The notes under the pieces were generated by a model. The model saw only the letters and a program-made list of their open reading frames with translations, made no database searches and was not told where the DNA came from. DNA of 53,536 nt. Origin: a bacterium. GTDB lineage: Bacteria > SZUA-182 > DTGQ01 > JAFGSM01. Below are positions 1 through 53,536 of this stretch, in pieces (within the stretch, counting starts at the first letter, position 1; each line of letters begins with the position of its first letter). The stretch lies in contig JBLIRP010000014.1 of NCBI GenBank assembly GCA_049472355.1, positions 1 to 53,536 on the forward strand, written 5' to 3'. The translations under genes were made by a program, and so were the position numbers.

Positions 1-815
1 TCTTTTTCCCATAAACGTGTCATGACCAACTGCAGGAACGGCGCCTCGATCTGATCATGCCTCTTTGCACCTTTTGCCTTGCCGCTGCCTGCCGTATCGG
101 CAACCTGCACCTGGCCGAGAAGTGCGTTGACAAGTTCATCCTCAATGGATACGGCCTCGTCCTTGTTGGTAAGGCGATCGTTGTAAACCTCCAGGGGTTT
201 GCGTATCGCATCTTCCGCAGCCTTAAGATCCATGTGGTGCAGCGGCAAGAGGTTGCTCAACAGTGTCGGGATACGGGATTTGAAGCGATCGAGCTTTGCC
301 AGCGAATCTTCCCGCAATGCCAGGAGGAAATTGGTATCGATTTCCTCTCGGTTGACGGCCCTCGCAAATTCAGCTTCGAACGATGCTTGCGCGGTCGGGT
401 ACAAGAAATACTCTTCGAACTGATCGAAGATGATGAGAAGCGTGCCTTGAAAACGCTGCGTAGCAGCAGAAAGAAATTCATCAAACGGCACGCTTGGCTC
501 CACATCGAGGGGCTTTTGCTGGGCAGCCTCGATAGCGGCAACACATTCGGCCTTGAGCAAATCGGCAAAGGTTTCGTCTTGCCAGTGGCGGAAAACAACC
601 ACTGCCGTGCGGGGTTCATCTCGCAGCTTGGGAACGACCCCGGCCAGCAGAACGGATGTTTTCCCAACCCCGCTTGCACCGTAAAGCACCGTAAGAGAAG
701 CTGCATACAAGTTTGAAATAATGATCCGCTGTTCGCGACCCCGCCCGAAAAAATAATCCCGGTCCTCTTCAGTAAATGGCTCTATGCCTACGAATGGACA
801 AAAATCCTGGGGCAT
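1..815 (-). CDS. nSTAND1-type STAND NTPase (NLR-like), 5' part only; runs off window edge
   Basis: Not in the ORF track; translated by hand from ATG at 815 (in-frame GTG at 821): MPQDFCPFVGIEPFTEEDRDYFFGR, Walker A LYGASGVGKTS, Walker B LLIIFDQFEEYF, then LALRED and IEAPFLQLVMTRLWE. Start lies just after the SIR2 stop codon. Confidence 0.9.
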   Translation of the reverse strand, partial: MPQDFCPFVGIEPFTEEDRDYFFGRGREQRIIISNLYAASLTVLYGASGVGKTSVLLAGVVPKLRDEPRTAVVVFRHWQDETFADLLKAECVAAIEAAQQKPLDVEPSVPFDEFLSAATQRFQGTLLIIFDQFEEYFLYPTAQASFEAEFARAVNREEIDTNFLLALREDSLAKLDRFKSRIPTLLSNLLPLHHMDLKAAEDAIRKPLEVYNDRLTNKDEAVSIEDELVNALLGQVQVADTAGSGKAKGAKRHDQIEAPFLQLVMTRLWEK

Positions 816-822
816 TGACACG

Positions 823-1743
823 TCAACACCTCATCCTGTCGCGAATTTTATGGACGAATTCCTCGATCGTTACATCAAAAATAGTCACATTACGCTTTTC
901 CCAGAGTTTACGATCCAGTTCTGACGGGTTGTGCTGTATGGCCCAAGAAGGAAAAGGGTCTTCACCATTTTGACAGGAAAAATATTTACTGAGATTTTTC
1001 AACACCACTCGGAGGTTCCAGTCCCGCAGGCTGTAGCCGAGAAAAAGAAAGCTGCGCTGACGAAAGTGGGGATAAAAGAGGTGCGGAATCGCCTGCCGCA
1101 TTGTCATGCGGGAAAGAAATTCCACATAGTCTTCTTCAGTAATAACGTAATTGTCGAAATCCACGCTATCTCTGAGGGTGGAACCGTGCATCTTAAAAAT
1201 GACGGTGGTATGTTCGAGGTCAATATCAAGATCATTGGGGGCAAATTCCTGTGGCTCATCCTTCCCGTATTGCTGCCAGATAACAGACCCGGCAATATCT
1301 TTACGGTCGGATGGATAAATCACCAGATCAAAGGGCCTGTTGGCCGCCCGAAATGCCTCCTCCAGCAATGTGTCATAGTTGGTAACGACGATGACCATGG
1401 GGCAGGGTACCTCGGCCAGGAATTGATGTAATGCGCCGTGCCGGTAATTACGGTTAAAGACCTCGTGCAGCCTTTCCCGCAGGCAGCATCGCCCGGCAAT
1501 ATCGACATAGTACGAGGAGACCTTGGAAAGATCCTCTCGGTCGTTTGGAATGTCGGAGGGAAACTCGGCCTCCAAGGCAAGAAAATTGGCAAGCTCTTGA
1601 CCACTGGGCAGGAACTCGTCTTCCGGCTTCAGCCACTTTGCCGAATCTTGGCGTCCAACAAAGGACGCACCTGCCCCAAGAAACGGCACTACCTTGCCAC
1701 ACTTTAACCGGTTCCAGATAATGCCATACGGAGGTTCAGCCAT
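823..1743 (-). CDS. Stand-alone SIR2-like (SIR2_2) protein, putative NADase
   Basis: Motifs VPFLGAGAS, VTNYDTLLE, FKMHGS, YVITEEDY, FLFLGYSLRDWNL. Confidence 0.9.
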   Translation of the reverse strand: MAEPPYGIIWNRLKCGKVVPFLGAGASFVGRQDSAKWLKPEDEFLPSGQELANFLALEAEFPSDIPNDREDLSKVSSYYVDIAGRCCLRERLHEVFNRNYRHGALHQFLAEVPCPMVIVVTNYDTLLEEAFRAANRPFDLVIYPSDRKDIAGSVIWQQYGKDEPQEFAPNDLDIDLEHTTVIFKMHGSTLRDSVDFDNYVITEEDYVEFLSRMTMRQAIPHLFYPHFRQRSFLFLGYSLRDWNLRVVLKNLSKYFSCQNGEDPFPSWAIQHNPSELDRKLWEKRNVTIFDVTIEEFVHKIRDRMRC

Positions 1744-2382
1744 TTACGAGGACCTCCTTGCAAGCACATCAAGGGTAAGATGTAAAAGCTCGTCCGGACG
1801 GTTCGTCAAACCGAAGGTGCCGGCGGGAACGCCTTTTTTTTCGTCAATGACCCCTAAATAAAAAATAAGCGGGGTCCTGTTCCCTTTTTCCCTTAGCTTC
1901 ACAAGAAAATCAAGACCTGCGGTTGGGCAATCATCCCGTGCCATATCTGAAATCACAAGATCATAGTCTGCCTTGTTAAGAATTTTTAAGGCATCTTCGG
2001 TGCTCTTGCTTAAATCGATTACCGCTCCCAACTGCTGGAACATTTGTCGCTCATTAAGATTGTTTTCTGGAAAGTCGTCGACCCAGAGAAATTTTGTCCC
2101 CCTGAAGAGCTCTTGATTTTTTTTGGCTCTTTTAATAGCCTTTTCTTTCTCTTCACGAGGTATGTCAATTTTCCATTGTGGTGATTTTTCTGCCAATTTG
2201 ATTGCAGCATCAAGGGAATCTTTAATAAATGAGAGCTTAATGTTTCCGGCTTCCAAACAGCTTAATTTCGGAAGAAGTTCATCTCTGATTGGACGATAGA
2301 AGACTACAAAAATGATTACCACGAAAAAAAACCAGAGAAAGGATGGCAGTATTTTGATAAATTCCTGCAGAATATTTGTCAT
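1744..2382 (-). CDS. Membrane-anchored response-regulator receiver-domain protein
   Basis: N-terminal TM helix (FLWFFFVVIIFVVFY); C-terminal REC motifs LWVDD and YDLVISDM; ATG at 2382 follows a GGAGA RBS. Confidence 0.8.
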   Translation of the reverse strand: MTNILQEFIKILPSFLWFFFVVIIFVVFYRPIRDELLPKLSCLEAGNIKLSFIKDSLDAAIKLAEKSPQWKIDIPREEKEKAIKRAKKNQELFRGTKFLWVDDFPENNLNERQMFQQLGAVIDLSKSTEDALKILNKADYDLVISDMARDDCPTAGLDFLVKLREKGNRTPLIFYLGVIDEKKGVPAGTFGLTNRPDELLHLTLDVLARRSS

Positions 2383-2460
2383 AGATATCTCTCCAATAGC
2401 CAAAGACCCTTCTCAGTACTAATCAGGCCGCAAATACTAATCAATGATTGCAATGATCAA

Positions 2461-3429
2461 TCACTTGTTCTCTACCCTTTTCAGTCCGATCCCGTATTGT
2501 TGCTCGATGGTGTAATCGATGCCGTGGACAGTACCTCCGCCATTTGCACAGCACAGCTTTCTCGCCCTTACATCCTCGACCCAGCGCGGATTTGATGCCT
2601 CAGCCCGCAGGTTTGCGACTATCCTCATCTTGCTGATCTCCAATTCTTCCTCCGATACACTGCCCGGCAGATGCCCAAAGGCAGAAAGAATTTGCCTTTT
2701 TACGAGACTCCTGATGCTCCCGTTCTGGACCTTTATATCGAACATCAGAGCCGCAGCGCGCTCTGACCAGAGGTCATACTCTGAGCACAGTTTCAACGCT
2801 GCCCGGTACAGCCCTTCGGCATATTTGAGCTGCGTATTCTGGAATTCCTCGGTCCTGCCAAGGGATTTGAACATGCCCCTCCACGGCTCAAAGAGGAAAT
2901 GTCTCACCGGATGCTGAATCGATCTCACAAACACCATCAGATCCTCTTTATCGGAATTCAATGCTTCCTCAAGGATGTCATAATGCCTTTGAAAGATATC
3001 CTTCAGAATGTCCGGGTGTGCCTTCATCATATCCCCAAGGAGAGCCTGAAGAGAATCCTGGCCGAAATTCCACTGGAGCACGCCGAAGCTCATGCCCTGC
3101 CCATCGAAGTCACCACTCAAACCGGCAAAGCACTCTGGAATACCTTTCCCCGTTTCAAAAGAGCCTGTCAGGGCAAGGCATTTGTAGTTAAGGGGTTTTG
3201 CAGCAATTGACGGTTCGGGGATCTCACTCTTAAACAGGATTTTCCATGTTGACGGACCAACAAGGCCGTCTATTGCAAGTCCCTTCTCCTTCTGGAAGGC
3301 CTTGACCGCAGCGTCGGTGCCGCCTCCGAAATCCCCGTCAATGGGGCCTTTATAAATGCCTAATGCCTTAAGCCTCTCCTGAAGCCTCTTTACCTCATCC
3401 CCTCTTGATCCTATTCTATAGATAGCCAT
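2461..3429 (-). CDS. Peptidoglycan-binding domain plus lysozyme-like hydrolase (endolysin-like)
   Basis: PG_binding_1 pattern GDEVKRLQERL..DGDFGGGTDAAVKAFQ..DGLVGPSTW; lysozyme-like FETG..GDFDGQGMSFGVLQWN; no signal peptide. Confidence 0.8.
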   Translation of the reverse strand: MAIYRIGSRGDEVKRLQERLKALGIYKGPIDGDFGGGTDAAVKAFQKEKGLAIDGLVGPSTWKILFKSEIPEPSIAAKPLNYKCLALTGSFETGKGIPECFAGLSGDFDGQGMSFGVLQWNFGQDSLQALLGDMMKAHPDILKDIFQRHYDILEEALNSDKEDLMVFVRSIQHPVRHFLFEPWRGMFKSLGRTEEFQNTQLKYAEGLYRAALKLCSEYDLWSERAAALMFDIKVQNGSIRSLVKRQILSAFGHLPGSVSEEELEISKMRIVANLRAEASNPRWVEDVRARKLCCANGGGTVHGIDYTIEQQYGIGLKRVENK

Positions 3430-4051
3430 GTCATCCTCCCAATCTTGTTGTTACAATCCCGTGGCCAATAACGATATGCACCATCTCGGAAACTATCTTG
3501 TCTATCTTCATTTCAGAGTATTTTTACTATGCAGTTGACCTAAAGAACCGATCAAAACTGACATCCTTTCAAGGACTAAGGTAAGTACGCTCGGATCAAT
3601 CAAAGGAGGACCCAAGAATGGAAATAAGGCAATAACGGGTATCACTGGTTCAAAATATGATGGATCATTTGGCTCGTTCGGTTGAGTTATGAAGGGCACG
3701 TCAATTGAGGAATCTTTTTCTGTCCTATGAACCAATAAAGAGGATCCTCTCTCCTCACCTTCTGACAAAATCTCATCCTAAGGTCCACTCAAAAAATCCT
3801 CCTCATCGCTCTATTGAACGTCTCTTCAAAAAAGGGGCTCCGCGGCTCATGAATCCTGCTGACGACCACCAACCGCATTGCCATGCCTTATAATCTGGCA
3901 TAATTGAAAATTAGAGCATGCAGAAGAAGGTCTGTTCTCAGGGCAAATAGCTTCCTATGCATGCTCCATATATATTTCGTTTTTTCAAGTCCTACGAGAG
4001 AAGGTCATTCCGTTTCAAGAAAACGGATTCACAAGACTGACTGAATTGTGA

Positions 4052-4372
4052 TCACTCCTGCAGGATGCGGTCGATCTCATCCTGGCTAATCCCTTTTTCA
4101 GCAAGGAGCTCACTGGGCTTCTTAACGAAGAGCTCGTCAAGGTTAATCGTATCAGGGTCAAGGTTGCTGTTTAAGACACCAATGACCGCCCCGAGAACAT
4201 TTGTGACAACCATTGCCCCTTTCTTTACGTCTGAGCCTACCTTATCGGAGGTTGCAGTCGCCGCCCCCAACTTCCTTACAACGGTCAATACATTAACCAA
4301 TCCCTTATTGCCGGACTCTCTCTTGAGTAGTCCCTTAAGCTCGTTGGCAATATCTTTAAGCTCATTGCTCAT
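4052..4372 (-). CDS. Small helical hypothetical protein
   Basis: AGGAGG RBS; operonic with the upstream lipoprotein. Confidence 0.7.
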   Translation of the reverse strand: MSNELKDIANELKGLLKRESGNKGLVNVLTVVRKLGAATATSDKVGSDVKKGAMVVTNVLGAVIGVLNSNLDPDTINLDELFVKKPSELLAEKGISQDEIDRILQE

Positions 4373-4390
4373 TGCTATACCTCCTTTTCT

Positions 4391-4831
4391 TTAGCGTAGT
4401 CCGCCCGGGATGTTGAGATTCAGTTCCTTTCCCAAATCAATGGCCATGTTGATGAGCCGCAAGAGTTGATTCTCCAGCATTGCGGTGTCTTGGGGCTCCG
4501 ATTTTGTTGCCTCCCATGTCTTCAGGGACTGTACAAAAAGATTGTGCGTCGTTGCATACATTTCAAGGATCTTATTCACCTCGTTCAGGGTCTTGAGTCG
4601 TTCCCGATCCTCGTCGGTTATCGTCCCGGCTCGATGTTTTTCCACGATAACTGCGATCTCATCAGTAACCTGGGGCGCCAGCGAATTATACACGGTATTA
4701 CTGGCAGAGGCTGCCTGCTTTGATCTTTTTAAGAAATCCATTGTTGATATCGTGGCACAGGCCGTGAGAAACATGATGCACACGATGAAAATGACGCAAC
4801 TGCGAATCCGGTGATACCATTCCTTTTGCAT
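4391..4831 (-). CDS. Lipoprotein, alpha-helical
   Basis: Hydrophobic signal ending in lipobox LTA-C; AGGAGG RBS. Confidence 0.75.
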   Translation of the reverse strand: MQKEWYHRIRSCVIFIVCIMFLTACATISTMDFLKRSKQAASASNTVYNSLAPQVTDEIAVIVEKHRAGTITDEDRERLKTLNEVNKILEMYATTHNLFVQSLKTWEATKSEPQDTAMLENQLLRLINMAIDLGKELNLNIPGGLR

Positions 4832-4931
4832 GGCCTTTTCCTCCTTTTTTACGTTTCAGCCCCGAGATATGCGATACCTCGGCAATTATTTAAGGGGGGG
4901 TCACATCCATATTTCCCTATAAGTTGTTGCT

Positions 4932-5306
4932 TCAGCTTCCGAAGCTTCTCGTCACAAGCGGAAATACAATGATCGTACAGAGAATCAATAGGGCCGAGCC
5001 AATGAGGGTGTCATACCCTTCAATAGTGGCAAAGGGGCCTCCCATTGCCAGAACCCAGATGACAAAGGACAGGGCGGCAATGATATTCTGCCTGATCATT
5101 CTCACCTTTTGGACAAATATCAGCCATAAGGGGGTGGCGCAAACCAACAATCCGAAGGTAATCCACAGGGGAATACGAATATCAAAACCCAAGGTCTTCG
5201 ATTTGAATAGTCCCTCCAATGCAAGGTAGGTTGCAATCACTTCGGAGGGAATGTTTTTCAGAAGTCTTGACATGTAGCCATCATCGGTGTTTATTTCTCG
5301 TGACAT
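4932..5306 (-). CDS. Small integral membrane protein (about 4 TM)
   Basis: Four hydrophobic segments; starts 6 nt after the Pvc16-like gene. Confidence 0.75.
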   Translation of the reverse strand: MSREINTDDGYMSRLLKNIPSEVIATYLALEGLFKSKTLGFDIRIPLWITFGLLVCATPLWLIFVQKVRMIRQNIIAALSFVIWVLAMGGPFATIEGYDTLIGSALLILCTIIVFPLVTRSFGS

Positions 5307-5312
5307 TTTTTC

Positions 5313-5882
5313 TTACCTCCCATGAATGATTGGAACTTCATGAAGTCTAATGTCCCTTTCCCGCACAATCTCCACCTTCCTCTCCCTCTTCGATTCGATA
5401 CGGGCCACCTGCACACAGTAGCTTATCGAGAGGTGGTATGGTCTGCGGAGTGCCCTCCATATCTTGAAGAGGTCTTCAATCGAAAGCGGTTCGAGAACAA
5501 TCCTCAATTGATGGGATTGTTGCGCTCCGACAGACAGCTCCTGATTTGAATAGTCATGAAAGATCCTCATCGTCTCTGTCAGGATTCGATGCGCATCCCT
5601 TTGCTCTTTGGCGTAAGGGGTGATCAGGTAATGGAGATTGAGAAAAAGGGGAGGATAGCGAAGGAGATTGTTCTCTTCCCTGATCCATGGTTGATTACGC
5701 AATTCAGCATTCTCTGAAATCCTATAAAGGAAGAGATTGATTCCCTGGGAATCATTTTCCATCTCTTCGGTAGGGGCCTTGAGGGTTACAGAGAATCTCC
5801 CTGAGGGGAGCTTGTCAATTTCCCCCTCCAGTAATGACACCAGGGTTATACTGATTGTCTCAATTACAGCACCATCATTCAT
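5313..5882 (-). CDS. CIS tail terminator/cap, Pvc16/Afp16-like (DUF4255)
   Basis: INLFLYRISENAELRN..PPLFLNLHYLITPY..LSIEDLFKIWRAL..PYHLSISYCV. Confidence 0.9.
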   Translation of the reverse strand: MNDGAVIETISITLVSLLEGEIDKLPSGRFSVTLKAPTEEMENDSQGINLFLYRISENAELRNQPWIREENNLLRYPPLFLNLHYLITPYAKEQRDAHRILTETMRIFHDYSNQELSVGAQQSHQLRIVLEPLSIEDLFKIWRALRRPYHLSISYCVQVARIESKRERKVEIVRERDIRLHEVPIIHGR

Positions 5883-6036
5883 AGATACACCATGAAATAA
5901 TTGAATAAATTAGTTTTTCTAATGTTGACTTCGTACGATCTCCCACATTCCCCCCTTTCCTGTAAGTTGCATTCACTGCGAATTGATGTTCCGGTGTCTT
6001 ACAAAATGTCTCTGAGGGAGACCTTCGCATATGCCA

Positions 6037-7059
6037 TTAGATCGCCGTGGATACCAAACCCCGGATCGCTCCGATGAGAATATAGATCGACCAGATGATG
6101 ACAATAATAGCTATGATAATGCCGATAACAGCGTCGGCTATGCTTGCAGCAAGTAGATACTTCGCGATAGGGAGGACAATCGTGATGATAATGCTCGTCA
6201 AGAATCCACAGAGAACAAAAAGGGTAAATGATTTGATCCGGATTATATGGCTCCCCCCTATCCAGATGAGAATGGCCGCCACGATCTTACACGTCAGACC
6301 TGTTCCTGCCAGGCTCACCACCCTTCCCGTCGGGAACGGAAACTCAAAGATAATGGGGTAAAGGAAGGCGAAAAACGAGAACAATAATATAAAAATAATG
6401 GTTAGTTTCAGAATTGCCTTTACGATCACAACGATCGAGACAAGGATAACGATCACCGCATTAATGATGCTTGCGATCATCCCGGCCCTCTGGATAGATG
6501 CCTTGGATACCGTCATTCCAACAAGGCTGATCAAAATGGAGAAGAAGATAATCCAGATAAAGAGGCCATCGGACTCAAGGCTGAATCCGGGTGGCTTTTC
6601 ACCTTTTGCATCAAGTTTTCCTTCATTCTTTGCCTTTCCAATACCCCCTTGAATACGTTCCCACTTCGCTGTAAGAACCTTGTCCTTGGCCTCCTCAATC
6701 ATCTTTTGCTCAGAGGATGAAAAATTTATTTCAACCACAATTGGTCCACTCTCACTATCTCCCTCTTCATCGCTGGGCTCTATCGTAAAGCCGAAAATCT
6801 CGAAATTTTCCTTTTTCTCCTCTATCGTTATGGTAAAGAGAGGGAATTGCTTCCCTGTTTTGACTGCTCTTTCAACCTCATCCTTAACATCCTCCCAATA
6901 TGACTTTTCAAATTCCTCTTTAGCCTTGGCCGCCATCTCCTGGAAGTTCGGTACAGGACCTCCGAACTCAATCCCGAAACCGATAAGGAGAAAAACCAAA
7001 GCAACGATGACAAAGGATTTCTTGAGGGGCTTTACTGTGGGTATTGTTACGGGACTCAT
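6037..7059 (-). CDS. Polytopic membrane protein (1 TM, soluble loop, then about 5-6 TM) inside the CIS locus
   Basis: Hydropathy pattern of the translation; ATG at 7059 (track TTG at 7065). Confidence 0.8.
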   Translation of the reverse strand: MSPVTIPTVKPLKKSFVIVALVFLLIGFGIEFGGPVPNFQEMAAKAKEEFEKSYWEDVKDEVERAVKTGKQFPLFTITIEEKKENFEIFGFTIEPSDEEGDSESGPIVVEINFSSSEQKMIEEAKDKVLTAKWERIQGGIGKAKNEGKLDAKGEKPPGFSLESDGLFIWIIFFSILISLVGMTVSKASIQRAGMIASIINAVIVILVSIVVIVKAILKLTIIFILLFSFFAFLYPIIFEFPFPTGRVVSLAGTGLTCKIVAAILIWIGGSHIIRIKSFTLFVLCGFLTSIIITIVLPIAKYLLAASIADAVIGIIIAIIVIIWSIYILIGAIRGLVSTAI

Positions 7060-7307
7060 AAGCAAATTGCCTTAAGAAGATGTTAAGGCACAAGAATCCA
7101 TGCCGATCCTGTGCTTTGGAGAAGATACCGGCAACGACCTTGATTTTTCGCATTGCGTCATCAGAAAACAAGGTGCCTATAATTATTAAATATATTCAAG
7201 CTATTAAAAAGATTTCTGCCATATATACTACTTTGTCAAATAGTAATCGACCTCCATTTATATAATATTAATCCATATCAACAATATGAATTTCAATAAA
7301 AAAACTT

Positions 7308-7751
7308 CTATACAAGAAAGACAATACCCACAATACCCAAAGCAACTCCTCCGACCATGAAAAAGATAATTCCAACCAAGTATCCCACATTATTTCTCTT
7401 CATGACAATATACTCAACCAACATAATAATAGTTGCTACTATAAAAACTATCCCGATTATCAAAAGGCCTAATCCCTTGCTCTTATCCTTTTTTGGTGGG
7501 GCATTAAATCTTTCCGGCCTTTTGCTCACATAATCCTTATCTATTGCATTGTTTTGGATTGAAAAAAATAATCCAGCACTATTTACAACTTCTGTTCTTT
7601 CTGCAGATATAAAATTATCAATAATAATCTGTGGCCGAACAGATTTATAAAGATTATGGATTTCTTGAGAATATACTATGCTTGAGATAACTCCTATAGC
7701 AATAATCAATGTAAGTATTATTAAAATGCTCTTGAAAAATATTCTATTCAT
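7308..7751 (-). CDS. AT-rich membrane protein (signal/TM plus two C-terminal TM)
   Basis: GGGAGG RBS; three hydrophobic segments. Confidence 0.7.
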   Translation of the reverse strand: MNRIFFKSILIILTLIIAIGVISSIVYSQEIHNLYKSVRPQIIIDNFISAERTEVVNSAGLFFSIQNNAIDKDYVSKRPERFNAPPKKDKSKGLGLLIIGIVFIVATIIMLVEYIVMKRNNVGYLVGIIFFMVGGVALGIVGIVFLV

Positions 7752-7896
7752 TTAATCCTCCCTTCCATATCTAAAAAAATATGTAAAGATTACTAATAAC
7801 TACTGCAATTACGCATACGTACTTCCTTGAATAATGTAAAAATACCAGGGCAGAGAAATAAAAAAACACAACAAGAATGCAAAAAGAATGATAGGC

Positions 7897-8004
7897 TTAT
7901 TCATCCTTTTTAAAGGGTTTTTTGATAAATCCTATAAACATACAGATACCAAAAATCCCTAATAATACCCCAACGATTATCCCAATAATCTCTAATGCCT
8001 TCAT
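7897..8004 (-). CDS. 35-aa single-TM peptide
   Basis: Hand translation MKALEIIGIIVGVLLGIFGICMFIGFIKKPFKKDE; G-rich RBS just upstream; below the ORF-track size cutoff. Confidence 0.55.
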   Translation of the reverse strand: MKALEIIGIIVGVLLGIFGICMFIGFIKKPFKKDE

Positions 8005-8096
8005 GATCCCCCCCCTATTGAAGCCTATTTGCCTATATCTGATCGCGGCCTAAATGGTTAATAAGCCCTTAGTGTTTCAAGAAATAGGCACAAGTA

Positions 8097-8750
8097 TCAT
8101 GGATTGCCCGATGCATAGGCCCACAGCTCAAAGAGATTCGCATAGTAAATCCATCCGAAGAACCCGCTGACAACGGACCTGGATGAAGGGCGGAAATATG
8201 GTTTTTCTCGCCCCTTGATGAGCCATAGAAGGCCACCTATGGTAAAGGTCCAGAGCAGTTGAATAACGAAGTTCACGACATAGTTGACACCGAATATAAT
8301 AAGATAGAGAGGGCCGAATATGCGGGCCTGCAACAAGTGCATCCGCTCATGCTGCCCGGCCCCACCGATATTGATGGTCCCGAGCGTCTGGGCAAACCCC
8401 ATGCTTCGTGTCGGCATGTAGACGATCCATCCGGAATCCCTGCTTCTGCTTCTTGAAATGTCGCCTAAGAAGGGATACACCAGGTTTCCAACGATGAACC
8501 CGAAGACCGTGTTAAGGAGACTCCATGTCATATCCACGAATACCTCCAACCACCCCTTGAAGGCTGAAAGATTGTATATGACAAGGATGCCTGCCTGAAG
8601 CCCGTATAAAAGCCCAAGAATCGCTCCGCCGATCACCATCCACATGGTGGGCGCCAGCCCTCCGAGTGGTAAACTCACAAGGAATAATGTCAGCGCTGCA
8701 AAACCTATTGAAAAAATAATTATTAAAGATCCCTTGACCCATCCCGGCAT
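8097..8750 (-). CDS. Membrane protein with HExxH metallopeptidase-like motif
   Basis: TM helices, then HERMHLLQARIFGPLY and a distal YYANLFELWAY. Confidence 0.75.
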   Translation of the reverse strand: MPGWVKGSLIIIFSIGFAALTLFLVSLPLGGLAPTMWMVIGGAILGLLYGLQAGILVIYNLSAFKGWLEVFVDMTWSLLNTVFGFIVGNLVYPFLGDISRSRSRDSGWIVYMPTRSMGFAQTLGTINIGGAGQHERMHLLQARIFGPLYLIIFGVNYVVNFVIQLLWTFTIGGLLWLIKGREKPYFRPSSRSVVSGFFGWIYYANLFELWAYASGNP

Positions 8751-8770
8751 AGACGTATCGCCCCCCTTTC

Positions 8771-9070
8771 TTAGTCCCCGATTAAAACGGTAAAATCAGC
8801 ACCTGCGATCGGATCCGGCCCCCCGGTTGTTTCGATGATCTTTTCACCGATCCTGGTTGCTGGAAAGCCATTGATGAAGACAGAGCGGCTCCCGCCGTCC
8901 ACAACCCCTCCGCCATGGGGATTTGGTGTCGCTAAGGGACAAATATGAAGGTCTTTGCCCGCCCTCCAGGCAGGTCTCCCGCCAATGATGACATTCGGGC
9001 TCCCCGGGCCGGGTTGCAGAGCCCCCCCGTGCGCAGTTGTATCCCCTAACCGTGCCGTTGGCCTTCCCAT
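8771..9070 (-). CDS. PAAR spike-tip protein
   Basis: PTARLGDTTAHGG, GGRPAWR, H-x-C...H metal ligands, VFINGFPATRIG, VLIG end. Confidence 0.95.
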   Translation of the reverse strand: MGRPTARLGDTTAHGGALQPGPGSPNVIIGGRPAWRAGKDLHICPLATPNPHGGGVVDGGSRSVFINGFPATRIGEKIIETTGGPDPIAGADFTVLIGD

Positions 9071-9393
9071 CCTTCAGCACCTCCCAGGCATATTCAGGTA
9101 CCTTATATATGGCTGCATCGGTTCATTAGAGCAGAACTATGGTAAACGCCCTGGATAACTTGTCATGATCCTAAATCATTGCAAGCGCAAACAAAGCAAT
9201 CCTATTTTGAGATTTTTCGTTCTTTCGCCATCACAATGACAACCTACTTTTGGCGTTCACCATACTATTTATTGAACACTCAACCTCCTCATTCATGGCA
9301 GTATGTTATGAAATTTACAGCATCGTAGTGCAAGGTTGTTTTTCGACAATGGTTATGCATCATTCCGTACAAATAGAATTCCACTTCAACGTT

Positions 9394-12234
9394 CTACTGT
9401 TTTGGTACAACCGTAAAGGGTACGATCGGAATAACCGGTTTCAAAATCTTAATTGGTTGAAAAATCTGAAACGTTACAAAATAGAAATCGTCAAAATTTA
9501 TATGACCCCACGGCGGTTGAGATGCTTTATCCACAATTCTGAGTGTGGCTGTCTTGTTTACGTATTCCGTGAGGTTCCAGGTCACACGTTCCATTGTCTC
9601 AATATTCTTGCCTCGTGCACTTCTGACGACTTTACCGTTCACGAGAAGTTCTATCCCAACATCTTCTCTATTACCACCACCCACAAGAAAACTAGCCATG
9701 CCACTTTGGATCACAAAAGGATGTGAGGTAAGAATGCCTGTCGGTCCATCCCCTTGGAAAATTAATAAAGGATTTATAGATCCCTTATTTATAAATGACT
9801 GTGGATACCTCTCGTAAGTGCCAATCCAATATTGTCCTTGATGTTTTGAAGGTTGCCCCCGACCTCTCCTTGTAGGATTATCTCCATAGGTCGGCTGATC
9901 TTTAAAGGCAGTCCCTATTTGGGTCCAGCCAAGCAAGTTTCCTGACTCGAAGTTGAAATTCATGACTGTAAATACCTTTGATCCGGTCAGTTTCATATTG
10001 CCTGATTTGTCCCAGGCACGGGCCTCATAGTTTACATTGCCAATAGAATAGGGTCCCTTTGTACAGCTACAAGGTGTCTTGTCACATTCCTGGACCACTT
10101 CGCCGTTGACATAGATCTTTATGTTCTTTAAGTCCGTCGGATCTTTCACACTGGCAGTAAAGGCTACCTTTTGACTGAGGTTTACGGTAAAGGGACTGTG
10201 AGATATAGCGACATCAGGCGGCTTTTCGTCTTTTACCGTAAAGGTTAATAGTTGACTATCCCTCCTATTGTCTGATGAATCCCAGGCACTCGCCTTATAG
10301 GTTACCTTGCCGGCAGGATAAGGTTTTTCTGCATCATACTGACAGGGTGCATTGTCACATTGCTTGACCATCTTGTCGCTGACGAAGATCTGCACCTTGC
10401 TGATTTGCCCTCCCCCTCTGTCTGACGCTGTGGCTAGAAAGGTTACATTCTCTTCTGTGCTCGGCGTTTCTGGGAAATGGACTATCGTTACTTCAGGAGG
10501 CGTCGCATCGACTGTCATAAAACTTGTCTGTTCAGTCTTACCCTCGTTGCCTGACGTGTCCAAGGCATGCGCCTCACAGCTTATATTGGCAAGAGGGTAA
10601 GGTCCGGCAGCATATTTGCAGGGTGAACCGTCACATTCCTTAACCATCTCGTCGTTGATATAGATCTGGACCTTACTGATTTGTCCGCCCCCCCTGTCTG
10701 ATGCTGTTGCAGTGAAGGTTACCTCGTCTTCCGTGCTCGGCTTCGCAGGTTCATAGGTTATCATTACATCGGGTTTAGATCTGTCCATTGTATTAAAGGT
10801 ATTCGGGCCAACAATGGTAAGGTTGTTTGACCTATCCTCAGCACGGGCCTCATAGGTCACTTTACCAAGGCCAAGTAAATTAAAATCAGCGACATATTTA
10901 CAGGGTGAACTGTTGCATTCCTCAACAATATCACCTTTGACTAAGATCTTTATGTGCTTTAGGTCCGATGAATCTTTTACAGTGGCAGTGAAGGTTACCT
11001 CGTCTTCTGTACTCGGCTCTGAAGGTTCATGTGTAATAGTGAGTTCAGGTCCATCTTCATCCCTTGGCGTAAAGCTTTGCGGACCGGTATCGCCCTGGTT
11101 GTTTGACGTATCCCAAGCACGTGCCGCATAGGTTACGCTACCATGAGAATAAGGTCCAGCCACATGCTCACAGAGGGAACTGGTACATTCTTTGACCATC
11201 TTGCCGTTGATATAAATCTGGACCTTACTTATGCTTCCTCCTCCTTGGTCTGATGCTTCGGCAGTAAAGGCTACCTGGTCTTTTGTGGTTGGTGTTGGAG
11301 GGACATGTTTTATAGTGACACGAGGCGGTTTGCTGTCCACTATCGTAACACTCTTTTGGTCAGTATCACCTTTGTTGTTTGATTTATCCCAAGCGCTGGC
11401 TTTATAGGTGACACTCCCAAGAGAATAAGGTCCAGCGACATATTCACAGGGGGAACTGGTAGCTTCCTTAACCATCTCATCATTGACATAAATCTGGATC
11501 TTACTTATGCCCCCTGCGTCCAATGCTGTGGCAATGAAGGTTACCTCATCTTCAGTGGTCGGCTCCGGGGGACTATGGGTTACAGTGAGCTCAGGTGGAA
11601 CAATGTCTTCCACCTCAACAATCAGAGATTTTTCGGTATTCTTTTTCTCACCCTTCGCGGTTAATACATACTCTGTGGATTGGGTGGGCTCCACCTGTAT
11701 ACTTCCACTTGACTCCACTTCAACAGGCGCTATGTTCTGATCAAATGAGATCTCCACAGAGGTGGCTTTCTCTGTCTCCCAGCTCAGCATAGCAGATTCG
11801 CCCGCCTCAATAGTGTTGGGATCCGCTGAAAAACTTATAACCTTAGGCGCCCCAGAACGGAGGAGCAACCAGGCAATCACGCCGCCGACCAAGAGGACGA
11901 CCACGGCACTCCCAGCAATAATTACAGGAAGCCAGTTAAAGGGCTTTTTCTCTTTCGTTTCCGGCTCAAGGGCGACATCCAGATTAAAGGATCCCTCTGT
12001 GGCGAGAACACGGTGCTCTTGGATTTTGTAACCTTCCTTTTCAAAGGTTACCCTCAGTTGCTGGCCGGTCTCAATACGGGAATCTTCAATCTCTGCAATA
12101 AGCTCATAGAAGCCATTCTCCGCACTCTTGCCCTTTTGGATCTCTTCCTCGTTAAGGTAGAGTCTGACAAGCACGCCCGGCATGGCCTTGGCCGTTTTAC
12201 TTTCCTTTGCATATCCATAGGCTCGGAAACTCAT
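9394..12234 (-). CDS. Bitopic membrane protein: N-terminal carboxypeptidase-regulatory-like domain, TM, about 7 Ig-like repeats, C-terminal beta-sandwich (CBM-like)
   Basis: TM WLPVIIAGSAVVVLLVGGVIAWLLL after KEKK; roughly 90-aa repeats with Cys pairs; C-terminal FESGNLLGW..GDGPTGILTS..WGHINFDDF resembling accessory domains of GH32 enzymes. Confidence 0.85.
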   Translation of the reverse strand: MSFRAYGYAKESKTAKAMPGVLVRLYLNEEEIQKGKSAENGFYELIAEIEDSRIETGQQLRVTFEKEGYKIQEHRVLATEGSFNLDVALEPETKEKKPFNWLPVIIAGSAVVVLLVGGVIAWLLLRSGAPKVISFSADPNTIEAGESAMLSWETEKATSVEISFDQNIAPVEVESSGSIQVEPTQSTEYVLTAKGEKKNTEKSLIVEVEDIVPPELTVTHSPPEPTTEDEVTFIATALDAGGISKIQIYVNDEMVKEATSSPCEYVAGPYSLGSVTYKASAWDKSNNKGDTDQKSVTIVDSKPPRVTIKHVPPTPTTKDQVAFTAEASDQGGGSISKVQIYINGKMVKECTSSLCEHVAGPYSHGSVTYAARAWDTSNNQGDTGPQSFTPRDEDGPELTITHEPSEPSTEDEVTFTATVKDSSDLKHIKILVKGDIVEECNSSPCKYVADFNLLGLGKVTYEARAEDRSNNLTIVGPNTFNTMDRSKPDVMITYEPAKPSTEDEVTFTATASDRGGGQISKVQIYINDEMVKECDGSPCKYAAGPYPLANISCEAHALDTSGNEGKTEQTSFMTVDATPPEVTIVHFPETPSTEENVTFLATASDRGGGQISKVQIFVSDKMVKQCDNAPCQYDAEKPYPAGKVTYKASAWDSSDNRRDSQLLTFTVKDEKPPDVAISHSPFTVNLSQKVAFTASVKDPTDLKNIKIYVNGEVVQECDKTPCSCTKGPYSIGNVNYEARAWDKSGNMKLTGSKVFTVMNFNFESGNLLGWTQIGTAFKDQPTYGDNPTRRGRGQPSKHQGQYWIGTYERYPQSFINKGSINPLLIFQGDGPTGILTSHPFVIQSGMASFLVGGGNREDVGIELLVNGKVVRSARGKNIETMERVTWNLTEYVNKTATLRIVDKASQPPWGHINFDDFYFVTFQIFQPIKILKPVIPIVPFTVVPKQ

Positions 12235-12291
12235 TGTATTCCCCCCATTTTTTGCTTTAATATTGAAAGGTTATAAAGGTTTCCATGTTGG

Positions 12292-13107
12292 TTATTCTAT
12301 CCAGCAGACCCGATAGCCCACCTTTCCCTCCTTTTTCTCTATATTCTCAATAATGAGGTAGTAGGAAATGATGTCATCCTTGATGGTCACCTGAACCGAC
12401 CATCGGATGACGAGTGATGGTGTAAGGGGATATACATCAATGAGACAAAATCGAGAGAGGTCCTTAACCCGTTTTTCTCCAATCCAGAGTGATTCCTCAC
12501 TGTTTCCGGGATCGAGGTGCTTCTCCCCCTCCTTAATATTCTCCCTCTCTTTCAGCAGTCCTTGAATTCCAGGACCGGTGATCTTGGCCCCTTCCTCTCG
12601 AATTCCCGTGATCCCCTCTGTTTTAATCCCCACTTCGCACAATTCAACGATCTCTGGTTCAACTGGCCTTTCCTCAAAAGCCTCAACCACAAATCCTTCT
12701 TCTATACGAGTCGGCTGTTGATACTGCGGATAGGGCCCATTGGTTTGAGGCTCAACGGCCTTCTCCTGGTACTTTATGCCGATAAACACCTTTTTCCTAT
12801 TAAGGCTGATGACATGTTTCATTGTATCCTCAGGAATCACAAAGAAGAATGTTTCACCAAGAATTATCTCACGCCCCAGCGCATCAATGGCCATTCCTGG
12901 AATGATCTTGATACTGAAAGGCCCGTGTTCCTTTGCGGCACTCACACGGAGACCCGATACAATTCCATAATGGTGCATGAATTGATTGTGCATCCGGCGC
13001 TTCCTGAGGTGGAACTGCTGTTCTGTTTCCCAGTCCATGGCGCGGGTAAAAAAACCATCAAAAAACCGTAATCGTTTAAAGATATCCAATGACCTTGGCA
13101 TCGGCAT
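12292..13107 (-). CDS. CIS baseplate-attachment / tail-fibre N-terminal-type protein (short)
   Basis: KRLRFFDGFF..DWETEQQFH..GIVSGLRV..PGMAIDALGREII; position after tail-I. Confidence 0.75.
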   Translation of the reverse strand: MPMPRSLDIFKRLRFFDGFFTRAMDWETEQQFHLRKRRMHNQFMHHYGIVSGLRVSAAKEHGPFSIKIIPGMAIDALGREIILGETFFFVIPEDTMKHVISLNRKKVFIGIKYQEKAVEPQTNGPYPQYQQPTRIEEGFVVEAFEERPVEPEIVELCEVGIKTEGITGIREEGAKITGPGIQGLLKERENIKEGEKHLDPGNSEESLWIGEKRVKDLSRFCLIDVYPLTPSLVIRWSVQVTIKDDIISYYLIIENIEKKEGKVGYRVCWIE

Positions 13108-13191
13108 TTCCTCTCCATGATTTGTATGTAACCATCATTTTTTGTATTTCAGATTTGACTACAATTTAATCTATTATGAAAACACGCCATT

Positions 13192-14049
13192 TCAAATCTC
13201 AGGGAAATTCTTTACAGCATAAGGCCCCTGACGCCACCGTACAACAGATATCCAGGCATGGGCCGGCTTTACCTCGTCAATGATTTCTACCATGAATGAG
13301 AGAAGCGACCCGACCTGATCCTCTTCGACGGATTCATCGGTTGATAGATAGACGGTAAAGGTATTCTCCGCCTCTATGTTGGAATCAATGATACGGGTGT
13401 CGAGACCGATGGTCGATTCTATGCCAATGGCAAGGGTCGGAGCGAAGTTCTCGACAATTTCAATATGAATCCTTGCCCCTCTCTCCCTCTCTTCATATCT
13501 GGGGGCGCCACGGGCATAGTGTATGTGAACCTGGGAGGGGTCGATCCTTAAATATTCTGCGGCTGCCTGATTAAGTGCAAAAATCAATCCGGGAAGCGTC
13601 CCCTTTCCAAGTAAAAAGGAGGCTGCATATCGAAGTAACAGCCTCACCTTTCCCTCTTTCTCACAAGACTCCTTCGAAGACGACGCGTTCTGCTGGAGCA
13701 TCTCTTGATGCCAGGAACCTATCCACGGATAGACAGCGGCCGGATATGAATTGAGATTCAGGTTGAGCCAGCTTCCCAGACCAAGGAGATACTTGATCGG
13801 GGTCGTTTTCGGGCTAAAGAAACACTGGATGTGATCGATGGTTTCCTCAATCGGTGGATTAGGTATGTCAAAGGCATCAGGTTTATTCCCATGGCTTAAG
13901 TCGTCTGAGGGATACCCGGACCAGATCCGTTCAAATATTTTCAGGAAATTACCGAAAAAGGGATCATGTTGCAGTGCTTCATGATAAAGCGCAGGCAGGT
14001 GCTCCATATAGCTACTGTACGCGCCTTTATGCATGCCCTGGAGTCCCAT
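13192..14049 (-). CDS. Phage tail protein I (P2 gpI)-like baseplate wedge
   Basis: YMEHLPALY..FLKIFERIW..FSPKTTP..LGSWL..KGTLPGL..IDEVKPAH; ATG at 14049 just after the baseplate J stop. Confidence 0.8.
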   Translation of the reverse strand: MGLQGMHKGAYSSYMEHLPALYHEALQHDPFFGNFLKIFERIWSGYPSDDLSHGNKPDAFDIPNPPIEETIDHIQCFFSPKTTPIKYLLGLGSWLNLNLNSYPAAVYPWIGSWHQEMLQQNASSSKESCEKEGKVRLLLRYAASFLLGKGTLPGLIFALNQAAAEYLRIDPSQVHIHYARGAPRYEERERGARIHIEIVENFAPTLAIGIESTIGLDTRIIDSNIEAENTFTVYLSTDESVEEDQVGSLLSFMVEIIDEVKPAHAWISVVRWRQGPYAVKNFPEI

Positions 14050-14053
14050 TTTC

Positions 14054-17000
14054 CTATTCCTCTGCCTTATATTCTTCCACCTTGACCTCATAGAGGTAAG
14101 GGAGTTGATGCCAGGAAAGAATAAGCTTCCCCGTCTCCCTGGGGATGATGTTTCTGTCGCTGTCAAGCAATTTAACGTCTGTTACGTAGGCAACCTTCAG
14201 GCTCTGTCGCACCTGATGGGCTATCTCATAGACATAGATGTCACGACCGAGGGGCCATCCTGTACCATCTTCGCCGCCTCTCAATGGATCGAAATATTCC
14301 TTCAGGAACCGCTCTATCTCCGGTTGAACCTCCTTTTTGGTGAATCCTGCCCTCATTTTCACCGTAACGTGCACTGCAAAGCCCAAATATTCCGGCCCTC
14401 TGACGCTGAGGCGTGTCGTTAGGAGCCGCCTCTTATCGATATACATATAAACCTTTCTCAATAGGGCCTCCGTGGGGAAAACCTTTCCCACCTCTTCACT
14501 CACGGTGACCTCTTTGGGAATTATGATGAGCTCCACTATTCCGGGTTGAGCGGCGGGGACGCACTGTGCCCTGTGGACATTACGAGATGCCTCCATTGCC
14601 AGGGTTTCGAAGTCCTCCTGCGTGATCGCACGGTAGCGATGTTTGAGTACCATCGATCCCCGTATTTTTAGTTCTTCCAGGGTTTCAGGATCCCTCCCTC
14701 CCGAAGAGGGATCGGAATTGGTAACCTCAATACTGCTTATAGGCTGAATAAGCTGACTTACTGTATGGGCGGGGACATTCCCTGCTTGCCCATGGCACCA
14801 TTCGTAGGAGGCCTTTATCCTTCGTCCGGCAAGGGGGATCCTTCCCTTCTTCCCGTCGCCAAATCTTATTTCCCCAGTCTCTGCATCGAGAAGAAAGTGG
14901 GGGTCGTTACTGTTTGAATGCAAAAAGGTTTCTACCATCTGCCATTCGGAAAATCCGCCTTCTGCACCTCCACTCCCTGCCGGGGCATCCGGCTCTGAGA
15001 CATACACGTAGAAATTTTGGGGTACCTCAATCACCTGACCATTTATGACCTCTTCCCTTTTTTCCATATAGACCGGCCTCTTCTTAGTAAAAAGGGCCAG
15101 ACTCGCCTCACCATTGCTTGACCATTCCTCCTCCACCCTGCTGGTATTGGTGGCCCAGACCGTATTAAGACGGATATCCCGTATCCTGGGGGGGCGTTCA
15201 AAACTGCCGCTAATCCATCGAATCCTGAGCCAAAAGTACTCACCTGAATCGGAATCTTCAGATTGAAAGAGGACCCTTGGCTTGAAGTCACGAGGGGCCT
15301 GAAATCTGATCAGGCCGCTACGTTGGAAATTGAAGGTCTCATCAACCTCAACCTGTAGAGGCTCCCATTCCTCTCCATTCCAAAATTCCCATACAACGTT
15401 TAACGGAGAAGGCGCTTCACTCCAAAGCCATAAGAGATGCCCCAAAAATAATGATTCATAGGGTTTTTCAATTTGCCGGGATCTCTCCTCTTCCACAGCA
15501 ATATATATTTGAACCATTTCAGGGATTTCACGCTGCTCTCGAATGAAGTTCAGATCGAATCCCAGATAAAACGCAGGGTATCGATCGGTATCACTCTCAA
15601 AAAATTGAACGTGTTTCTTCTCCCTGATTTCGTCGGAGACATCCTTGAAATAAAAGTTGTCGAAGATGACGGTGCGGGAGAATTCAAAGGGACGCTGGTC
15701 CTTATCTTTTACCCTCAACGAGACACGGTTGAAGTAGGGAGGATGGATTGGAACCTCTACCCACTGCTCCTTTCCATCCTTTTCCTCCAAATGGCCTTCG
15801 ACGCCGTAATTCCCCTTGACGATCCTGACCCGGATCCAGAAGTTCTCCTCATCCTCGATCATCAGGGGTACAATATCATTCGGGAGCACAAATGAAACCG
15901 CCCCTGTCCTGGTTAATGCCCAGGTTTGATCAGTGAAATCAAATCGCCCCTGCCCGGCACCGGCAGGCGAGGATACGCCGATTTCGGCCCACCTCTCCCC
16001 GTTCCAGTATTCCCATGACAGTTGAAGGTCTTTGGAAACCGATGGCGGCTCCTCAGCCCTTTCGAAATTGAGGGATATACCAAGCCCTTTAACCAACTCC
16101 AACATCCGGCACCCGCAATAGAAGATATTCCTCTCCTTTGGCACGTCGGTAAACGGGGTGAAAATTTGCATAGGATCGATGGGGGCGAATATGTCCGCAT
16201 CGGTGGAATAGGCAAACATCCTATCTGGCACGACTGCACTGTCAGTGGTCCGTACAAAGGCGTCCATCTGGGAAAGGCGTAATTCATTTCTAAAGTAATG
16301 GGGTTCGATCACACCTCGGATCCAATGGTTCGTAATCACCCCGCCCTCCATCCGGAGGACACTCTCCCCGCATTGTGTGATTTCGTGAAGGATAACGGTT
16401 ACGCATGGGTGGGGTTCAGGCTCGTACGTAATGGAGTGAACAGACCTCTTCCATTCCTGCCCATTCCAGTATTCCCAGGAGATCGCATCGAAAAACCAGC
16501 GATCTTCTTCGCTTCCCAGACCAAATTTCACACACACGGATATCCCTCGGCGAACAGACTTGAGCATTGGGCTCCCCAGATAGAGACACCTCTCAAGCCT
16601 GTCTTGACCGAGGAATAGGGGAATGCTCCCTTTCTTTTCACCGATCAATGAGGACGTATAATCAATTCCACGGAAATCCTTATGCTCTGAGTCGAAATAG
16701 AGCCCTGCAACCTTGGTAATATTTGCCGGGAAGACCTCAAGATTCTCGTCGGTTCTGAATAGAATCCGTTCGCCGTTGACTGCAACCGTTGAAGCAACTT
16801 CGGTCCCTTCGGGAACGGACTGCATAGCTTCCCCCTTTACGCTGAAGGTAAGCAATGTCTTCGATGGCTCAGGGGGTTTCCTTGAAAGCCCCAGCATCTC
16901 GAGAAAGGCCAGATAATTCTTGTCAGGCACGCGGTTCAAGCGATATATGATCATTTCGGTCATCCAGGCAAATAGTTGAATAAGGGTAATTCCTGGATCA

Positions 17001-17110
17001 CTCTCATTATGATCTGTCCATTCCGGGCAGTAGCGATTGATAAGGGACCGTGCCTGGGATACGATATCTTCGAATCTTCTGTCATCAAGATTTGGAAATT
17101 TAATAGCCAT
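14054..17110 (-). CDS. Baseplate J-like wedge protein (Afp11/12-like)
   Basis: PNLDDRRFEDIV..PEWTDHNESDPGITLIQLFAW..RLNRVP; IRFGDGKKGRIP; RAITQEDFE; GWPLGR. Confidence 0.95.
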   Translation of the reverse strand: MAIKFPNLDDRRFEDIVSQARSLINRYCPEWTDHNESDPGITLIQLFAWMTEMIIYRLNRVPDKNYLAFLEMLGLSRKPPEPSKTLLTFSVKGEAMQSVPEGTEVASTVAVNGERILFRTDENLEVFPANITKVAGLYFDSEHKDFRGIDYTSSLIGEKKGSIPLFLGQDRLERCLYLGSPMLKSVRRGISVCVKFGLGSEEDRWFFDAISWEYWNGQEWKRSVHSITYEPEPHPCVTVILHEITQCGESVLRMEGGVITNHWIRGVIEPHYFRNELRLSQMDAFVRTTDSAVVPDRMFAYSTDADIFAPIDPMQIFTPFTDVPKERNIFYCGCRMLELVKGLGISLNFERAEEPPSVSKDLQLSWEYWNGERWAEIGVSSPAGAGQGRFDFTDQTWALTRTGAVSFVLPNDIVPLMIEDEENFWIRVRIVKGNYGVEGHLEEKDGKEQWVEVPIHPPYFNRVSLRVKDKDQRPFEFSRTVIFDNFYFKDVSDEIREKKHVQFFESDTDRYPAFYLGFDLNFIREQREIPEMVQIYIAVEEERSRQIEKPYESLFLGHLLWLWSEAPSPLNVVWEFWNGEEWEPLQVEVDETFNFQRSGLIRFQAPRDFKPRVLFQSEDSDSGEYFWLRIRWISGSFERPPRIRDIRLNTVWATNTSRVEEEWSSNGEASLALFTKKRPVYMEKREEVINGQVIEVPQNFYVYVSEPDAPAGSGGAEGGFSEWQMVETFLHSNSNDPHFLLDAETGEIRFGDGKKGRIPLAGRRIKASYEWCHGQAGNVPAHTVSQLIQPISSIEVTNSDPSSGGRDPETLEELKIRGSMVLKHRYRAITQEDFETLAMEASRNVHRAQCVPAAQPGIVELIIIPKEVTVSEEVGKVFPTEALLRKVYMYIDKRRLLTTRLSVRGPEYLGFAVHVTVKMRAGFTKKEVQPEIERFLKEYFDPLRGGEDGTGWPLGRDIYVYEIAHQVRQSLKVAYVTDVKLLDSDRNIIPRETGKLILSWHQLPYLYEVKVEEYKAEE

Positions 17111-17222
17111 TTTTAATCCCTCGGAGATTGTACCCTCAGGTCACAACAGGCGTTACTCGCTGCGGATCTATAGGTTTCCGTGTCGTGACTCTCAAAGGTG
17201 GTTTTCTCTTTGTTGTCTGTAT

Positions 17223-17660
17223 CTACCCTTCAGTCAAATAAAATGGATACACCAGGTTTTCCCTCGCATTCGTACTCCGGACTCTGTATTCGATGCAAAT
17301 AACCACTCGACCCAATCCCTCCCGGTCGAAATCCACATGAACATTCAGAAGGTCGATCCTTGGCTCCCAGCGCCTCAGGGCATCCTCGACGTGATAACGG
17401 ATGAGCCCCCTTGTGGTCTCATTGAGGGGCATGAAGACCATATCGTGAATCCCACACCCGAATTCCGGGCGCATAATCCGCTCTCCCTTTCTCGTATTCA
17501 AAATGATTCGTATCGCCTCACGAATGTCTTCATCCATTGAGGACAGAGTGATGCGTCCATTCTTGAGGCTCAAAGGGAATGCCCATCCCTTTCCCAAAAA
17601 CTCCTTGCCGAATTTTTCTTTATCTAGTGAGTTATCTTGCACCTTTTTATATCCAACCAA
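17223..17660 (-). CDS. gp25/GPW baseplate protein (Afp9-like)
   Basis: FLGKGWAFP..IILNTRKGERIMRPEFGC..WEPRI..NLVYPFYL. Confidence 0.95.
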   Translation of the reverse strand: MVGYKKVQDNSLDKEKFGKEFLGKGWAFPLSLKNGRITLSSMDEDIREAIRIILNTRKGERIMRPEFGCGIHDMVFMPLNETTRGLIRYHVEDALRRWEPRIDLLNVHVDFDREGLGRVVICIEYRVRSTNARENLVYPFYLTEG

Positions 17661-17699
17661 TGAGCAACGATCTCAATCCAAGAGGGAAAGACCGCCATC

Positions 17700-18545
17700 T
17701 CAGTTGATCTTAACCAGATTCCCTTGAATGGTCAGCACTCCCCCGGCCTTGACCTCAAGAGAAGACTGGGATTCCATGGCAATCGGCCCCTGCGATGCCA
17801 CCTCTGTTGATTTGTATGACTTTACGTTGATGGTACTAGACCTGATATTAATCGACGACCTCGCCCGGATATCGACGTGTCGCGCATCTATCTTGAATGT
17901 GCCACGAGGGGCCTTTACTTCGACACTCCCCTTGCTGCTCTCGATGGTAATGAGGTTTGCGGCGGTATCGAGAGTTATACTGTTTCCCCCTTGGCTGTCG
18001 ATAATACCGATCTTTTCATTTCCTTTGGTGACTTCGATGATTATGTAATGCTTTCCCTGTTGAGCGCTCCTTAGCAGAATCTTTTCCTCGCCCTCCGTAT
18101 CGTCAAACTGGAGAATGCTTCCGCTTCGGGAGACGATAGAGCGGTAATTGTTTTTCCCATCCGGATCCATCTTTTCAGGCGGCTTTGCATCTTCGTGCCA
18201 GATGGCCCCAATCACATACGGTCGGTTGATATCGCCATTGTGGAAGGCCACGAGCACCTCATCGCCAGGTTCCGGCATGAAATACGCACCCCTGTTGGGC
18301 CCTCCCATAAAACTCGCCACAGGTGCCCATGCACTGTCGGATCGTCTTTCCCTGTCTTCATTAATCCCCTGTATGTTCTGCATTTCTCCCTCATCACAGA
18401 GCCATGGGAAATTCACCTTCACCCTTCCACGATCTTCGGGATCGTTAATGTCAACGACGGTGGCGGTGACAACCCCGCTGATCCTTTTCTGTGCCTCATG
18501 GATCGGTTCACGTTCCCTGATCAGTTCATAAAGAGTACCTGTCAC
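17700..18545 (-). CDS. Spike, gp5/gpV OB-fold plus beta-helix (C-terminal half of Afp8/VgrG)
   Basis: DPEDRGRVKVNFPW..GAYFMPEPGDEVLVAFHNGDINRPYVIGAIW; ends in beta repeats GNLVKIN. Confidence 0.92.
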   Translation of the reverse strand: MTGTLYELIREREPIHEAQKRISGVVTATVVDINDPEDRGRVKVNFPWLCDEGEMQNIQGINEDRERRSDSAWAPVASFMGGPNRGAYFMPEPGDEVLVAFHNGDINRPYVIGAIWHEDAKPPEKMDPDGKNNYRSIVSRSGSILQFDDTEGEEKILLRSAQQGKHYIIIEVTKGNEKIGIIDSQGGNSITLDTAANLITIESSKGSVEVKAPRGTFKIDARHVDIRARSSINIRSSTINVKSYKSTEVASQGPIAMESQSSLEVKAGGVLTIQGNLVKIN

Positions 18546-19669
18546 TCTCCCCTCCCCTTGGCATTACGCTGCACAAAAATCCTTGTTGAATACCCTGAAT
18601 GATCAATGGCATGGACCACCTTACTGACATAATAAGGCCCGCTCAATCTTGATCCAACGCCTTGGAGATCTATGATCTCCCCTGCCCTGATCTGCGGATT
18701 TCCTACGATATCTACAATACCGGTCAGGTATTCCAGGGTCTTTCCATTCATATATGATTGGGCAATCCATCTGGCACTGTAGTCATCCGGTATGGCGTGT
18801 ATATTGATGAGCTGTTCATACCTTTTCGCCACATCTGTAGCCGGCACCTCTCCCATAATCTTATTGGTTTCTATGGTGCTCACCGCTCCGATTATCGACC
18901 CGCTTCTCCCCCTTCGGCCTTCGATCCGGTCTGCCCGAACGGTAACCTGCGTGGGTATTCCCTGTGTTGTTATCCTGGAATAAAAGCCTTGGATGTCATA
19001 CCCCCACTTCAAGGTACACAAGGGATCCGGGTAGCGATGAATTTGAGGGCTCCTAAAGACCAGACAGTGCCGGCTCATCTCAGGCTCCCATTTCACCGAA
19101 TACTCCCACTGGATCAGGTCCGCCATTTCCTTCAGAAGCGAGGCATAGGATATGTGATTTTGCTGACGGGACTCGAATCTGAGGTCGCATTGTTCGATTC
19201 TTGCCGCAAAACCCATTTCATGAGCGATCATCTGAACGATGTTATGAAGGGTTTCGTTGGCCCATCTCTTGAGGTTGAGGGGAGCAGCAACCATTTCGAG
19301 ATCGTAGAATAGTGACTTTCCATTGATGGTGATAAGGAGCGAGCCTTCCTTTGAGAAGCTCGTTTCAATCGAGGCAATCCTCCCCTCAATCATGGGATAC
19401 AAATCCCCGAGATATCCCATCTGAATGCTCACTATTCCCTTCTCCGAAAGGAGTGCCGTATCCAAATATTCAAAATCCTTTCGATGGAAATAGCCTGACT
19501 TCCAGTGCTTGTGCCTGTCCACAAGGGTTATGGAAAAGGTGTCAGCCCCTTTGATATAGTCCTCAACCATTACCGACTGAATGACATCATTCTGCCCCAT
19601 CTGGAAGATATGACTCCCCACGGCGACATGATATGATGGAATGTAAATCGCTGCTGCATTCTGGGCCAT
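18542..19669 (-). CDS. Baseplate hub, gp27/late control D-like (N-terminal half of Afp8/VgrG)
   Basis: IQMGYLGDL..GNPQIRAGEIIDLQGVGSRLSGPYYVSKVVH; ATG at 19669 after GGGG RBS (track start overlaps the upstream gene). Confidence 0.88.
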   Translation of the reverse strand: MAQNAAAIYIPSYHVAVGSHIFQMGQNDVIQSVMVEDYIKGADTFSITLVDRHKHWKSGYFHRKDFEYLDTALLSEKGIVSIQMGYLGDLYPMIEGRIASIETSFSKEGSLLITINGKSLFYDLEMVAAPLNLKRWANETLHNIVQMIAHEMGFAARIEQCDLRFESRQQNHISYASLLKEMADLIQWEYSVKWEPEMSRHCLVFRSPQIHRYPDPLCTLKWGYDIQGFYSRITTQGIPTQVTVRADRIEGRRGRSGSIIGAVSTIETNKIMGEVPATDVAKRYEQLINIHAIPDDYSARWIAQSYMNGKTLEYLTGIVDIVGNPQIRAGEIIDLQGVGSRLSGPYYVSKVVHAIDHSGYSTRIFVQRNAKGRGE

Positions 19670-19680
19670 GCTATATACCC

Positions 19681-20307
19681 CTATTTCCCCCTCAACGGAG
19701 GGATATAGAGTCTGGTGCCGGATGCCAGAAAACGAGGATTCTCTATGCCATTGGCATCTGCTATTGGACGCCATTCTTGAGGATTGTTGTACATCTGCCA
19801 GGCAATGGCACTTAGGGTCTCCCCCTCCTTGACAACATACCATTTGGAGTAATCGGGTGACCGCTTGATCTCTTCAGCCCTACCGAAATAAAACTGCTTG
19901 AATCGGACATCGACAGAAGCGCGGACAGGTGTCCCATTCTCCATGAACATACTGTATTTCACCGTGGCCTCTTCAAGAACGGCGGTAAATTGAATGCCGA
20001 CTCCCCATGAAAAGAGAACAACAGGCGGCGCATGAAGCTCCGGATCGGACTCAATCAATGATAAAAGAGGCCTTACGAATTCGTCTCTTACATCGGTTTC
20101 CTCTTCAAAGGTGTCAAAGAACAATTGCATTGAGAGATACTCTGCCCCTCCCCGTATGAATTGGATAAGGGGCGCATCCAGACCAGGGATCTCCACATCG
20201 TGATAGAGATTGACCTTCTCGATCGCACAGTCGGATGGATTAAAGAGAACCTTGATCGGCATCCCGTACGTATTGATCGGAATGATTTCAGCCTTCTCGA
20301 GTGCCAT
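19681..20307 (-). CDS. Tube initiator with LysM (Afp7-like)
   Basis: VLFNP..LFFDT..LHAPPVVLFSWG..GTPVRA; LysM VKEGETLSAIAWQMY..WRPIADANGIENP. Confidence 0.93.
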   Translation of the reverse strand: MALEKAEIIPINTYGMPIKVLFNPSDCAIEKVNLYHDVEIPGLDAPLIQFIRGGAEYLSMQLFFDTFEEETDVRDEFVRPLLSLIESDPELHAPPVVLFSWGVGIQFTAVLEEATVKYSMFMENGTPVRASVDVRFKQFYFGRAEEIKRSPDYSKWYVVKEGETLSAIAWQMYNNPQEWRPIADANGIENPRFLASGTRLYIPPLRGK

Positions 20308-20310
20308 CGC

Positions 20311-21633
20311 CTAAAGTAGTCCCTCCATACGTTCTCGTTCGCGAACGATTCTCCTCATCAATACATCATAGACATGATCTGCAATCCTTTGATAATCAAT
20401 TGAAACGCCCCGGTTCCGGGTATCTTTTCTCCTGCGCACGGGGCGAGTTGTCACCATGGTTTCAAGGACATCCGTTTTGTCAATCTCATCTGGGGCAGAT
20501 TGCGGATATCCCTGAGGATGGAGTTGGCCTGACTCGGAATGTTCCGCAACTCTTTTCTCAGTCTGGTCCCAAGGCGAAATCGGATATCCAGTATTCGCAT
20601 GGCGGGGATCAGCCATTTCCCGTCTCCCTGAAAAGAGAGGTACATAACCTTGAAGACGGCCCTGACGAGGTGCATTAATTAATATGGGAGTTCCGGACGA
20701 GCGCACATCTTCCACCCTTACAAAATGCCATCCCTTCTTCTCCTGCCCTATAACACCTATCCCTGTGGTGAATGTTCTTAGGATCGATGTCTGGTCAGTG
20801 ACCATTTCCGAATGAACCTTTGCACTCTTAGGGAGTCCGTTTTCTGATTCTGTAACGATCCTTTGATGATGCAGAAGAATATCATGGTTAATCAGAGCCC
20901 TTTCTCCTCCGGGGTTGCCCTCTTTAGACCCTTTCCCCTGATTGCGTGGATGATGAACGAAGGAGCCATTATTGTCTACCCCCTCTTTTCTCACACCCCG
21001 TATGATCCGTTCTGAATCGTATCCCGATGTTCCCCCGTACCCTTCGTGCCGAGGTAGCTGACGCACGACAACCGGCTTGAACGGAGCCTCGTCTCGTTTA
21101 CGGTACGTGCCCTGAGGGCCTTGCCAGATGGTGAACGGTGTGCCTTTATCCGAAGAGATGTTCAAGAGATAGTGCAGGGATGGTGATCCTTCTTGAGAGG
21201 GAGTGTGTATGTAATACCCATGGCCATATGGCGTACCCTTCTTATACAATGGCACCGTCGCTATGGCATATCCGTCTGATACGGACAATCCTGTGAGAGT
21301 CCGCTCCCAAGCCCGATTGAGGACAAGGGGGGAATATGCCGAATCACCAATGGAAGCGTCCTCTGCTTCGAAAAAACCTCGGCGATGAATCAAGAAGTTG
21401 AGCACTACGCCGAAATGGGCCAGGAGGTACTGGGCATTGATACGGTGGGCCACGCTGATCAAAATGGCTTTCCCCAACCTCAGCCTCAATGCGGTACTCC
21501 ATTGACTCAGACTGCGCAGCCTTGAGACAAGGATTTGCTGCCCTTGCCAGGAGATTAAATGATCTCTCCCCCATGGACGTCTCAACGTGGAGAAATAGGG
21601 ATTTTGGTATGGCAGTATATGTAATTTATCCAC
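20311..21633 (-). CDS. CIS-associated, largely disordered protein with C-terminal helix (possible tape measure/tube-associated)
   Basis: GTG start after GGAG; C-terminal DYQRIADHVYDVLMRRIVRERER; located between tube 2 and the Afp7-like gene. Confidence 0.6.
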   Translation of the reverse strand: MDKLHILPYQNPYFSTLRRPWGRDHLISWQGQQILVSRLRSLSQWSTALRLRLGKAILISVAHRINAQYLLAHFGVVLNFLIHRRGFFEAEDASIGDSAYSPLVLNRAWERTLTGLSVSDGYAIATVPLYKKGTPYGHGYYIHTPSQEGSPSLHYLLNISSDKGTPFTIWQGPQGTYRKRDEAPFKPVVVRQLPRHEGYGGTSGYDSERIIRGVRKEGVDNNGSFVHHPRNQGKGSKEGNPGGERALINHDILLHHQRIVTESENGLPKSAKVHSEMVTDQTSILRTFTTGIGVIGQEKKGWHFVRVEDVRSSGTPILINAPRQGRLQGYVPLFSGRREMADPRHANTGYPISPWDQTEKRVAEHSESGQLHPQGYPQSAPDEIDKTDVLETMVTTRPVRRRKDTRNRGVSIDYQRIADHVYDVLMRRIVRERERMEGLL

Positions 21634-21691
21634 GGGGACTCCTTATGTGCTGTAATACATGAAGCGAATGAGCACTGGGGATAACCGTGCC

Positions 21692-22159
21692 CTATTCAAT
21701 AAATCCCTCATGGGAGAGTTCAAACGTTTCAACGGCGATCCTGCTGGCATCGGCCTTTAATTCAGGCCCTTCCCATTTTTGCGGCCAGCATCCCTTGAAA
21801 TTCCAACGGTTGACCTCTTCCATTCTCTCGTTAAATAGGATAATACTAACATTCTTGCGAATGCCCTTTCGGCTCGTGAGTGACTCCTTATACCAATCCC
21901 ACAGTGTACTGGAAATCGTTACTCCCTTCTTGAGGACAATGCGTTGATATTTTATCCTCCCCGGCAGGACATGAAGATGTCTGTTCATCCCACCCTCCGG
22001 ATAGGCATACTCTTCAATTTCAGCCTGAAGACCGCTGCATTGGAAGATTCCCACCACGGTATTCTCTATCTCCACGCCGAAGCGAAACGCAGTTAATGGA
22101 ATACCCTGGAGTTGGGCATTCTGTTCTGAAAGGTCGAGATTCTGATGAAGGTTATTCAT
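21692..22159 (-). CDS. Tail tube protein, T4 gp19-like (Afp5-like)
   Basis: FRFGVEI..CSGLQAE..EGGMN..LPGR..LKKG..WPQKWEGPELKA..VETFELSHEG. Confidence 0.93.
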   Translation of the reverse strand: MNNLHQNLDLSEQNAQLQGIPLTAFRFGVEIENTVVGIFQCSGLQAEIEEYAYPEGGMNRHLHVLPGRIKYQRIVLKKGVTISSTLWDWYKESLTSRKGIRKNVSIILFNERMEEVNRWNFKGCWPQKWEGPELKADASRIAVETFELSHEGFIE

Positions 22160-22162
22160 GAC

Positions 22163-22345
22163 TTATGATATTCTTCCGCCCGCGGCATCCTGGATCTTTC
22201 CGTTGATCTTTGAGACCTCGCCCACCCATCGGTTCCTTTCCCGATGATGCATGTCCATTATGGTCTCGTAATCCCAATGCAAGTAATACGATAGAAAGGC
22301 TACCTCCTCGTAGATTCTCTCAAGGGGGTAGCCTATGATTCCCCC
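22163..22345 (-). CDS. DUF6760-like chaperone extension, probably expressed by -1 frameshift from the upstream gene
   Basis: YPLERIYEEVAFLSYYLHW..RERNRWVGEVSKIN; no ATG before the conserved part; frame overlaps the upstream stop at a GGGGGAA slippery site. Confidence 0.7.
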   Translation of the reverse strand, partial: GGIIGYPLERIYEEVAFLSYYLHWDYETIMDMHHRERNRWVGEVSKINGKIQDAAGGRIS

Positions 22346-22698
22346 TGCTGTTCCAGCACCTCCTGAGAAAACTCTTTGCAGCAATGAGGGCACTTTATCA
22401 TTGCCTCTCCATTCCTATTGATTCGATTATAGAAACCTTGAAGATATGAGAGATCGCATGAAAAAAGGTTCTCAATGATTCCTGGATTAACCTCCTTTAA
22501 CTCCCCAAGCCTCATAATCACCCTTGATAAGAGTATGATTATGAGATATGCCTCATTGCGGGCAACCCTGGGGTCCTGTAGGGGAAGTATTTCATCCTTG
22601 GCGGTTGATAGGCGCATGGTGCCATGTTGGTGGATGTTTCCATCCTTATCAATAAATCCCTTAGGCAGGGTAAATTCGAACTCGGTTTGCAGGGTCAT
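22333..22698 (-). CDS. Tail assembly chaperone-like protein
   Basis: QTEFEFTLPKGFID..GTMRLSTAKDEILPLQDPRV..LFSCDLSYLQ..CPHC; AGGAGGAGG RBS. Confidence 0.88.
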   Translation of the reverse strand: MTLQTEFEFTLPKGFIDKDGNIHQHGTMRLSTAKDEILPLQDPRVARNEAYLIIILLSRVIMRLGELKEVNPGIIENLFSCDLSYLQGFYNRINRNGEAMIKCPHCCKEFSQEVLEQQGES

Positions 22699-22801
22699 CG
22701 ATTACACCTCCTCCTTAATCGGTCTCAGCAATAAGATCTGTTAGCGGATTTGTCAATCATTATCAATGCAGGCTGAGACGGACAGGGGATGATACAAAGG
22801 T

Positions 22802-23245
22802 TCAAGCCCGTTCGATACCTTCGTAACAGAAGGTCAATGTCTCCATTGCTATGCTGTCTCCATCCGCCTTTAGGGCTGGGTTGCTCGACTTGTTTGGCCA
22901 CGCCTGTCTCAGGTTCCAACGAATCTTATCCGCGCCCTCCTCATTTCTGATAATGATAGAGACATTCTTCCTTTCAACGTTTCCATCCATTACCTTCTTT
23001 CGCCATTCCCAGAGGGCATTGTTATCCACAATCCCTCTTTTCAGGGTGACGTCGCTGAAGTGCTTCAAACCGGGAAGCTTTTTGAGAGTACTATCCTTGT
23101 CATCTCCGATGCGATAACAAATGACGTCTGTCTCGGTTTCCAATCCTGAACATTCATAAAACCCACCCGTGATAAGCCCTTCAATCTCAATTAAAAAATT
23201 ATGATTCCTGTAAGGATCCTGATATGGTTCTGTGCGATCTGGCAT
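22802..23245 (-). CDS. Tail tube protein, T4 gp19-like (Afp1-like)
   Basis: DPYRNHNFLIEI..FYECSGL..KLPGLKHFSDVTLKRG..RKNVSI..AWP. Confidence 0.95.
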   Translation of the reverse strand: MPDRTEPYQDPYRNHNFLIEIEGLITGGFYECSGLETETDVICYRIGDDKDSTLKKLPGLKHFSDVTLKRGIVDNNALWEWRKKVMDGNVERKNVSIIIRNEEGADKIRWNLRQAWPNKSSNPALKADGDSIAMETLTFCYEGIERA

Positions 23246-23291
23246 AATTGAATACCTCCATTATCTTGTTTTCGTATTGCAGCAATATAAC

Positions 23292-24542
23292 TTATGCTTC
23301 AGCAACTGAGGTCCCTTCGCTCCATTGGGTGATGCGAAAGATAACAAACTCCGCAGGACGGGATGGCGCGATCCCAATAAGGATAACAACCTTCCCCTGT
23401 TGGACGATCTCCGGAGGATTGGTCTCTTCGTCGCATTTGACGTAGAATGCCTGCTGAGGGGTAGCCCCGACCAATGCACCGGAAAGCCATTGGGTATAGA
23501 GGAACTCACTGATGTCCCTGATAATCCTCTTCCAGAGACTTCTATCATTCGGCTCGAAAACCACCCATTGCGTACCCCGCGCAATGGATTCCTTTAGCAT
23601 GATAAAGAGCCTTCTGACATTGAGGTAGCGCCAACTGGCATCAGAGCTGAGTGTCCTCGCTCCCCAGACCCGGATCCCTCTTCCCGGAAAGGAGCGAATG
23701 CAATTGATGCCCTTGGGATTCAAGACCTCTTGTTCACCCTGGGTGATACTGTATTTCAAGCCCACGCACCCCCTCAGGATCTCATTGGCAGGGGCCTTAT
23801 GCACACCCCTCTCAGCATCACTTCGTGCATAAATCCCTGCTATATGACCACCCGGCGGGACAAAGATGTTTTCCTTCTTCACCGCGTCAAAAACCTGAAT
23901 CCACGGGAAATAATAAGCGCCATACTTTGAATCCCGCGGTTGAGTGTCCTTCAGCTTCGCAATATTGCCGTCAGGTAGATCTTCGGGGCAGTCGATGATT
24001 GCAAATAGGTTATTGTTTTCACAATAAGAGAGCACCTCATCCTGTATTTCCTTGTCAACCAATCCCGGGGCGCAGAGAATTGATATATCACTGAACTCCT
24101 TGAATGCATGCAAACCGGTGCGTGCTCCCGGACCTCCGTCACTCCCTTTTACAGCGGCTGTCACGTTGCCTTTCGCACTACCCGCGGCTGCTCTTCCTCT
24201 GGCCGTCCCCGCTGCTTCACCCTCCGCCGAAGCAGGCCGGGGTGCCTCGCTGCCGGGGGTTATTTTGTTCACATAGCATCGTCTCCCCCCATTATCGAAG
24301 AATCCGTAAACCGCATGGGCCAGGTAAGGAGCATTCGAGAAATCTCCGAATTTTGCGGTAAATTGGCTCCAATTGGTAATCAATTGAGGCTTGTTCGTGA
24401 GGTCTATTACCTCCTTTCCTTCCTTGTAGACAAAATTCGTCTCTCCGATAAACGCGGCGGTGCTTGTGCTAACCCCCTCAATCGGTCTTGGCCCTAAATC
24501 AACCTCTTCAACATAAACTCCTGGTGATAGATACTCTGCCAT
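23292..24542 (-). CDS. Contractile tail sheath (Afp2/3/4-like), single copy
   Basis: YLSPGVYVEEV..PIEGVSTSTAAFIG..YFPW..RGVHKAPANE..RVWGARTL..YLNVRRL..PAEFVIFRI. Confidence 0.97.
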   Translation of the reverse strand: MAEYLSPGVYVEEVDLGPRPIEGVSTSTAAFIGETNFVYKEGKEVIDLTNKPQLITNWSQFTAKFGDFSNAPYLAHAVYGFFDNGGRRCYVNKITPGSEAPRPASAEGEAAGTARGRAAAGSAKGNVTAAVKGSDGGPGARTGLHAFKEFSDISILCAPGLVDKEIQDEVLSYCENNNLFAIIDCPEDLPDGNIAKLKDTQPRDSKYGAYYFPWIQVFDAVKKENIFVPPGGHIAGIYARSDAERGVHKAPANEILRGCVGLKYSITQGEQEVLNPKGINCIRSFPGRGIRVWGARTLSSDASWRYLNVRRLFIMLKESIARGTQWVVFEPNDRSLWKRIIRDISEFLYTQWLSGALVGATPQQAFYVKCDEETNPPEIVQQGKVVILIGIAPSRPAEFVIFRITQWSEGTSVAEA

Positions 24543-24601
24543 TTTGTTCCCTCCCGCTATTAATATGGATTAAAGTCTTTTCACGTGGGAAAATGAAAAA
24601 T

Positions 24602-24841
24602 TCAATCCCTTGAATGCCGGGCCCTGAATGTGACCATGTTGTTAGCATTATGATACAGCTTTTCAATTTCACCGCTTTGCACCATACTGTCCAGCGTCTC
24701 TGAAACCTCGTCAATCGATTGGTCGATTCTTTCAAACTCCAACCACCACATAGTGATACCCTCTAATGTATCCTCTGCTTTAGGATTCTTTTTAAGATAA
24801 TTCAATATCTTCTTCGAAATTTTTTTCTGCTTTTTAGTCAC
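24602..24841 (-). CDS. Small winged-helix-like protein, first gene of the CIS operon
   Basis: ILNYLKKNPKAEDTLEGITMWWL..VSETLDSMVQSGEI; start uncertain (GTG at 24841 chosen because the track TTG at 24922 lies inside the promoter). Confidence 0.65.
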   Translation of the reverse strand: MTKKQKKISKKILNYLKKNPKAEDTLEGITMWWLEFERIDQSIDEVSETLDSMVQSGEIEKLYHNANNMVTFRARHSRD

Positions 24842-24916
24842 TGAGGGAACATTAGGTAAAATGAAACGGTTGAATCTAAGAAAACTTGAATAAACAAGCT
24901 CAACTCCTAAAATATT

Positions 24917-24934
24917 ATGCAAAGGAGAGGCCAG
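24917..24934 (-). promoter_or_regulatory. Sigma-54 -24/-12 promoter
   Basis: Minus strand CTGGCCTCTCCTTTGCAT = TGGC-N7-TTGCA, with GG and GC exactly 10 nt apart, facing the sheath operon. Confidence 0.8.
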
Positions 24935-25222
24935 ATGTATTTTTGATAATTAATTGTTTTATAAGAATTTTTTTTCGCCTGAGGATAGGCACTAAGGGCA
25001 TCAGTCACCCCAATATGACTATGCACCAAAACGCACTGAAGGGCATTAACTTAGAGAGTAAATTTCTGATGACCGTTGAGTCAGTTTTCTATGACCCTCT
25101 ATGTGTTCACGTCCAAAAATGTTTTGCATCATCTCACTCCGAATCATTTATTTGATACGTTCTTGAGAGGAGCCCACTTTTTATGCCTTCCGAACCGATT
25201 TGCTGTCTGAAGGGCCAACTTT

Positions 25223-27754
25223 TTATTTCTTAAGCGGGCTTATAAGGCCTCTATTATACAAAGGAAGCTGCCTTTTATTTGTTTTCCCCGGTTCCTCTTG
25301 TTGCCCATTCTTTTTAGTGATTTTAGATTTTACATTGCCGGAGGACTGAACCTTACTCTGCTCCTTTGGTATCACAGGTGTGAAGGTCCCTGGTTTAGTG
25401 CCTGCGCCGGGCTGGATGCTGCCTTCTGAGTTAACAGCGTTCTGCTTCGAGGGTGATCCTTCGTTATCGGATTGACTTTTTTTAAACCCAAAGGACTTAA
25501 ACATTTTAGAGGAATCTGGTTGCGTCTGAAATGTGCTGCCCGATTTTGTATTCGTTTTTAAATCGCCGGGCGATTGAGGCGGGCCAGAGGAAGAATTCTC
25601 TATTGGCGCTATTCCTTTTGATTGTGGAATTTGTCTAGTAAGACCAAGTTTATCAGCGATTCCAGGTATGATTTTGGGCAATGGTTCTATTTTCTTAGGA
25701 TCAATTGGTGGTTGCGGCGGTGGAAGAGGGGCAAGTATAGATACCTTGCATTCCTTATCCCCACTTGTACCTTCGTTGCCACTTGTATCATAGGCACGGG
25801 CTTTATATTTTATAATACCGGAAGAGGTTGGCTCCACTATACATGTGCAAGGCGAAAACATGCATTTTCGAATCTCTTTGACCTTCATCTCTTCGGCTGT
25901 CCCCTCAACAAATATCTCAACAGCATCTATTCCCCAATCGTCCTCTGCCTCAGCAGTAAAGGTAATCTTCGAACCTTTACCCAGTAATGGGTTTTGCGGG
26001 GAGTAGGAAACGTTCACTATTGGTTTGGTTTTATCCGAAATCGCAAGGGTGTGGGACTCACTCTCGCCCCTATTTCCTGCCTCGTCTACGGCATACGCAC
26101 GATAGTTTACTTCTCCCGGGGGGAAGGGACCGATGCTGCATATATGTTGAAACTTTGAATCAGAACATATATATGAGTGATCCCTACCGTTCACCTGAAT
26201 CACCACTGTCTTTAAGTTCCAGTTATCTTCCGCCTCAGCACTCAACGCAACCGTATCTTCCGTCGTTGGGTATTGCGGAGAGCATGTGACCTTCACCAGA
26301 GGTTTGGTTTCATCCGTGACCGAAACCGTGTGGGACTCACTCTCACCCCTATTTCCTGCCTCGTCTACGGCATACGCACGATAGTTTACTTCTCCCGGGG
26401 GGAAGGGACCGTCGATATGAGCTTTCATAAAAGACGTACCGGAACACTTATGCTCCTTCTCATCCTTGCCGACCAGAATGACAAGTTTATTTAAGCCCCA
26501 CTGATCATTCGCCTCAGCGGTGAAGGTAACCGTATCTTCTGTCGTTGGGTATTGCGGAGAGCAAGAGATGATTACCGTAGGTTCGGTTGCGTCGGTGATT
26601 GATAGGATTTTTACCTCACTCTCTCCCCTATTGCCTGATCTGTCCTTGGCATTGGCAGAATATTGTATTGTTCCTGGTGAATATGGACCGCCTTTATAGA
26701 TACAAGAGGAGCCGATGGAGTCTGCGACCTCCCGGCCATTGATGAGAATCGCCACCTCTTCAACCCCCCATTTATCTTCAGCATGGGCGCTAAAGGTAAC
26801 TTCCTGGTCAGTTACAGGATTTGAGGGATTGGCGGATATTTTCACTATCGGAGAAGTTTTATCGGTTATTCTGAGATGCTCGGTAACGCCGAGTTTTCTT
26901 TCTCCCGCTCTATCATAGGCATAAGCCTCATAGCATATGTCGCCTGGAGGATATGGTCCACCCTCGTGTCTGCAGGACGAGCCCGTACCTTCCTCGACCT
27001 TTTTGCCGTTAACAAGAATCTCCATCCTGCTTATGTAATCGGAATCTGTTATATGAGCGATAAAGGCAACCTTCTGATTTGTATTCGGATTTAAGGGATC
27101 AGGGATGATGGTGAGTGTAGGCAATACACTCTCCCTTACCTCCAGGATTCGAGTCGCTGTGATGGATTCCTTTTTCTTATTCATTACTATCAATGTGTAC
27201 ACTGCGGTATTGCTCGGATGAACATCTATGCTGCCGCTTAACTCCAGATCTTTCATATTTGGATCAATTGCCACTGATGAAGCATTCCTCGTCCTCCAAC
27301 TGAGGATTGCTGTTTGCCCCTCTTTTATTGCATCAGGATCGATAGCAAAGCTGATAATCTCAGGAGATTTCGGCTTCAATGTCTGCCAGGCAATCACGCC
27401 ACCAACGAGAATGATCAACAGAGCCCCGCCGCCTATAGCCGCAGGTAACCATTTAATCCTTCGTTTGGGAGCAGAGACTTCAGCCTCAAGGGAAACATCC
27501 AGACTGAAAGAGCCCTCCAGGGCAGGCACATGGTGCTCTTGACGATGGTATCCCTCTTTCTCAAAGGTGATCCTCAGATCCTGTCCGCTCTTTATCTTGA
27601 CATCATCGACCTCTGCAATCACCTCAAAGAATCCGTTTTCGCCGCTCAATGTCCTCTGAAGCTCTTCTGTGTCAAGATGAAGCTTCACAAGGGCACCTAT
27701 TACAGGCATGCCTGTGATGCTATCCTTTATTTCTCCGTATCTTCTGCAGATCAT
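25223..27754 (-). CDS. Bitopic Ig-repeat membrane protein, paralogue of 9394-12234, with disordered Pro/Ser/Lys-rich C-terminus
   Basis: Same N-domain (ENGFFE..LRITFEKEGY..EGSF.LDV.LE), TM after KRR, about 6 Ig-like repeats. Confidence 0.85.
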   Translation of the reverse strand: MICRRYGEIKDSITGMPVIGALVKLHLDTEELQRTLSGENGFFEVIAEVDDVKIKSGQDLRITFEKEGYHRQEHHVPALEGSFSLDVSLEAEVSAPKRRIKWLPAAIGGGALLIILVGGVIAWQTLKPKSPEIISFAIDPDAIKEGQTAILSWRTRNASSVAIDPNMKDLELSGSIDVHPSNTAVYTLIVMNKKKESITATRILEVRESVLPTLTIIPDPLNPNTNQKVAFIAHITDSDYISRMEILVNGKKVEEGTGSSCRHEGGPYPPGDICYEAYAYDRAGERKLGVTEHLRITDKTSPIVKISANPSNPVTDQEVTFSAHAEDKWGVEEVAILINGREVADSIGSSCIYKGGPYSPGTIQYSANAKDRSGNRGESEVKILSITDATEPTVIISCSPQYPTTEDTVTFTAEANDQWGLNKLVILVGKDEKEHKCSGTSFMKAHIDGPFPPGEVNYRAYAVDEAGNRGESESHTVSVTDETKPLVKVTCSPQYPTTEDTVALSAEAEDNWNLKTVVIQVNGRDHSYICSDSKFQHICSIGPFPPGEVNYRAYAVDEAGNRGESESHTLAISDKTKPIVNVSYSPQNPLLGKGSKITFTAEAEDDWGIDAVEIFVEGTAEEMKVKEIRKCMFSPCTCIVEPTSSGIIKYKARAYDTSGNEGTSGDKECKVSILAPLPPPQPPIDPKKIEPLPKIIPGIADKLGLTRQIPQSKGIAPIENSSSGPPQSPGDLKTNTKSGSTFQTQPDSSKMFKSFGFKKSQSDNEGSPSKQNAVNSEGSIQPGAGTKPGTFTPVIPKEQSKVQSSGNVKSKITKKNGQQEEPGKTNKRQLPLYNRGLISPLKK
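26049..26411. repeat. 84-bp near-identical direct repeat (26049-26132 and 26328-26411), period 279 bp
   Basis: One mismatch seen; both copies encode GPFPPGEVNYRAYAVDEAGNRGESESHT. Confidence 0.9.
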
Positions 27755-28170
27755 GGCAGTCTTCCCCCTTCCGATGAATTTCTCCGGAATCTTGAACTAA
27801 AACAGGATACGTATTTTCCCCCAGAGAAACAGGCTTTATGCATAGAGCGATAAATCCCCTAAATTGTTAAAAGGGATTGAGGGCCTCGAATGTCCTTTTC
27901 AATTCAATAGACGGAAACAATGGATCGATTCCCAGGATCTCTTTGGGATTTTTTGCTGACCTATTCCCTTACTTCCCATTTCACAAGCCTTTTTAGAATC
28001 GCAAAGGATAGATTTCTAAAAGAATGGTGAACACGAGTGTCTGGCATGAAGATCTAAAAAACAGTTACATGGACAGCATTTCTTGTCAGGCATTATGGAT
28101 CCTGCCTTCACGGAGAGTGGAATTGCATGGGGCAGCGTTTGTTATCTGACTGAAAATCCGGTAGGCTGCG

Positions 28171-29238
28171 CTATCGAAACTGCTTTGGAGAGAGCTTATG
28201 CTTCTTGAGGAGGTTCCAAAGGCCCGTGCGGCTTTTCCCTGAACGTTTGGCAGCAGTAACCATATCCCCTTTGTTTTCCGTGAGGAGCTGTATAATGTAG
28301 CTTTTTTCAAAGGCATTTATCACCTTTGTTTTTGCCTTATTAAAGGATTCAAATTCTGAGTTGTCTTGAGGCGGCTCATTTGTTGGAAGCTGAATATTTT
28401 TAAGGGTCAACGTGGGTGAGTCCGTCATCACAACGACTTGCTGTATCATATTCTCAAGTTCTCTTACATTCCCTGGCCACGAGTAAGAGACTAAGGCATT
28501 CAAGACCTCTGAAGACACCTCATTGATCGGTTTTTTGTATTCCATTGAGTATTTTTTGACAAAGTAGGCAATCAGGATGGGAATGTCCTCTTTCCTTTCA
28601 TCCAAAGGCGGTATATGAATGGAGGCAATATTCAATCGGTAAAAGAGGTCCTCCCTGAAGGTGCCTTTCCTGACAAGACATCGGAGGTCTGTGTTTGTGG
28701 CGGCGATTATTCTGATATCGGCATTGTGCGACTTGGAATCCCCGAGTATTTTATATTCTTTATCTTGCAACAACCGAAGGAATTTTATCTGAATATAAGG
28801 ACTCACTGTCCCTATCTCATCAAGAAACAAGGTCCCGCCTTCAGCCTCCTTGACCAAGCCGATCTGTGGAAAACTGGCATCGGTAAATGCCCCCTTGACA
28901 TGGCCAAAGAGTTCATTCTCAAACAAGTGTTCCGGAATAGCTCCACAATTTACGGGGATAAAAGGCTTGCCAGCCCTTGAACTCAAATAATGAATGGCTC
29001 TCGCAACAAGCTCCTTTCCGGTGCCGCTTTCGCCTGATATCAGGGTTGTCACATCACATGATGAAATTCTGTCAATCTTTTCATGAAGTTCATGAATTGC
29101 CCTGCTCTTGCCCAAGATTTTCTTCAGCCCGAGACCTCTCTTGAGCGCCTTTTTGGCATGCTCGTAACCATTTGGTATTTCACCGCTATTATACCCTCCA
29201 TTGATATCCGATAAATATCCGCTGCTTGCCATATTCAT
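28171..29238 (-). CDS. Sigma-54-dependent transcriptional activator (bEBP) without N-terminal regulatory domain
   Basis: GESGTGKEL, ELFGHVKGAFTDA, LFLDEI, FREDLFYRL, WPGNVREL, C-terminal Fis-type HTH. Confidence 0.95.
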   Translation of the reverse strand: MNMASSGYLSDINGGYNSGEIPNGYEHAKKALKRGLGLKKILGKSRAIHELHEKIDRISSCDVTTLISGESGTGKELVARAIHYLSSRAGKPFIPVNCGAIPEHLFENELFGHVKGAFTDASFPQIGLVKEAEGGTLFLDEIGTVSPYIQIKFLRLLQDKEYKILGDSKSHNADIRIIAATNTDLRCLVRKGTFREDLFYRLNIASIHIPPLDERKEDIPILIAYFVKKYSMEYKKPINEVSSEVLNALVSYSWPGNVRELENMIQQVVVMTDSPTLTLKNIQLPTNEPPQDNSEFESFNKAKTKVINAFEKSYIIQLLTENKGDMVTAAKRSGKSRTGLWNLLKKHKLSPKQFR

Positions 29239-29756
29239 TATTGATAATGACTATTACTAAGAATTAAACGCTTAATCCAATAACTGATTCAGGTATGATT
29301 ACTATTTGGTATGAAAAAACATTCAACATAAACAAATCAGAAATATTATTTTAAGCATAATAATTTTTACGATCGATTGCTGGAGTCATGCTCACTCAGG
29401 TTATATTATTCGCTATTTCGATTTAGCTTTTTAGAACAATCTACTGCAATGGCTCAGGATAATAAGACTTCTCGTATACCCTATCCATCTTGTCAAGACA
29501 TACACATAAGATATAAGAGAGTCCGGAGTGCACGTCATTTAAAAAATCATGGTGCCCAAGGGTTCAAGAGATAAGACTCTGAGCCATTTTTAAAATATGC
29601 ATTGATTTTTGCCTTTCTTGGGACCATGGTGTTTGACGATTAATACAAACATTCATTGAGATATTAATCGACTTTTCTCAGCTAACGTTTTTATGCCTTA
29701 AAGTATCTGCCAAGACGCAAAACGATAGAAATAAAACTTTTTCAAATATACTTGTA

Positions 29757-30671
29757 TCAAATGATCTTATCCTTTGATAAGAGTTCATTGGTCTTCAAAA
29801 GACTCTGTATTACTTCAAAATAGTACGGCTTCTCTTTAAGACTGGCATATGTTCCCGGATAATAGACTAGGCTGATATTTATGGTAGCATCCTCCCATCC
29901 ATCAAGCGTAATTGCACAACGTTGATCATATGAAAGCCGAGTGTTATCGATCATTGGAAAATCAAAGAAGCCAACCCAGAAACTGGCAGTGACCGATTCT
30001 TCAATATCTTCTAAATCATGGCTTTCATATTTTCTCACCTCCAAATTAACCCTCACTTCTTTTGTATCAGGATTAATATCTGTTACTTCAATCGTAAAAT
30101 TTCTATTAACGTCATCTAATGATAGATCCTCCTGGATAAATGGTTCAAGATTTCGAGTGTTTGGATCCATCGTGTCGGAGAGAAATTGCAGGCTTTCGAT
30201 ATCAATTGTCCTGGAGATCTTTTTCCCAGCGCCTTCCAAAATCAACATCTGTTTGCTTGTGATTTCTCTTGCCACTTTATCCAGCCTCGTAAGGTATTCT
30301 TGATTTTGGCCTAATTCCTTTCGCAAATCCAAAAAAAGGGGCTTAAGATTTAGAGATTCATGAAAATTGTAAACAAGGAGTTCAAGATTCAACAGCCTTT
30401 TATTGGGTGAATCCAGTGTGCTCGATCCAGGTTTAAGAAAGTCATCAATGATGCGGCTAAACATGTCCTTTCTGAGAGAACTCTCGGAATCCTCTCTTTT
30501 GCTCATTAATTCAGAATAGAGCAAGGCCCGCATCTCAATTTGTTTCATCCGTTCGAGGGTTCTTGACCCGAAGAATCCAACAAGTGCTACGGTCACCGCA
30601 GCAAAAAAACCACCCACAGGTTTCAGAATAATATCTGCCTTATTCCATCTGTCTCTTGACTTCGTTTGCAT
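29757..30671 (-). CDS. Hypothetical protein with N-terminal TM anchor
   Basis: Long ORF, one TM (VGGFFAAVTVALVGFFG), abuts the upstream gene. Confidence 0.75.
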   Translation of the reverse strand: MQTKSRDRWNKADIILKPVGGFFAAVTVALVGFFGSRTLERMKQIEMRALLYSELMSKREDSESSLRKDMFSRIIDDFLKPGSSTLDSPNKRLLNLELLVYNFHESLNLKPLFLDLRKELGQNQEYLTRLDKVAREITSKQMLILEGAGKKISRTIDIESLQFLSDTMDPNTRNLEPFIQEDLSLDDVNRNFTIEVTDINPDTKEVRVNLEVRKYESHDLEDIEESVTASFWVGFFDFPMIDNTRLSYDQRCAITLDGWEDATINISLVYYPGTYASLKEKPYYFEVIQSLLKTNELLSKDKII

Positions 30672-30672
30672 G

Positions 30673-31011
30673 CTATTCCCTCCTTAGATAATATGCCCCT
30701 TGTCGATCCCTTTCCAAAACGAAATTGTATTCCACTGAATTTTTATACGACTGTATCTCAAACTCCGGGGATTGATTATGATAATTCTCGAGTATGAATC
30801 TGCATCGTCCAGTCTGCCTAATGGTCAAACGATAGGAACCAAACCTGTCAGTCTTTGTGGTATACACCTTGTTGCCTTCGGGAATAACCTTAATCAGGAC
30901 CCCTTCTTCGATTGGTCTTCCACCAACCTTGATGGTTCCGCGAACTGAACCTGCTAAGAGAAGGGAGGGGTAAAGCAAAAAAATTGCAGTTATTGCGATT
31001 ATCCTTTTCAT
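30673..31011 (-). CDS. Small secreted carboxypeptidase-regulatory-like beta-sandwich protein
   Basis: Signal peptide; VRGTIKV..TKTDRFGSYRL. Confidence 0.7.
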   Translation of the reverse strand: MKRIIAITAIFLLYPSLLLAGSVRGTIKVGGRPIEEGVLIKVIPEGNKVYTTKTDRFGSYRLTIRQTGRCRFILENYHNQSPEFEIQSYKNSVEYNFVLERDRQGAYYLRRE

Positions 31012-31276
31012 TGCATATTCTCCTGAAGTTCACTGAGTTGAAATAGGTTAGTTTAAATATTCAACAAGTTAGTCAAATCCATCGATACTCTTTTTCATGC
31101 AAATTAAAAGGCTGCATGAATGGCCAAGTCAGGCATCTTGGTATAGATTTTATCTCGTTATTCTATTCACCTCGTTTGTATATGATGTCCTATGAGAATT
31201 AACATCACAAAATGCTATAGCCTCATGAAAAGCAGCAGGTTATTTATGAAGATAGGATTCTTGCCTTCACGCATAA

Positions 31277-32047
31277 TTAGGCCCACATAGGAATGACGTT
31301 ACCGCCGGCGGAATTGTTGCTTTCCGCAAGCCGTTCCGCATAGGCATTGGACATCGCCCTGAATATATTTTCGTCAATGGCACCGATGAGATGAAAGAGG
31401 CTCCCGAACGCGCCGAGATTTAATGTATGGCCTGCCTCATGATTCATATGCCAGTTGCTCGATGCCTTATCCACAAAGGAAAAGTTGCCCATATTGAATG
31501 CCGTGTCGAGGGGATTCAGGTTTCCGACGAGCCCACCCTTCATAAAGAAGGTTCCTGTCTTCCAATCAGCCTTTAAGCCCTTTATTTTCAAATATTCAAC
31601 GCTGAAGCCGGTAATCAAGGCAAGTATCAGGTTGATGACATAGAAGAGTAAGCCAATCGCAATAATTAACCAGGACATGGGGAGTATCCATATGAGCCAG
31701 CCAAAGAAGCCTTGAAAGACTTCGCCTTGAGAAAGAAAGGAAAAGACAGTGAGGGCATTCCATACCCCAAAGGCACTGCCGATTGATATCGCTGCCGGCA
31801 ATTCCATGAACAAATTGCACAGAGTAAAGGCCACGATGACGTTCAAAGCCGCATTCATGCCGATCAGCCAACCCCGCATCATTTCGCCGAAACGGTTCAT
31901 CGCGGTGAATCGGGCAATAATATAGAATATGATTGACTCAGCAACAACAATACCCAACAGCCAGTAACTGATGCCAACCCCGAAATAGGCCCCGACGTTC
32001 GCTCCTGCGCCCAATAATAGTCCTAGAAAGGCCATACCTGTACTCAT
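31277..32047 (-). CDS. Polytopic membrane protein with HExxH motif
   Basis: About 5 TM, then AFNMGNF..HEAGHTLNLGAFG..AYAERLAES; ATG at 32047 after GAGGAGG. Confidence 0.78.
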   Translation of the reverse strand: MSTGMAFLGLLLGAGANVGAYFGVGISYWLLGIVVAESIIFYIIARFTAMNRFGEMMRGWLIGMNAALNVIVAFTLCNLFMELPAAISIGSAFGVWNALTVFSFLSQGEVFQGFFGWLIWILPMSWLIIAIGLLFYVINLILALITGFSVEYLKIKGLKADWKTGTFFMKGGLVGNLNPLDTAFNMGNFSFVDKASSNWHMNHEAGHTLNLGAFGSLFHLIGAIDENIFRAMSNAYAERLAESNNSAGGNVIPMWA

Positions 32048-32259
32048 AATGTTCCTCCTCTTCAAGTCGTGTTCTTGGTTTTTGGCCACAAGATGGTTTG
32101 AGCATTCAAGCTTAAACCAGACAGATCGGTTCACTTTTTGGATCAATCCGCGATTATATGTGAAGTCCCAGATTATGCATGAGATAATGTGAACGGATAA
32201 GATACGTTCGGAACAGAGACTAAACCACTCTCCATCATTCGCAGGCAAGATCTATGTCG

Positions 32260-32622
32260 CTATATGCGTGCTATAAGCCAGAATACGAGTCCCCCGAGGC
32301 CACCCGAGCCGATCGTTATAAAAAATAACCACCACGGCATAAAGAAAAGAACCCTTATATCACCTTTAAGCTTCCCCTCGGAAACAGCGGCTTTGCCTCC
32401 AATGGAGATGACGATCCTCCATCGAGTTGCCAAGCCAACTATTGTAAAGACCAGAAAGCCAAAACATCCTCCGAAGATAAAGGATGCATATCCGGGAGCA
32501 AGGGCATTCTGACCTGTTTGGACGCTTGTAATGATACCTCCAACGACGGCTGCTACAAGGACAAGGACATAAACAAAGACTGACCAACCCCAGTTCAATT
32601 TTATGGGTTGCGTTTGAGACAT
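32260..32622 (-). CDS. 3-TM membrane protein
   Basis: Hydrophobic segments; GGAGG upstream of ATG at 32622. Confidence 0.7.
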   Translation of the reverse strand: MSQTQPIKLNWGWSVFVYVLVLVAAVVGGIITSVQTGQNALAPGYASFIFGGCFGFLVFTIVGLATRWRIVISIGGKAAVSEGKLKGDIRVLFFMPWWLFFITIGSGGLGGLVFWLIARI

Positions 32623-32917
32623 TTCCCTACCTCCTCTCTCAAACATGACACTGAGTGAACTGCTATAGAAAAGAACCTATTATGAAATACTTCGTGAAGA
32701 GGTCGAGCCGTCAATTGTGTGTGGAGGGGGGGCAGAAAATTCCTCTGAGAGGTCTAGATTTGAAGTGGCATATAATCTCAAAAATAAGATACTCCAGATA
32801 CTAAACATTGTCAATTCAGATATCGATTGACTGGAGGTGAATTAAACGATATGTTTTAAACAAAATCAAAACTCAGGGTATAACGATTCCCAGGCATCTT
32901 TTAGGGGAGGGTTGAAA

Positions 32918-33283
32918 ATGGGTATTCTCATTGGGGTATTACTTATCGTAGGGGTGATAGGACTGATTGGCATTGACATATGGCTCGTCTCCGATAAGGT
33001 TACAGGAAACACCTTCAGCGAAATGCTGCGTGAAGGAGCAAAACTGACAACGTTTTTCCCCTTCAGCGTGGCGATATTAATTGGTCGTTGGTTCCATCCG
33101 GTGGACAATCTTAAACCTTTATTAGGTCTCTACTCCATTCCGGTATTGATGATTATCTCTTATACCATCGTTGTCTTAGGTGATATTCTGAAGAAAAAGG
33201 GACACCCGATCCCTTCATGGATCGTGGTTATCGTCGGCATCATTGTCGGAGCTCTATGCGTTCCGGTTACCTTTTCATTGTAA
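32918..33283 (+). CDS. 4-TM membrane protein with W-x-HPVDNL motif (paralogue A)
   Basis: GGGGAGG RBS; GRWFHPVDNL. Confidence 0.75.
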   Translation: MGILIGVLLIVGVIGLIGIDIWLVSDKVTGNTFSEMLREGAKLTTFFPFSVAILIGRWFHPVDNLKPLLGLYSIPVLMIISYTIVVLGDILKKKGHPIPSWIVVIVGIIVGALCVPVTFSL

Positions 33284-33322
33284 TGAGCAATCCATTATCG
33301 ATTCAAAAAAAGGGGTGAAAGA

Positions 33323-33685
33323 ATGAGTAAACGCATTGTTGCTCTGATCGGTTTGAGCCTGGGGCCTTTGGTTCTTATCCTATTGGATGTCATTTTCGCC
33401 AAGAATATCGAGCCCGGTGGTTTTGTTTACCAATTAAAAATTGCAGGACGCTTTTGCACCTTCATATCCTGGCCTGCAGGGGTTTTGATGGGACATTGGT
33501 ATCATCCGGTGGATAATCTGAGGGCGATAATCAAAACGCCGTGGAATTATATTACCCTGGGGATTATCTCTATCGTCATATTCACGTTGGGTGCCGTGCT
33601 CCTCTATGGGTTCGATATATCGTATCCGCAATGGATTACCGTGCTGGTTAGCCTTGTTGCTGGCTCTCTGCTCTGGCCGGTGTGA
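33323..33685 (+). CDS. 4-TM membrane protein with W-x-HPVDNL motif (paralogue B)
   Basis: GHWYHPVDNL; same size and hydropathy layout as paralogue A. Confidence 0.75.
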   Translation: MSKRIVALIGLSLGPLVLILLDVIFAKNIEPGGFVYQLKIAGRFCTFISWPAGVLMGHWYHPVDNLRAIIKTPWNYITLGIISIVIFTLGAVLLYGFDISYPQWITVLVSLVAGSLLWPV

Positions 33686-33857
33686 TCAAGGGCCTGACCA
33701 GTGCGACACATAAGGCCTTTTCTTCCTTCTCACCGCTCATGGGGAAAAGGGTAAGGTATTCGAGGCCCTGACCTTTGCTGAGATACTTCAGCAAACGCGA
33801 TCCTGGTGAATAAGAGTCTGAAAAAATGGTCAAGGAGTCTTCTCCCTGGAACTGACG

Positions 33858-34358
33858 CTATGGGAGCCCAAATAACTTTCTTATACTAATCAAAATCGGC
33901 AGTGCCTTTGATGCAAGCGGTACAATTTTATTGGCAAAGTCGGTTGCCTTTTCCCCAATTTTTTGTAGTCTTTCCATGAGCTTCCCTGCTTTATCCAAAT
34001 ATCCTTCAATCGTTTGCGCCTTTTTATGAGGTACCTCCTGTCTCGGAGGTATGGCATCAGCCTCTTCTTTTACTGATTTCAACTCATCCATCCTCCGTGT
34101 CATCTCATCGAGAATCTCCTTCCTTTGATTTTCAGCAAGCCCTTCTATTGTTTCAATGTGCGATTGCATGTGTTTCATTATTGTACTGAGTTCATGTATA
34201 TTTGAAACAAATGCATCTTTGTCTTCTTCTCTCTTAAATCCATATTGTATGGTGGTACTTTTGTCAGTGATGGTGATTTTATCACCTGAGACAATGTCTC
34301 CTCCCACACTGAAATTGCCTCCAATGTTGCCGATATGTAAGTTGTTTTTTTTGCCCAT
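33858..34358 (-). CDS. Small helical protein with N-terminal amyloid-like motif shared with the upstream NLR
   Basis: ATG at 34358; LHIGNIGGNFSVGGDIVSGDKITI, then predicted helices and an amphipathic C-terminus. Confidence 0.8.
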   Translation of the reverse strand: MGKKNNLHIGNIGGNFSVGGDIVSGDKITITDKSTTIQYGFKREEDKDAFVSNIHELSTIMKHMQSHIETIEGLAENQRKEILDEMTRRMDELKSVKEEADAIPPRQEVPHKKAQTIEGYLDKAGKLMERLQKIGEKATDFANKIVPLASKALPILISIRKLFGLP

Positions 34359-34377
34359 CTTCTCATTCTCCCTTCCC

Positions 34378-37300
34378 TTATATAATACCGTATTTCTTCT
34401 TCTCATTCTTAGTTAACATACGAACGTTTCCTCGAATCCTTTTGTGGTTAATATATTTCAATACTTCATGATAATCACCCGGCCATGTCCTAACCGTCTC
34501 ATCTTTTGAGGCAGTGACGATCAGCGTCCCGTCCGGTGAAAATACGGCGGCATCGAGTCCGTCTTTATGCCCCTTAAGTACATAAAGCAACTGACCTGAG
34601 TCGGCAGCCCAGATACATGCAGTCTTATCCTCCGATGCAGTGATCACCCGTTTCCCGTCCGGAGAGAAAACGGCACTATTGACGATGTTTGTATGTTCAC
34701 TCAGAACATGAATGAGCCGCCCTGAGGCGACATCCCAGATGCGTGCTGTTTTGTCCCAGGATGCGGTGACGACACGCTTTCCGTTCATCGAAAACACGGC
34801 GCTCATAACTAAATCCATGTGCCCTTTCAAGACATGAATTTCCCGGCCGGTTGTTGCATCCCAAATATGGCTGTTCATCTCTTCTTCGGATAAGGTGAGG
34901 ATGTGTTTCCCGTCGCGTGAAAACATCACGCTGCTGACAAGGCCCTCGTGTCCATCAAGGATATAAAGTCCCTGATACGTACAAGCATCCCAAATCCGAA
35001 CCCTTTTATAGGATGCCGTTGCCATAAGCTTCCCGTCAGGAGAAAAGACAACCCTCCTGACAGGCCCTTCGTGCTCATCAAGGATGCATCGTTCCAAACC
35101 TGTATCAACATCCCAAATACGTGCTGTTTTATCCTTGGATGCAGTGATGATATGCCTTCCGTCAGGAGAAAAGGCGGCATCCAAGAGCGAATCCTTGTGC
35201 CCCTCGAAGACGTGAATTTTTTTACCGGTTGCGACATGCCAGAGTTGGGCAGTTTTGTCATGGGATGCGGTAACCACATAATCTCCGTCGGGTGAAAAGG
35301 CGGCAATGACAACTGAGCCACTGTGCCCTTTCAAAACATGACATGGAAGACCGGTGGCCACATCCCAAATCCGGGCACTTTCATCATACGATGCAGTAAC
35401 AATCCGTTTCCCATCCGGCGAAAACGTGTCTGCCGACAATGTATCCGCCCGCTCCTTCAGGATATGAATGTATTGTCCTGCAGCGGTACACCAAATTCGA
35501 GCAGTATTATCCTTCGATGCAGTAGCTACCCACTTCCCGTCAGGAGAATAGTCAGTACTCGTGACAGGGGCTGTGTGGCCTATCAAGATATGGCATTCCT
35601 GACCGGTCATGGCATCCCAAATCCTTCCGGTATTATCCGCGGATACCGTGATGACCTGCCTCCCGTCTGGCGAAAAAGCGGCCTGATTCACGGGATCCGT
35701 GTGTCCATTCAGCACATGAATTTGCTGACCAGTGGCAATATCCCATATCCGGGCGGTGTTATCCTTCGACGCAGTGATGACCTGCTTTCCATCCGGAGAA
35801 AACACCGCCTGCACTATCGGGGCTGTATGTCTTTTCAAGATATGGATTTGCCGGCCGGCGGAAACATCCCAAACCCGAGCGGTGTTATCATGAGATCCAG
35901 TGGCGACGTACCTTCCATCCGGAGAAAAGGAAGCGGTCGTGACGGAGGCTGTATGCCCCTGCAAAACGTGAACCTGTTTGCCTGTAGCTACGTCCCAAAT
36001 GCGCGCAGTAGTGTCTCCTGACGTGGTTATGACCGCTTCCCCGTCAGGTGAAAATTCGGCACTTGAGAGGGAATCCGTATGCCCTCTCAGCACATGGACC
36101 TGCCCCCCCCTGGCAAGGTCCCAAATACGTGCCGTCTTGTCCCATGATGCAGTTGCTACCCACACTCCGTCCGGCGAAAACTTTGCGCTGCTTACAAAAT
36201 CAGTGTGTCCTTCAAGAATGTGGAGTTGCCGCCCCGTGGCTGCATCCCAAATCCTGGCGGTCTTATCAAGGGATGAGGTAACAATATATGTTCCGTCATG
36301 TGAAAACGCCGCCATGATAATTGAGGCCGTATGCCCTTGTAAAACATGAAGTTGATGGCCAGTAATGGCATTCCAAATCCGAGCGGTTTTATCGTGAGAA
36401 CCGGTTGCAATACGTTTTCCATTTGGAGAAAAAACGACGATAGTAACCTCAGCAGTATGACCCTCCGCCGTATTGTGCAGGGGATATTCAAGCGGGGGCA
36501 CGATAGCCTTTTGTGCGCTGAAGGTCGGCCAGATACTTATGGCAGCCTCAGCCAAACGAAAACTAAGGCTCGGATCCGTTTTCAGTGTCTGTGAGGCAAG
36601 TGCTGCCAACTTGCGGGAATCCGATATCTTTTGCTTTTGGAAGTATTTATATCCGAACACACACGCAGCCAAGAGAAAGAGAAAAAATGGTACGCAAATC
36701 TGGAGGATGTGTCTTCTATATGCCCTTTGACTATCCTCAAGGAGTTTTTTATCTTCATCTCCGAGCGTGATTATCCACTTTTGGATTATACGCACTTGTC
36801 TCTTATTCAAGAGGCTTCCGGAGCTTTTCCATTCGGCTATTCCACGTTTCAGCGTCTCTTGTGCCCTCTTTCGATTCATTTCCCGTTCATCGAGCCATTC
36901 CTGGATCTTTTTGACCATGAAATCGTGCGAGAGGGAATAGCTTGCATCCTCTCCTTCCCCTCGCATTTCTATCACACGTGCATCCTCTAACCGTATAATC
37001 AAGTCTTTGATAAGTGGTGAATCTTTGATATCAGGCAAACCATCCTGAATTTCTCTCAACGAGACAAATTTTCGGGTTCCCGTGGTCTCAATCATCAGCT
37101 TCAGCATGGAACGGACGATATTGGTTTTTTTGGGATCCTGGACTATCTCTTCGACGCAATGGTCCAAATAATCCTGCAAGATACCTTGGGCGCCTCCCAG
37201 TTCCTCGTAGAGATCACGATCAATTTCCACCACTCGACATGTCTTTAACCTTTTTTTGGCCGCAAAAAAGAGACGATTACAGACAATTTGCAGGTGAGGG

Positions 37301-38145
37301 GGCTCGACCTGTTCAGTCCCTGCGCCACCTCCCATGAGACCAGGGATGAGTATTTCATTGACAAATCTGATGTTATAGCCGATATTGTATATATATCTCA
37401 AAGGTTCGACTATGGCATCCCGGGCCTCTTCTCTATTCAAAGGGTGAAGGTGGTAACGGGCACATTCGTTTAAAAACATGGGAATTACTGCCTCGAATTC
37501 CCTTACAAACTGGCCAAAAAAATCCTGGCGAATCGAAAACACAAAATTCATCTCTTCAGCGCTCAGATCGCTATCCATGCATGCCTTAAATTCTTTGATA
37601 AATAGGTCTCTATGATCGACGTTCACATTTGTGAAAAATCTCTCAAACTGGTCCAGCACCAGCACGAGTCGACTTTTTTGCCGGTGACTGATCGCCCAGA
37701 GGATCTGCAGGAGAGAAAGTAGATCCGTCCCTTCCAGTTTAAATTCTTTGTGCCGTGCGAAATACTCGCGTAATTGCCGCATAGGATCGGCATAATCGCG
37801 AAACCTTACGAAAAAATAGCCATTTTCAGCCAAATGTGGGATGAGTCCTGCATTGATCAGAGAGGTCTTGCCGGCACCAGATTGGCCATTAATAATCAAT
37901 GTCTTATGGCGCGGGATGTGCCCTGCAAGTTCTTCAATGACTCCTGTGCGACCAAAAAAAATAAATCGATCCGAGATATCATAAGAGGCCAAAAACTTAT
38001 ACGGCGCTGTAATGATCTTCTGTGCAGCCTGGTGGATGATATTGTGAATGACGACCTTGTTCCCCGCAACAATATCCCCGCTGACCTTAAAATCCCTGCC
38101 TACATCGCCGATCTGAAGGCCCTTGCCGGTATGCTCTTTGGACAT
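34378..38145 (-). CDS. NLR-like receptor: N-terminal motif, nSTAND1 NTPase, TM helix, 16 WD40 repeats
   Basis: APYKFLASY..FFGR, GQSGAGKTS, LVLDQFERFF, PPHLQIVC, YSLSHD; TM ICVPFFLFLLAACVFGY; GH..V..A.FSPDG..TAS.D.TARIWD repeats; start at 38145 or 38157. Confidence 0.93.
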   Translation of the reverse strand: MSKEHTGKGLQIGDVGRDFKVSGDIVAGNKVVIHNIIHQAAQKIITAPYKFLASYDISDRFIFFGRTGVIEELAGHIPRHKTLIINGQSGAGKTSLINAGLIPHLAENGYFFVRFRDYADPMRQLREYFARHKEFKLEGTDLLSLLQILWAISHRQKSRLVLVLDQFERFFTNVNVDHRDLFIKEFKACMDSDLSAEEMNFVFSIRQDFFGQFVREFEAVIPMFLNECARYHLHPLNREEARDAIVEPLRYIYNIGYNIRFVNEILIPGLMGGGAGTEQVEPPHLQIVCNRLFFAAKKRLKTCRVVEIDRDLYEELGGAQGILQDYLDHCVEEIVQDPKKTNIVRSMLKLMIETTGTRKFVSLREIQDGLPDIKDSPLIKDLIIRLEDARVIEMRGEGEDASYSLSHDFMVKKIQEWLDEREMNRKRAQETLKRGIAEWKSSGSLLNKRQVRIIQKWIITLGDEDKKLLEDSQRAYRRHILQICVPFFLFLLAACVFGYKYFQKQKISDSRKLAALASQTLKTDPSLSFRLAEAAISIWPTFSAQKAIVPPLEYPLHNTAEGHTAEVTIVVFSPNGKRIATGSHDKTARIWNAITGHQLHVLQGHTASIIMAAFSHDGTYIVTSSLDKTARIWDAATGRQLHILEGHTDFVSSAKFSPDGVWVATASWDKTARIWDLARGGQVHVLRGHTDSLSSAEFSPDGEAVITTSGDTTARIWDVATGKQVHVLQGHTASVTTASFSPDGRYVATGSHDNTARVWDVSAGRQIHILKRHTAPIVQAVFSPDGKQVITASKDNTARIWDIATGQQIHVLNGHTDPVNQAAFSPDGRQVITVSADNTGRIWDAMTGQECHILIGHTAPVTSTDYSPDGKWVATASKDNTARIWCTAAGQYIHILKERADTLSADTFSPDGKRIVTASYDESARIWDVATGLPCHVLKGHSGSVVIAAFSPDGDYVVTASHDKTAQLWHVATGKKIHVFEGHKDSLLDAAFSPDGRHIITASKDKTARIWDVDTGLERCILDEHEGPVRRVVFSPDGKLMATASYKRVRIWDACTYQGLYILDGHEGLVSSVMFSRDGKHILTLSEEEMNSHIWDATTGREIHVLKGHMDLVMSAVFSMNGKRVVTASWDKTARIWDVASGRLIHVLSEHTNIVNSAVFSPDGKRVITASEDKTACIWAADSGQLLYVLKGHKDGLDAAVFSPDGTLIVTASKDETVRTWPGDYHEVLKYINHKRIRGNVRMLTKNEKKKYGII
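34480..36465 (-). repeat. WD40 tandem array, 16 units of about 126 bp
   Basis: Units counted in the translation. Confidence 0.85.
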
Positions 38146-38229
38146 TGCCTGGATCATCTCGCTTAATTGGTGTGCTCTGAAAATAGAATAATATTTATTC
38201 TTTGTAGCGCCACAAGGTGGCATGATTAT

Positions 38230-40596
38230 TTATCTTGAAGCGTCTGAGATTGCACTCATCAAGAAACAGCCGATTCCTTCTGTAAAGAGATCACCTCTTT
38301 GAAGGCCAAAACCTCCGGGCGGTGCCGGAGGGGTGTCATTGTAAGGGTCATGCTCATTTCTGGAAAGGGATGAGGATCCTGTATTTTGAGACATCGTACT
38401 CTCTGTTAGAGGAACAGAACCCAGGTATTTTGGATTCATCTCATTTTCCTGGGCCAAATACGGAAAGCGAAGATACACATTTTCACACACCACCCTCACC
38501 CAATAGCCATTGCTCGATCTCAAGTAGGGATCCGAAATCCTTTCGTATCGTTGATTTATGTAGGTGCTGTTCGGATCGGGATCATAGTAAGCATATGTTC
38601 CGTTTTGCCATTTCCATAGCAACAACTCATAGATATAACGGCCTCTATTTTCAATGGCGAGTTCAATGATGGGGGTGGGGCCATAAACAAGGCTGCCGTT
38701 TTGATCGTATTCCAGAATCTCTAAATTATCCCAGCGATAAAGGGCTCTATTTGGACAGGCGATCATATTCCAGCCGTCTCCGGTATTTGAATCATAAAGC
38801 AGCTCCACATCAAAATCATCCTCCAAGCTCACCGGCTCACCATTAAAGGCAATATTGAGCCCACTTCTTGCAAAACACCAGTATGCCCTTCCAGGCTCCA
38901 CAATCAATTCTCCGCCGTATTCTATATATGCACTGCGCATAGGATCATATGTGCCTATCTTGAAGAGTTTTTTATAGCTATACATTTTACTTACGATATT
39001 TCCAAACACACTTATCGCACTGGGATCATAAGGCCACAATACGAACGATATCATTCTCATGATGCCAGGTTCAACCAATAAAACCATCTCCTCAAAATCA
39101 TCATCCCTATTGACTACGGATACGTCATGAGGATCGAGACCGAAATAGCGGGGGTCGTTTGTTGAGGAAGAAGGCCCGAGAAAAATTGTAAAATCCTGAT
39201 TGCCGTCTTGTATAACATCGTCAATGCCGGTAACGATCGCGAATTGATCGATATACCAATTGTTTGCGTCAAATATAAGTGATTGGGGGGCAACCGCGCC
39301 CTCCATCGGATCAGAGGTGGATAGGTCGATTTCCACATAACCAACAGGCTGGCTGGTCAATCGTACACTGAAGACAGCCGTGCCTCCGGCCTCCGTCGTG
39401 AAGAGCCCGCTCTCGGGCGCGATATGGAATCCCGCCTCGTCATCATCCCTGTTGGTCAGCCATTTGATCAACCATATTTCGTTGGGATCGAGAATACCAT
39501 AACCTTGGTCATAACTGTTGTAAATACTAAGGGTTATAGCATAGTCTTGATCCCCGTCTGCGATATCATCATTCATCCCAGTAACTCGCACGAGATGCTC
39601 AACATTCCAATAGTCTTCATCGAATTGGATAAATTGGGCATCGACCACACCTTCAGTTGAATCGGAGCTATAGATTCCGATTTCAACAGTTCCCACAGGC
39701 TGGCTGGTCAGCCTGATGGTAAAGGCGGCGGTTCCCCCGTTTTCGGTGGTCAATAGACCGCCCGGCGGGGCTACCATGAATCCGGGGTCATTATCATAGT
39801 TCGTTGCGGTTACATTGTCGGGATCAAGATCAAAAAGGGGATCGTCGGTAGAGAGCAATGCTAAAACAATCGAATAATCCTGCTCACCATCGGCAATCTC
39901 GTCATTTATCCCTATAACCGTAACATATTGATCAATATTCCAATCAGCGGCAGTGAAGGTAATCACATTGGGGTCGACCGATCCCTCAGTCTCATCGGTG
40001 CTATAGATCTCTATTTCAACATAGGCACCATACTCACCATACCCAGTATGCTCACCATACCAATCATATCCATAATACCCGAAAGAAAACGCAGGACTTC
40101 TCGTCAACCTAACTGTGAGTATCGCCTTGTCACCATCCTCGTTCGTAATGAGGCCTCCGGTGGGTCTAATAATTAACCCGGCATCGTTATCAATATTGGT
40201 GACCGGAACCTCATAGGTAAGCGAATGGTAATTAGGATCCGACGAAATGGTTTGAAGATTAATATTAAAAGACTGATCACCATCCTCAATATCATCATCC
40301 ACGCCGATGACCGTGACGGTTTGATCCGTATCCCAATTACTTGTTGTAAACATTAAACTATAAGGTGAAGGATACCCTTCATTCGCATTTGAGCTATACA
40401 ATACGACCGTTACCGAACAATCAAAGGGACATTCAGGCTCACTGGTAAGGCTTACATCAAATGTTGCGATGTCCCCCTTTTCTGAGGTGTATAAGTCCAT
40501 CATCGGAGTGATGTTTAATCCTCCCGCATAGAGATTTCCCCAGAGACTTCCTCCCATAATCAATACAATGGACGCTATGACGATCACCTTTTTCAT
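38230..40596 (-). CDS. Secreted acidic protein with four Calx-beta-like repeats and C-terminal GCF motif
   Basis: Signal peptide; repeats T.E.G..A.F.V.LTS.P..NW...Q.VTV.G.DD.I.DGDQ; ends GIGCFLMSAISDASR. Confidence 0.75.
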   Translation of the reverse strand: MKKVIVIASIVLIMGGSLWGNLYAGGLNITPMMDLYTSEKGDIATFDVSLTSEPECPFDCSVTVVLYSSNANEGYPSPYSLMFTTSNWDTDQTVTVIGVDDDIEDGDQSFNINLQTISSDPNYHSLTYEVPVTNIDNDAGLIIRPTGGLITNEDGDKAILTVRLTRSPAFSFGYYGYDWYGEHTGYGEYGAYVEIEIYSTDETEGSVDPNVITFTAADWNIDQYVTVIGINDEIADGEQDYSIVLALLSTDDPLFDLDPDNVTATNYDNDPGFMVAPPGGLLTTENGGTAAFTIRLTSQPVGTVEIGIYSSDSTEGVVDAQFIQFDEDYWNVEHLVRVTGMNDDIADGDQDYAITLSIYNSYDQGYGILDPNEIWLIKWLTNRDDDEAGFHIAPESGLFTTEAGGTAVFSVRLTSQPVGYVEIDLSTSDPMEGAVAPQSLIFDANNWYIDQFAIVTGIDDVIQDGNQDFTIFLGPSSSTNDPRYFGLDPHDVSVVNRDDDFEEMVLLVEPGIMRMISFVLWPYDPSAISVFGNIVSKMYSYKKLFKIGTYDPMRSAYIEYGGELIVEPGRAYWCFARSGLNIAFNGEPVSLEDDFDVELLYDSNTGDGWNMIACPNRALYRWDNLEILEYDQNGSLVYGPTPIIELAIENRGRYIYELLLWKWQNGTYAYYDPDPNSTYINQRYERISDPYLRSSNGYWVRVVCENVYLRFPYLAQENEMNPKYLGSVPLTESTMSQNTGSSSLSRNEHDPYNDTPPAPPGGFGLQRGDLFTEGIGCFLMSAISDASR

Positions 40597-40622
40597 TATC
40601 CTAACAATCTGGTTTTTATCTA

Positions 40623-41594
40623 TTAATCAAATTGTCCTATCGAAGGCGGTTGAGGGAAGTTGGGAACATTTCCCCTTATCTTATCCTCACATATTTCATT
40701 AAAAATCCTATCCTTCAATTCTGATGGTTCCTCTATGAGCCCACTAGATTCATGGAACTCAAATTCTCCCGGTTCCTTTCTCATTTCAGGCAATAAAAGT
40801 GCCCCTTCTGATACAACGATACCTTCATATTGTTTGGTATCCTTTCGCACCCTTCTCCTCACACTTAATTCTTCAGCAAATTCAAACTCCTTCAGCATCT
40901 GTTCTATTTCTTCCTGAGATACCGTTTCGGCTTCAGCAGGAAGCCTCCCGTGCTCAATCATGGTCCGCTCAAAGTCAGAAAGCAACGCTGGCTCCATTTC
41001 AAGGTCCGCCAGGCCTATTATCTTCAACAAGGTATCTTCGAGGGCCGTTACCCTGGTGAATGCATCATCTACCTCAACAACAAAATCAGAACCAATCCCG
41101 ACAACAATGGCGGTGCTGGTTTTCACAATAACATCTGAAAATGCAAAATCTTCGAGCTTGCAGACCATAAAGCGAGCCTTCCCCGAACGCATGTTGATGA
41201 AAAGAGAGCGTGTTTCAGCCGCACGATCAAGGATATTTCGCGTTATCTCTAATTCGGTCATGGATGCCAGTGTCACCAGGCTCCCATCGATGAAGCTAAA
41301 TCTCATTCGACCGTTTTCTTGTGTGGAAATGATATCACTGTTAAAGAGTGAAAGATCCCTCCTGGCCCAGCAGCTATGTGCTATTTTGGGGCGAATTATC
41401 ACGACCTTCCCACACACTATGCAGACCTCTCCACATGAAATCCCGTAGCTCGGTGTGCATATTTCTTCAATCTGAAGATACCAACCAGGAGTGGTTTCGG
41501 AAGATACGTTACCCTTCATGACGAGAGTACCTATCAATAGAGCAATATACATCGCATTCAATGCGACAAGGAATTCCTTCTTACCTATTCTCAT
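40623..41594 (-). CDS. FecR-domain protein
   Basis: N-terminal TM/signal; DIISTQENGRMRFSFIDGSLVTL..GKARF..VKTSTAIVVGIGSDFVVEV. Confidence 0.8.
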   Translation of the reverse strand: MRIGKKEFLVALNAMYIALLIGTLVMKGNVSSETTPGWYLQIEEICTPSYGISCGEVCIVCGKVVIIRPKIAHSCWARRDLSLFNSDIISTQENGRMRFSFIDGSLVTLASMTELEITRNILDRAAETRSLFINMRSGKARFMVCKLEDFAFSDVIVKTSTAIVVGIGSDFVVEVDDAFTRVTALEDTLLKIIGLADLEMEPALLSDFERTMIEHGRLPAEAETVSQEEIEQMLKEFEFAEELSVRRRVRKDTKQYEGIVVSEGALLLPEMRKEPGEFEFHESSGLIEEPSELKDRIFNEICEDKIRGNVPNFPQPPSIGQFD

Positions 41595-41664
41595 GATTGG
41601 TTTTCCTTTTTATTTCAGCCATCGGTTTGATCAGTGACAGACCGTTTGCCCATCAAGAAGGGGT

Positions 41665-43209
41665 TTAATACCGCGCAGTCAGCGAGAGACCTGTGACATT
41701 CCTTGTATATTCATACTCGTTTATAGTGGAATCATTTTGGGTGTAACTAAATTCAGCAGTGATTTCGGTCCATGGCGAGAAAATTTTACGAGAAAGTGAC
41801 ACTGCGCAGTAGTATTTGGCATCCTCCCGTATGATCCCAAAATAGGAATCAATATGCTTATATTTCTTATCGTGGTATCTTCCCTCCAAACCAAACCTCA
41901 GCTCCCATGGGATCTTTAGGGAAATGTTCAATTTTGTTTTTATACGGTCGTAATCATAATCAGGATGGGTTGCAGCATCATCCCCATAACCAAGTCCACC
42001 CCCCCAATATCCCCTGTCATTATTAATAAGATAATACGTCTCTAACAGGATCTCATTGCTGTGTCCGTCCCTCCCATTATCTTGAAAGTAATTATTTTTT
42101 TTGTAATTATATGTAAATCGTGTCATAACCCTTTCATTGATTCTCTTTACAATCATGGACTCCACCCCATGACACATCAGATAGCTGTCAGAGTCCAACC
42201 AATAATAAGAGGGAAGATAGCTCAATTTTATTGTGTATGAATGTAACCGATGGGTAGAGTAGAGATTTCCAATGCTTCCTGTTAAATCATACTCTTCGGC
42301 ATTATTGTCTACTGTTTGATAGTGATTGTATCCAATCCCTGCCTTGAGATCTTGTTTTTGAAACAGATCGAATGTACTTGAAAAATACAAATAGCTGTCC
42401 TCTTCTCTATGAATATCAAGATCATCTGCCTCATATCGAATATGGTCATCAGCCTGATAACTTATCTTTAAATAAATGCTGTAAGGCCTAAGAGCCCTAT
42501 CTTGCCCTTTGATTCCATTAATCCATCCTATGGCATTTTCTTTGAGCACACCCTGTTCGGCATGGTTCCTTACATATTCAAGCTTCTCAAGGGCCTCTGT
42601 GGTTTTGCCAATTTTGAGAAAACAAATTCCTATGTGATAATAGCTATTTGCTTTAATGCTTGGATTTTCTTGGGCCGCATGGAGGAGATATGTGGCTGCC
42701 TCTTTGTAGCGTTTTTGTTTATATAAACTCATCCCTACATAGTAGGCAGCAAGTGTATTTGATGGATCTTCATTGATAATATCCGTAAAAAGATCGGCAG
42801 CCTTTACATAACGAGCCAGCTTGAAATACACTAATGCAAAATCATATCCTAAGCCAGATATTTTCGGATTCATCATCCATGCCTGTGCCAAAAAAATTTC
42901 TGCTTCCTTGTATCGCCCCATTTCTGAATATGTCTTTCCTAAATAATGATAATAAAAAGGATTCTGTGGATCTAACGCTATTGCTTTTTTTAAATTGCCT
43001 TCAGCTTCTTCATAGCGGCCATCCTCATAGGCAAAGACACCAAGACTATAAAATGAACGCCCCCTGCCTTCAGACCGAGCAAATTGTGATGATGTGCCTG
43101 TTTTCGAATGTAATGGCCCCTGAGTATTTCTTGTCTTTTCTCCTGCATCGGCAAGGGATACACCCAAGATCAAAAAAGTTATCAATAGCATATCCATAAT
43201 CTTGTGCAT
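41665..43209 (-). CDS. TPR plus outer-membrane beta-barrel protein (Slam/DUF560-like)
   Basis: Signal peptide, about 5 TPRs, amphipathic beta-strand C-half ending NDSTINEYEYTRNVTGLSLTARY. Confidence 0.8.
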   Translation of the reverse strand: MHKIMDMLLITFLILGVSLADAGEKTRNTQGPLHSKTGTSSQFARSEGRGRSFYSLGVFAYEDGRYEEAEGNLKKAIALDPQNPFYYHYLGKTYSEMGRYKEAEIFLAQAWMMNPKISGLGYDFALVYFKLARYVKAADLFTDIINEDPSNTLAAYYVGMSLYKQKRYKEAATYLLHAAQENPSIKANSYYHIGICFLKIGKTTEALEKLEYVRNHAEQGVLKENAIGWINGIKGQDRALRPYSIYLKISYQADDHIRYEADDLDIHREEDSYLYFSSTFDLFQKQDLKAGIGYNHYQTVDNNAEEYDLTGSIGNLYSTHRLHSYTIKLSYLPSYYWLDSDSYLMCHGVESMIVKRINERVMTRFTYNYKKNNYFQDNGRDGHSNEILLETYYLINNDRGYWGGGLGYGDDAATHPDYDYDRIKTKLNISLKIPWELRFGLEGRYHDKKYKHIDSYFGIIREDAKYYCAVSLSRKIFSPWTEITAEFSYTQNDSTINEYEYTRNVTGLSLTARY

Positions 43210-44177
43210 TCTTCAGCACCCGCTGCAATGTCTATTATTTTCTTTTAATAAACAGACAATATTTGATGGTGTAAAAAATCATGTTAGATCAATTAAGAAG
43301 TCATCTTATTTAAAACATCAGCATCTTAGTTCTTATATCTTTGAGATGATTTATAATAATATGACTTTTAATAACCGATGATAGGATAAATAGTTTCACT
43401 ATCTTCTTTATCAAAATAAGATATGATAGTCATTGGAGCGTAGGTCATATGAAAGCACACAGAATTCTAAGGATCGCTTTAGATGGGATTCAGGGATTGC
43501 ACGTATCATGTCAGGGTATTACAGAGACCATGTTAAAGTAGGATCTGTTCTATAAGTTTCCACCATGCCGCAGCACTATAGCAGAAAAACTCTTATCTCA
43601 TGCCTATTTTAGTTTACTTCTCTTATAGTATCGATCATAAGAATTCTAATGTCTTTATTGAAAAGTTCATAGCTTCGCCCCCTCGATTACAAAGATCCTT
43701 TCATGCACATTTTTTATTCATTGTTATTTAATTACAATACAGAGCAAAAGAGATACCAAAACAAAAACTGATTGAATATATTAGCTTAACACAAGGCTCA
43801 GCCCTTGAATGAATCAATGTTGAAATTAATTTAGACGGTTTTTGTTAGAAAAATAATAACAAATTTTTATCATTTCTCATGTTATCAGATAGATATTTCC
43901 CTATATCGTTTTGTTAGATGAATTCTAACGTTTTATTTTGACTAACATCTTATAACTAGAAGGAGAAAATACAGAAAAAATATATTACGATTGATATTTG
44001 TTTGAGGTGTATGATTGGTTAAAATACATGAGGATTTAGTCTGATCGGAGGATCTTGCAGCAGTATGGATGGAAGAACGTATTCCCGTACGCCAAAAGTC
44101 CATGCAAGGGCAAGGAATAAGAGTCAGTTTTCAGAGAGCGTTTCAGAGATGGTGCATAAACAGCCTGGCAGCAGTAT

Positions 44178-44675
44178 TCATTCGGATCGGGACAGCCGGT
44201 CCACCTGCCTGAGGATGGTGGGAATGCGGGAGCCCCCGTGCATTTTCAGGATGCACCGGGCCGCAGTATCCGGATCGATGCCTGCTGCAGTGACATAGAG
44301 GGGGCGCCTGCTCGCGCCCCTGAACACCTCCCGCGCGATCCCTGCGGCCCTGAACCTGCTCTTCGCCACACCGATCACCGGCACCGAACATCCCAGGGCC
44401 TCGAAGAGATGAGCGCCCAGCCCGGGAGCGTCCCATTTATCCAACCACACATACCCGTCGATCACAACACATTCCAGGGGCTCGGTCACCATCCGCAGGA
44501 CGGCAAGGAGACAGGGAAGCTCGCGCAGGTAAAACCTGCCCGGCTCATACTGGCTGACACCACGGACATGTTCGATACGATGCCTTACGCCCGCGGCATC
44601 GAGCCAGTCTCTGAACAGGATGCACGCGGCAACCGCATCGTTGCCCCTGTAGTGGACATCAGTACATGCGATCAT
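44178..44675 (-). CDS. nfi: Endonuclease V family protein
   Basis: IACTDVHY, YEPGRFYLRELP, VVIDGY, PVIGVAK, MHGGSRIP. Confidence 0.85.
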   Translation of the reverse strand: MIACTDVHYRGNDAVAACILFRDWLDAAGVRHRIEHVRGVSQYEPGRFYLRELPCLLAVLRMVTEPLECVVIDGYVWLDKWDAPGLGAHLFEALGCSVPVIGVAKSRFRAAGIAREVFRGASRRPLYVTAAGIDPDTAARCILKMHGGSRIPTILRQVDRLSRSE

Positions 44676-45288
44676 GGTTTCGCTGGTCCTTGGTAATGAT
44701 AAACCTCCCTTCCAGATTAACGATTTACACTCCCCCAAGTTAACAATACACCCCTCCCGGATTTAAGGATATTCACCCCCGAATCACTGGTATAAAACCC
44801 TTCATGGATTAATGATATTGATCACTTTTGGATTCATGATATTCACTCCCCGGAACGCAGACAGGGTATCACAAGAAGGGCCTTATTATTTTAACGAGAA
44901 ATGCTCAAGAGAAGTACACCTCAGGGATTACCCTATATTATCATGTACATCCGATTCCCTGCAACACGTTTCCCCTCTTTATGGCAATTCTAATTTTCAA
45001 CGCTTAGTCAATGATCATGGGCAGGCATAGTTATTACGCTGAATGGTCAGGCTTTTTAAATGCTCTAAGCTCGCTCCGTAAACATGTCTGCTCACGACTA
45101 TGCAGCGTCACAATGAGAATTGCCGCCCACTACACTTTTCCCGGGAACTTTTCTATAATACCCACTTATCAATGGAACGGATTGTGGTTCCACGGGATAT
45201 ATATCCCTCAATCAAGGCAGAACAGCGATCGACAGCACATGTATGATCATCCGGCAATCGACATATGACGTAAGGGGCGCTTTTTTCT

Positions 45289-45963
45289 ATGGCATCCATC
45301 TATAAGGCGGTGTTGTTCGACATGGACGGGGTGCTGGTCGATTCCATGCCCTACCACTACCGTGCCTGGCGGGAGGTGTTTCGATCCCTGGGCATCAGTC
45401 TCGATAAGATGGAGATATACAAGCGGGAAGGCGAACAGGGGATACGGAGCATCGCCGCCATCCTTGCCGAGCACGGAATACAACTCAGCCCTGAGCAGAT
45501 GGATCAACTCCTGCAAAAAAAGGAGGCCATATTCAAGGGAATGGCGGCCCACCGCCTTTTTCCGGGTGTCGAATCCCTGGTCCGCGAACTCAGGGGTGAG
45601 GGGTATCTCATCGGCCTGGTGACCGGCACTTCGAGGGGGGAAATCGATTACGTGCTCCCGGGAAATCTTATCCACTCCTTCGACGTGGTGGTGACCGGTG
45701 ACAGCGTGGAACACGGTAAACCCGCCCCCGATCCCTACCTGAAGGCGATCGAGGGCCTGCATATCGACCCGTCGGATGCGTTAGTCATCGAAAACGCCCC
45801 GTACGGGATACAATCCGCCAAGAAGGCGGGGATATTCTGCATTGCCCTCACTACCTCGCTTCCCCGGAAATACCTCCGGGATGCGGATATGGTGTGCGAC
45901 TCGCTTGAAGAGGTGCGGGGATTACTGCGTGGAAAGGGTCTGGGCCTGAAGGTCGCGGAGTGA
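45289..45963 (+). CDS. HAD-family phosphatase (beta-phosphoglucomutase-like)
   Basis: FDMDGVLVDS, GKPAPDPY, VIENAPYG. Confidence 0.92.
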   Translation: MASIYKAVLFDMDGVLVDSMPYHYRAWREVFRSLGISLDKMEIYKREGEQGIRSIAAILAEHGIQLSPEQMDQLLQKKEAIFKGMAAHRLFPGVESLVRELRGEGYLIGLVTGTSRGEIDYVLPGNLIHSFDVVVTGDSVEHGKPAPDPYLKAIEGLHIDPSDALVIENAPYGIQSAKKAGIFCIALTTSLPRKYLRDADMVCDSLEEVRGLLRGKGLGLKVAE

Positions 45964-46773
45964 CTCGGATGGCCTGTACCCGATCTTCCTTGCCTTCTTC
46001 ATGTTGGTGACGAAGAGGGATTGCTGATCATCCAGGAAATAGCAGGCGGCAAGCTCCGCGTATATTTGCGGGTTGTTCCCATTGAGTTCCCGTGCCCTGT
46101 TCAGGATCTCGATCGCCTTGTCGATACTCCCCACCTGGCGATACCGTACCCCGAGTTCGAGAAGCACATCGGGGGTTGCCTCCTGTGCCTGCAATGTCTT
46201 CTCAAGGCCGGCGATTTCAGACTCGAGTTGCTCCTTGGTTACCTGAGGCGGACCCGGGGCGGAGCCGGGGAGGCAAACGAGTGTTCCCTTCGCCTTCTTC
46301 ATATATTCAGCCCGGATCTGGTTATACAGCATCCCGTTGATAAGCCTGCCCCGTGATTCCGCGAGATTAGCGTAGTACATGGCATCCTCGACATTGCCGA
46401 CCAGGTAGCTGTCCATGGCGAGGTTCTCGAACACCAGAGCGGTGTTCGGATCGATATCGAGCACCTTCTTGTATGCCTCGATGGCATCACTGAACCGCTG
46501 CTGCTGGTCGTATATGATGCCGATGTTGTAATAGGCCTGGGCGAAATCAGGTTTCTCCTCAACGGCCTTCCCAAAGGACTCCAAGGCCTGTGCGTAATCC
46601 CCCCGATCAAAGGATGCAATACCGGACTCGAAATGCCCGATTGCCTGCTCCGAGGCCCGGCCTGCCGCAGGGAAAAATGCAAAGGAGGAGAGTGCGAGTA
46701 TTGCAATGAATCTCTTTGTATCCCTTATGCCCATCATAGGCCCCCTGTGGCGATGTATCAAAGGCATGTGCAT
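45922..46773 (-). CDS. Secreted TPR protein
   Basis: Signal peptide ending AGRA; TPR motifs; start uncertain. Confidence 0.8.
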   Translation of the reverse strand: MHMPLIHRHRGPMMGIRDTKRFIAILALSSFAFFPAAGRASEQAIGHFESGIASFDRGDYAQALESFGKAVEEKPDFAQAYYNIGIIYDQQQRFSDAIEAYKKVLDIDPNTALVFENLAMDSYLVGNVEDAMYYANLAESRGRLINGMLYNQIRAEYMKKAKGTLVCLPGSAPGPPQVTKEQLESEIAGLEKTLQAQEATPDVLLELGVRYRQVGSIDKAIEILNRARELNGNNPQIYAELAACYFLDDQQSLFVTNMKKARKIGYRPSESLRDLQAQTLSTQ

Positions 46774-47006
46774 AACCCTCTGAGTTAGAATGAGTATATC
46801 CCAATGACATCAATGATGTCAATACACGGAAGCGCTGCACGGAAGCGCTGCCTTCAATGCTGATTTTGACCCTTTAGACCTCGGGCATGGGCAGCCATGT
46901 CTGACCATGATGATGCAATGTCAAACACACAATTGCAGACACGCAAGTAAAGCAATTGCGTACTCCCATAGTGTCTGCTATAGTATGTCCGGAATATGGA
47001 GGGCCT

Positions 47007-48428
47007 ATGGGAAAGATCTCCCTGGTACTGTCCGGGATCTTCTGCATACTCATTCCCCTTGCCGTTTTTCCACCGCACAGCGCAGCGACCAAAGGAGAGG
47101 TCAGAAAGGGGAATATCGTCTATCTCGTCGAGGTGAAGGGAGAAGTAGATCTGGGTCTTGCCCCCTTCATTCGGAGGGTGATGGAAGAGGCGGATGAGGA
47201 GGGTGTTGCCGCAGTGATCCTGGAGGTGAACACCTTCGGCGGGAGACTGGACGCCGCGGTGCAGATCAGGGATGCCCTGCTCAACGCGAGGTCACTTACC
47301 ATCGCCTTCGTGAACGAACGGGCAATCTCGGCTGGTGCGCTGATCTCCCTTTCCTGCACGAGGCTCGTCATGGCGCAGGGGGCCACAATCGGCGCTGCAA
47401 CGCCGGTGACCATAGGGCCTCTAGACCGGGAGGCCAAGCCCGCGAGTGAAAAGGTAATCTCCTATTTCAGGAAGGAGATGAAGGCAACCGCAGAGAAGAC
47501 GGGGAGACCATTGCTCATAGCTGAGGCCATGGTGGACCCGGACGTGGTCATCGAGGGACTGAGCGACAAGGGAAAGCTGCTCACCCTCACCACATCCGAG
47601 GCAGTGCAGCACAAGGTGGCGGATTACGAGACATCAGGCCGCATCCAAGGGGTTGCCGCATTATTTCACCTCCAGGATGCCGCCATGGTGAAAAAGACAC
47701 CCAACTGGGCGGAACGTTTCCTTCGTGTCACCAGCAACAGCCTCATAAGCTCGCTCCTTCTCACCATCGGCTTCCTCGGCCTGCTCATAGAGTTCAGGAC
47801 CCCCACATGGGGAATCGCCGGGACCATCGGGGTGATCTGCCTGATCCTCTTCTTCTGGGGGCACTGGACCCTGCGGTTGGTGGGATGGGAGGAGATCCTG
47901 CTGCTCGGGATCGGAATATTCCTGCTCATTCTTGAGGCATATATACCCGGATTCGGCCTTCCGGGGATCCTCGGCATCATCATTATTGCATTTGCATTCA
48001 CCCTGAGCCTTGTCGGCAGGTATCCCACGGCGAGTGAGATCCTGGGCGCCGTCTCCCATATCGCCCTGGTAATGTGCGCAATCCTTGCCATATTCCTTTT
48101 TTCCATGAAATCCCTTGCAAAGACAAGGGTTGCACAGCGTCTCGTGCTCCAGAGCAGGGGCGAAGAGCTGCCCTCCCTGAGACCAGAACAGGGCACAACC
48201 GCCCAGTCAGACCGGAATGCGCATCGAAGGGGCGAGGAAGGTCTCCTCGGCCGGGAGGGGGTTGCATTCACCAACCTCAGACCTGCGGGGAAAGGTATCT
48301 TCGGAGAGGAGCGTATGAATGTGGTCACCGAGGGGGACTTCATCGAATCAGGATCACCCATCAGGGTGATACGGGTGAAAGGGGCAACCATAGTCGTTCA
48401 ACGGGTCAAAGGGAAGGGAAGGGAATGA
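47007..48428 (+). CDS. nfeD: Long NfeD (ClpP-like serine protease domain, TM region, OB fold)
   Basis: NTFGG..AISAGALISL..GATIGAATPV..KGKLLTLT; LRPAGKG; ATG at 47007 after GGAGG. Confidence 0.92.
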   Translation: MGKISLVLSGIFCILIPLAVFPPHSAATKGEVRKGNIVYLVEVKGEVDLGLAPFIRRVMEEADEEGVAAVILEVNTFGGRLDAAVQIRDALLNARSLTIAFVNERAISAGALISLSCTRLVMAQGATIGAATPVTIGPLDREAKPASEKVISYFRKEMKATAEKTGRPLLIAEAMVDPDVVIEGLSDKGKLLTLTTSEAVQHKVADYETSGRIQGVAALFHLQDAAMVKKTPNWAERFLRVTSNSLISSLLLTIGFLGLLIEFRTPTWGIAGTIGVICLILFFWGHWTLRLVGWEEILLLGIGIFLLILEAYIPGFGLPGILGIIIIAFAFTLSLVGRYPTASEILGAVSHIALVMCAILAIFLFSMKSLAKTRVAQRLVLQSRGEELPSLRPEQGTTAQSDRNAHRRGEEGLLGREGVAFTNLRPAGKGIFGEERMNVVTEGDFIESGSPIRVIRVKGATIVVQRVKGKGRE

Positions 48429-48937
48429 TAGACTGGCCGATTCTCATCGCCATCATCATGTTTTTGGGGCTCATACTGCTGCTCCTGGAGATATTCGTTG
48501 TCCCCGGGTTCGGTCCGGTGGGTGTCATGGCCATCATATTCCTCGCATTGGGAACCTATCTGTCATGGACCAGATTGAACGCCGCATGGGGGATGGGGGC
48601 CTCATTGGCGAGCATCCTGCTCCTCGTCATTTCCCTCGTCATCCTGAAAAAGAGCGGGGCCAGCGACAAATTGGTGCTGAAATGGAGCATCGGTGAAAAA
48701 GCGGCGCAGGATCATGCTGAGCCACACGGGAAGGCAGGCAACAGGGAGCCTCCCGACTACCTTATAGCAGTGGGGGAGACAGGTATGACCCTCTCGGACC
48801 TGCGACCCTCCGGCATCGGGGAATTCAACGACTGTCGTCTGAACATCATTGCCGATGGCATCTACATCAAACGGAACACCCCGATCAGGATCGTCCGGAT
48901 CGAAGGAAACAGGATCTTTGTAGAGGAGGAGACCTGA
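48425..48937 (+). CDS. Short NfeD family protein
   Basis: ATGA overlap with upstream gene; LEIFVVPGFG; LSDLRPSG. Confidence 0.88.
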   Translation: MIDWPILIAIIMFLGLILLLLEIFVVPGFGPVGVMAIIFLALGTYLSWTRLNAAWGMGASLASILLLVISLVILKKSGASDKLVLKWSIGEKAAQDHAEPHGKAGNREPPDYLIAVGETGMTLSDLRPSGIGEFNDCRLNIIADGIYIKRNTPIRIVRIEGNRIFVEEET

Positions 48938-49042
48938 AGGGGGATGGGCGATTTAAATGAAATTTGGATAGATGATTTGGGGGCTCTGTTTTTTTGTGCG
49001 AGCCGGTGTTATTGAAATGAAATTTGGGTACGAGGAAACCAT

Positions 49043-50071
49043 ATGCCGCTCTTAAATATTTTCCCGATTCTCGTTCTTGGATTTGTTGTTGCCTTTTTTA
49101 TCCTTTTTCTCTATCTGATCCCGGTCCCCCTGTGGATCGCTGCCTGGTCATCTGGTGCGTACGTTGGCCTCACCAATCTGATCGGAATGCGCCTGCGGCG
49201 GGTCCCCCCGTCGGTGGTGGTCAACGCCCGGATAAGCGCGGTAAAGGCTGGGCTGGATATCGCCGTCAATGACCTGGAGGCGCTCTTCCTTGCCGGAGGT
49301 CACGTGGGATCAGTGGTCAAGGCGCTCATCTCCGCTGACAAGGCGAGCATCGAGATGAGCTTCGGCACCGCATCGGGCATCGACCTTGCCGGAAGGGACG
49401 TGCTCGAGGCGGTGAAAATGAGCGTCATTCCCAAGGTGATCGAGACGCCGGTGGTCGCTGCCGTGGCAAAAGACGGTATCCAGGTGATGGCCAAATCCAG
49501 GGTCACCGTTCGGGCAAACATGTCACGTCTTGTGGGGGGTGCAGGGGAGCAGACCATCATCGCCCGGGTCGGCGAGGGCATTGTCACCACCATCGGGTCG
49601 GCCAATTCCTACAAGGCCGTTCTGGAAAACCCCGACTCCATCTCCCGGACCGTCCTTGCAAAGGGACTCGACTCAGGGACCGCATTCGAGATCCTCTCCA
49701 TAGACATCGCGGATGTGGATGTGGGCGAGAATATCGGCGCCCGCCTGCAGACCAAACAGGCGATCGCCGACAAGGAGATCGCCCAGGCCCTTGCGGAGAG
49801 CAGGCGCGCGCTTGCGGTTGCCGCTGAGCAGGAGATGAAGGCGAAGGTCCAGGAGATGAAGGCGAAGGTCATCGAGGCGGAGGCCCAGGTGCCCCTCGCC
49901 ATGGCAGAGGCATTCCGGAAGGGAAACCTGGGGGTAATGGACTACTACCACCTGAAAAACATCGCGGCAGATACGGAGATGCGGGAGTCCATCTCGAAAA
50001 TGGGGGGAGAAAAACCGCAGCCCCCGCACCCCGCCCCCAAGCATAACGAGGACGAAAAGAAGGGGAATTGA
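49043..50071 (+). CDS. floA: Flotillin-like protein FloA (YqfA)
   Basis: [62 protein letters not shown]. Confidence 0.95.
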
Positions 50072-50072
50072 C

Positions 50073-50522
50073 ATGGACAAGATTATCATCCTCGTCATCC
50101 TCTATCTCATGTTCAAATTCATCTGTCGTTTTCTCACCGAGATGCAGGGCCAGAAAAGGGGTAACACACTGCATCCACTTCCCTCCGGCCTGCCCCGGCC
50201 AGGCATCCCCCGCACGCCAGGCGCGGAATCACATGAAATCGCCCCCCCACCGATGCCTGAAGATGTCGAGGGAGAGCGAATCATGGAGGGCCTTTACCCT
50301 TCCGATCACAAAAAGACCAGAGAGGATACAACAATGATGGGCCAGGCCGTCCCTTATGAGCACGGGCGGGGTGATCCCCGGAAGGATGAAGAAATAATCC
50401 TGCCGCATTTCGGGCTCAAGGATGGTCATGCTGCTCTGCTTCAGGGGATCATCCTTGCGGAGATCCTTGGGCCCCCCGTTTCACGCAGAAGGCGCCTGAT
50501 GACACCGTATCTGAGGGGGTAA
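50073..50522 (+). CDS. YqfB-like hypothetical protein of the floA operon
   Basis: N-terminal TM; C-terminal QGIILAEILGPPVSRR. Confidence 0.7.
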   Translation: MDKIIILVILYLMFKFICRFLTEMQGQKRGNTLHPLPSGLPRPGIPRTPGAESHEIAPPPMPEDVEGERIMEGLYPSDHKKTREDTTMMGQAVPYEHGRGDPRKDEEIILPHFGLKDGHAALLQGIILAEILGPPVSRRRRLMTPYLRG

Positions 50523-50544
50523 CAAAAGAGGGGGCTTTCCTTCA

Positions 50545-50751
50545 TCACCGGGAGTCTCCAACCCCTATTTCCCCTGCGAAGACCAATGTCCGGATCACAT
50601 GGGAATCGTGGGAATCGAAGATGATCTCAACCCTTATTGCAGGGGTGACATACAGCTCTGTGTTTTGGTAGAACAGTCCCAGCAACTCCGCCTTGGCAAG
50701 GAGGATGAGCGAACTGCTGTCCGAGATGAAGGACGCCGGTTTCATCGCCAT
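50545..50751 (-). pseudogene. Truncated PIN-domain (DUF3368/VapC-like) gene
   Basis: ISDSSSLILLAKAELL..YVTPAIRVEI matches a PIN N-terminus; ORF ends at 68 aa. Confidence 0.55.
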
Positions 50752-50793
50752 CCAATATACACTATTTTTATGACAATAAAAATAGTGTGTTTG

Positions 50794-50822
50794 TTGACAA
50801 ACATATCTTCATAAGGTATATT
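50794..50822 (+). promoter_or_regulatory. Sigma-70-type promoter
   Basis: TTGACA-N17-TATATT. Confidence 0.65.
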
Positions 50823-51587
50823 TGAAGGGTAAGATAATTATTTTGGCTAAAAGATTGTTCCTCACATCATTGTTTTTCTTCATCAGCGTTTCTTTCATCT
50901 TACGCACTCATCATCCGAGTTTTGATGTGCATCCATCTCGTTTCGGCCCATGAGAGCCATGGACAGGCAGGTCGAAATGCAGGTGAGCATTATTTCTCAC
51001 CTTCCTCGGAGGGGGGAAAAGAAATAAGGTAACAGTCATAATCATAGCCATATACTATGGACTTAACAAAAACCATCCATGAGCATGCATCATCATGGGT
51101 GAGCAACGGGGTGATTCGAAATCAGGGCATCTCACTGAGAAAAATACGCTTACGTTCAGATATTACATGGGGTTTCGCTTCAGGCACAGGTTGAAACGGC
51201 AATTGCTCCGGGAAGTCATTACGATACGATCGAATCATTCACACAACATTGATATATTCAAAATACCACGGAGCACAGGTTGCTCATGGCCGACCCCCCC
51301 GGGCCGTCCCTAAGGTATTCGGAAACACCGTATGCCCCAAGACAACCTGTGTCCCGTGGTAGTTTTTATACCGACACCAGCAACCTTCTCGTATATTCCA
51401 AGGTTTCTCCCCTTCGCATTGAGCATTACCCCGCTGCGGAATGCCTCCACGGTATATTTTTTTTCATCTTCCGAAATTCACGCATACGCCGGTATGGACC
51501 CCAATGACTCCACGGCCCTGTATTTTTTTGACGGCCATGTGGTAGGATAGAGACGTCCCCCTGCTATAAAGGGGGGAGGCATGGCAG

Positions 51588-52676
51588 GTGTCACGAGGGA
51601 TTCATATGCGGGGAAAGGACGGAGAACGTACCAACGGCAGAGGCAACACCCTGGAGAACCCGCGGATAGGCGTGGTAGGTGCGGGAAGCTGGGGAACCAC
51701 CCTCGCCCACCTGTTGGGCGAAAAGGGATTCCCTGTGGACCTCTGGGTGTACGAACCTGAACTGGCGGACATCATAGACGGTCAAAGAGAAAACACCTAT
51801 TACCTTCCCGGTTTCAGGCTCCCGGCACATGTATGTCCAAGCAATTCCCTGAGCGACGTGGTAAAGAAAAAATCCCTATTGGTCATGGCGGTGCCTTCTC
51901 ACGTCTACCGGGATGTCGCACGTGAGGTGATCGAATTTCTGGATAAAGGGGCCACCATCGTCAGCGTCACCAAGGGGATCGAAAACGACACCCTGCTCAC
52001 CATGTCCGGGATCTGGCGCGACATCCTCCCCTCCTCGCTCCCGATGCAAACGGTGACCCTTGCAGGGCCAAGTTTTGCCAAGGAGGTCATCAGGAGGCTT
52101 CCTGCAGCAGTCACCGCAGCATGTTCCCACCTGGACACCGCCCGCATGGTGCAGCGCATTTTCTCTACCGATTATTTCCGGGTATACAGCTCCGTCGATG
52201 AAACCGGCGTGGAGCTCGCCGGGGCGCTCAAAAACGTGATCGCCATCGCAGCAGGCATCTCCGACGGGCTGGGCTTCGGGCACAATGCCCGCGCCGCACT
52301 CATCACCAGGGGATTGAGCGAGATATCCCGCCTGGGGGTCAGCATGGGCGCGGATCCCCTCACCTTCAGCGGGCTCTCCGGCGTGGGGGACCTGGTCCTG
52401 ACCTGCACCGGTGACTTGAGCCGCAACCGCACCGTGGGGCTCAGCCTGGGGAAGGGGAAGCGGCTACCGGAGATTCTCGCAGACATGCGCATGGTCGCCG
52501 AGGGGATCAAGACCACGAAATCGGCATACCAACTCTCCGGGCGAGAGCAGGTGGACATGCCCATATGCACGCAGGTGTACCAGATTCTCTATGAGGGGAA
52601 ATCCTGCGATGCCGCGGTCCGGGAATTGATGTCCCGGAGCCTCAAGGACGAGATGCCCATAACCAAACTTCGTTAG
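51588..52676 (+). CDS. gpsA: NAD(P)H-dependent glycerol-3-phosphate dehydrogenase
   Basis: GAGSWGT, TKGIE, GPSFAKE, GALKNVIAIAAG, GDLVLTCTGDLSRN; exact start uncertain. Confidence 0.97.
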   Translation: MSRGIHMRGKDGERTNGRGNTLENPRIGVVGAGSWGTTLAHLLGEKGFPVDLWVYEPELADIIDGQRENTYYLPGFRLPAHVCPSNSLSDVVKKKSLLVMAVPSHVYRDVAREVIEFLDKGATIVSVTKGIENDTLLTMSGIWRDILPSSLPMQTVTLAGPSFAKEVIRRLPAAVTAACSHLDTARMVQRIFSTDYFRVYSSVDETGVELAGALKNVIAIAAGISDGLGFGHNARAALITRGLSEISRLGVSMGADPLTFSGLSGVGDLVLTCTGDLSRNRTVGLSLGKGKRLPEILADMRMVAEGIKTTKSAYQLSGREQVDMPICTQVYQILYEGKSCDAAVRELMSRSLKDEMPITKLR

Positions 52677-52782
52677 GGCGGAGCGAAGCGGAGCCTCTAT
52701 GCACCCGCTACGGCCACCAAAAGGGCCTTGCGACTTCAAGTACCAAAAACTTCGTCAGGGCGGAGCGAAGCGAAGCCTCTAT
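52665..52782. repeat. 36-bp direct repeat pair (52665-52700 and 52747-52782) with 46-bp spacer
   Basis: AAACTTCGTYAGGGCGGAGCGAAGCGRAGCCTCTAT, two mismatches. Confidence 0.85.
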
Positions 52783-52806
52783 ATGGGGCATCAACCTATC
52801 CCACAG

Positions 52807-53265
52807 CTACCGCTCCCGGGACCGCCCCTTGAGCGCCCGCTCGATCTCCCGTCGCTCCTCCTTCTTCCGCAGGGTTTCTCGCTTGTCGTACTGCCGCTTC
52901 CCCTTGGCGAGGCCGATCTCCACCTTGGCCTTTCCTCCCTTGAAGTAGAGACGGGTGGGGATGAGGGTCATCCCCTTTTCGGTCATCTTGCCGAGAAGCC
53001 TCTTGATTTCCCCCTTTTTCAGGAGGAGCTTCCGGGGACGCAGGGGATCGTGGTTGAAATGCCCGCCGCAGGGATAGGGGCTGATGTGACAACCGATGAG
53101 GTACGCCTCGCCCGATTCTATGCGGGCGTAGCTATCCTTGAGATTGGCGTGCCCCTCCCGGAGCGACTTGACCTCCGTGCCCTGGAGCACGAGTCCCGCC
53201 TCGATGGTCTCCAGGATGAAGTAGTCATGAAACGCCTTCTTGTTGGCGACGATCTGCTTTGTCAT
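52807..53265 (-). CDS. smpB: SsrA-binding protein
   Basis: [36 protein letters not shown]. Confidence 0.98.
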
Positions 53266-53536
53266 CCATCCTTCTTCTTTTCCTGGAAAAAGACCCGCTG
53301 CGCCTTTCCCGCCTGCCGGGGAAGTGTCCCGGGCTTGAACACGTCCCCCTTGGGGCTGAACCCGAGGGCCTCCTTGAGATGCTTCTCCACGGTGAACCCG
53401 GTTACCCCCTCATCCGCCTCCACATTGATCCTCACATCCTTTATACCGTTTATGTCCTCGATGATGATCTGGTAGTGGCTGCGCACCCCGGGGATATCCA
53501 TGAGTGCCTGCTCTATCTGGCGAGGGAAAAAATTGA
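53262..53536 (-). CDS. Phenylacetate-CoA ligase family protein, 3' end
   Basis: [31 protein letters not shown]; enters from the window edge. Confidence 0.8.

Follow-up and report, generated by a model that had tools for sequence, protein, structure and literature searches.

How contractile injection systems (CIS) that lack TssJLM attach to a membrane, and what triggers them to fire, is an open question in the systems compared here. The Streptomyces coelicolor CIS (subtype IId; PMC12237407, PMC10020575), which is cytoplasmic, has two membrane proteins to be compared here, CisA (Sco4242) and Sco4256; single-pass proteins in the fibre slot thus have a precedent, while the contact made by CisA is only predicted and Roseiflexus has no CisA homologue. 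Halogeometricum borinquense has a T6SS-like CIS whose membrane-bound mode is tied to a six-helix membrane gene, and the putative anchor there, Hbor_38620, has only been localised (PMC11566945). The thylakoid-anchored tCIS of Anabaena (PMC8894136) uses a short Cis13 for attachment and not for long-range target binding, and SalCIS of Salmonella, a clade Ib system, comes with a three-helix hydrolase (10.1101/2025.06.01.657177). Some systems that are counted among the eCIS have short fibres of the shoulder type as well, for example the minimal eBAP3 fibres (PMC12923769).

Here, we analysed a 53,536-nucleotide stretch of bacterial DNA (contig JBLIRP010000014.1, hereafter the window), in which positions 5,313 to 27,754 hold a genuine CIS locus comprising a sheath, two tubes, spike, PAAR, baseplate, cap and a 271-aa Cis13 (Table 1). 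The presence of sheath, tube, Cis7 tube initiator, spike, gp25, baseplate J and Pvc16 cap, with capsid genes absent, identifies a CIS related to Afp and PVC and not a phage. The tube block (21692..23245) is 52–58% identical to the same slot in other CIS, and the PAAR is 74–89% identical to those of related loci. The Cis12-like reading frame runs on to 14166, and its homologues begin at residue 40. An earlier note, made from the sequence alone, had described a full structural set: the genes from sheath to cap are indeed present, but no tape measure is recognisable in the locus and the Cis15 ATPase (PF22977) was found neither there nor in the 87.5%-complete assembly. Its description of spike and PAAR as free of toxin extensions is confirmed. 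A single loose match to a sigma-54 promoter lies at 24933, upstream of the sheath gene, and none is present in the locus of the same-genus genome G004; we gave this match no weight.

Table 1. Features of the CIS locus and its surroundings
Feature	Position	Strand	Remarks
Peptidoglycan-binding, endolysin-like protein	2461..3429	-	PG_binding_1; PHROG endolysin matches on N-domain; no signal peptide
Predicted lipoprotein (146 aa) and 106-aa partner	4052..4831	-	lipobox by inspection
Three-helix membrane protein, 124 aa	4932..5306	-	holin-like anatomy; no family
Cap protein Cis16 (Pvc16_N)	5313..5882	-	PF14065, E 8e-39
Conserved six-helix membrane protein	6037..7065	-	family without annotation; CIS-linked; CDF-like predicted fold
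Three-helix membrane protein, 147 aa	7308..7751	-	strain-specific insertion
Hydrophobic ORF, 35 aa	7897..8004	-	G-rich ribosome site; gene status uncertain
Membrane protein with HExxH motif, 217 aa	8097..8750	-	HERMH at 134; variable accessory gene
PAAR spike tip, 99 aa	8771..9070	-	PF05488; stand-alone, extension-free
Single-pass Ig-repeat protein, 946 aa	9394..12234	-	Big_7; directly behind Cis13 gene
Cis13, 271 aa	12292..13107	-	matches N-part of NCBIfam CIS13_fam
Cis12-like small wedge protein	13192..14049	-	weak TIGR02242 / CIS12_fam
Baseplate J / Cis11, 1018 aa	14054..17110	-	PF04865, TIGR02243
gp25 / Cis9	17223..17660	-	PF04965
Split spike (hub and OB-fold spike)	17700..19843	-	PF04717, NF033848
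Spike, 281 aa, OB-fold	17700..18545	-	no C-terminal (toxin) extension
Late-control-D-like hub	18542..19843	-	
Cis7 tube initiator with LysM (CIS_tube+LysM)	19681..20307	-	PF19266, PF01476
440-aa protein	20311..21633	-	poorly conserved; family-less
Two tube genes	22802..23245 and 21692..22159	-	PF06841 twice
Small ORF	22163..22393	-	between the two tube genes
Tail-assembly-chaperone-like gene	22333..22698	-	between the two tube genes
Sheath	23292..24542	-	PF04984, PF17482; used for tree
Second single-pass Ig-repeat protein, 843 aa	25223..27754	-	same N-domain and helix; upstream of sheath
304-aa single-pass protein and 112-aa exported CarboxypepD-like protein	29757..31011	-	

Set beside the Afp locus, this one shows none of the canonical marks of a released eCIS: it has no fibre with a long shaft, no recognisable tape measure and no Cis15 ATPase. 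The earlier note's fibre-type gene without a repeat shaft is confirmed; its product matches the N-part of CIS13_fam (E 4e-17, below cut-off). Cis13 consists of a baseplate-anchor (shoulder) domain, homologous to the N-domain of Halogeometricum Cis13 (hhalign 97%), and a beta-sandwich head of ~85 aa, with neither shaft nor membrane helix. Because the predicted model is of low confidence (pLDDT 56.6), its weak matches to TssK and phage receptor-binding-protein shoulders (Z 6.4–6.8 for the TssK-like shoulder, all under 8) are leads only. Fibres encoded elsewhere would have spoken for free particles; a search of the 87.5%-complete assembly for a further fibre gene of the Cis13 type gave none. The T6SS components TssJLM, TssA and ClpV had also been reported as unrecognisable. 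For TssM, TssL and TssA this extends to the whole 87.5%-complete assembly; for ClpV, the best match (854.6 bits) lies on another contig and falls under the cut-off of 884.95, and for TssJ the statement covers the window. The set defining T6SS (i–iii), TssM, TssL, TssA and ClpV, is accordingly not found in this incomplete assembly.

In the fibre region, the gene adjoining Cis13 encodes the bitopic Ig-repeat protein already recognised in the earlier note. Its 946 residues comprise an N-domain of ~92 aa (CarboxypepD_reg-like in homologues), a helix at 102–120, an Ig domain, six Ig repeats of ~92 aa and a C-domain of no family; the 843-aa protein upstream of the sheath is 38% identical to it. This region is always occupied by a single-pass protein in the loci carrying the six-helix gene (carrier loci), and the transmembrane segment is common to the subtypes, with both flanking domains swapped: among 2,778 ORFs, a profile of eight helices from PASTA-type loci gave its best match to the 946-aa protein (24.4 bits, E 1.4e-6; the next at 11.1 bits), and 20 column-shuffled profiles placed it at best at rank 7 with 3.5 bits. 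Homologues of the 304-aa and 112-aa proteins (43% and 32–34% identity) lie directly behind the six-helix gene in deltaproteobacterial loci, indicating that the membrane module extends past 5313..27754. By predicted topology and by position, the 946-aa protein has the features of a CisA-type adaptor: it is single-pass, its N-part is predicted to be cytoplasmic and its gene lies behind the wedge genes. The earlier note also called CisA an Ig-domain adaptor, which the CisA paper does not support; it nowhere describes the outer domain as Ig-like and reports a likeness to solute-binding domains.

Between PAAR and Pvc16, the four membrane proteins counted previously come down to three ORFs of at least 70 aa (217, 147 and 340–342 aa, the last depending on start choice) and the 35-aa hydrophobic ORF. 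A four-protein complex was rejected, since three of the four genes are strain-specific and only the six-helix gene (340 aa from the database start, ATG 7059) is kept in both same-genus loci (G003, G004). The 147-aa protein is absent from these two loci and from all 80 fetched loci. The 217-aa protein has a 77% identical homologue upstream of the six-helix gene in one related locus (L041) and a weak likeness to a gene in a Deinococcus CIS; its Atlas clusters are unnamed, the nearest named one, eCIS_core at 0.87, being a lead only. HExxH motifs in this protein and in a 323-aa membrane protein make the previous statement that the locus lacks toxins too strong.

The six-helix family comprises 286 clusters at E ≤ 0.001, with no Pfam family common to its members, and an Atlas search gave no usable match. 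The predicted model matches the cation-diffusion-facilitator (CDF) fold in three structure searches (SLC30A10: Z 16.7, rmsd 2.6, 172 aligned; ZnT3: Z 15.2), sharing with YiiP and ZnT/SLC30 a predicted six-helix bundle with both termini inside. A kinship at the sequence level was rejected, as none of 147 members matches PF01545 and hhalign gives 0.5%. Unlike CDF proteins, the family has no cytoplasmic C-domain and bears a large variable outer loop after helix 1. The paired His/Asp-x3-Asp metal motifs of the CDF alignment are absent from its helices 2 and 5, which we take to correspond to those of CDF structures. Positive-inside counts predict a cytoplasmic N-terminus, the end that is fused to PAAR in three database proteins of 375 aa from different sources.

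At almost all informative loci, the six-helix gene sits within a CIS or next to one, in the window's genus, Deltaproteobacteria, Deinococcus, Rhodovulum and Paracoccus. In the class of genome G669, the family occurs in 8 of 401 genomes and is CIS-linked in all six informative ones; a broad sample gave two of 401, both of the window's genus. Four of the five plasmid records examined carry a CIS with the six-helix gene and the fifth only a remnant, against a baseline of a sheath on 126 of 72,556 plasmids. The earlier note would have been refuted by membrane genes without conserved linkage to CIS; instead, the membrane module is conserved with CIS across phyla. At 17 of 18 close loci, PAAR precedes the six-helix gene by no more than about 310 nt; many of these loci are near-identical, and they represent about four lineages. 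Counting against this pairing, 1.7 kb of other genes separate the two in the window, and in PASTA-type loci the six-helix gene does not adjoin the tip gene. Programmed read-through from PAAR was rejected: in most loci the two genes are out of frame, the exceptions being the two same-genus loci and three others where the spacing fits by chance. The predicted complex of PAAR with the six-helix protein lends weak support to a contact, scoring 0.49 against 0.00 for the best control (runs 0.02, 0.49 and 0.54; contacts agreeing to at least 12%, pLDDT of the partner at least 72). A pass of this kind is more often wrong than right unless likely beforehand: of 157 solved complexes, 18 fall in the bin up to 0.60, as do the only two of 215 mismatches that pass.

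We then compared the locus with known systems, using sheath and baseplate trees built without the dbeCIS reference set. In the sheath tree, the window lies apart from the starred group to which Afp belongs and joins Streptomyces and Halogeometricum in a set that the tree does not resolve. The baseplate falls outside the group that Streptomyces forms with the PASTA-type loci (SH-aLRT 95), its position within subtype II not being fixed. Carriers form no one supported group in either tree, and a single origin was rejected. The S. coelicolor CIS resembles the locus in gene order, in its small Cis12 and in a fibre-slot single-pass protein with cytoplasmic N-part and outward binding domain; outer domains of discoidin type are seen both in a fibre-slot protein of Streptomyces and in a G004 paralogue. 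However, CisA has an unstructured, zinc-finger N-part, the Streptomyces CIS keeps the ATPase and lacks Cis13, and no BLAST match at E 0.01 was found between the window proteins and a Streptomyces fibre-slot protein, taken as the CisA homologue by position and domains. No homology was found to the Streptomyces ricin-domain membrane protein (taken as Sco4256-like), and the Streptomyces locus is not among the six-helix family matches in the loci scanned. Halogeometricum shares 55% identity in the sheath and 63% in PAAR, but its locus has ATPase and DUF4157 genes; in contrast to the archaeal anchor, the window family has its soluble loop predicted on the outside and not in the cytoplasm; the six-helix profile has no match on the whole plasmid pHBOR03 (E 0.1), nor does the protein match the two multi-helix genes upstream of that CIS, among which Hbor_38620 was not singled out, so that homology to this anchor was not found by sequence. 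The Anabaena Cis13 has its own membrane helix, whereas in the window separate membrane genes follow a Cis13 without one. The window's CIS would work like the T6SS with TssJLM and TssK, SalCIS (10.1101/2025.06.01.657177) and Amoebophilus T6SS-iv, having a baseplate adaptor whose shoulder weakly resembles TssK (Z 6.4–6.8) and one single-pass and one multi-pass partner in the inner membrane.

The lack of a long fibre, the single-pass proteins and the recurring six-helix protein, sometimes fused to the tip, together suggest that the machine docks inside its own membrane and is not released. We therefore consider it probably an inner-membrane-docked CIS, placed as part of this reading in subtype II, whose dedicated membrane module has two parts and shows no homology to TssJLM, to CisA or to the anchor of the haloarchaea. 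The docking complex proposed in the earlier note is thus retained with two gene types, not four; docking, triggering and periplasmic sensing are what we infer. The CIS would stay in the cell and dock to the inner membrane from the cytoplasmic side, baseplate foremost, where the six-helix protein, a CDF-like scaffold with both ends cytoplasmic, would serve as a docking pad for the PAAR-tipped spike. Between one and four single-pass proteins would pack against the six-helix protein via their conserved helix, their cytoplasmic domain holding the baseplate (Cis13 head or wedge) and their exchangeable binding domains (Ig, PASTA, discoidin, CARDB, phage tail-collar) displayed on the outer face, where binding would trigger contraction. 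The likely link to the membrane is not the short fibre alone but equally the PAAR at the tip of the spike.

An ordinary eCIS released by lysis, with a minimal fibre and with membrane genes serving immunity or release or being unrelated island passengers, is an unlikely alternative that draws on the genes behind the cap: a holin-like three-helix protein, a lipoprotein and an endolysin-like gene, which count against docking and, through the endolysin-like gene, keep lysis in play. Wall hydrolases (amidase, lytic transglycosylase) occur in other CIS loci too, minimal eBAP3 fibres exist, and the small beta-sandwich head of Cis13 could bind a target. Yet these genes have no holin or spanin family match; different loci have different hydrolases but keep the six-helix and single-pass genes; the PASTA-type carrier loci have no Cis13 fibre at all; and an intact Cis15 ATPase is found in none of seven carrier loci against seven of ten other CIS loci, although the ATPase can sit elsewhere in the genome. 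Neither the endolysin-like protein nor the 124-aa protein has a match in the fetched loci (80 for the former), and the lipoprotein and its partner are kept in G004 (59% and 57% identity).

PAAR adjacency or fusion is the usual signature of spike-borne effectors in T6SS. The six-helix protein could accordingly be delivered by PAAR into a target membrane and leak cations, the fusion being a PAAR-toxin; the transporter-like bundle with its conserved Asp and Lys could form such a leak, and the weak predicted PAAR contact would fit. We regard this as improbable: the protein is conserved like the structural genes (70% against 64–82% identity in G004), single-copy and present in all loci of its type, unlike polymorphic toxins, no membrane-domain chaperone family was found in the window, and six strong helices with a signal-anchor should insert into the producer's own membrane. 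Equally built on the CDF fold, a metal transporter or sensor serving the CIS, for instance by supplying PAAR with zinc or by giving an ion signal to fire, with any tether provided by the single-pass proteins alone as proposed for CisA, would account for the conserved His and Cys of PAAR and the His at one helix end in 67% of family members. This we hold to be very improbable, given the missing metal motifs and C-domain and a separate CDF-family match in the genome; a contact also explains the PAAR fusion more easily.

For the docked machine, firing through the cell's own envelope and killing it under stress, as in Streptomyces, is about an even prospect; outward, T6SS-like firing is a lesser possibility, and display on lysed remnants, as in Anabaena, is unlikely. 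We found no published work pairing a CIS with a cation diffusion facilitator and no published account of a CIS or eCIS gene cluster with a PASTA transmembrane protein. More speculatively, and with considerable doubt, the carriers may represent a cross-phylum class of cell-retained CIS anchored by the needle tip. In this reading an inner-membrane protein derived from a metal-transporter scaffold is bound by PAAR or fused to it, single-pass partners carry tail-fibre receptor-binding domains on the far side, the membrane in effect dividing the fibre in two, and the machine can do without a cargo-loading ATPase. The locus yields a named candidate module that predicts the mode of action from sequence and that is carried by non-pathogenic bacteria available in culture: Rhodovulum sulfidophilum (DSM 1374), Paracoccus (sp. 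MC1862) and, on plasmids, Deinococcus (sp. AJ005). If true, the use of a transporter fold as the pad on which a spike tip docks would be new.

The contractile injection system (CIS) is the sole one in the 3.49-Mb, 87.5%-complete source assembly, of which the window is one entire contig, and it lies in an island: GC content is 45.7% over bases 800-44000 against 55.4% beyond and 54.0% genome-wide. Pfam and NCBIfam models match sheath, two tubes, Cis7, split spike, gp25, baseplate J, a Cis12-like wedge, PAAR and the Pvc16 cap, which bears out the full structural set claimed in the earlier note except for the Cis15 ATPase, not found in this assembly. Spike and PAAR end without C-terminal extension, as had been said of their lack of toxins. 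The reported absence of T6SS parts holds in that TssM, TssL and TssA were not found in the 87.5%-complete assembly and the best ClpV match stays below the model's cut-off. Four hydrophobic ORFs (217, 35, 147 and 340 aa) do lie between PAAR and cap as first noticed, but only the 340-aa six-helix protein is kept in two same-genus genomes, whose loci lack the 217-, 147- and 35-aa genes and retain the order Cis13, single-pass proteins, PAAR, 340-aa protein, cap.

Close relatives of the six-helix protein number 35, itself not counted, and a profile search extends the family to 286 clusters at E ≤ 0.001, with no Pfam family common to more than two of 147 aligned members. PAAR ends at most about 310 nt upstream of the six-helix gene in 17 of 18 close loci, which count as about four lineages because many are near-identical; the remaining one (1,174 bp) has at that position a homolog of the window's 217-aa protein. 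The order Cis13, single-pass, PAAR, six-helix is held in a deltaproteobacterial lineage despite spike and baseplate only 32-34% identical to those of the window (PAAR 76-78%, six-helix protein 41-43%). Distant members occur in 6 of 72,556 plasmid records, a set in which only 126 carry a sheath at E ≤ 1e-30. On four of five inspected plasmids (Deinococcus AJ005, two Rhodovulum, Paracoccus MC1862) the gene adjoins a full CIS, a third Rhodovulum record contains a truncated copy next to an Rhs-family gene, with no CIS core, and the sixth record has a sheath match. Six-helix matches were found in 8/401 genomes of the class of G669 (six within CIS loci, two at contig ends facing the expected CIS side), in 2/401 of the phylum of G405 and in 2/401 of a broad sample, both from the window's genus. 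The CIS linkage refers to the 18 close loci, five plasmids, G669-class genomes and same-genus loci; the 286 clusters also include Chloroflexota and Myxococcota members. Three different CIS loci and a partial TssM match are present in the same-genus genome G004 (contigs C97, C73, C101, C16), and three CIS loci in the same-order genome G006 (contigs C63, C33, C26).

Two groups emerge from the family tree with support of 100/100, one bearing Cis13 (the window and the G405 lineage), the other of PASTA type. The PASTA-type loci examined lack Cis13; behind Cis12 they encode a protein that combines a ~125-aa beta domain, a single helix and PASTA domains, and next to it an N-anchored exported protein. 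In the baseplate tree these loci cluster together (SH-aLRT 99) and with Streptomyces and D. grandis (SH-aLRT 95), the window's baseplate having no supported place. An intact Cis15 ATPase is present in 0/7 loci carrying the six-helix gene versus 7/10 other CIS loci, one carrier stretch being partial and four of the others having supplied the queries. The remnant in G405 (Table) may reflect either ATPase loss in progress or an assembly break. G669 and G004 encode Cis15-type ATPases elsewhere in the genome, so that supply in trans is possible.

Features of the window and of two related loci
Feature	Location	Strand	Remarks
SIR2-like and membrane-anchored response-regulator-like proteins	window 823-2403	-	island end, directly behind endolysin-like gene
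Six-helix protein, 340 aa	window 6037-7065	-	between PAAR and cap genes
Single-pass Ig-repeat protein, 946 aa	window 9394-12234		
Cis13, 271 aa	window 12292-13107	-	
Single-pass paralog, 843 aa	window 25223-27754		
Sigma-54 activator	window 28171-29238	-	almost without N-terminal input domain; directly upstream of first Ig protein
HExxH (323 aa), 128-aa and 120-aa membrane proteins	window 31277-33685		HExxH protein second of its kind; homolog of 120-aa protein near six-helix gene in locus L035
Second, partial copy of 120-aa protein gene	window 33014-33190		
nSTAND1 NTPase, 1281 aa	window 33858-38223	-	one helix, WD40 propellers; same low-GC island; followed by 182-aa helical protein, N-terminal motif common to both
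TPR protein with probable barrel, FecR-like protein, Calx-beta repeat protein	window 38230-43209	-	single run
Cis15 ATPase remnant, N-terminal 151 aa	L052 (G405) 4905-5360	-	before cap gene
Single-pass protein: CIS N-domain and helix, then directly phage tail-collar fibre domain on outer side	L012 (G004) 4195-4974	-	PHROG E 1.3e-9

The window's Cis13 aligns to the first 150 positions of NCBIfam CIS13_fam, a model scoring 579 bits on the Halogeometricum Cis13, with which the window protein aligns by profile at 97% probability over 139 columns. Its low-confidence predicted model shows a shoulder domain, with weak matches to TssK and to receptor-binding proteins of phages, and a small head of beta-sandwich type; no second Cis13 gene was found in the 87.5%-complete assembly. 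In P0007, the Cis13 anchor domain is joined to DUF4159 (PF13709) within a 404-aa protein.

Single-pass proteins of the window's group share the N-domain, the helix and, in most cases, the first Ig domain; their outer parts differ and carry Ig repeats, discoidin, CARDB or FG-GAP domains. With a helix-only profile built from eight PASTA-type proteins, the 946-aa protein comes out first among 2,778 genome ORFs (E 1.4e-6; best rank 7 with 20 column-shuffled profiles) and its 843-aa paralog fifth (E 0.83), and the reverse search weakly places three PASTA-type proteins on top. Judged from sequence, the transmembrane helix is the part common to both types, which suggests a conserved partner within the membrane, with the six-helix protein as the obvious candidate.

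The AlphaFold2 model of the latter is confident (pLDDT 89.6, pTM 0.79). CDF transporters fill the first five places when it is compared with 48,161 chains, SLC30A10 leading (Z 16.7, rmsd 2.6, 172 aligned) ahead of ZnT3 (Z 15.2), against Z 9.2 for the best unrelated match; Foldseek gives the same CDF order more weakly (E 0.004). Sequence methods detected no CDF relation of the family, and the paired His/Asp motifs invariant in the CDF alignment are not kept. The family conserves Asp at the starts of helix 2 (89%) and helix 6 (100%), a helix-4 Lys and, in 67% of members though not in the window, a His where helix 5 ends. Lys+Arg counts (N-end 1.4, loop 4 2.0, C-end 2.1; loops 3 and 5 0.2 and 0.1) indicate that the N- and C-termini are cytoplasmic and that the variable loop 1 lies on the outer face. 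Three 375-aa proteins from different sources, database entries with parent contigs below 3 kb, join a whole PAAR by a short linker to the N-terminus of a six-helix protein. A predicted complex of two six-helix copies with PAAR weakly supports their contact, scoring 0.49 (runs 0.02, 0.49, 0.54) versus 0.00 for the best control, with contact agreement of at least 12% and partner pLDDT of at least 72; scores up to 0.60 are more often wrong than right unless the pair is likely beforehand (18/157 solved, 2/215 mismatched pairs), and this prediction differs from the tool's calibration.

We favour, with moderate confidence, a CIS that docks tip-first on an inner-membrane module of six-helix and single-pass proteins. 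The particle would be assembled in the cytoplasm and dock with PAAR meeting the six-helix protein. The single-pass proteins would hold the baseplate by their cytoplasmic domain, and their outer domains may recognise ligands of the wall or surface and set off contraction; nearby lipoprotein and FecR-like genes suggest a diderm envelope. The genes that follow the cap (endolysin-like, holin-like and lipoprotein) count against docking and would suit a particle released by lysis, as would the occurrence of minimal fibres in eCIS, and the PAAR fusion resembles an effector arrangement, which also speaks against docking. The linkage of membrane genes to CIS across lineages partly supports the membrane tethering by a dedicated complex proposed in the earlier note, in a module smaller and better defined than its four proteins and with docking and trigger as what we infer.

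The Amoebophilus T6SS-iv is a further known system for comparison. Membrane-bound CIS are already known from Streptomyces with CisA (PMC12237407, PMC10020575), haloarchaea (PMC11566945), Anabaena (PMC8894136) and Salmonella (10.1101/2025.06.01.657177). Chloroflexota and Deinococcus have cytoplasmic particles without membrane attachment (PMC12998442), and PMC12923769 gives a catalogue of fibre anchors. The six-helix family is not detectably tied at the sequence level to known anchors, whether the haloarchaeal anchor or TssLM of T6SS. Our literature search found no paper that connects CIS to PASTA adaptors or to CDF-like proteins, and supplementary gene-cluster tables could list the family.

Around the CIS, the SIR2-like and response-regulator-like proteins resemble a pair acting in defence or conflict, the TPR/FecR-like/Calx-beta run is likely an envelope signalling or export set, and sigma-54 activators flank other CIS loci too. 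With SIR2-like, STAND-WD40, caspase, patatin and protease neighbours, we lean towards a role of these systems in conflict or programmed death, be it of the producer or of a neighbour.
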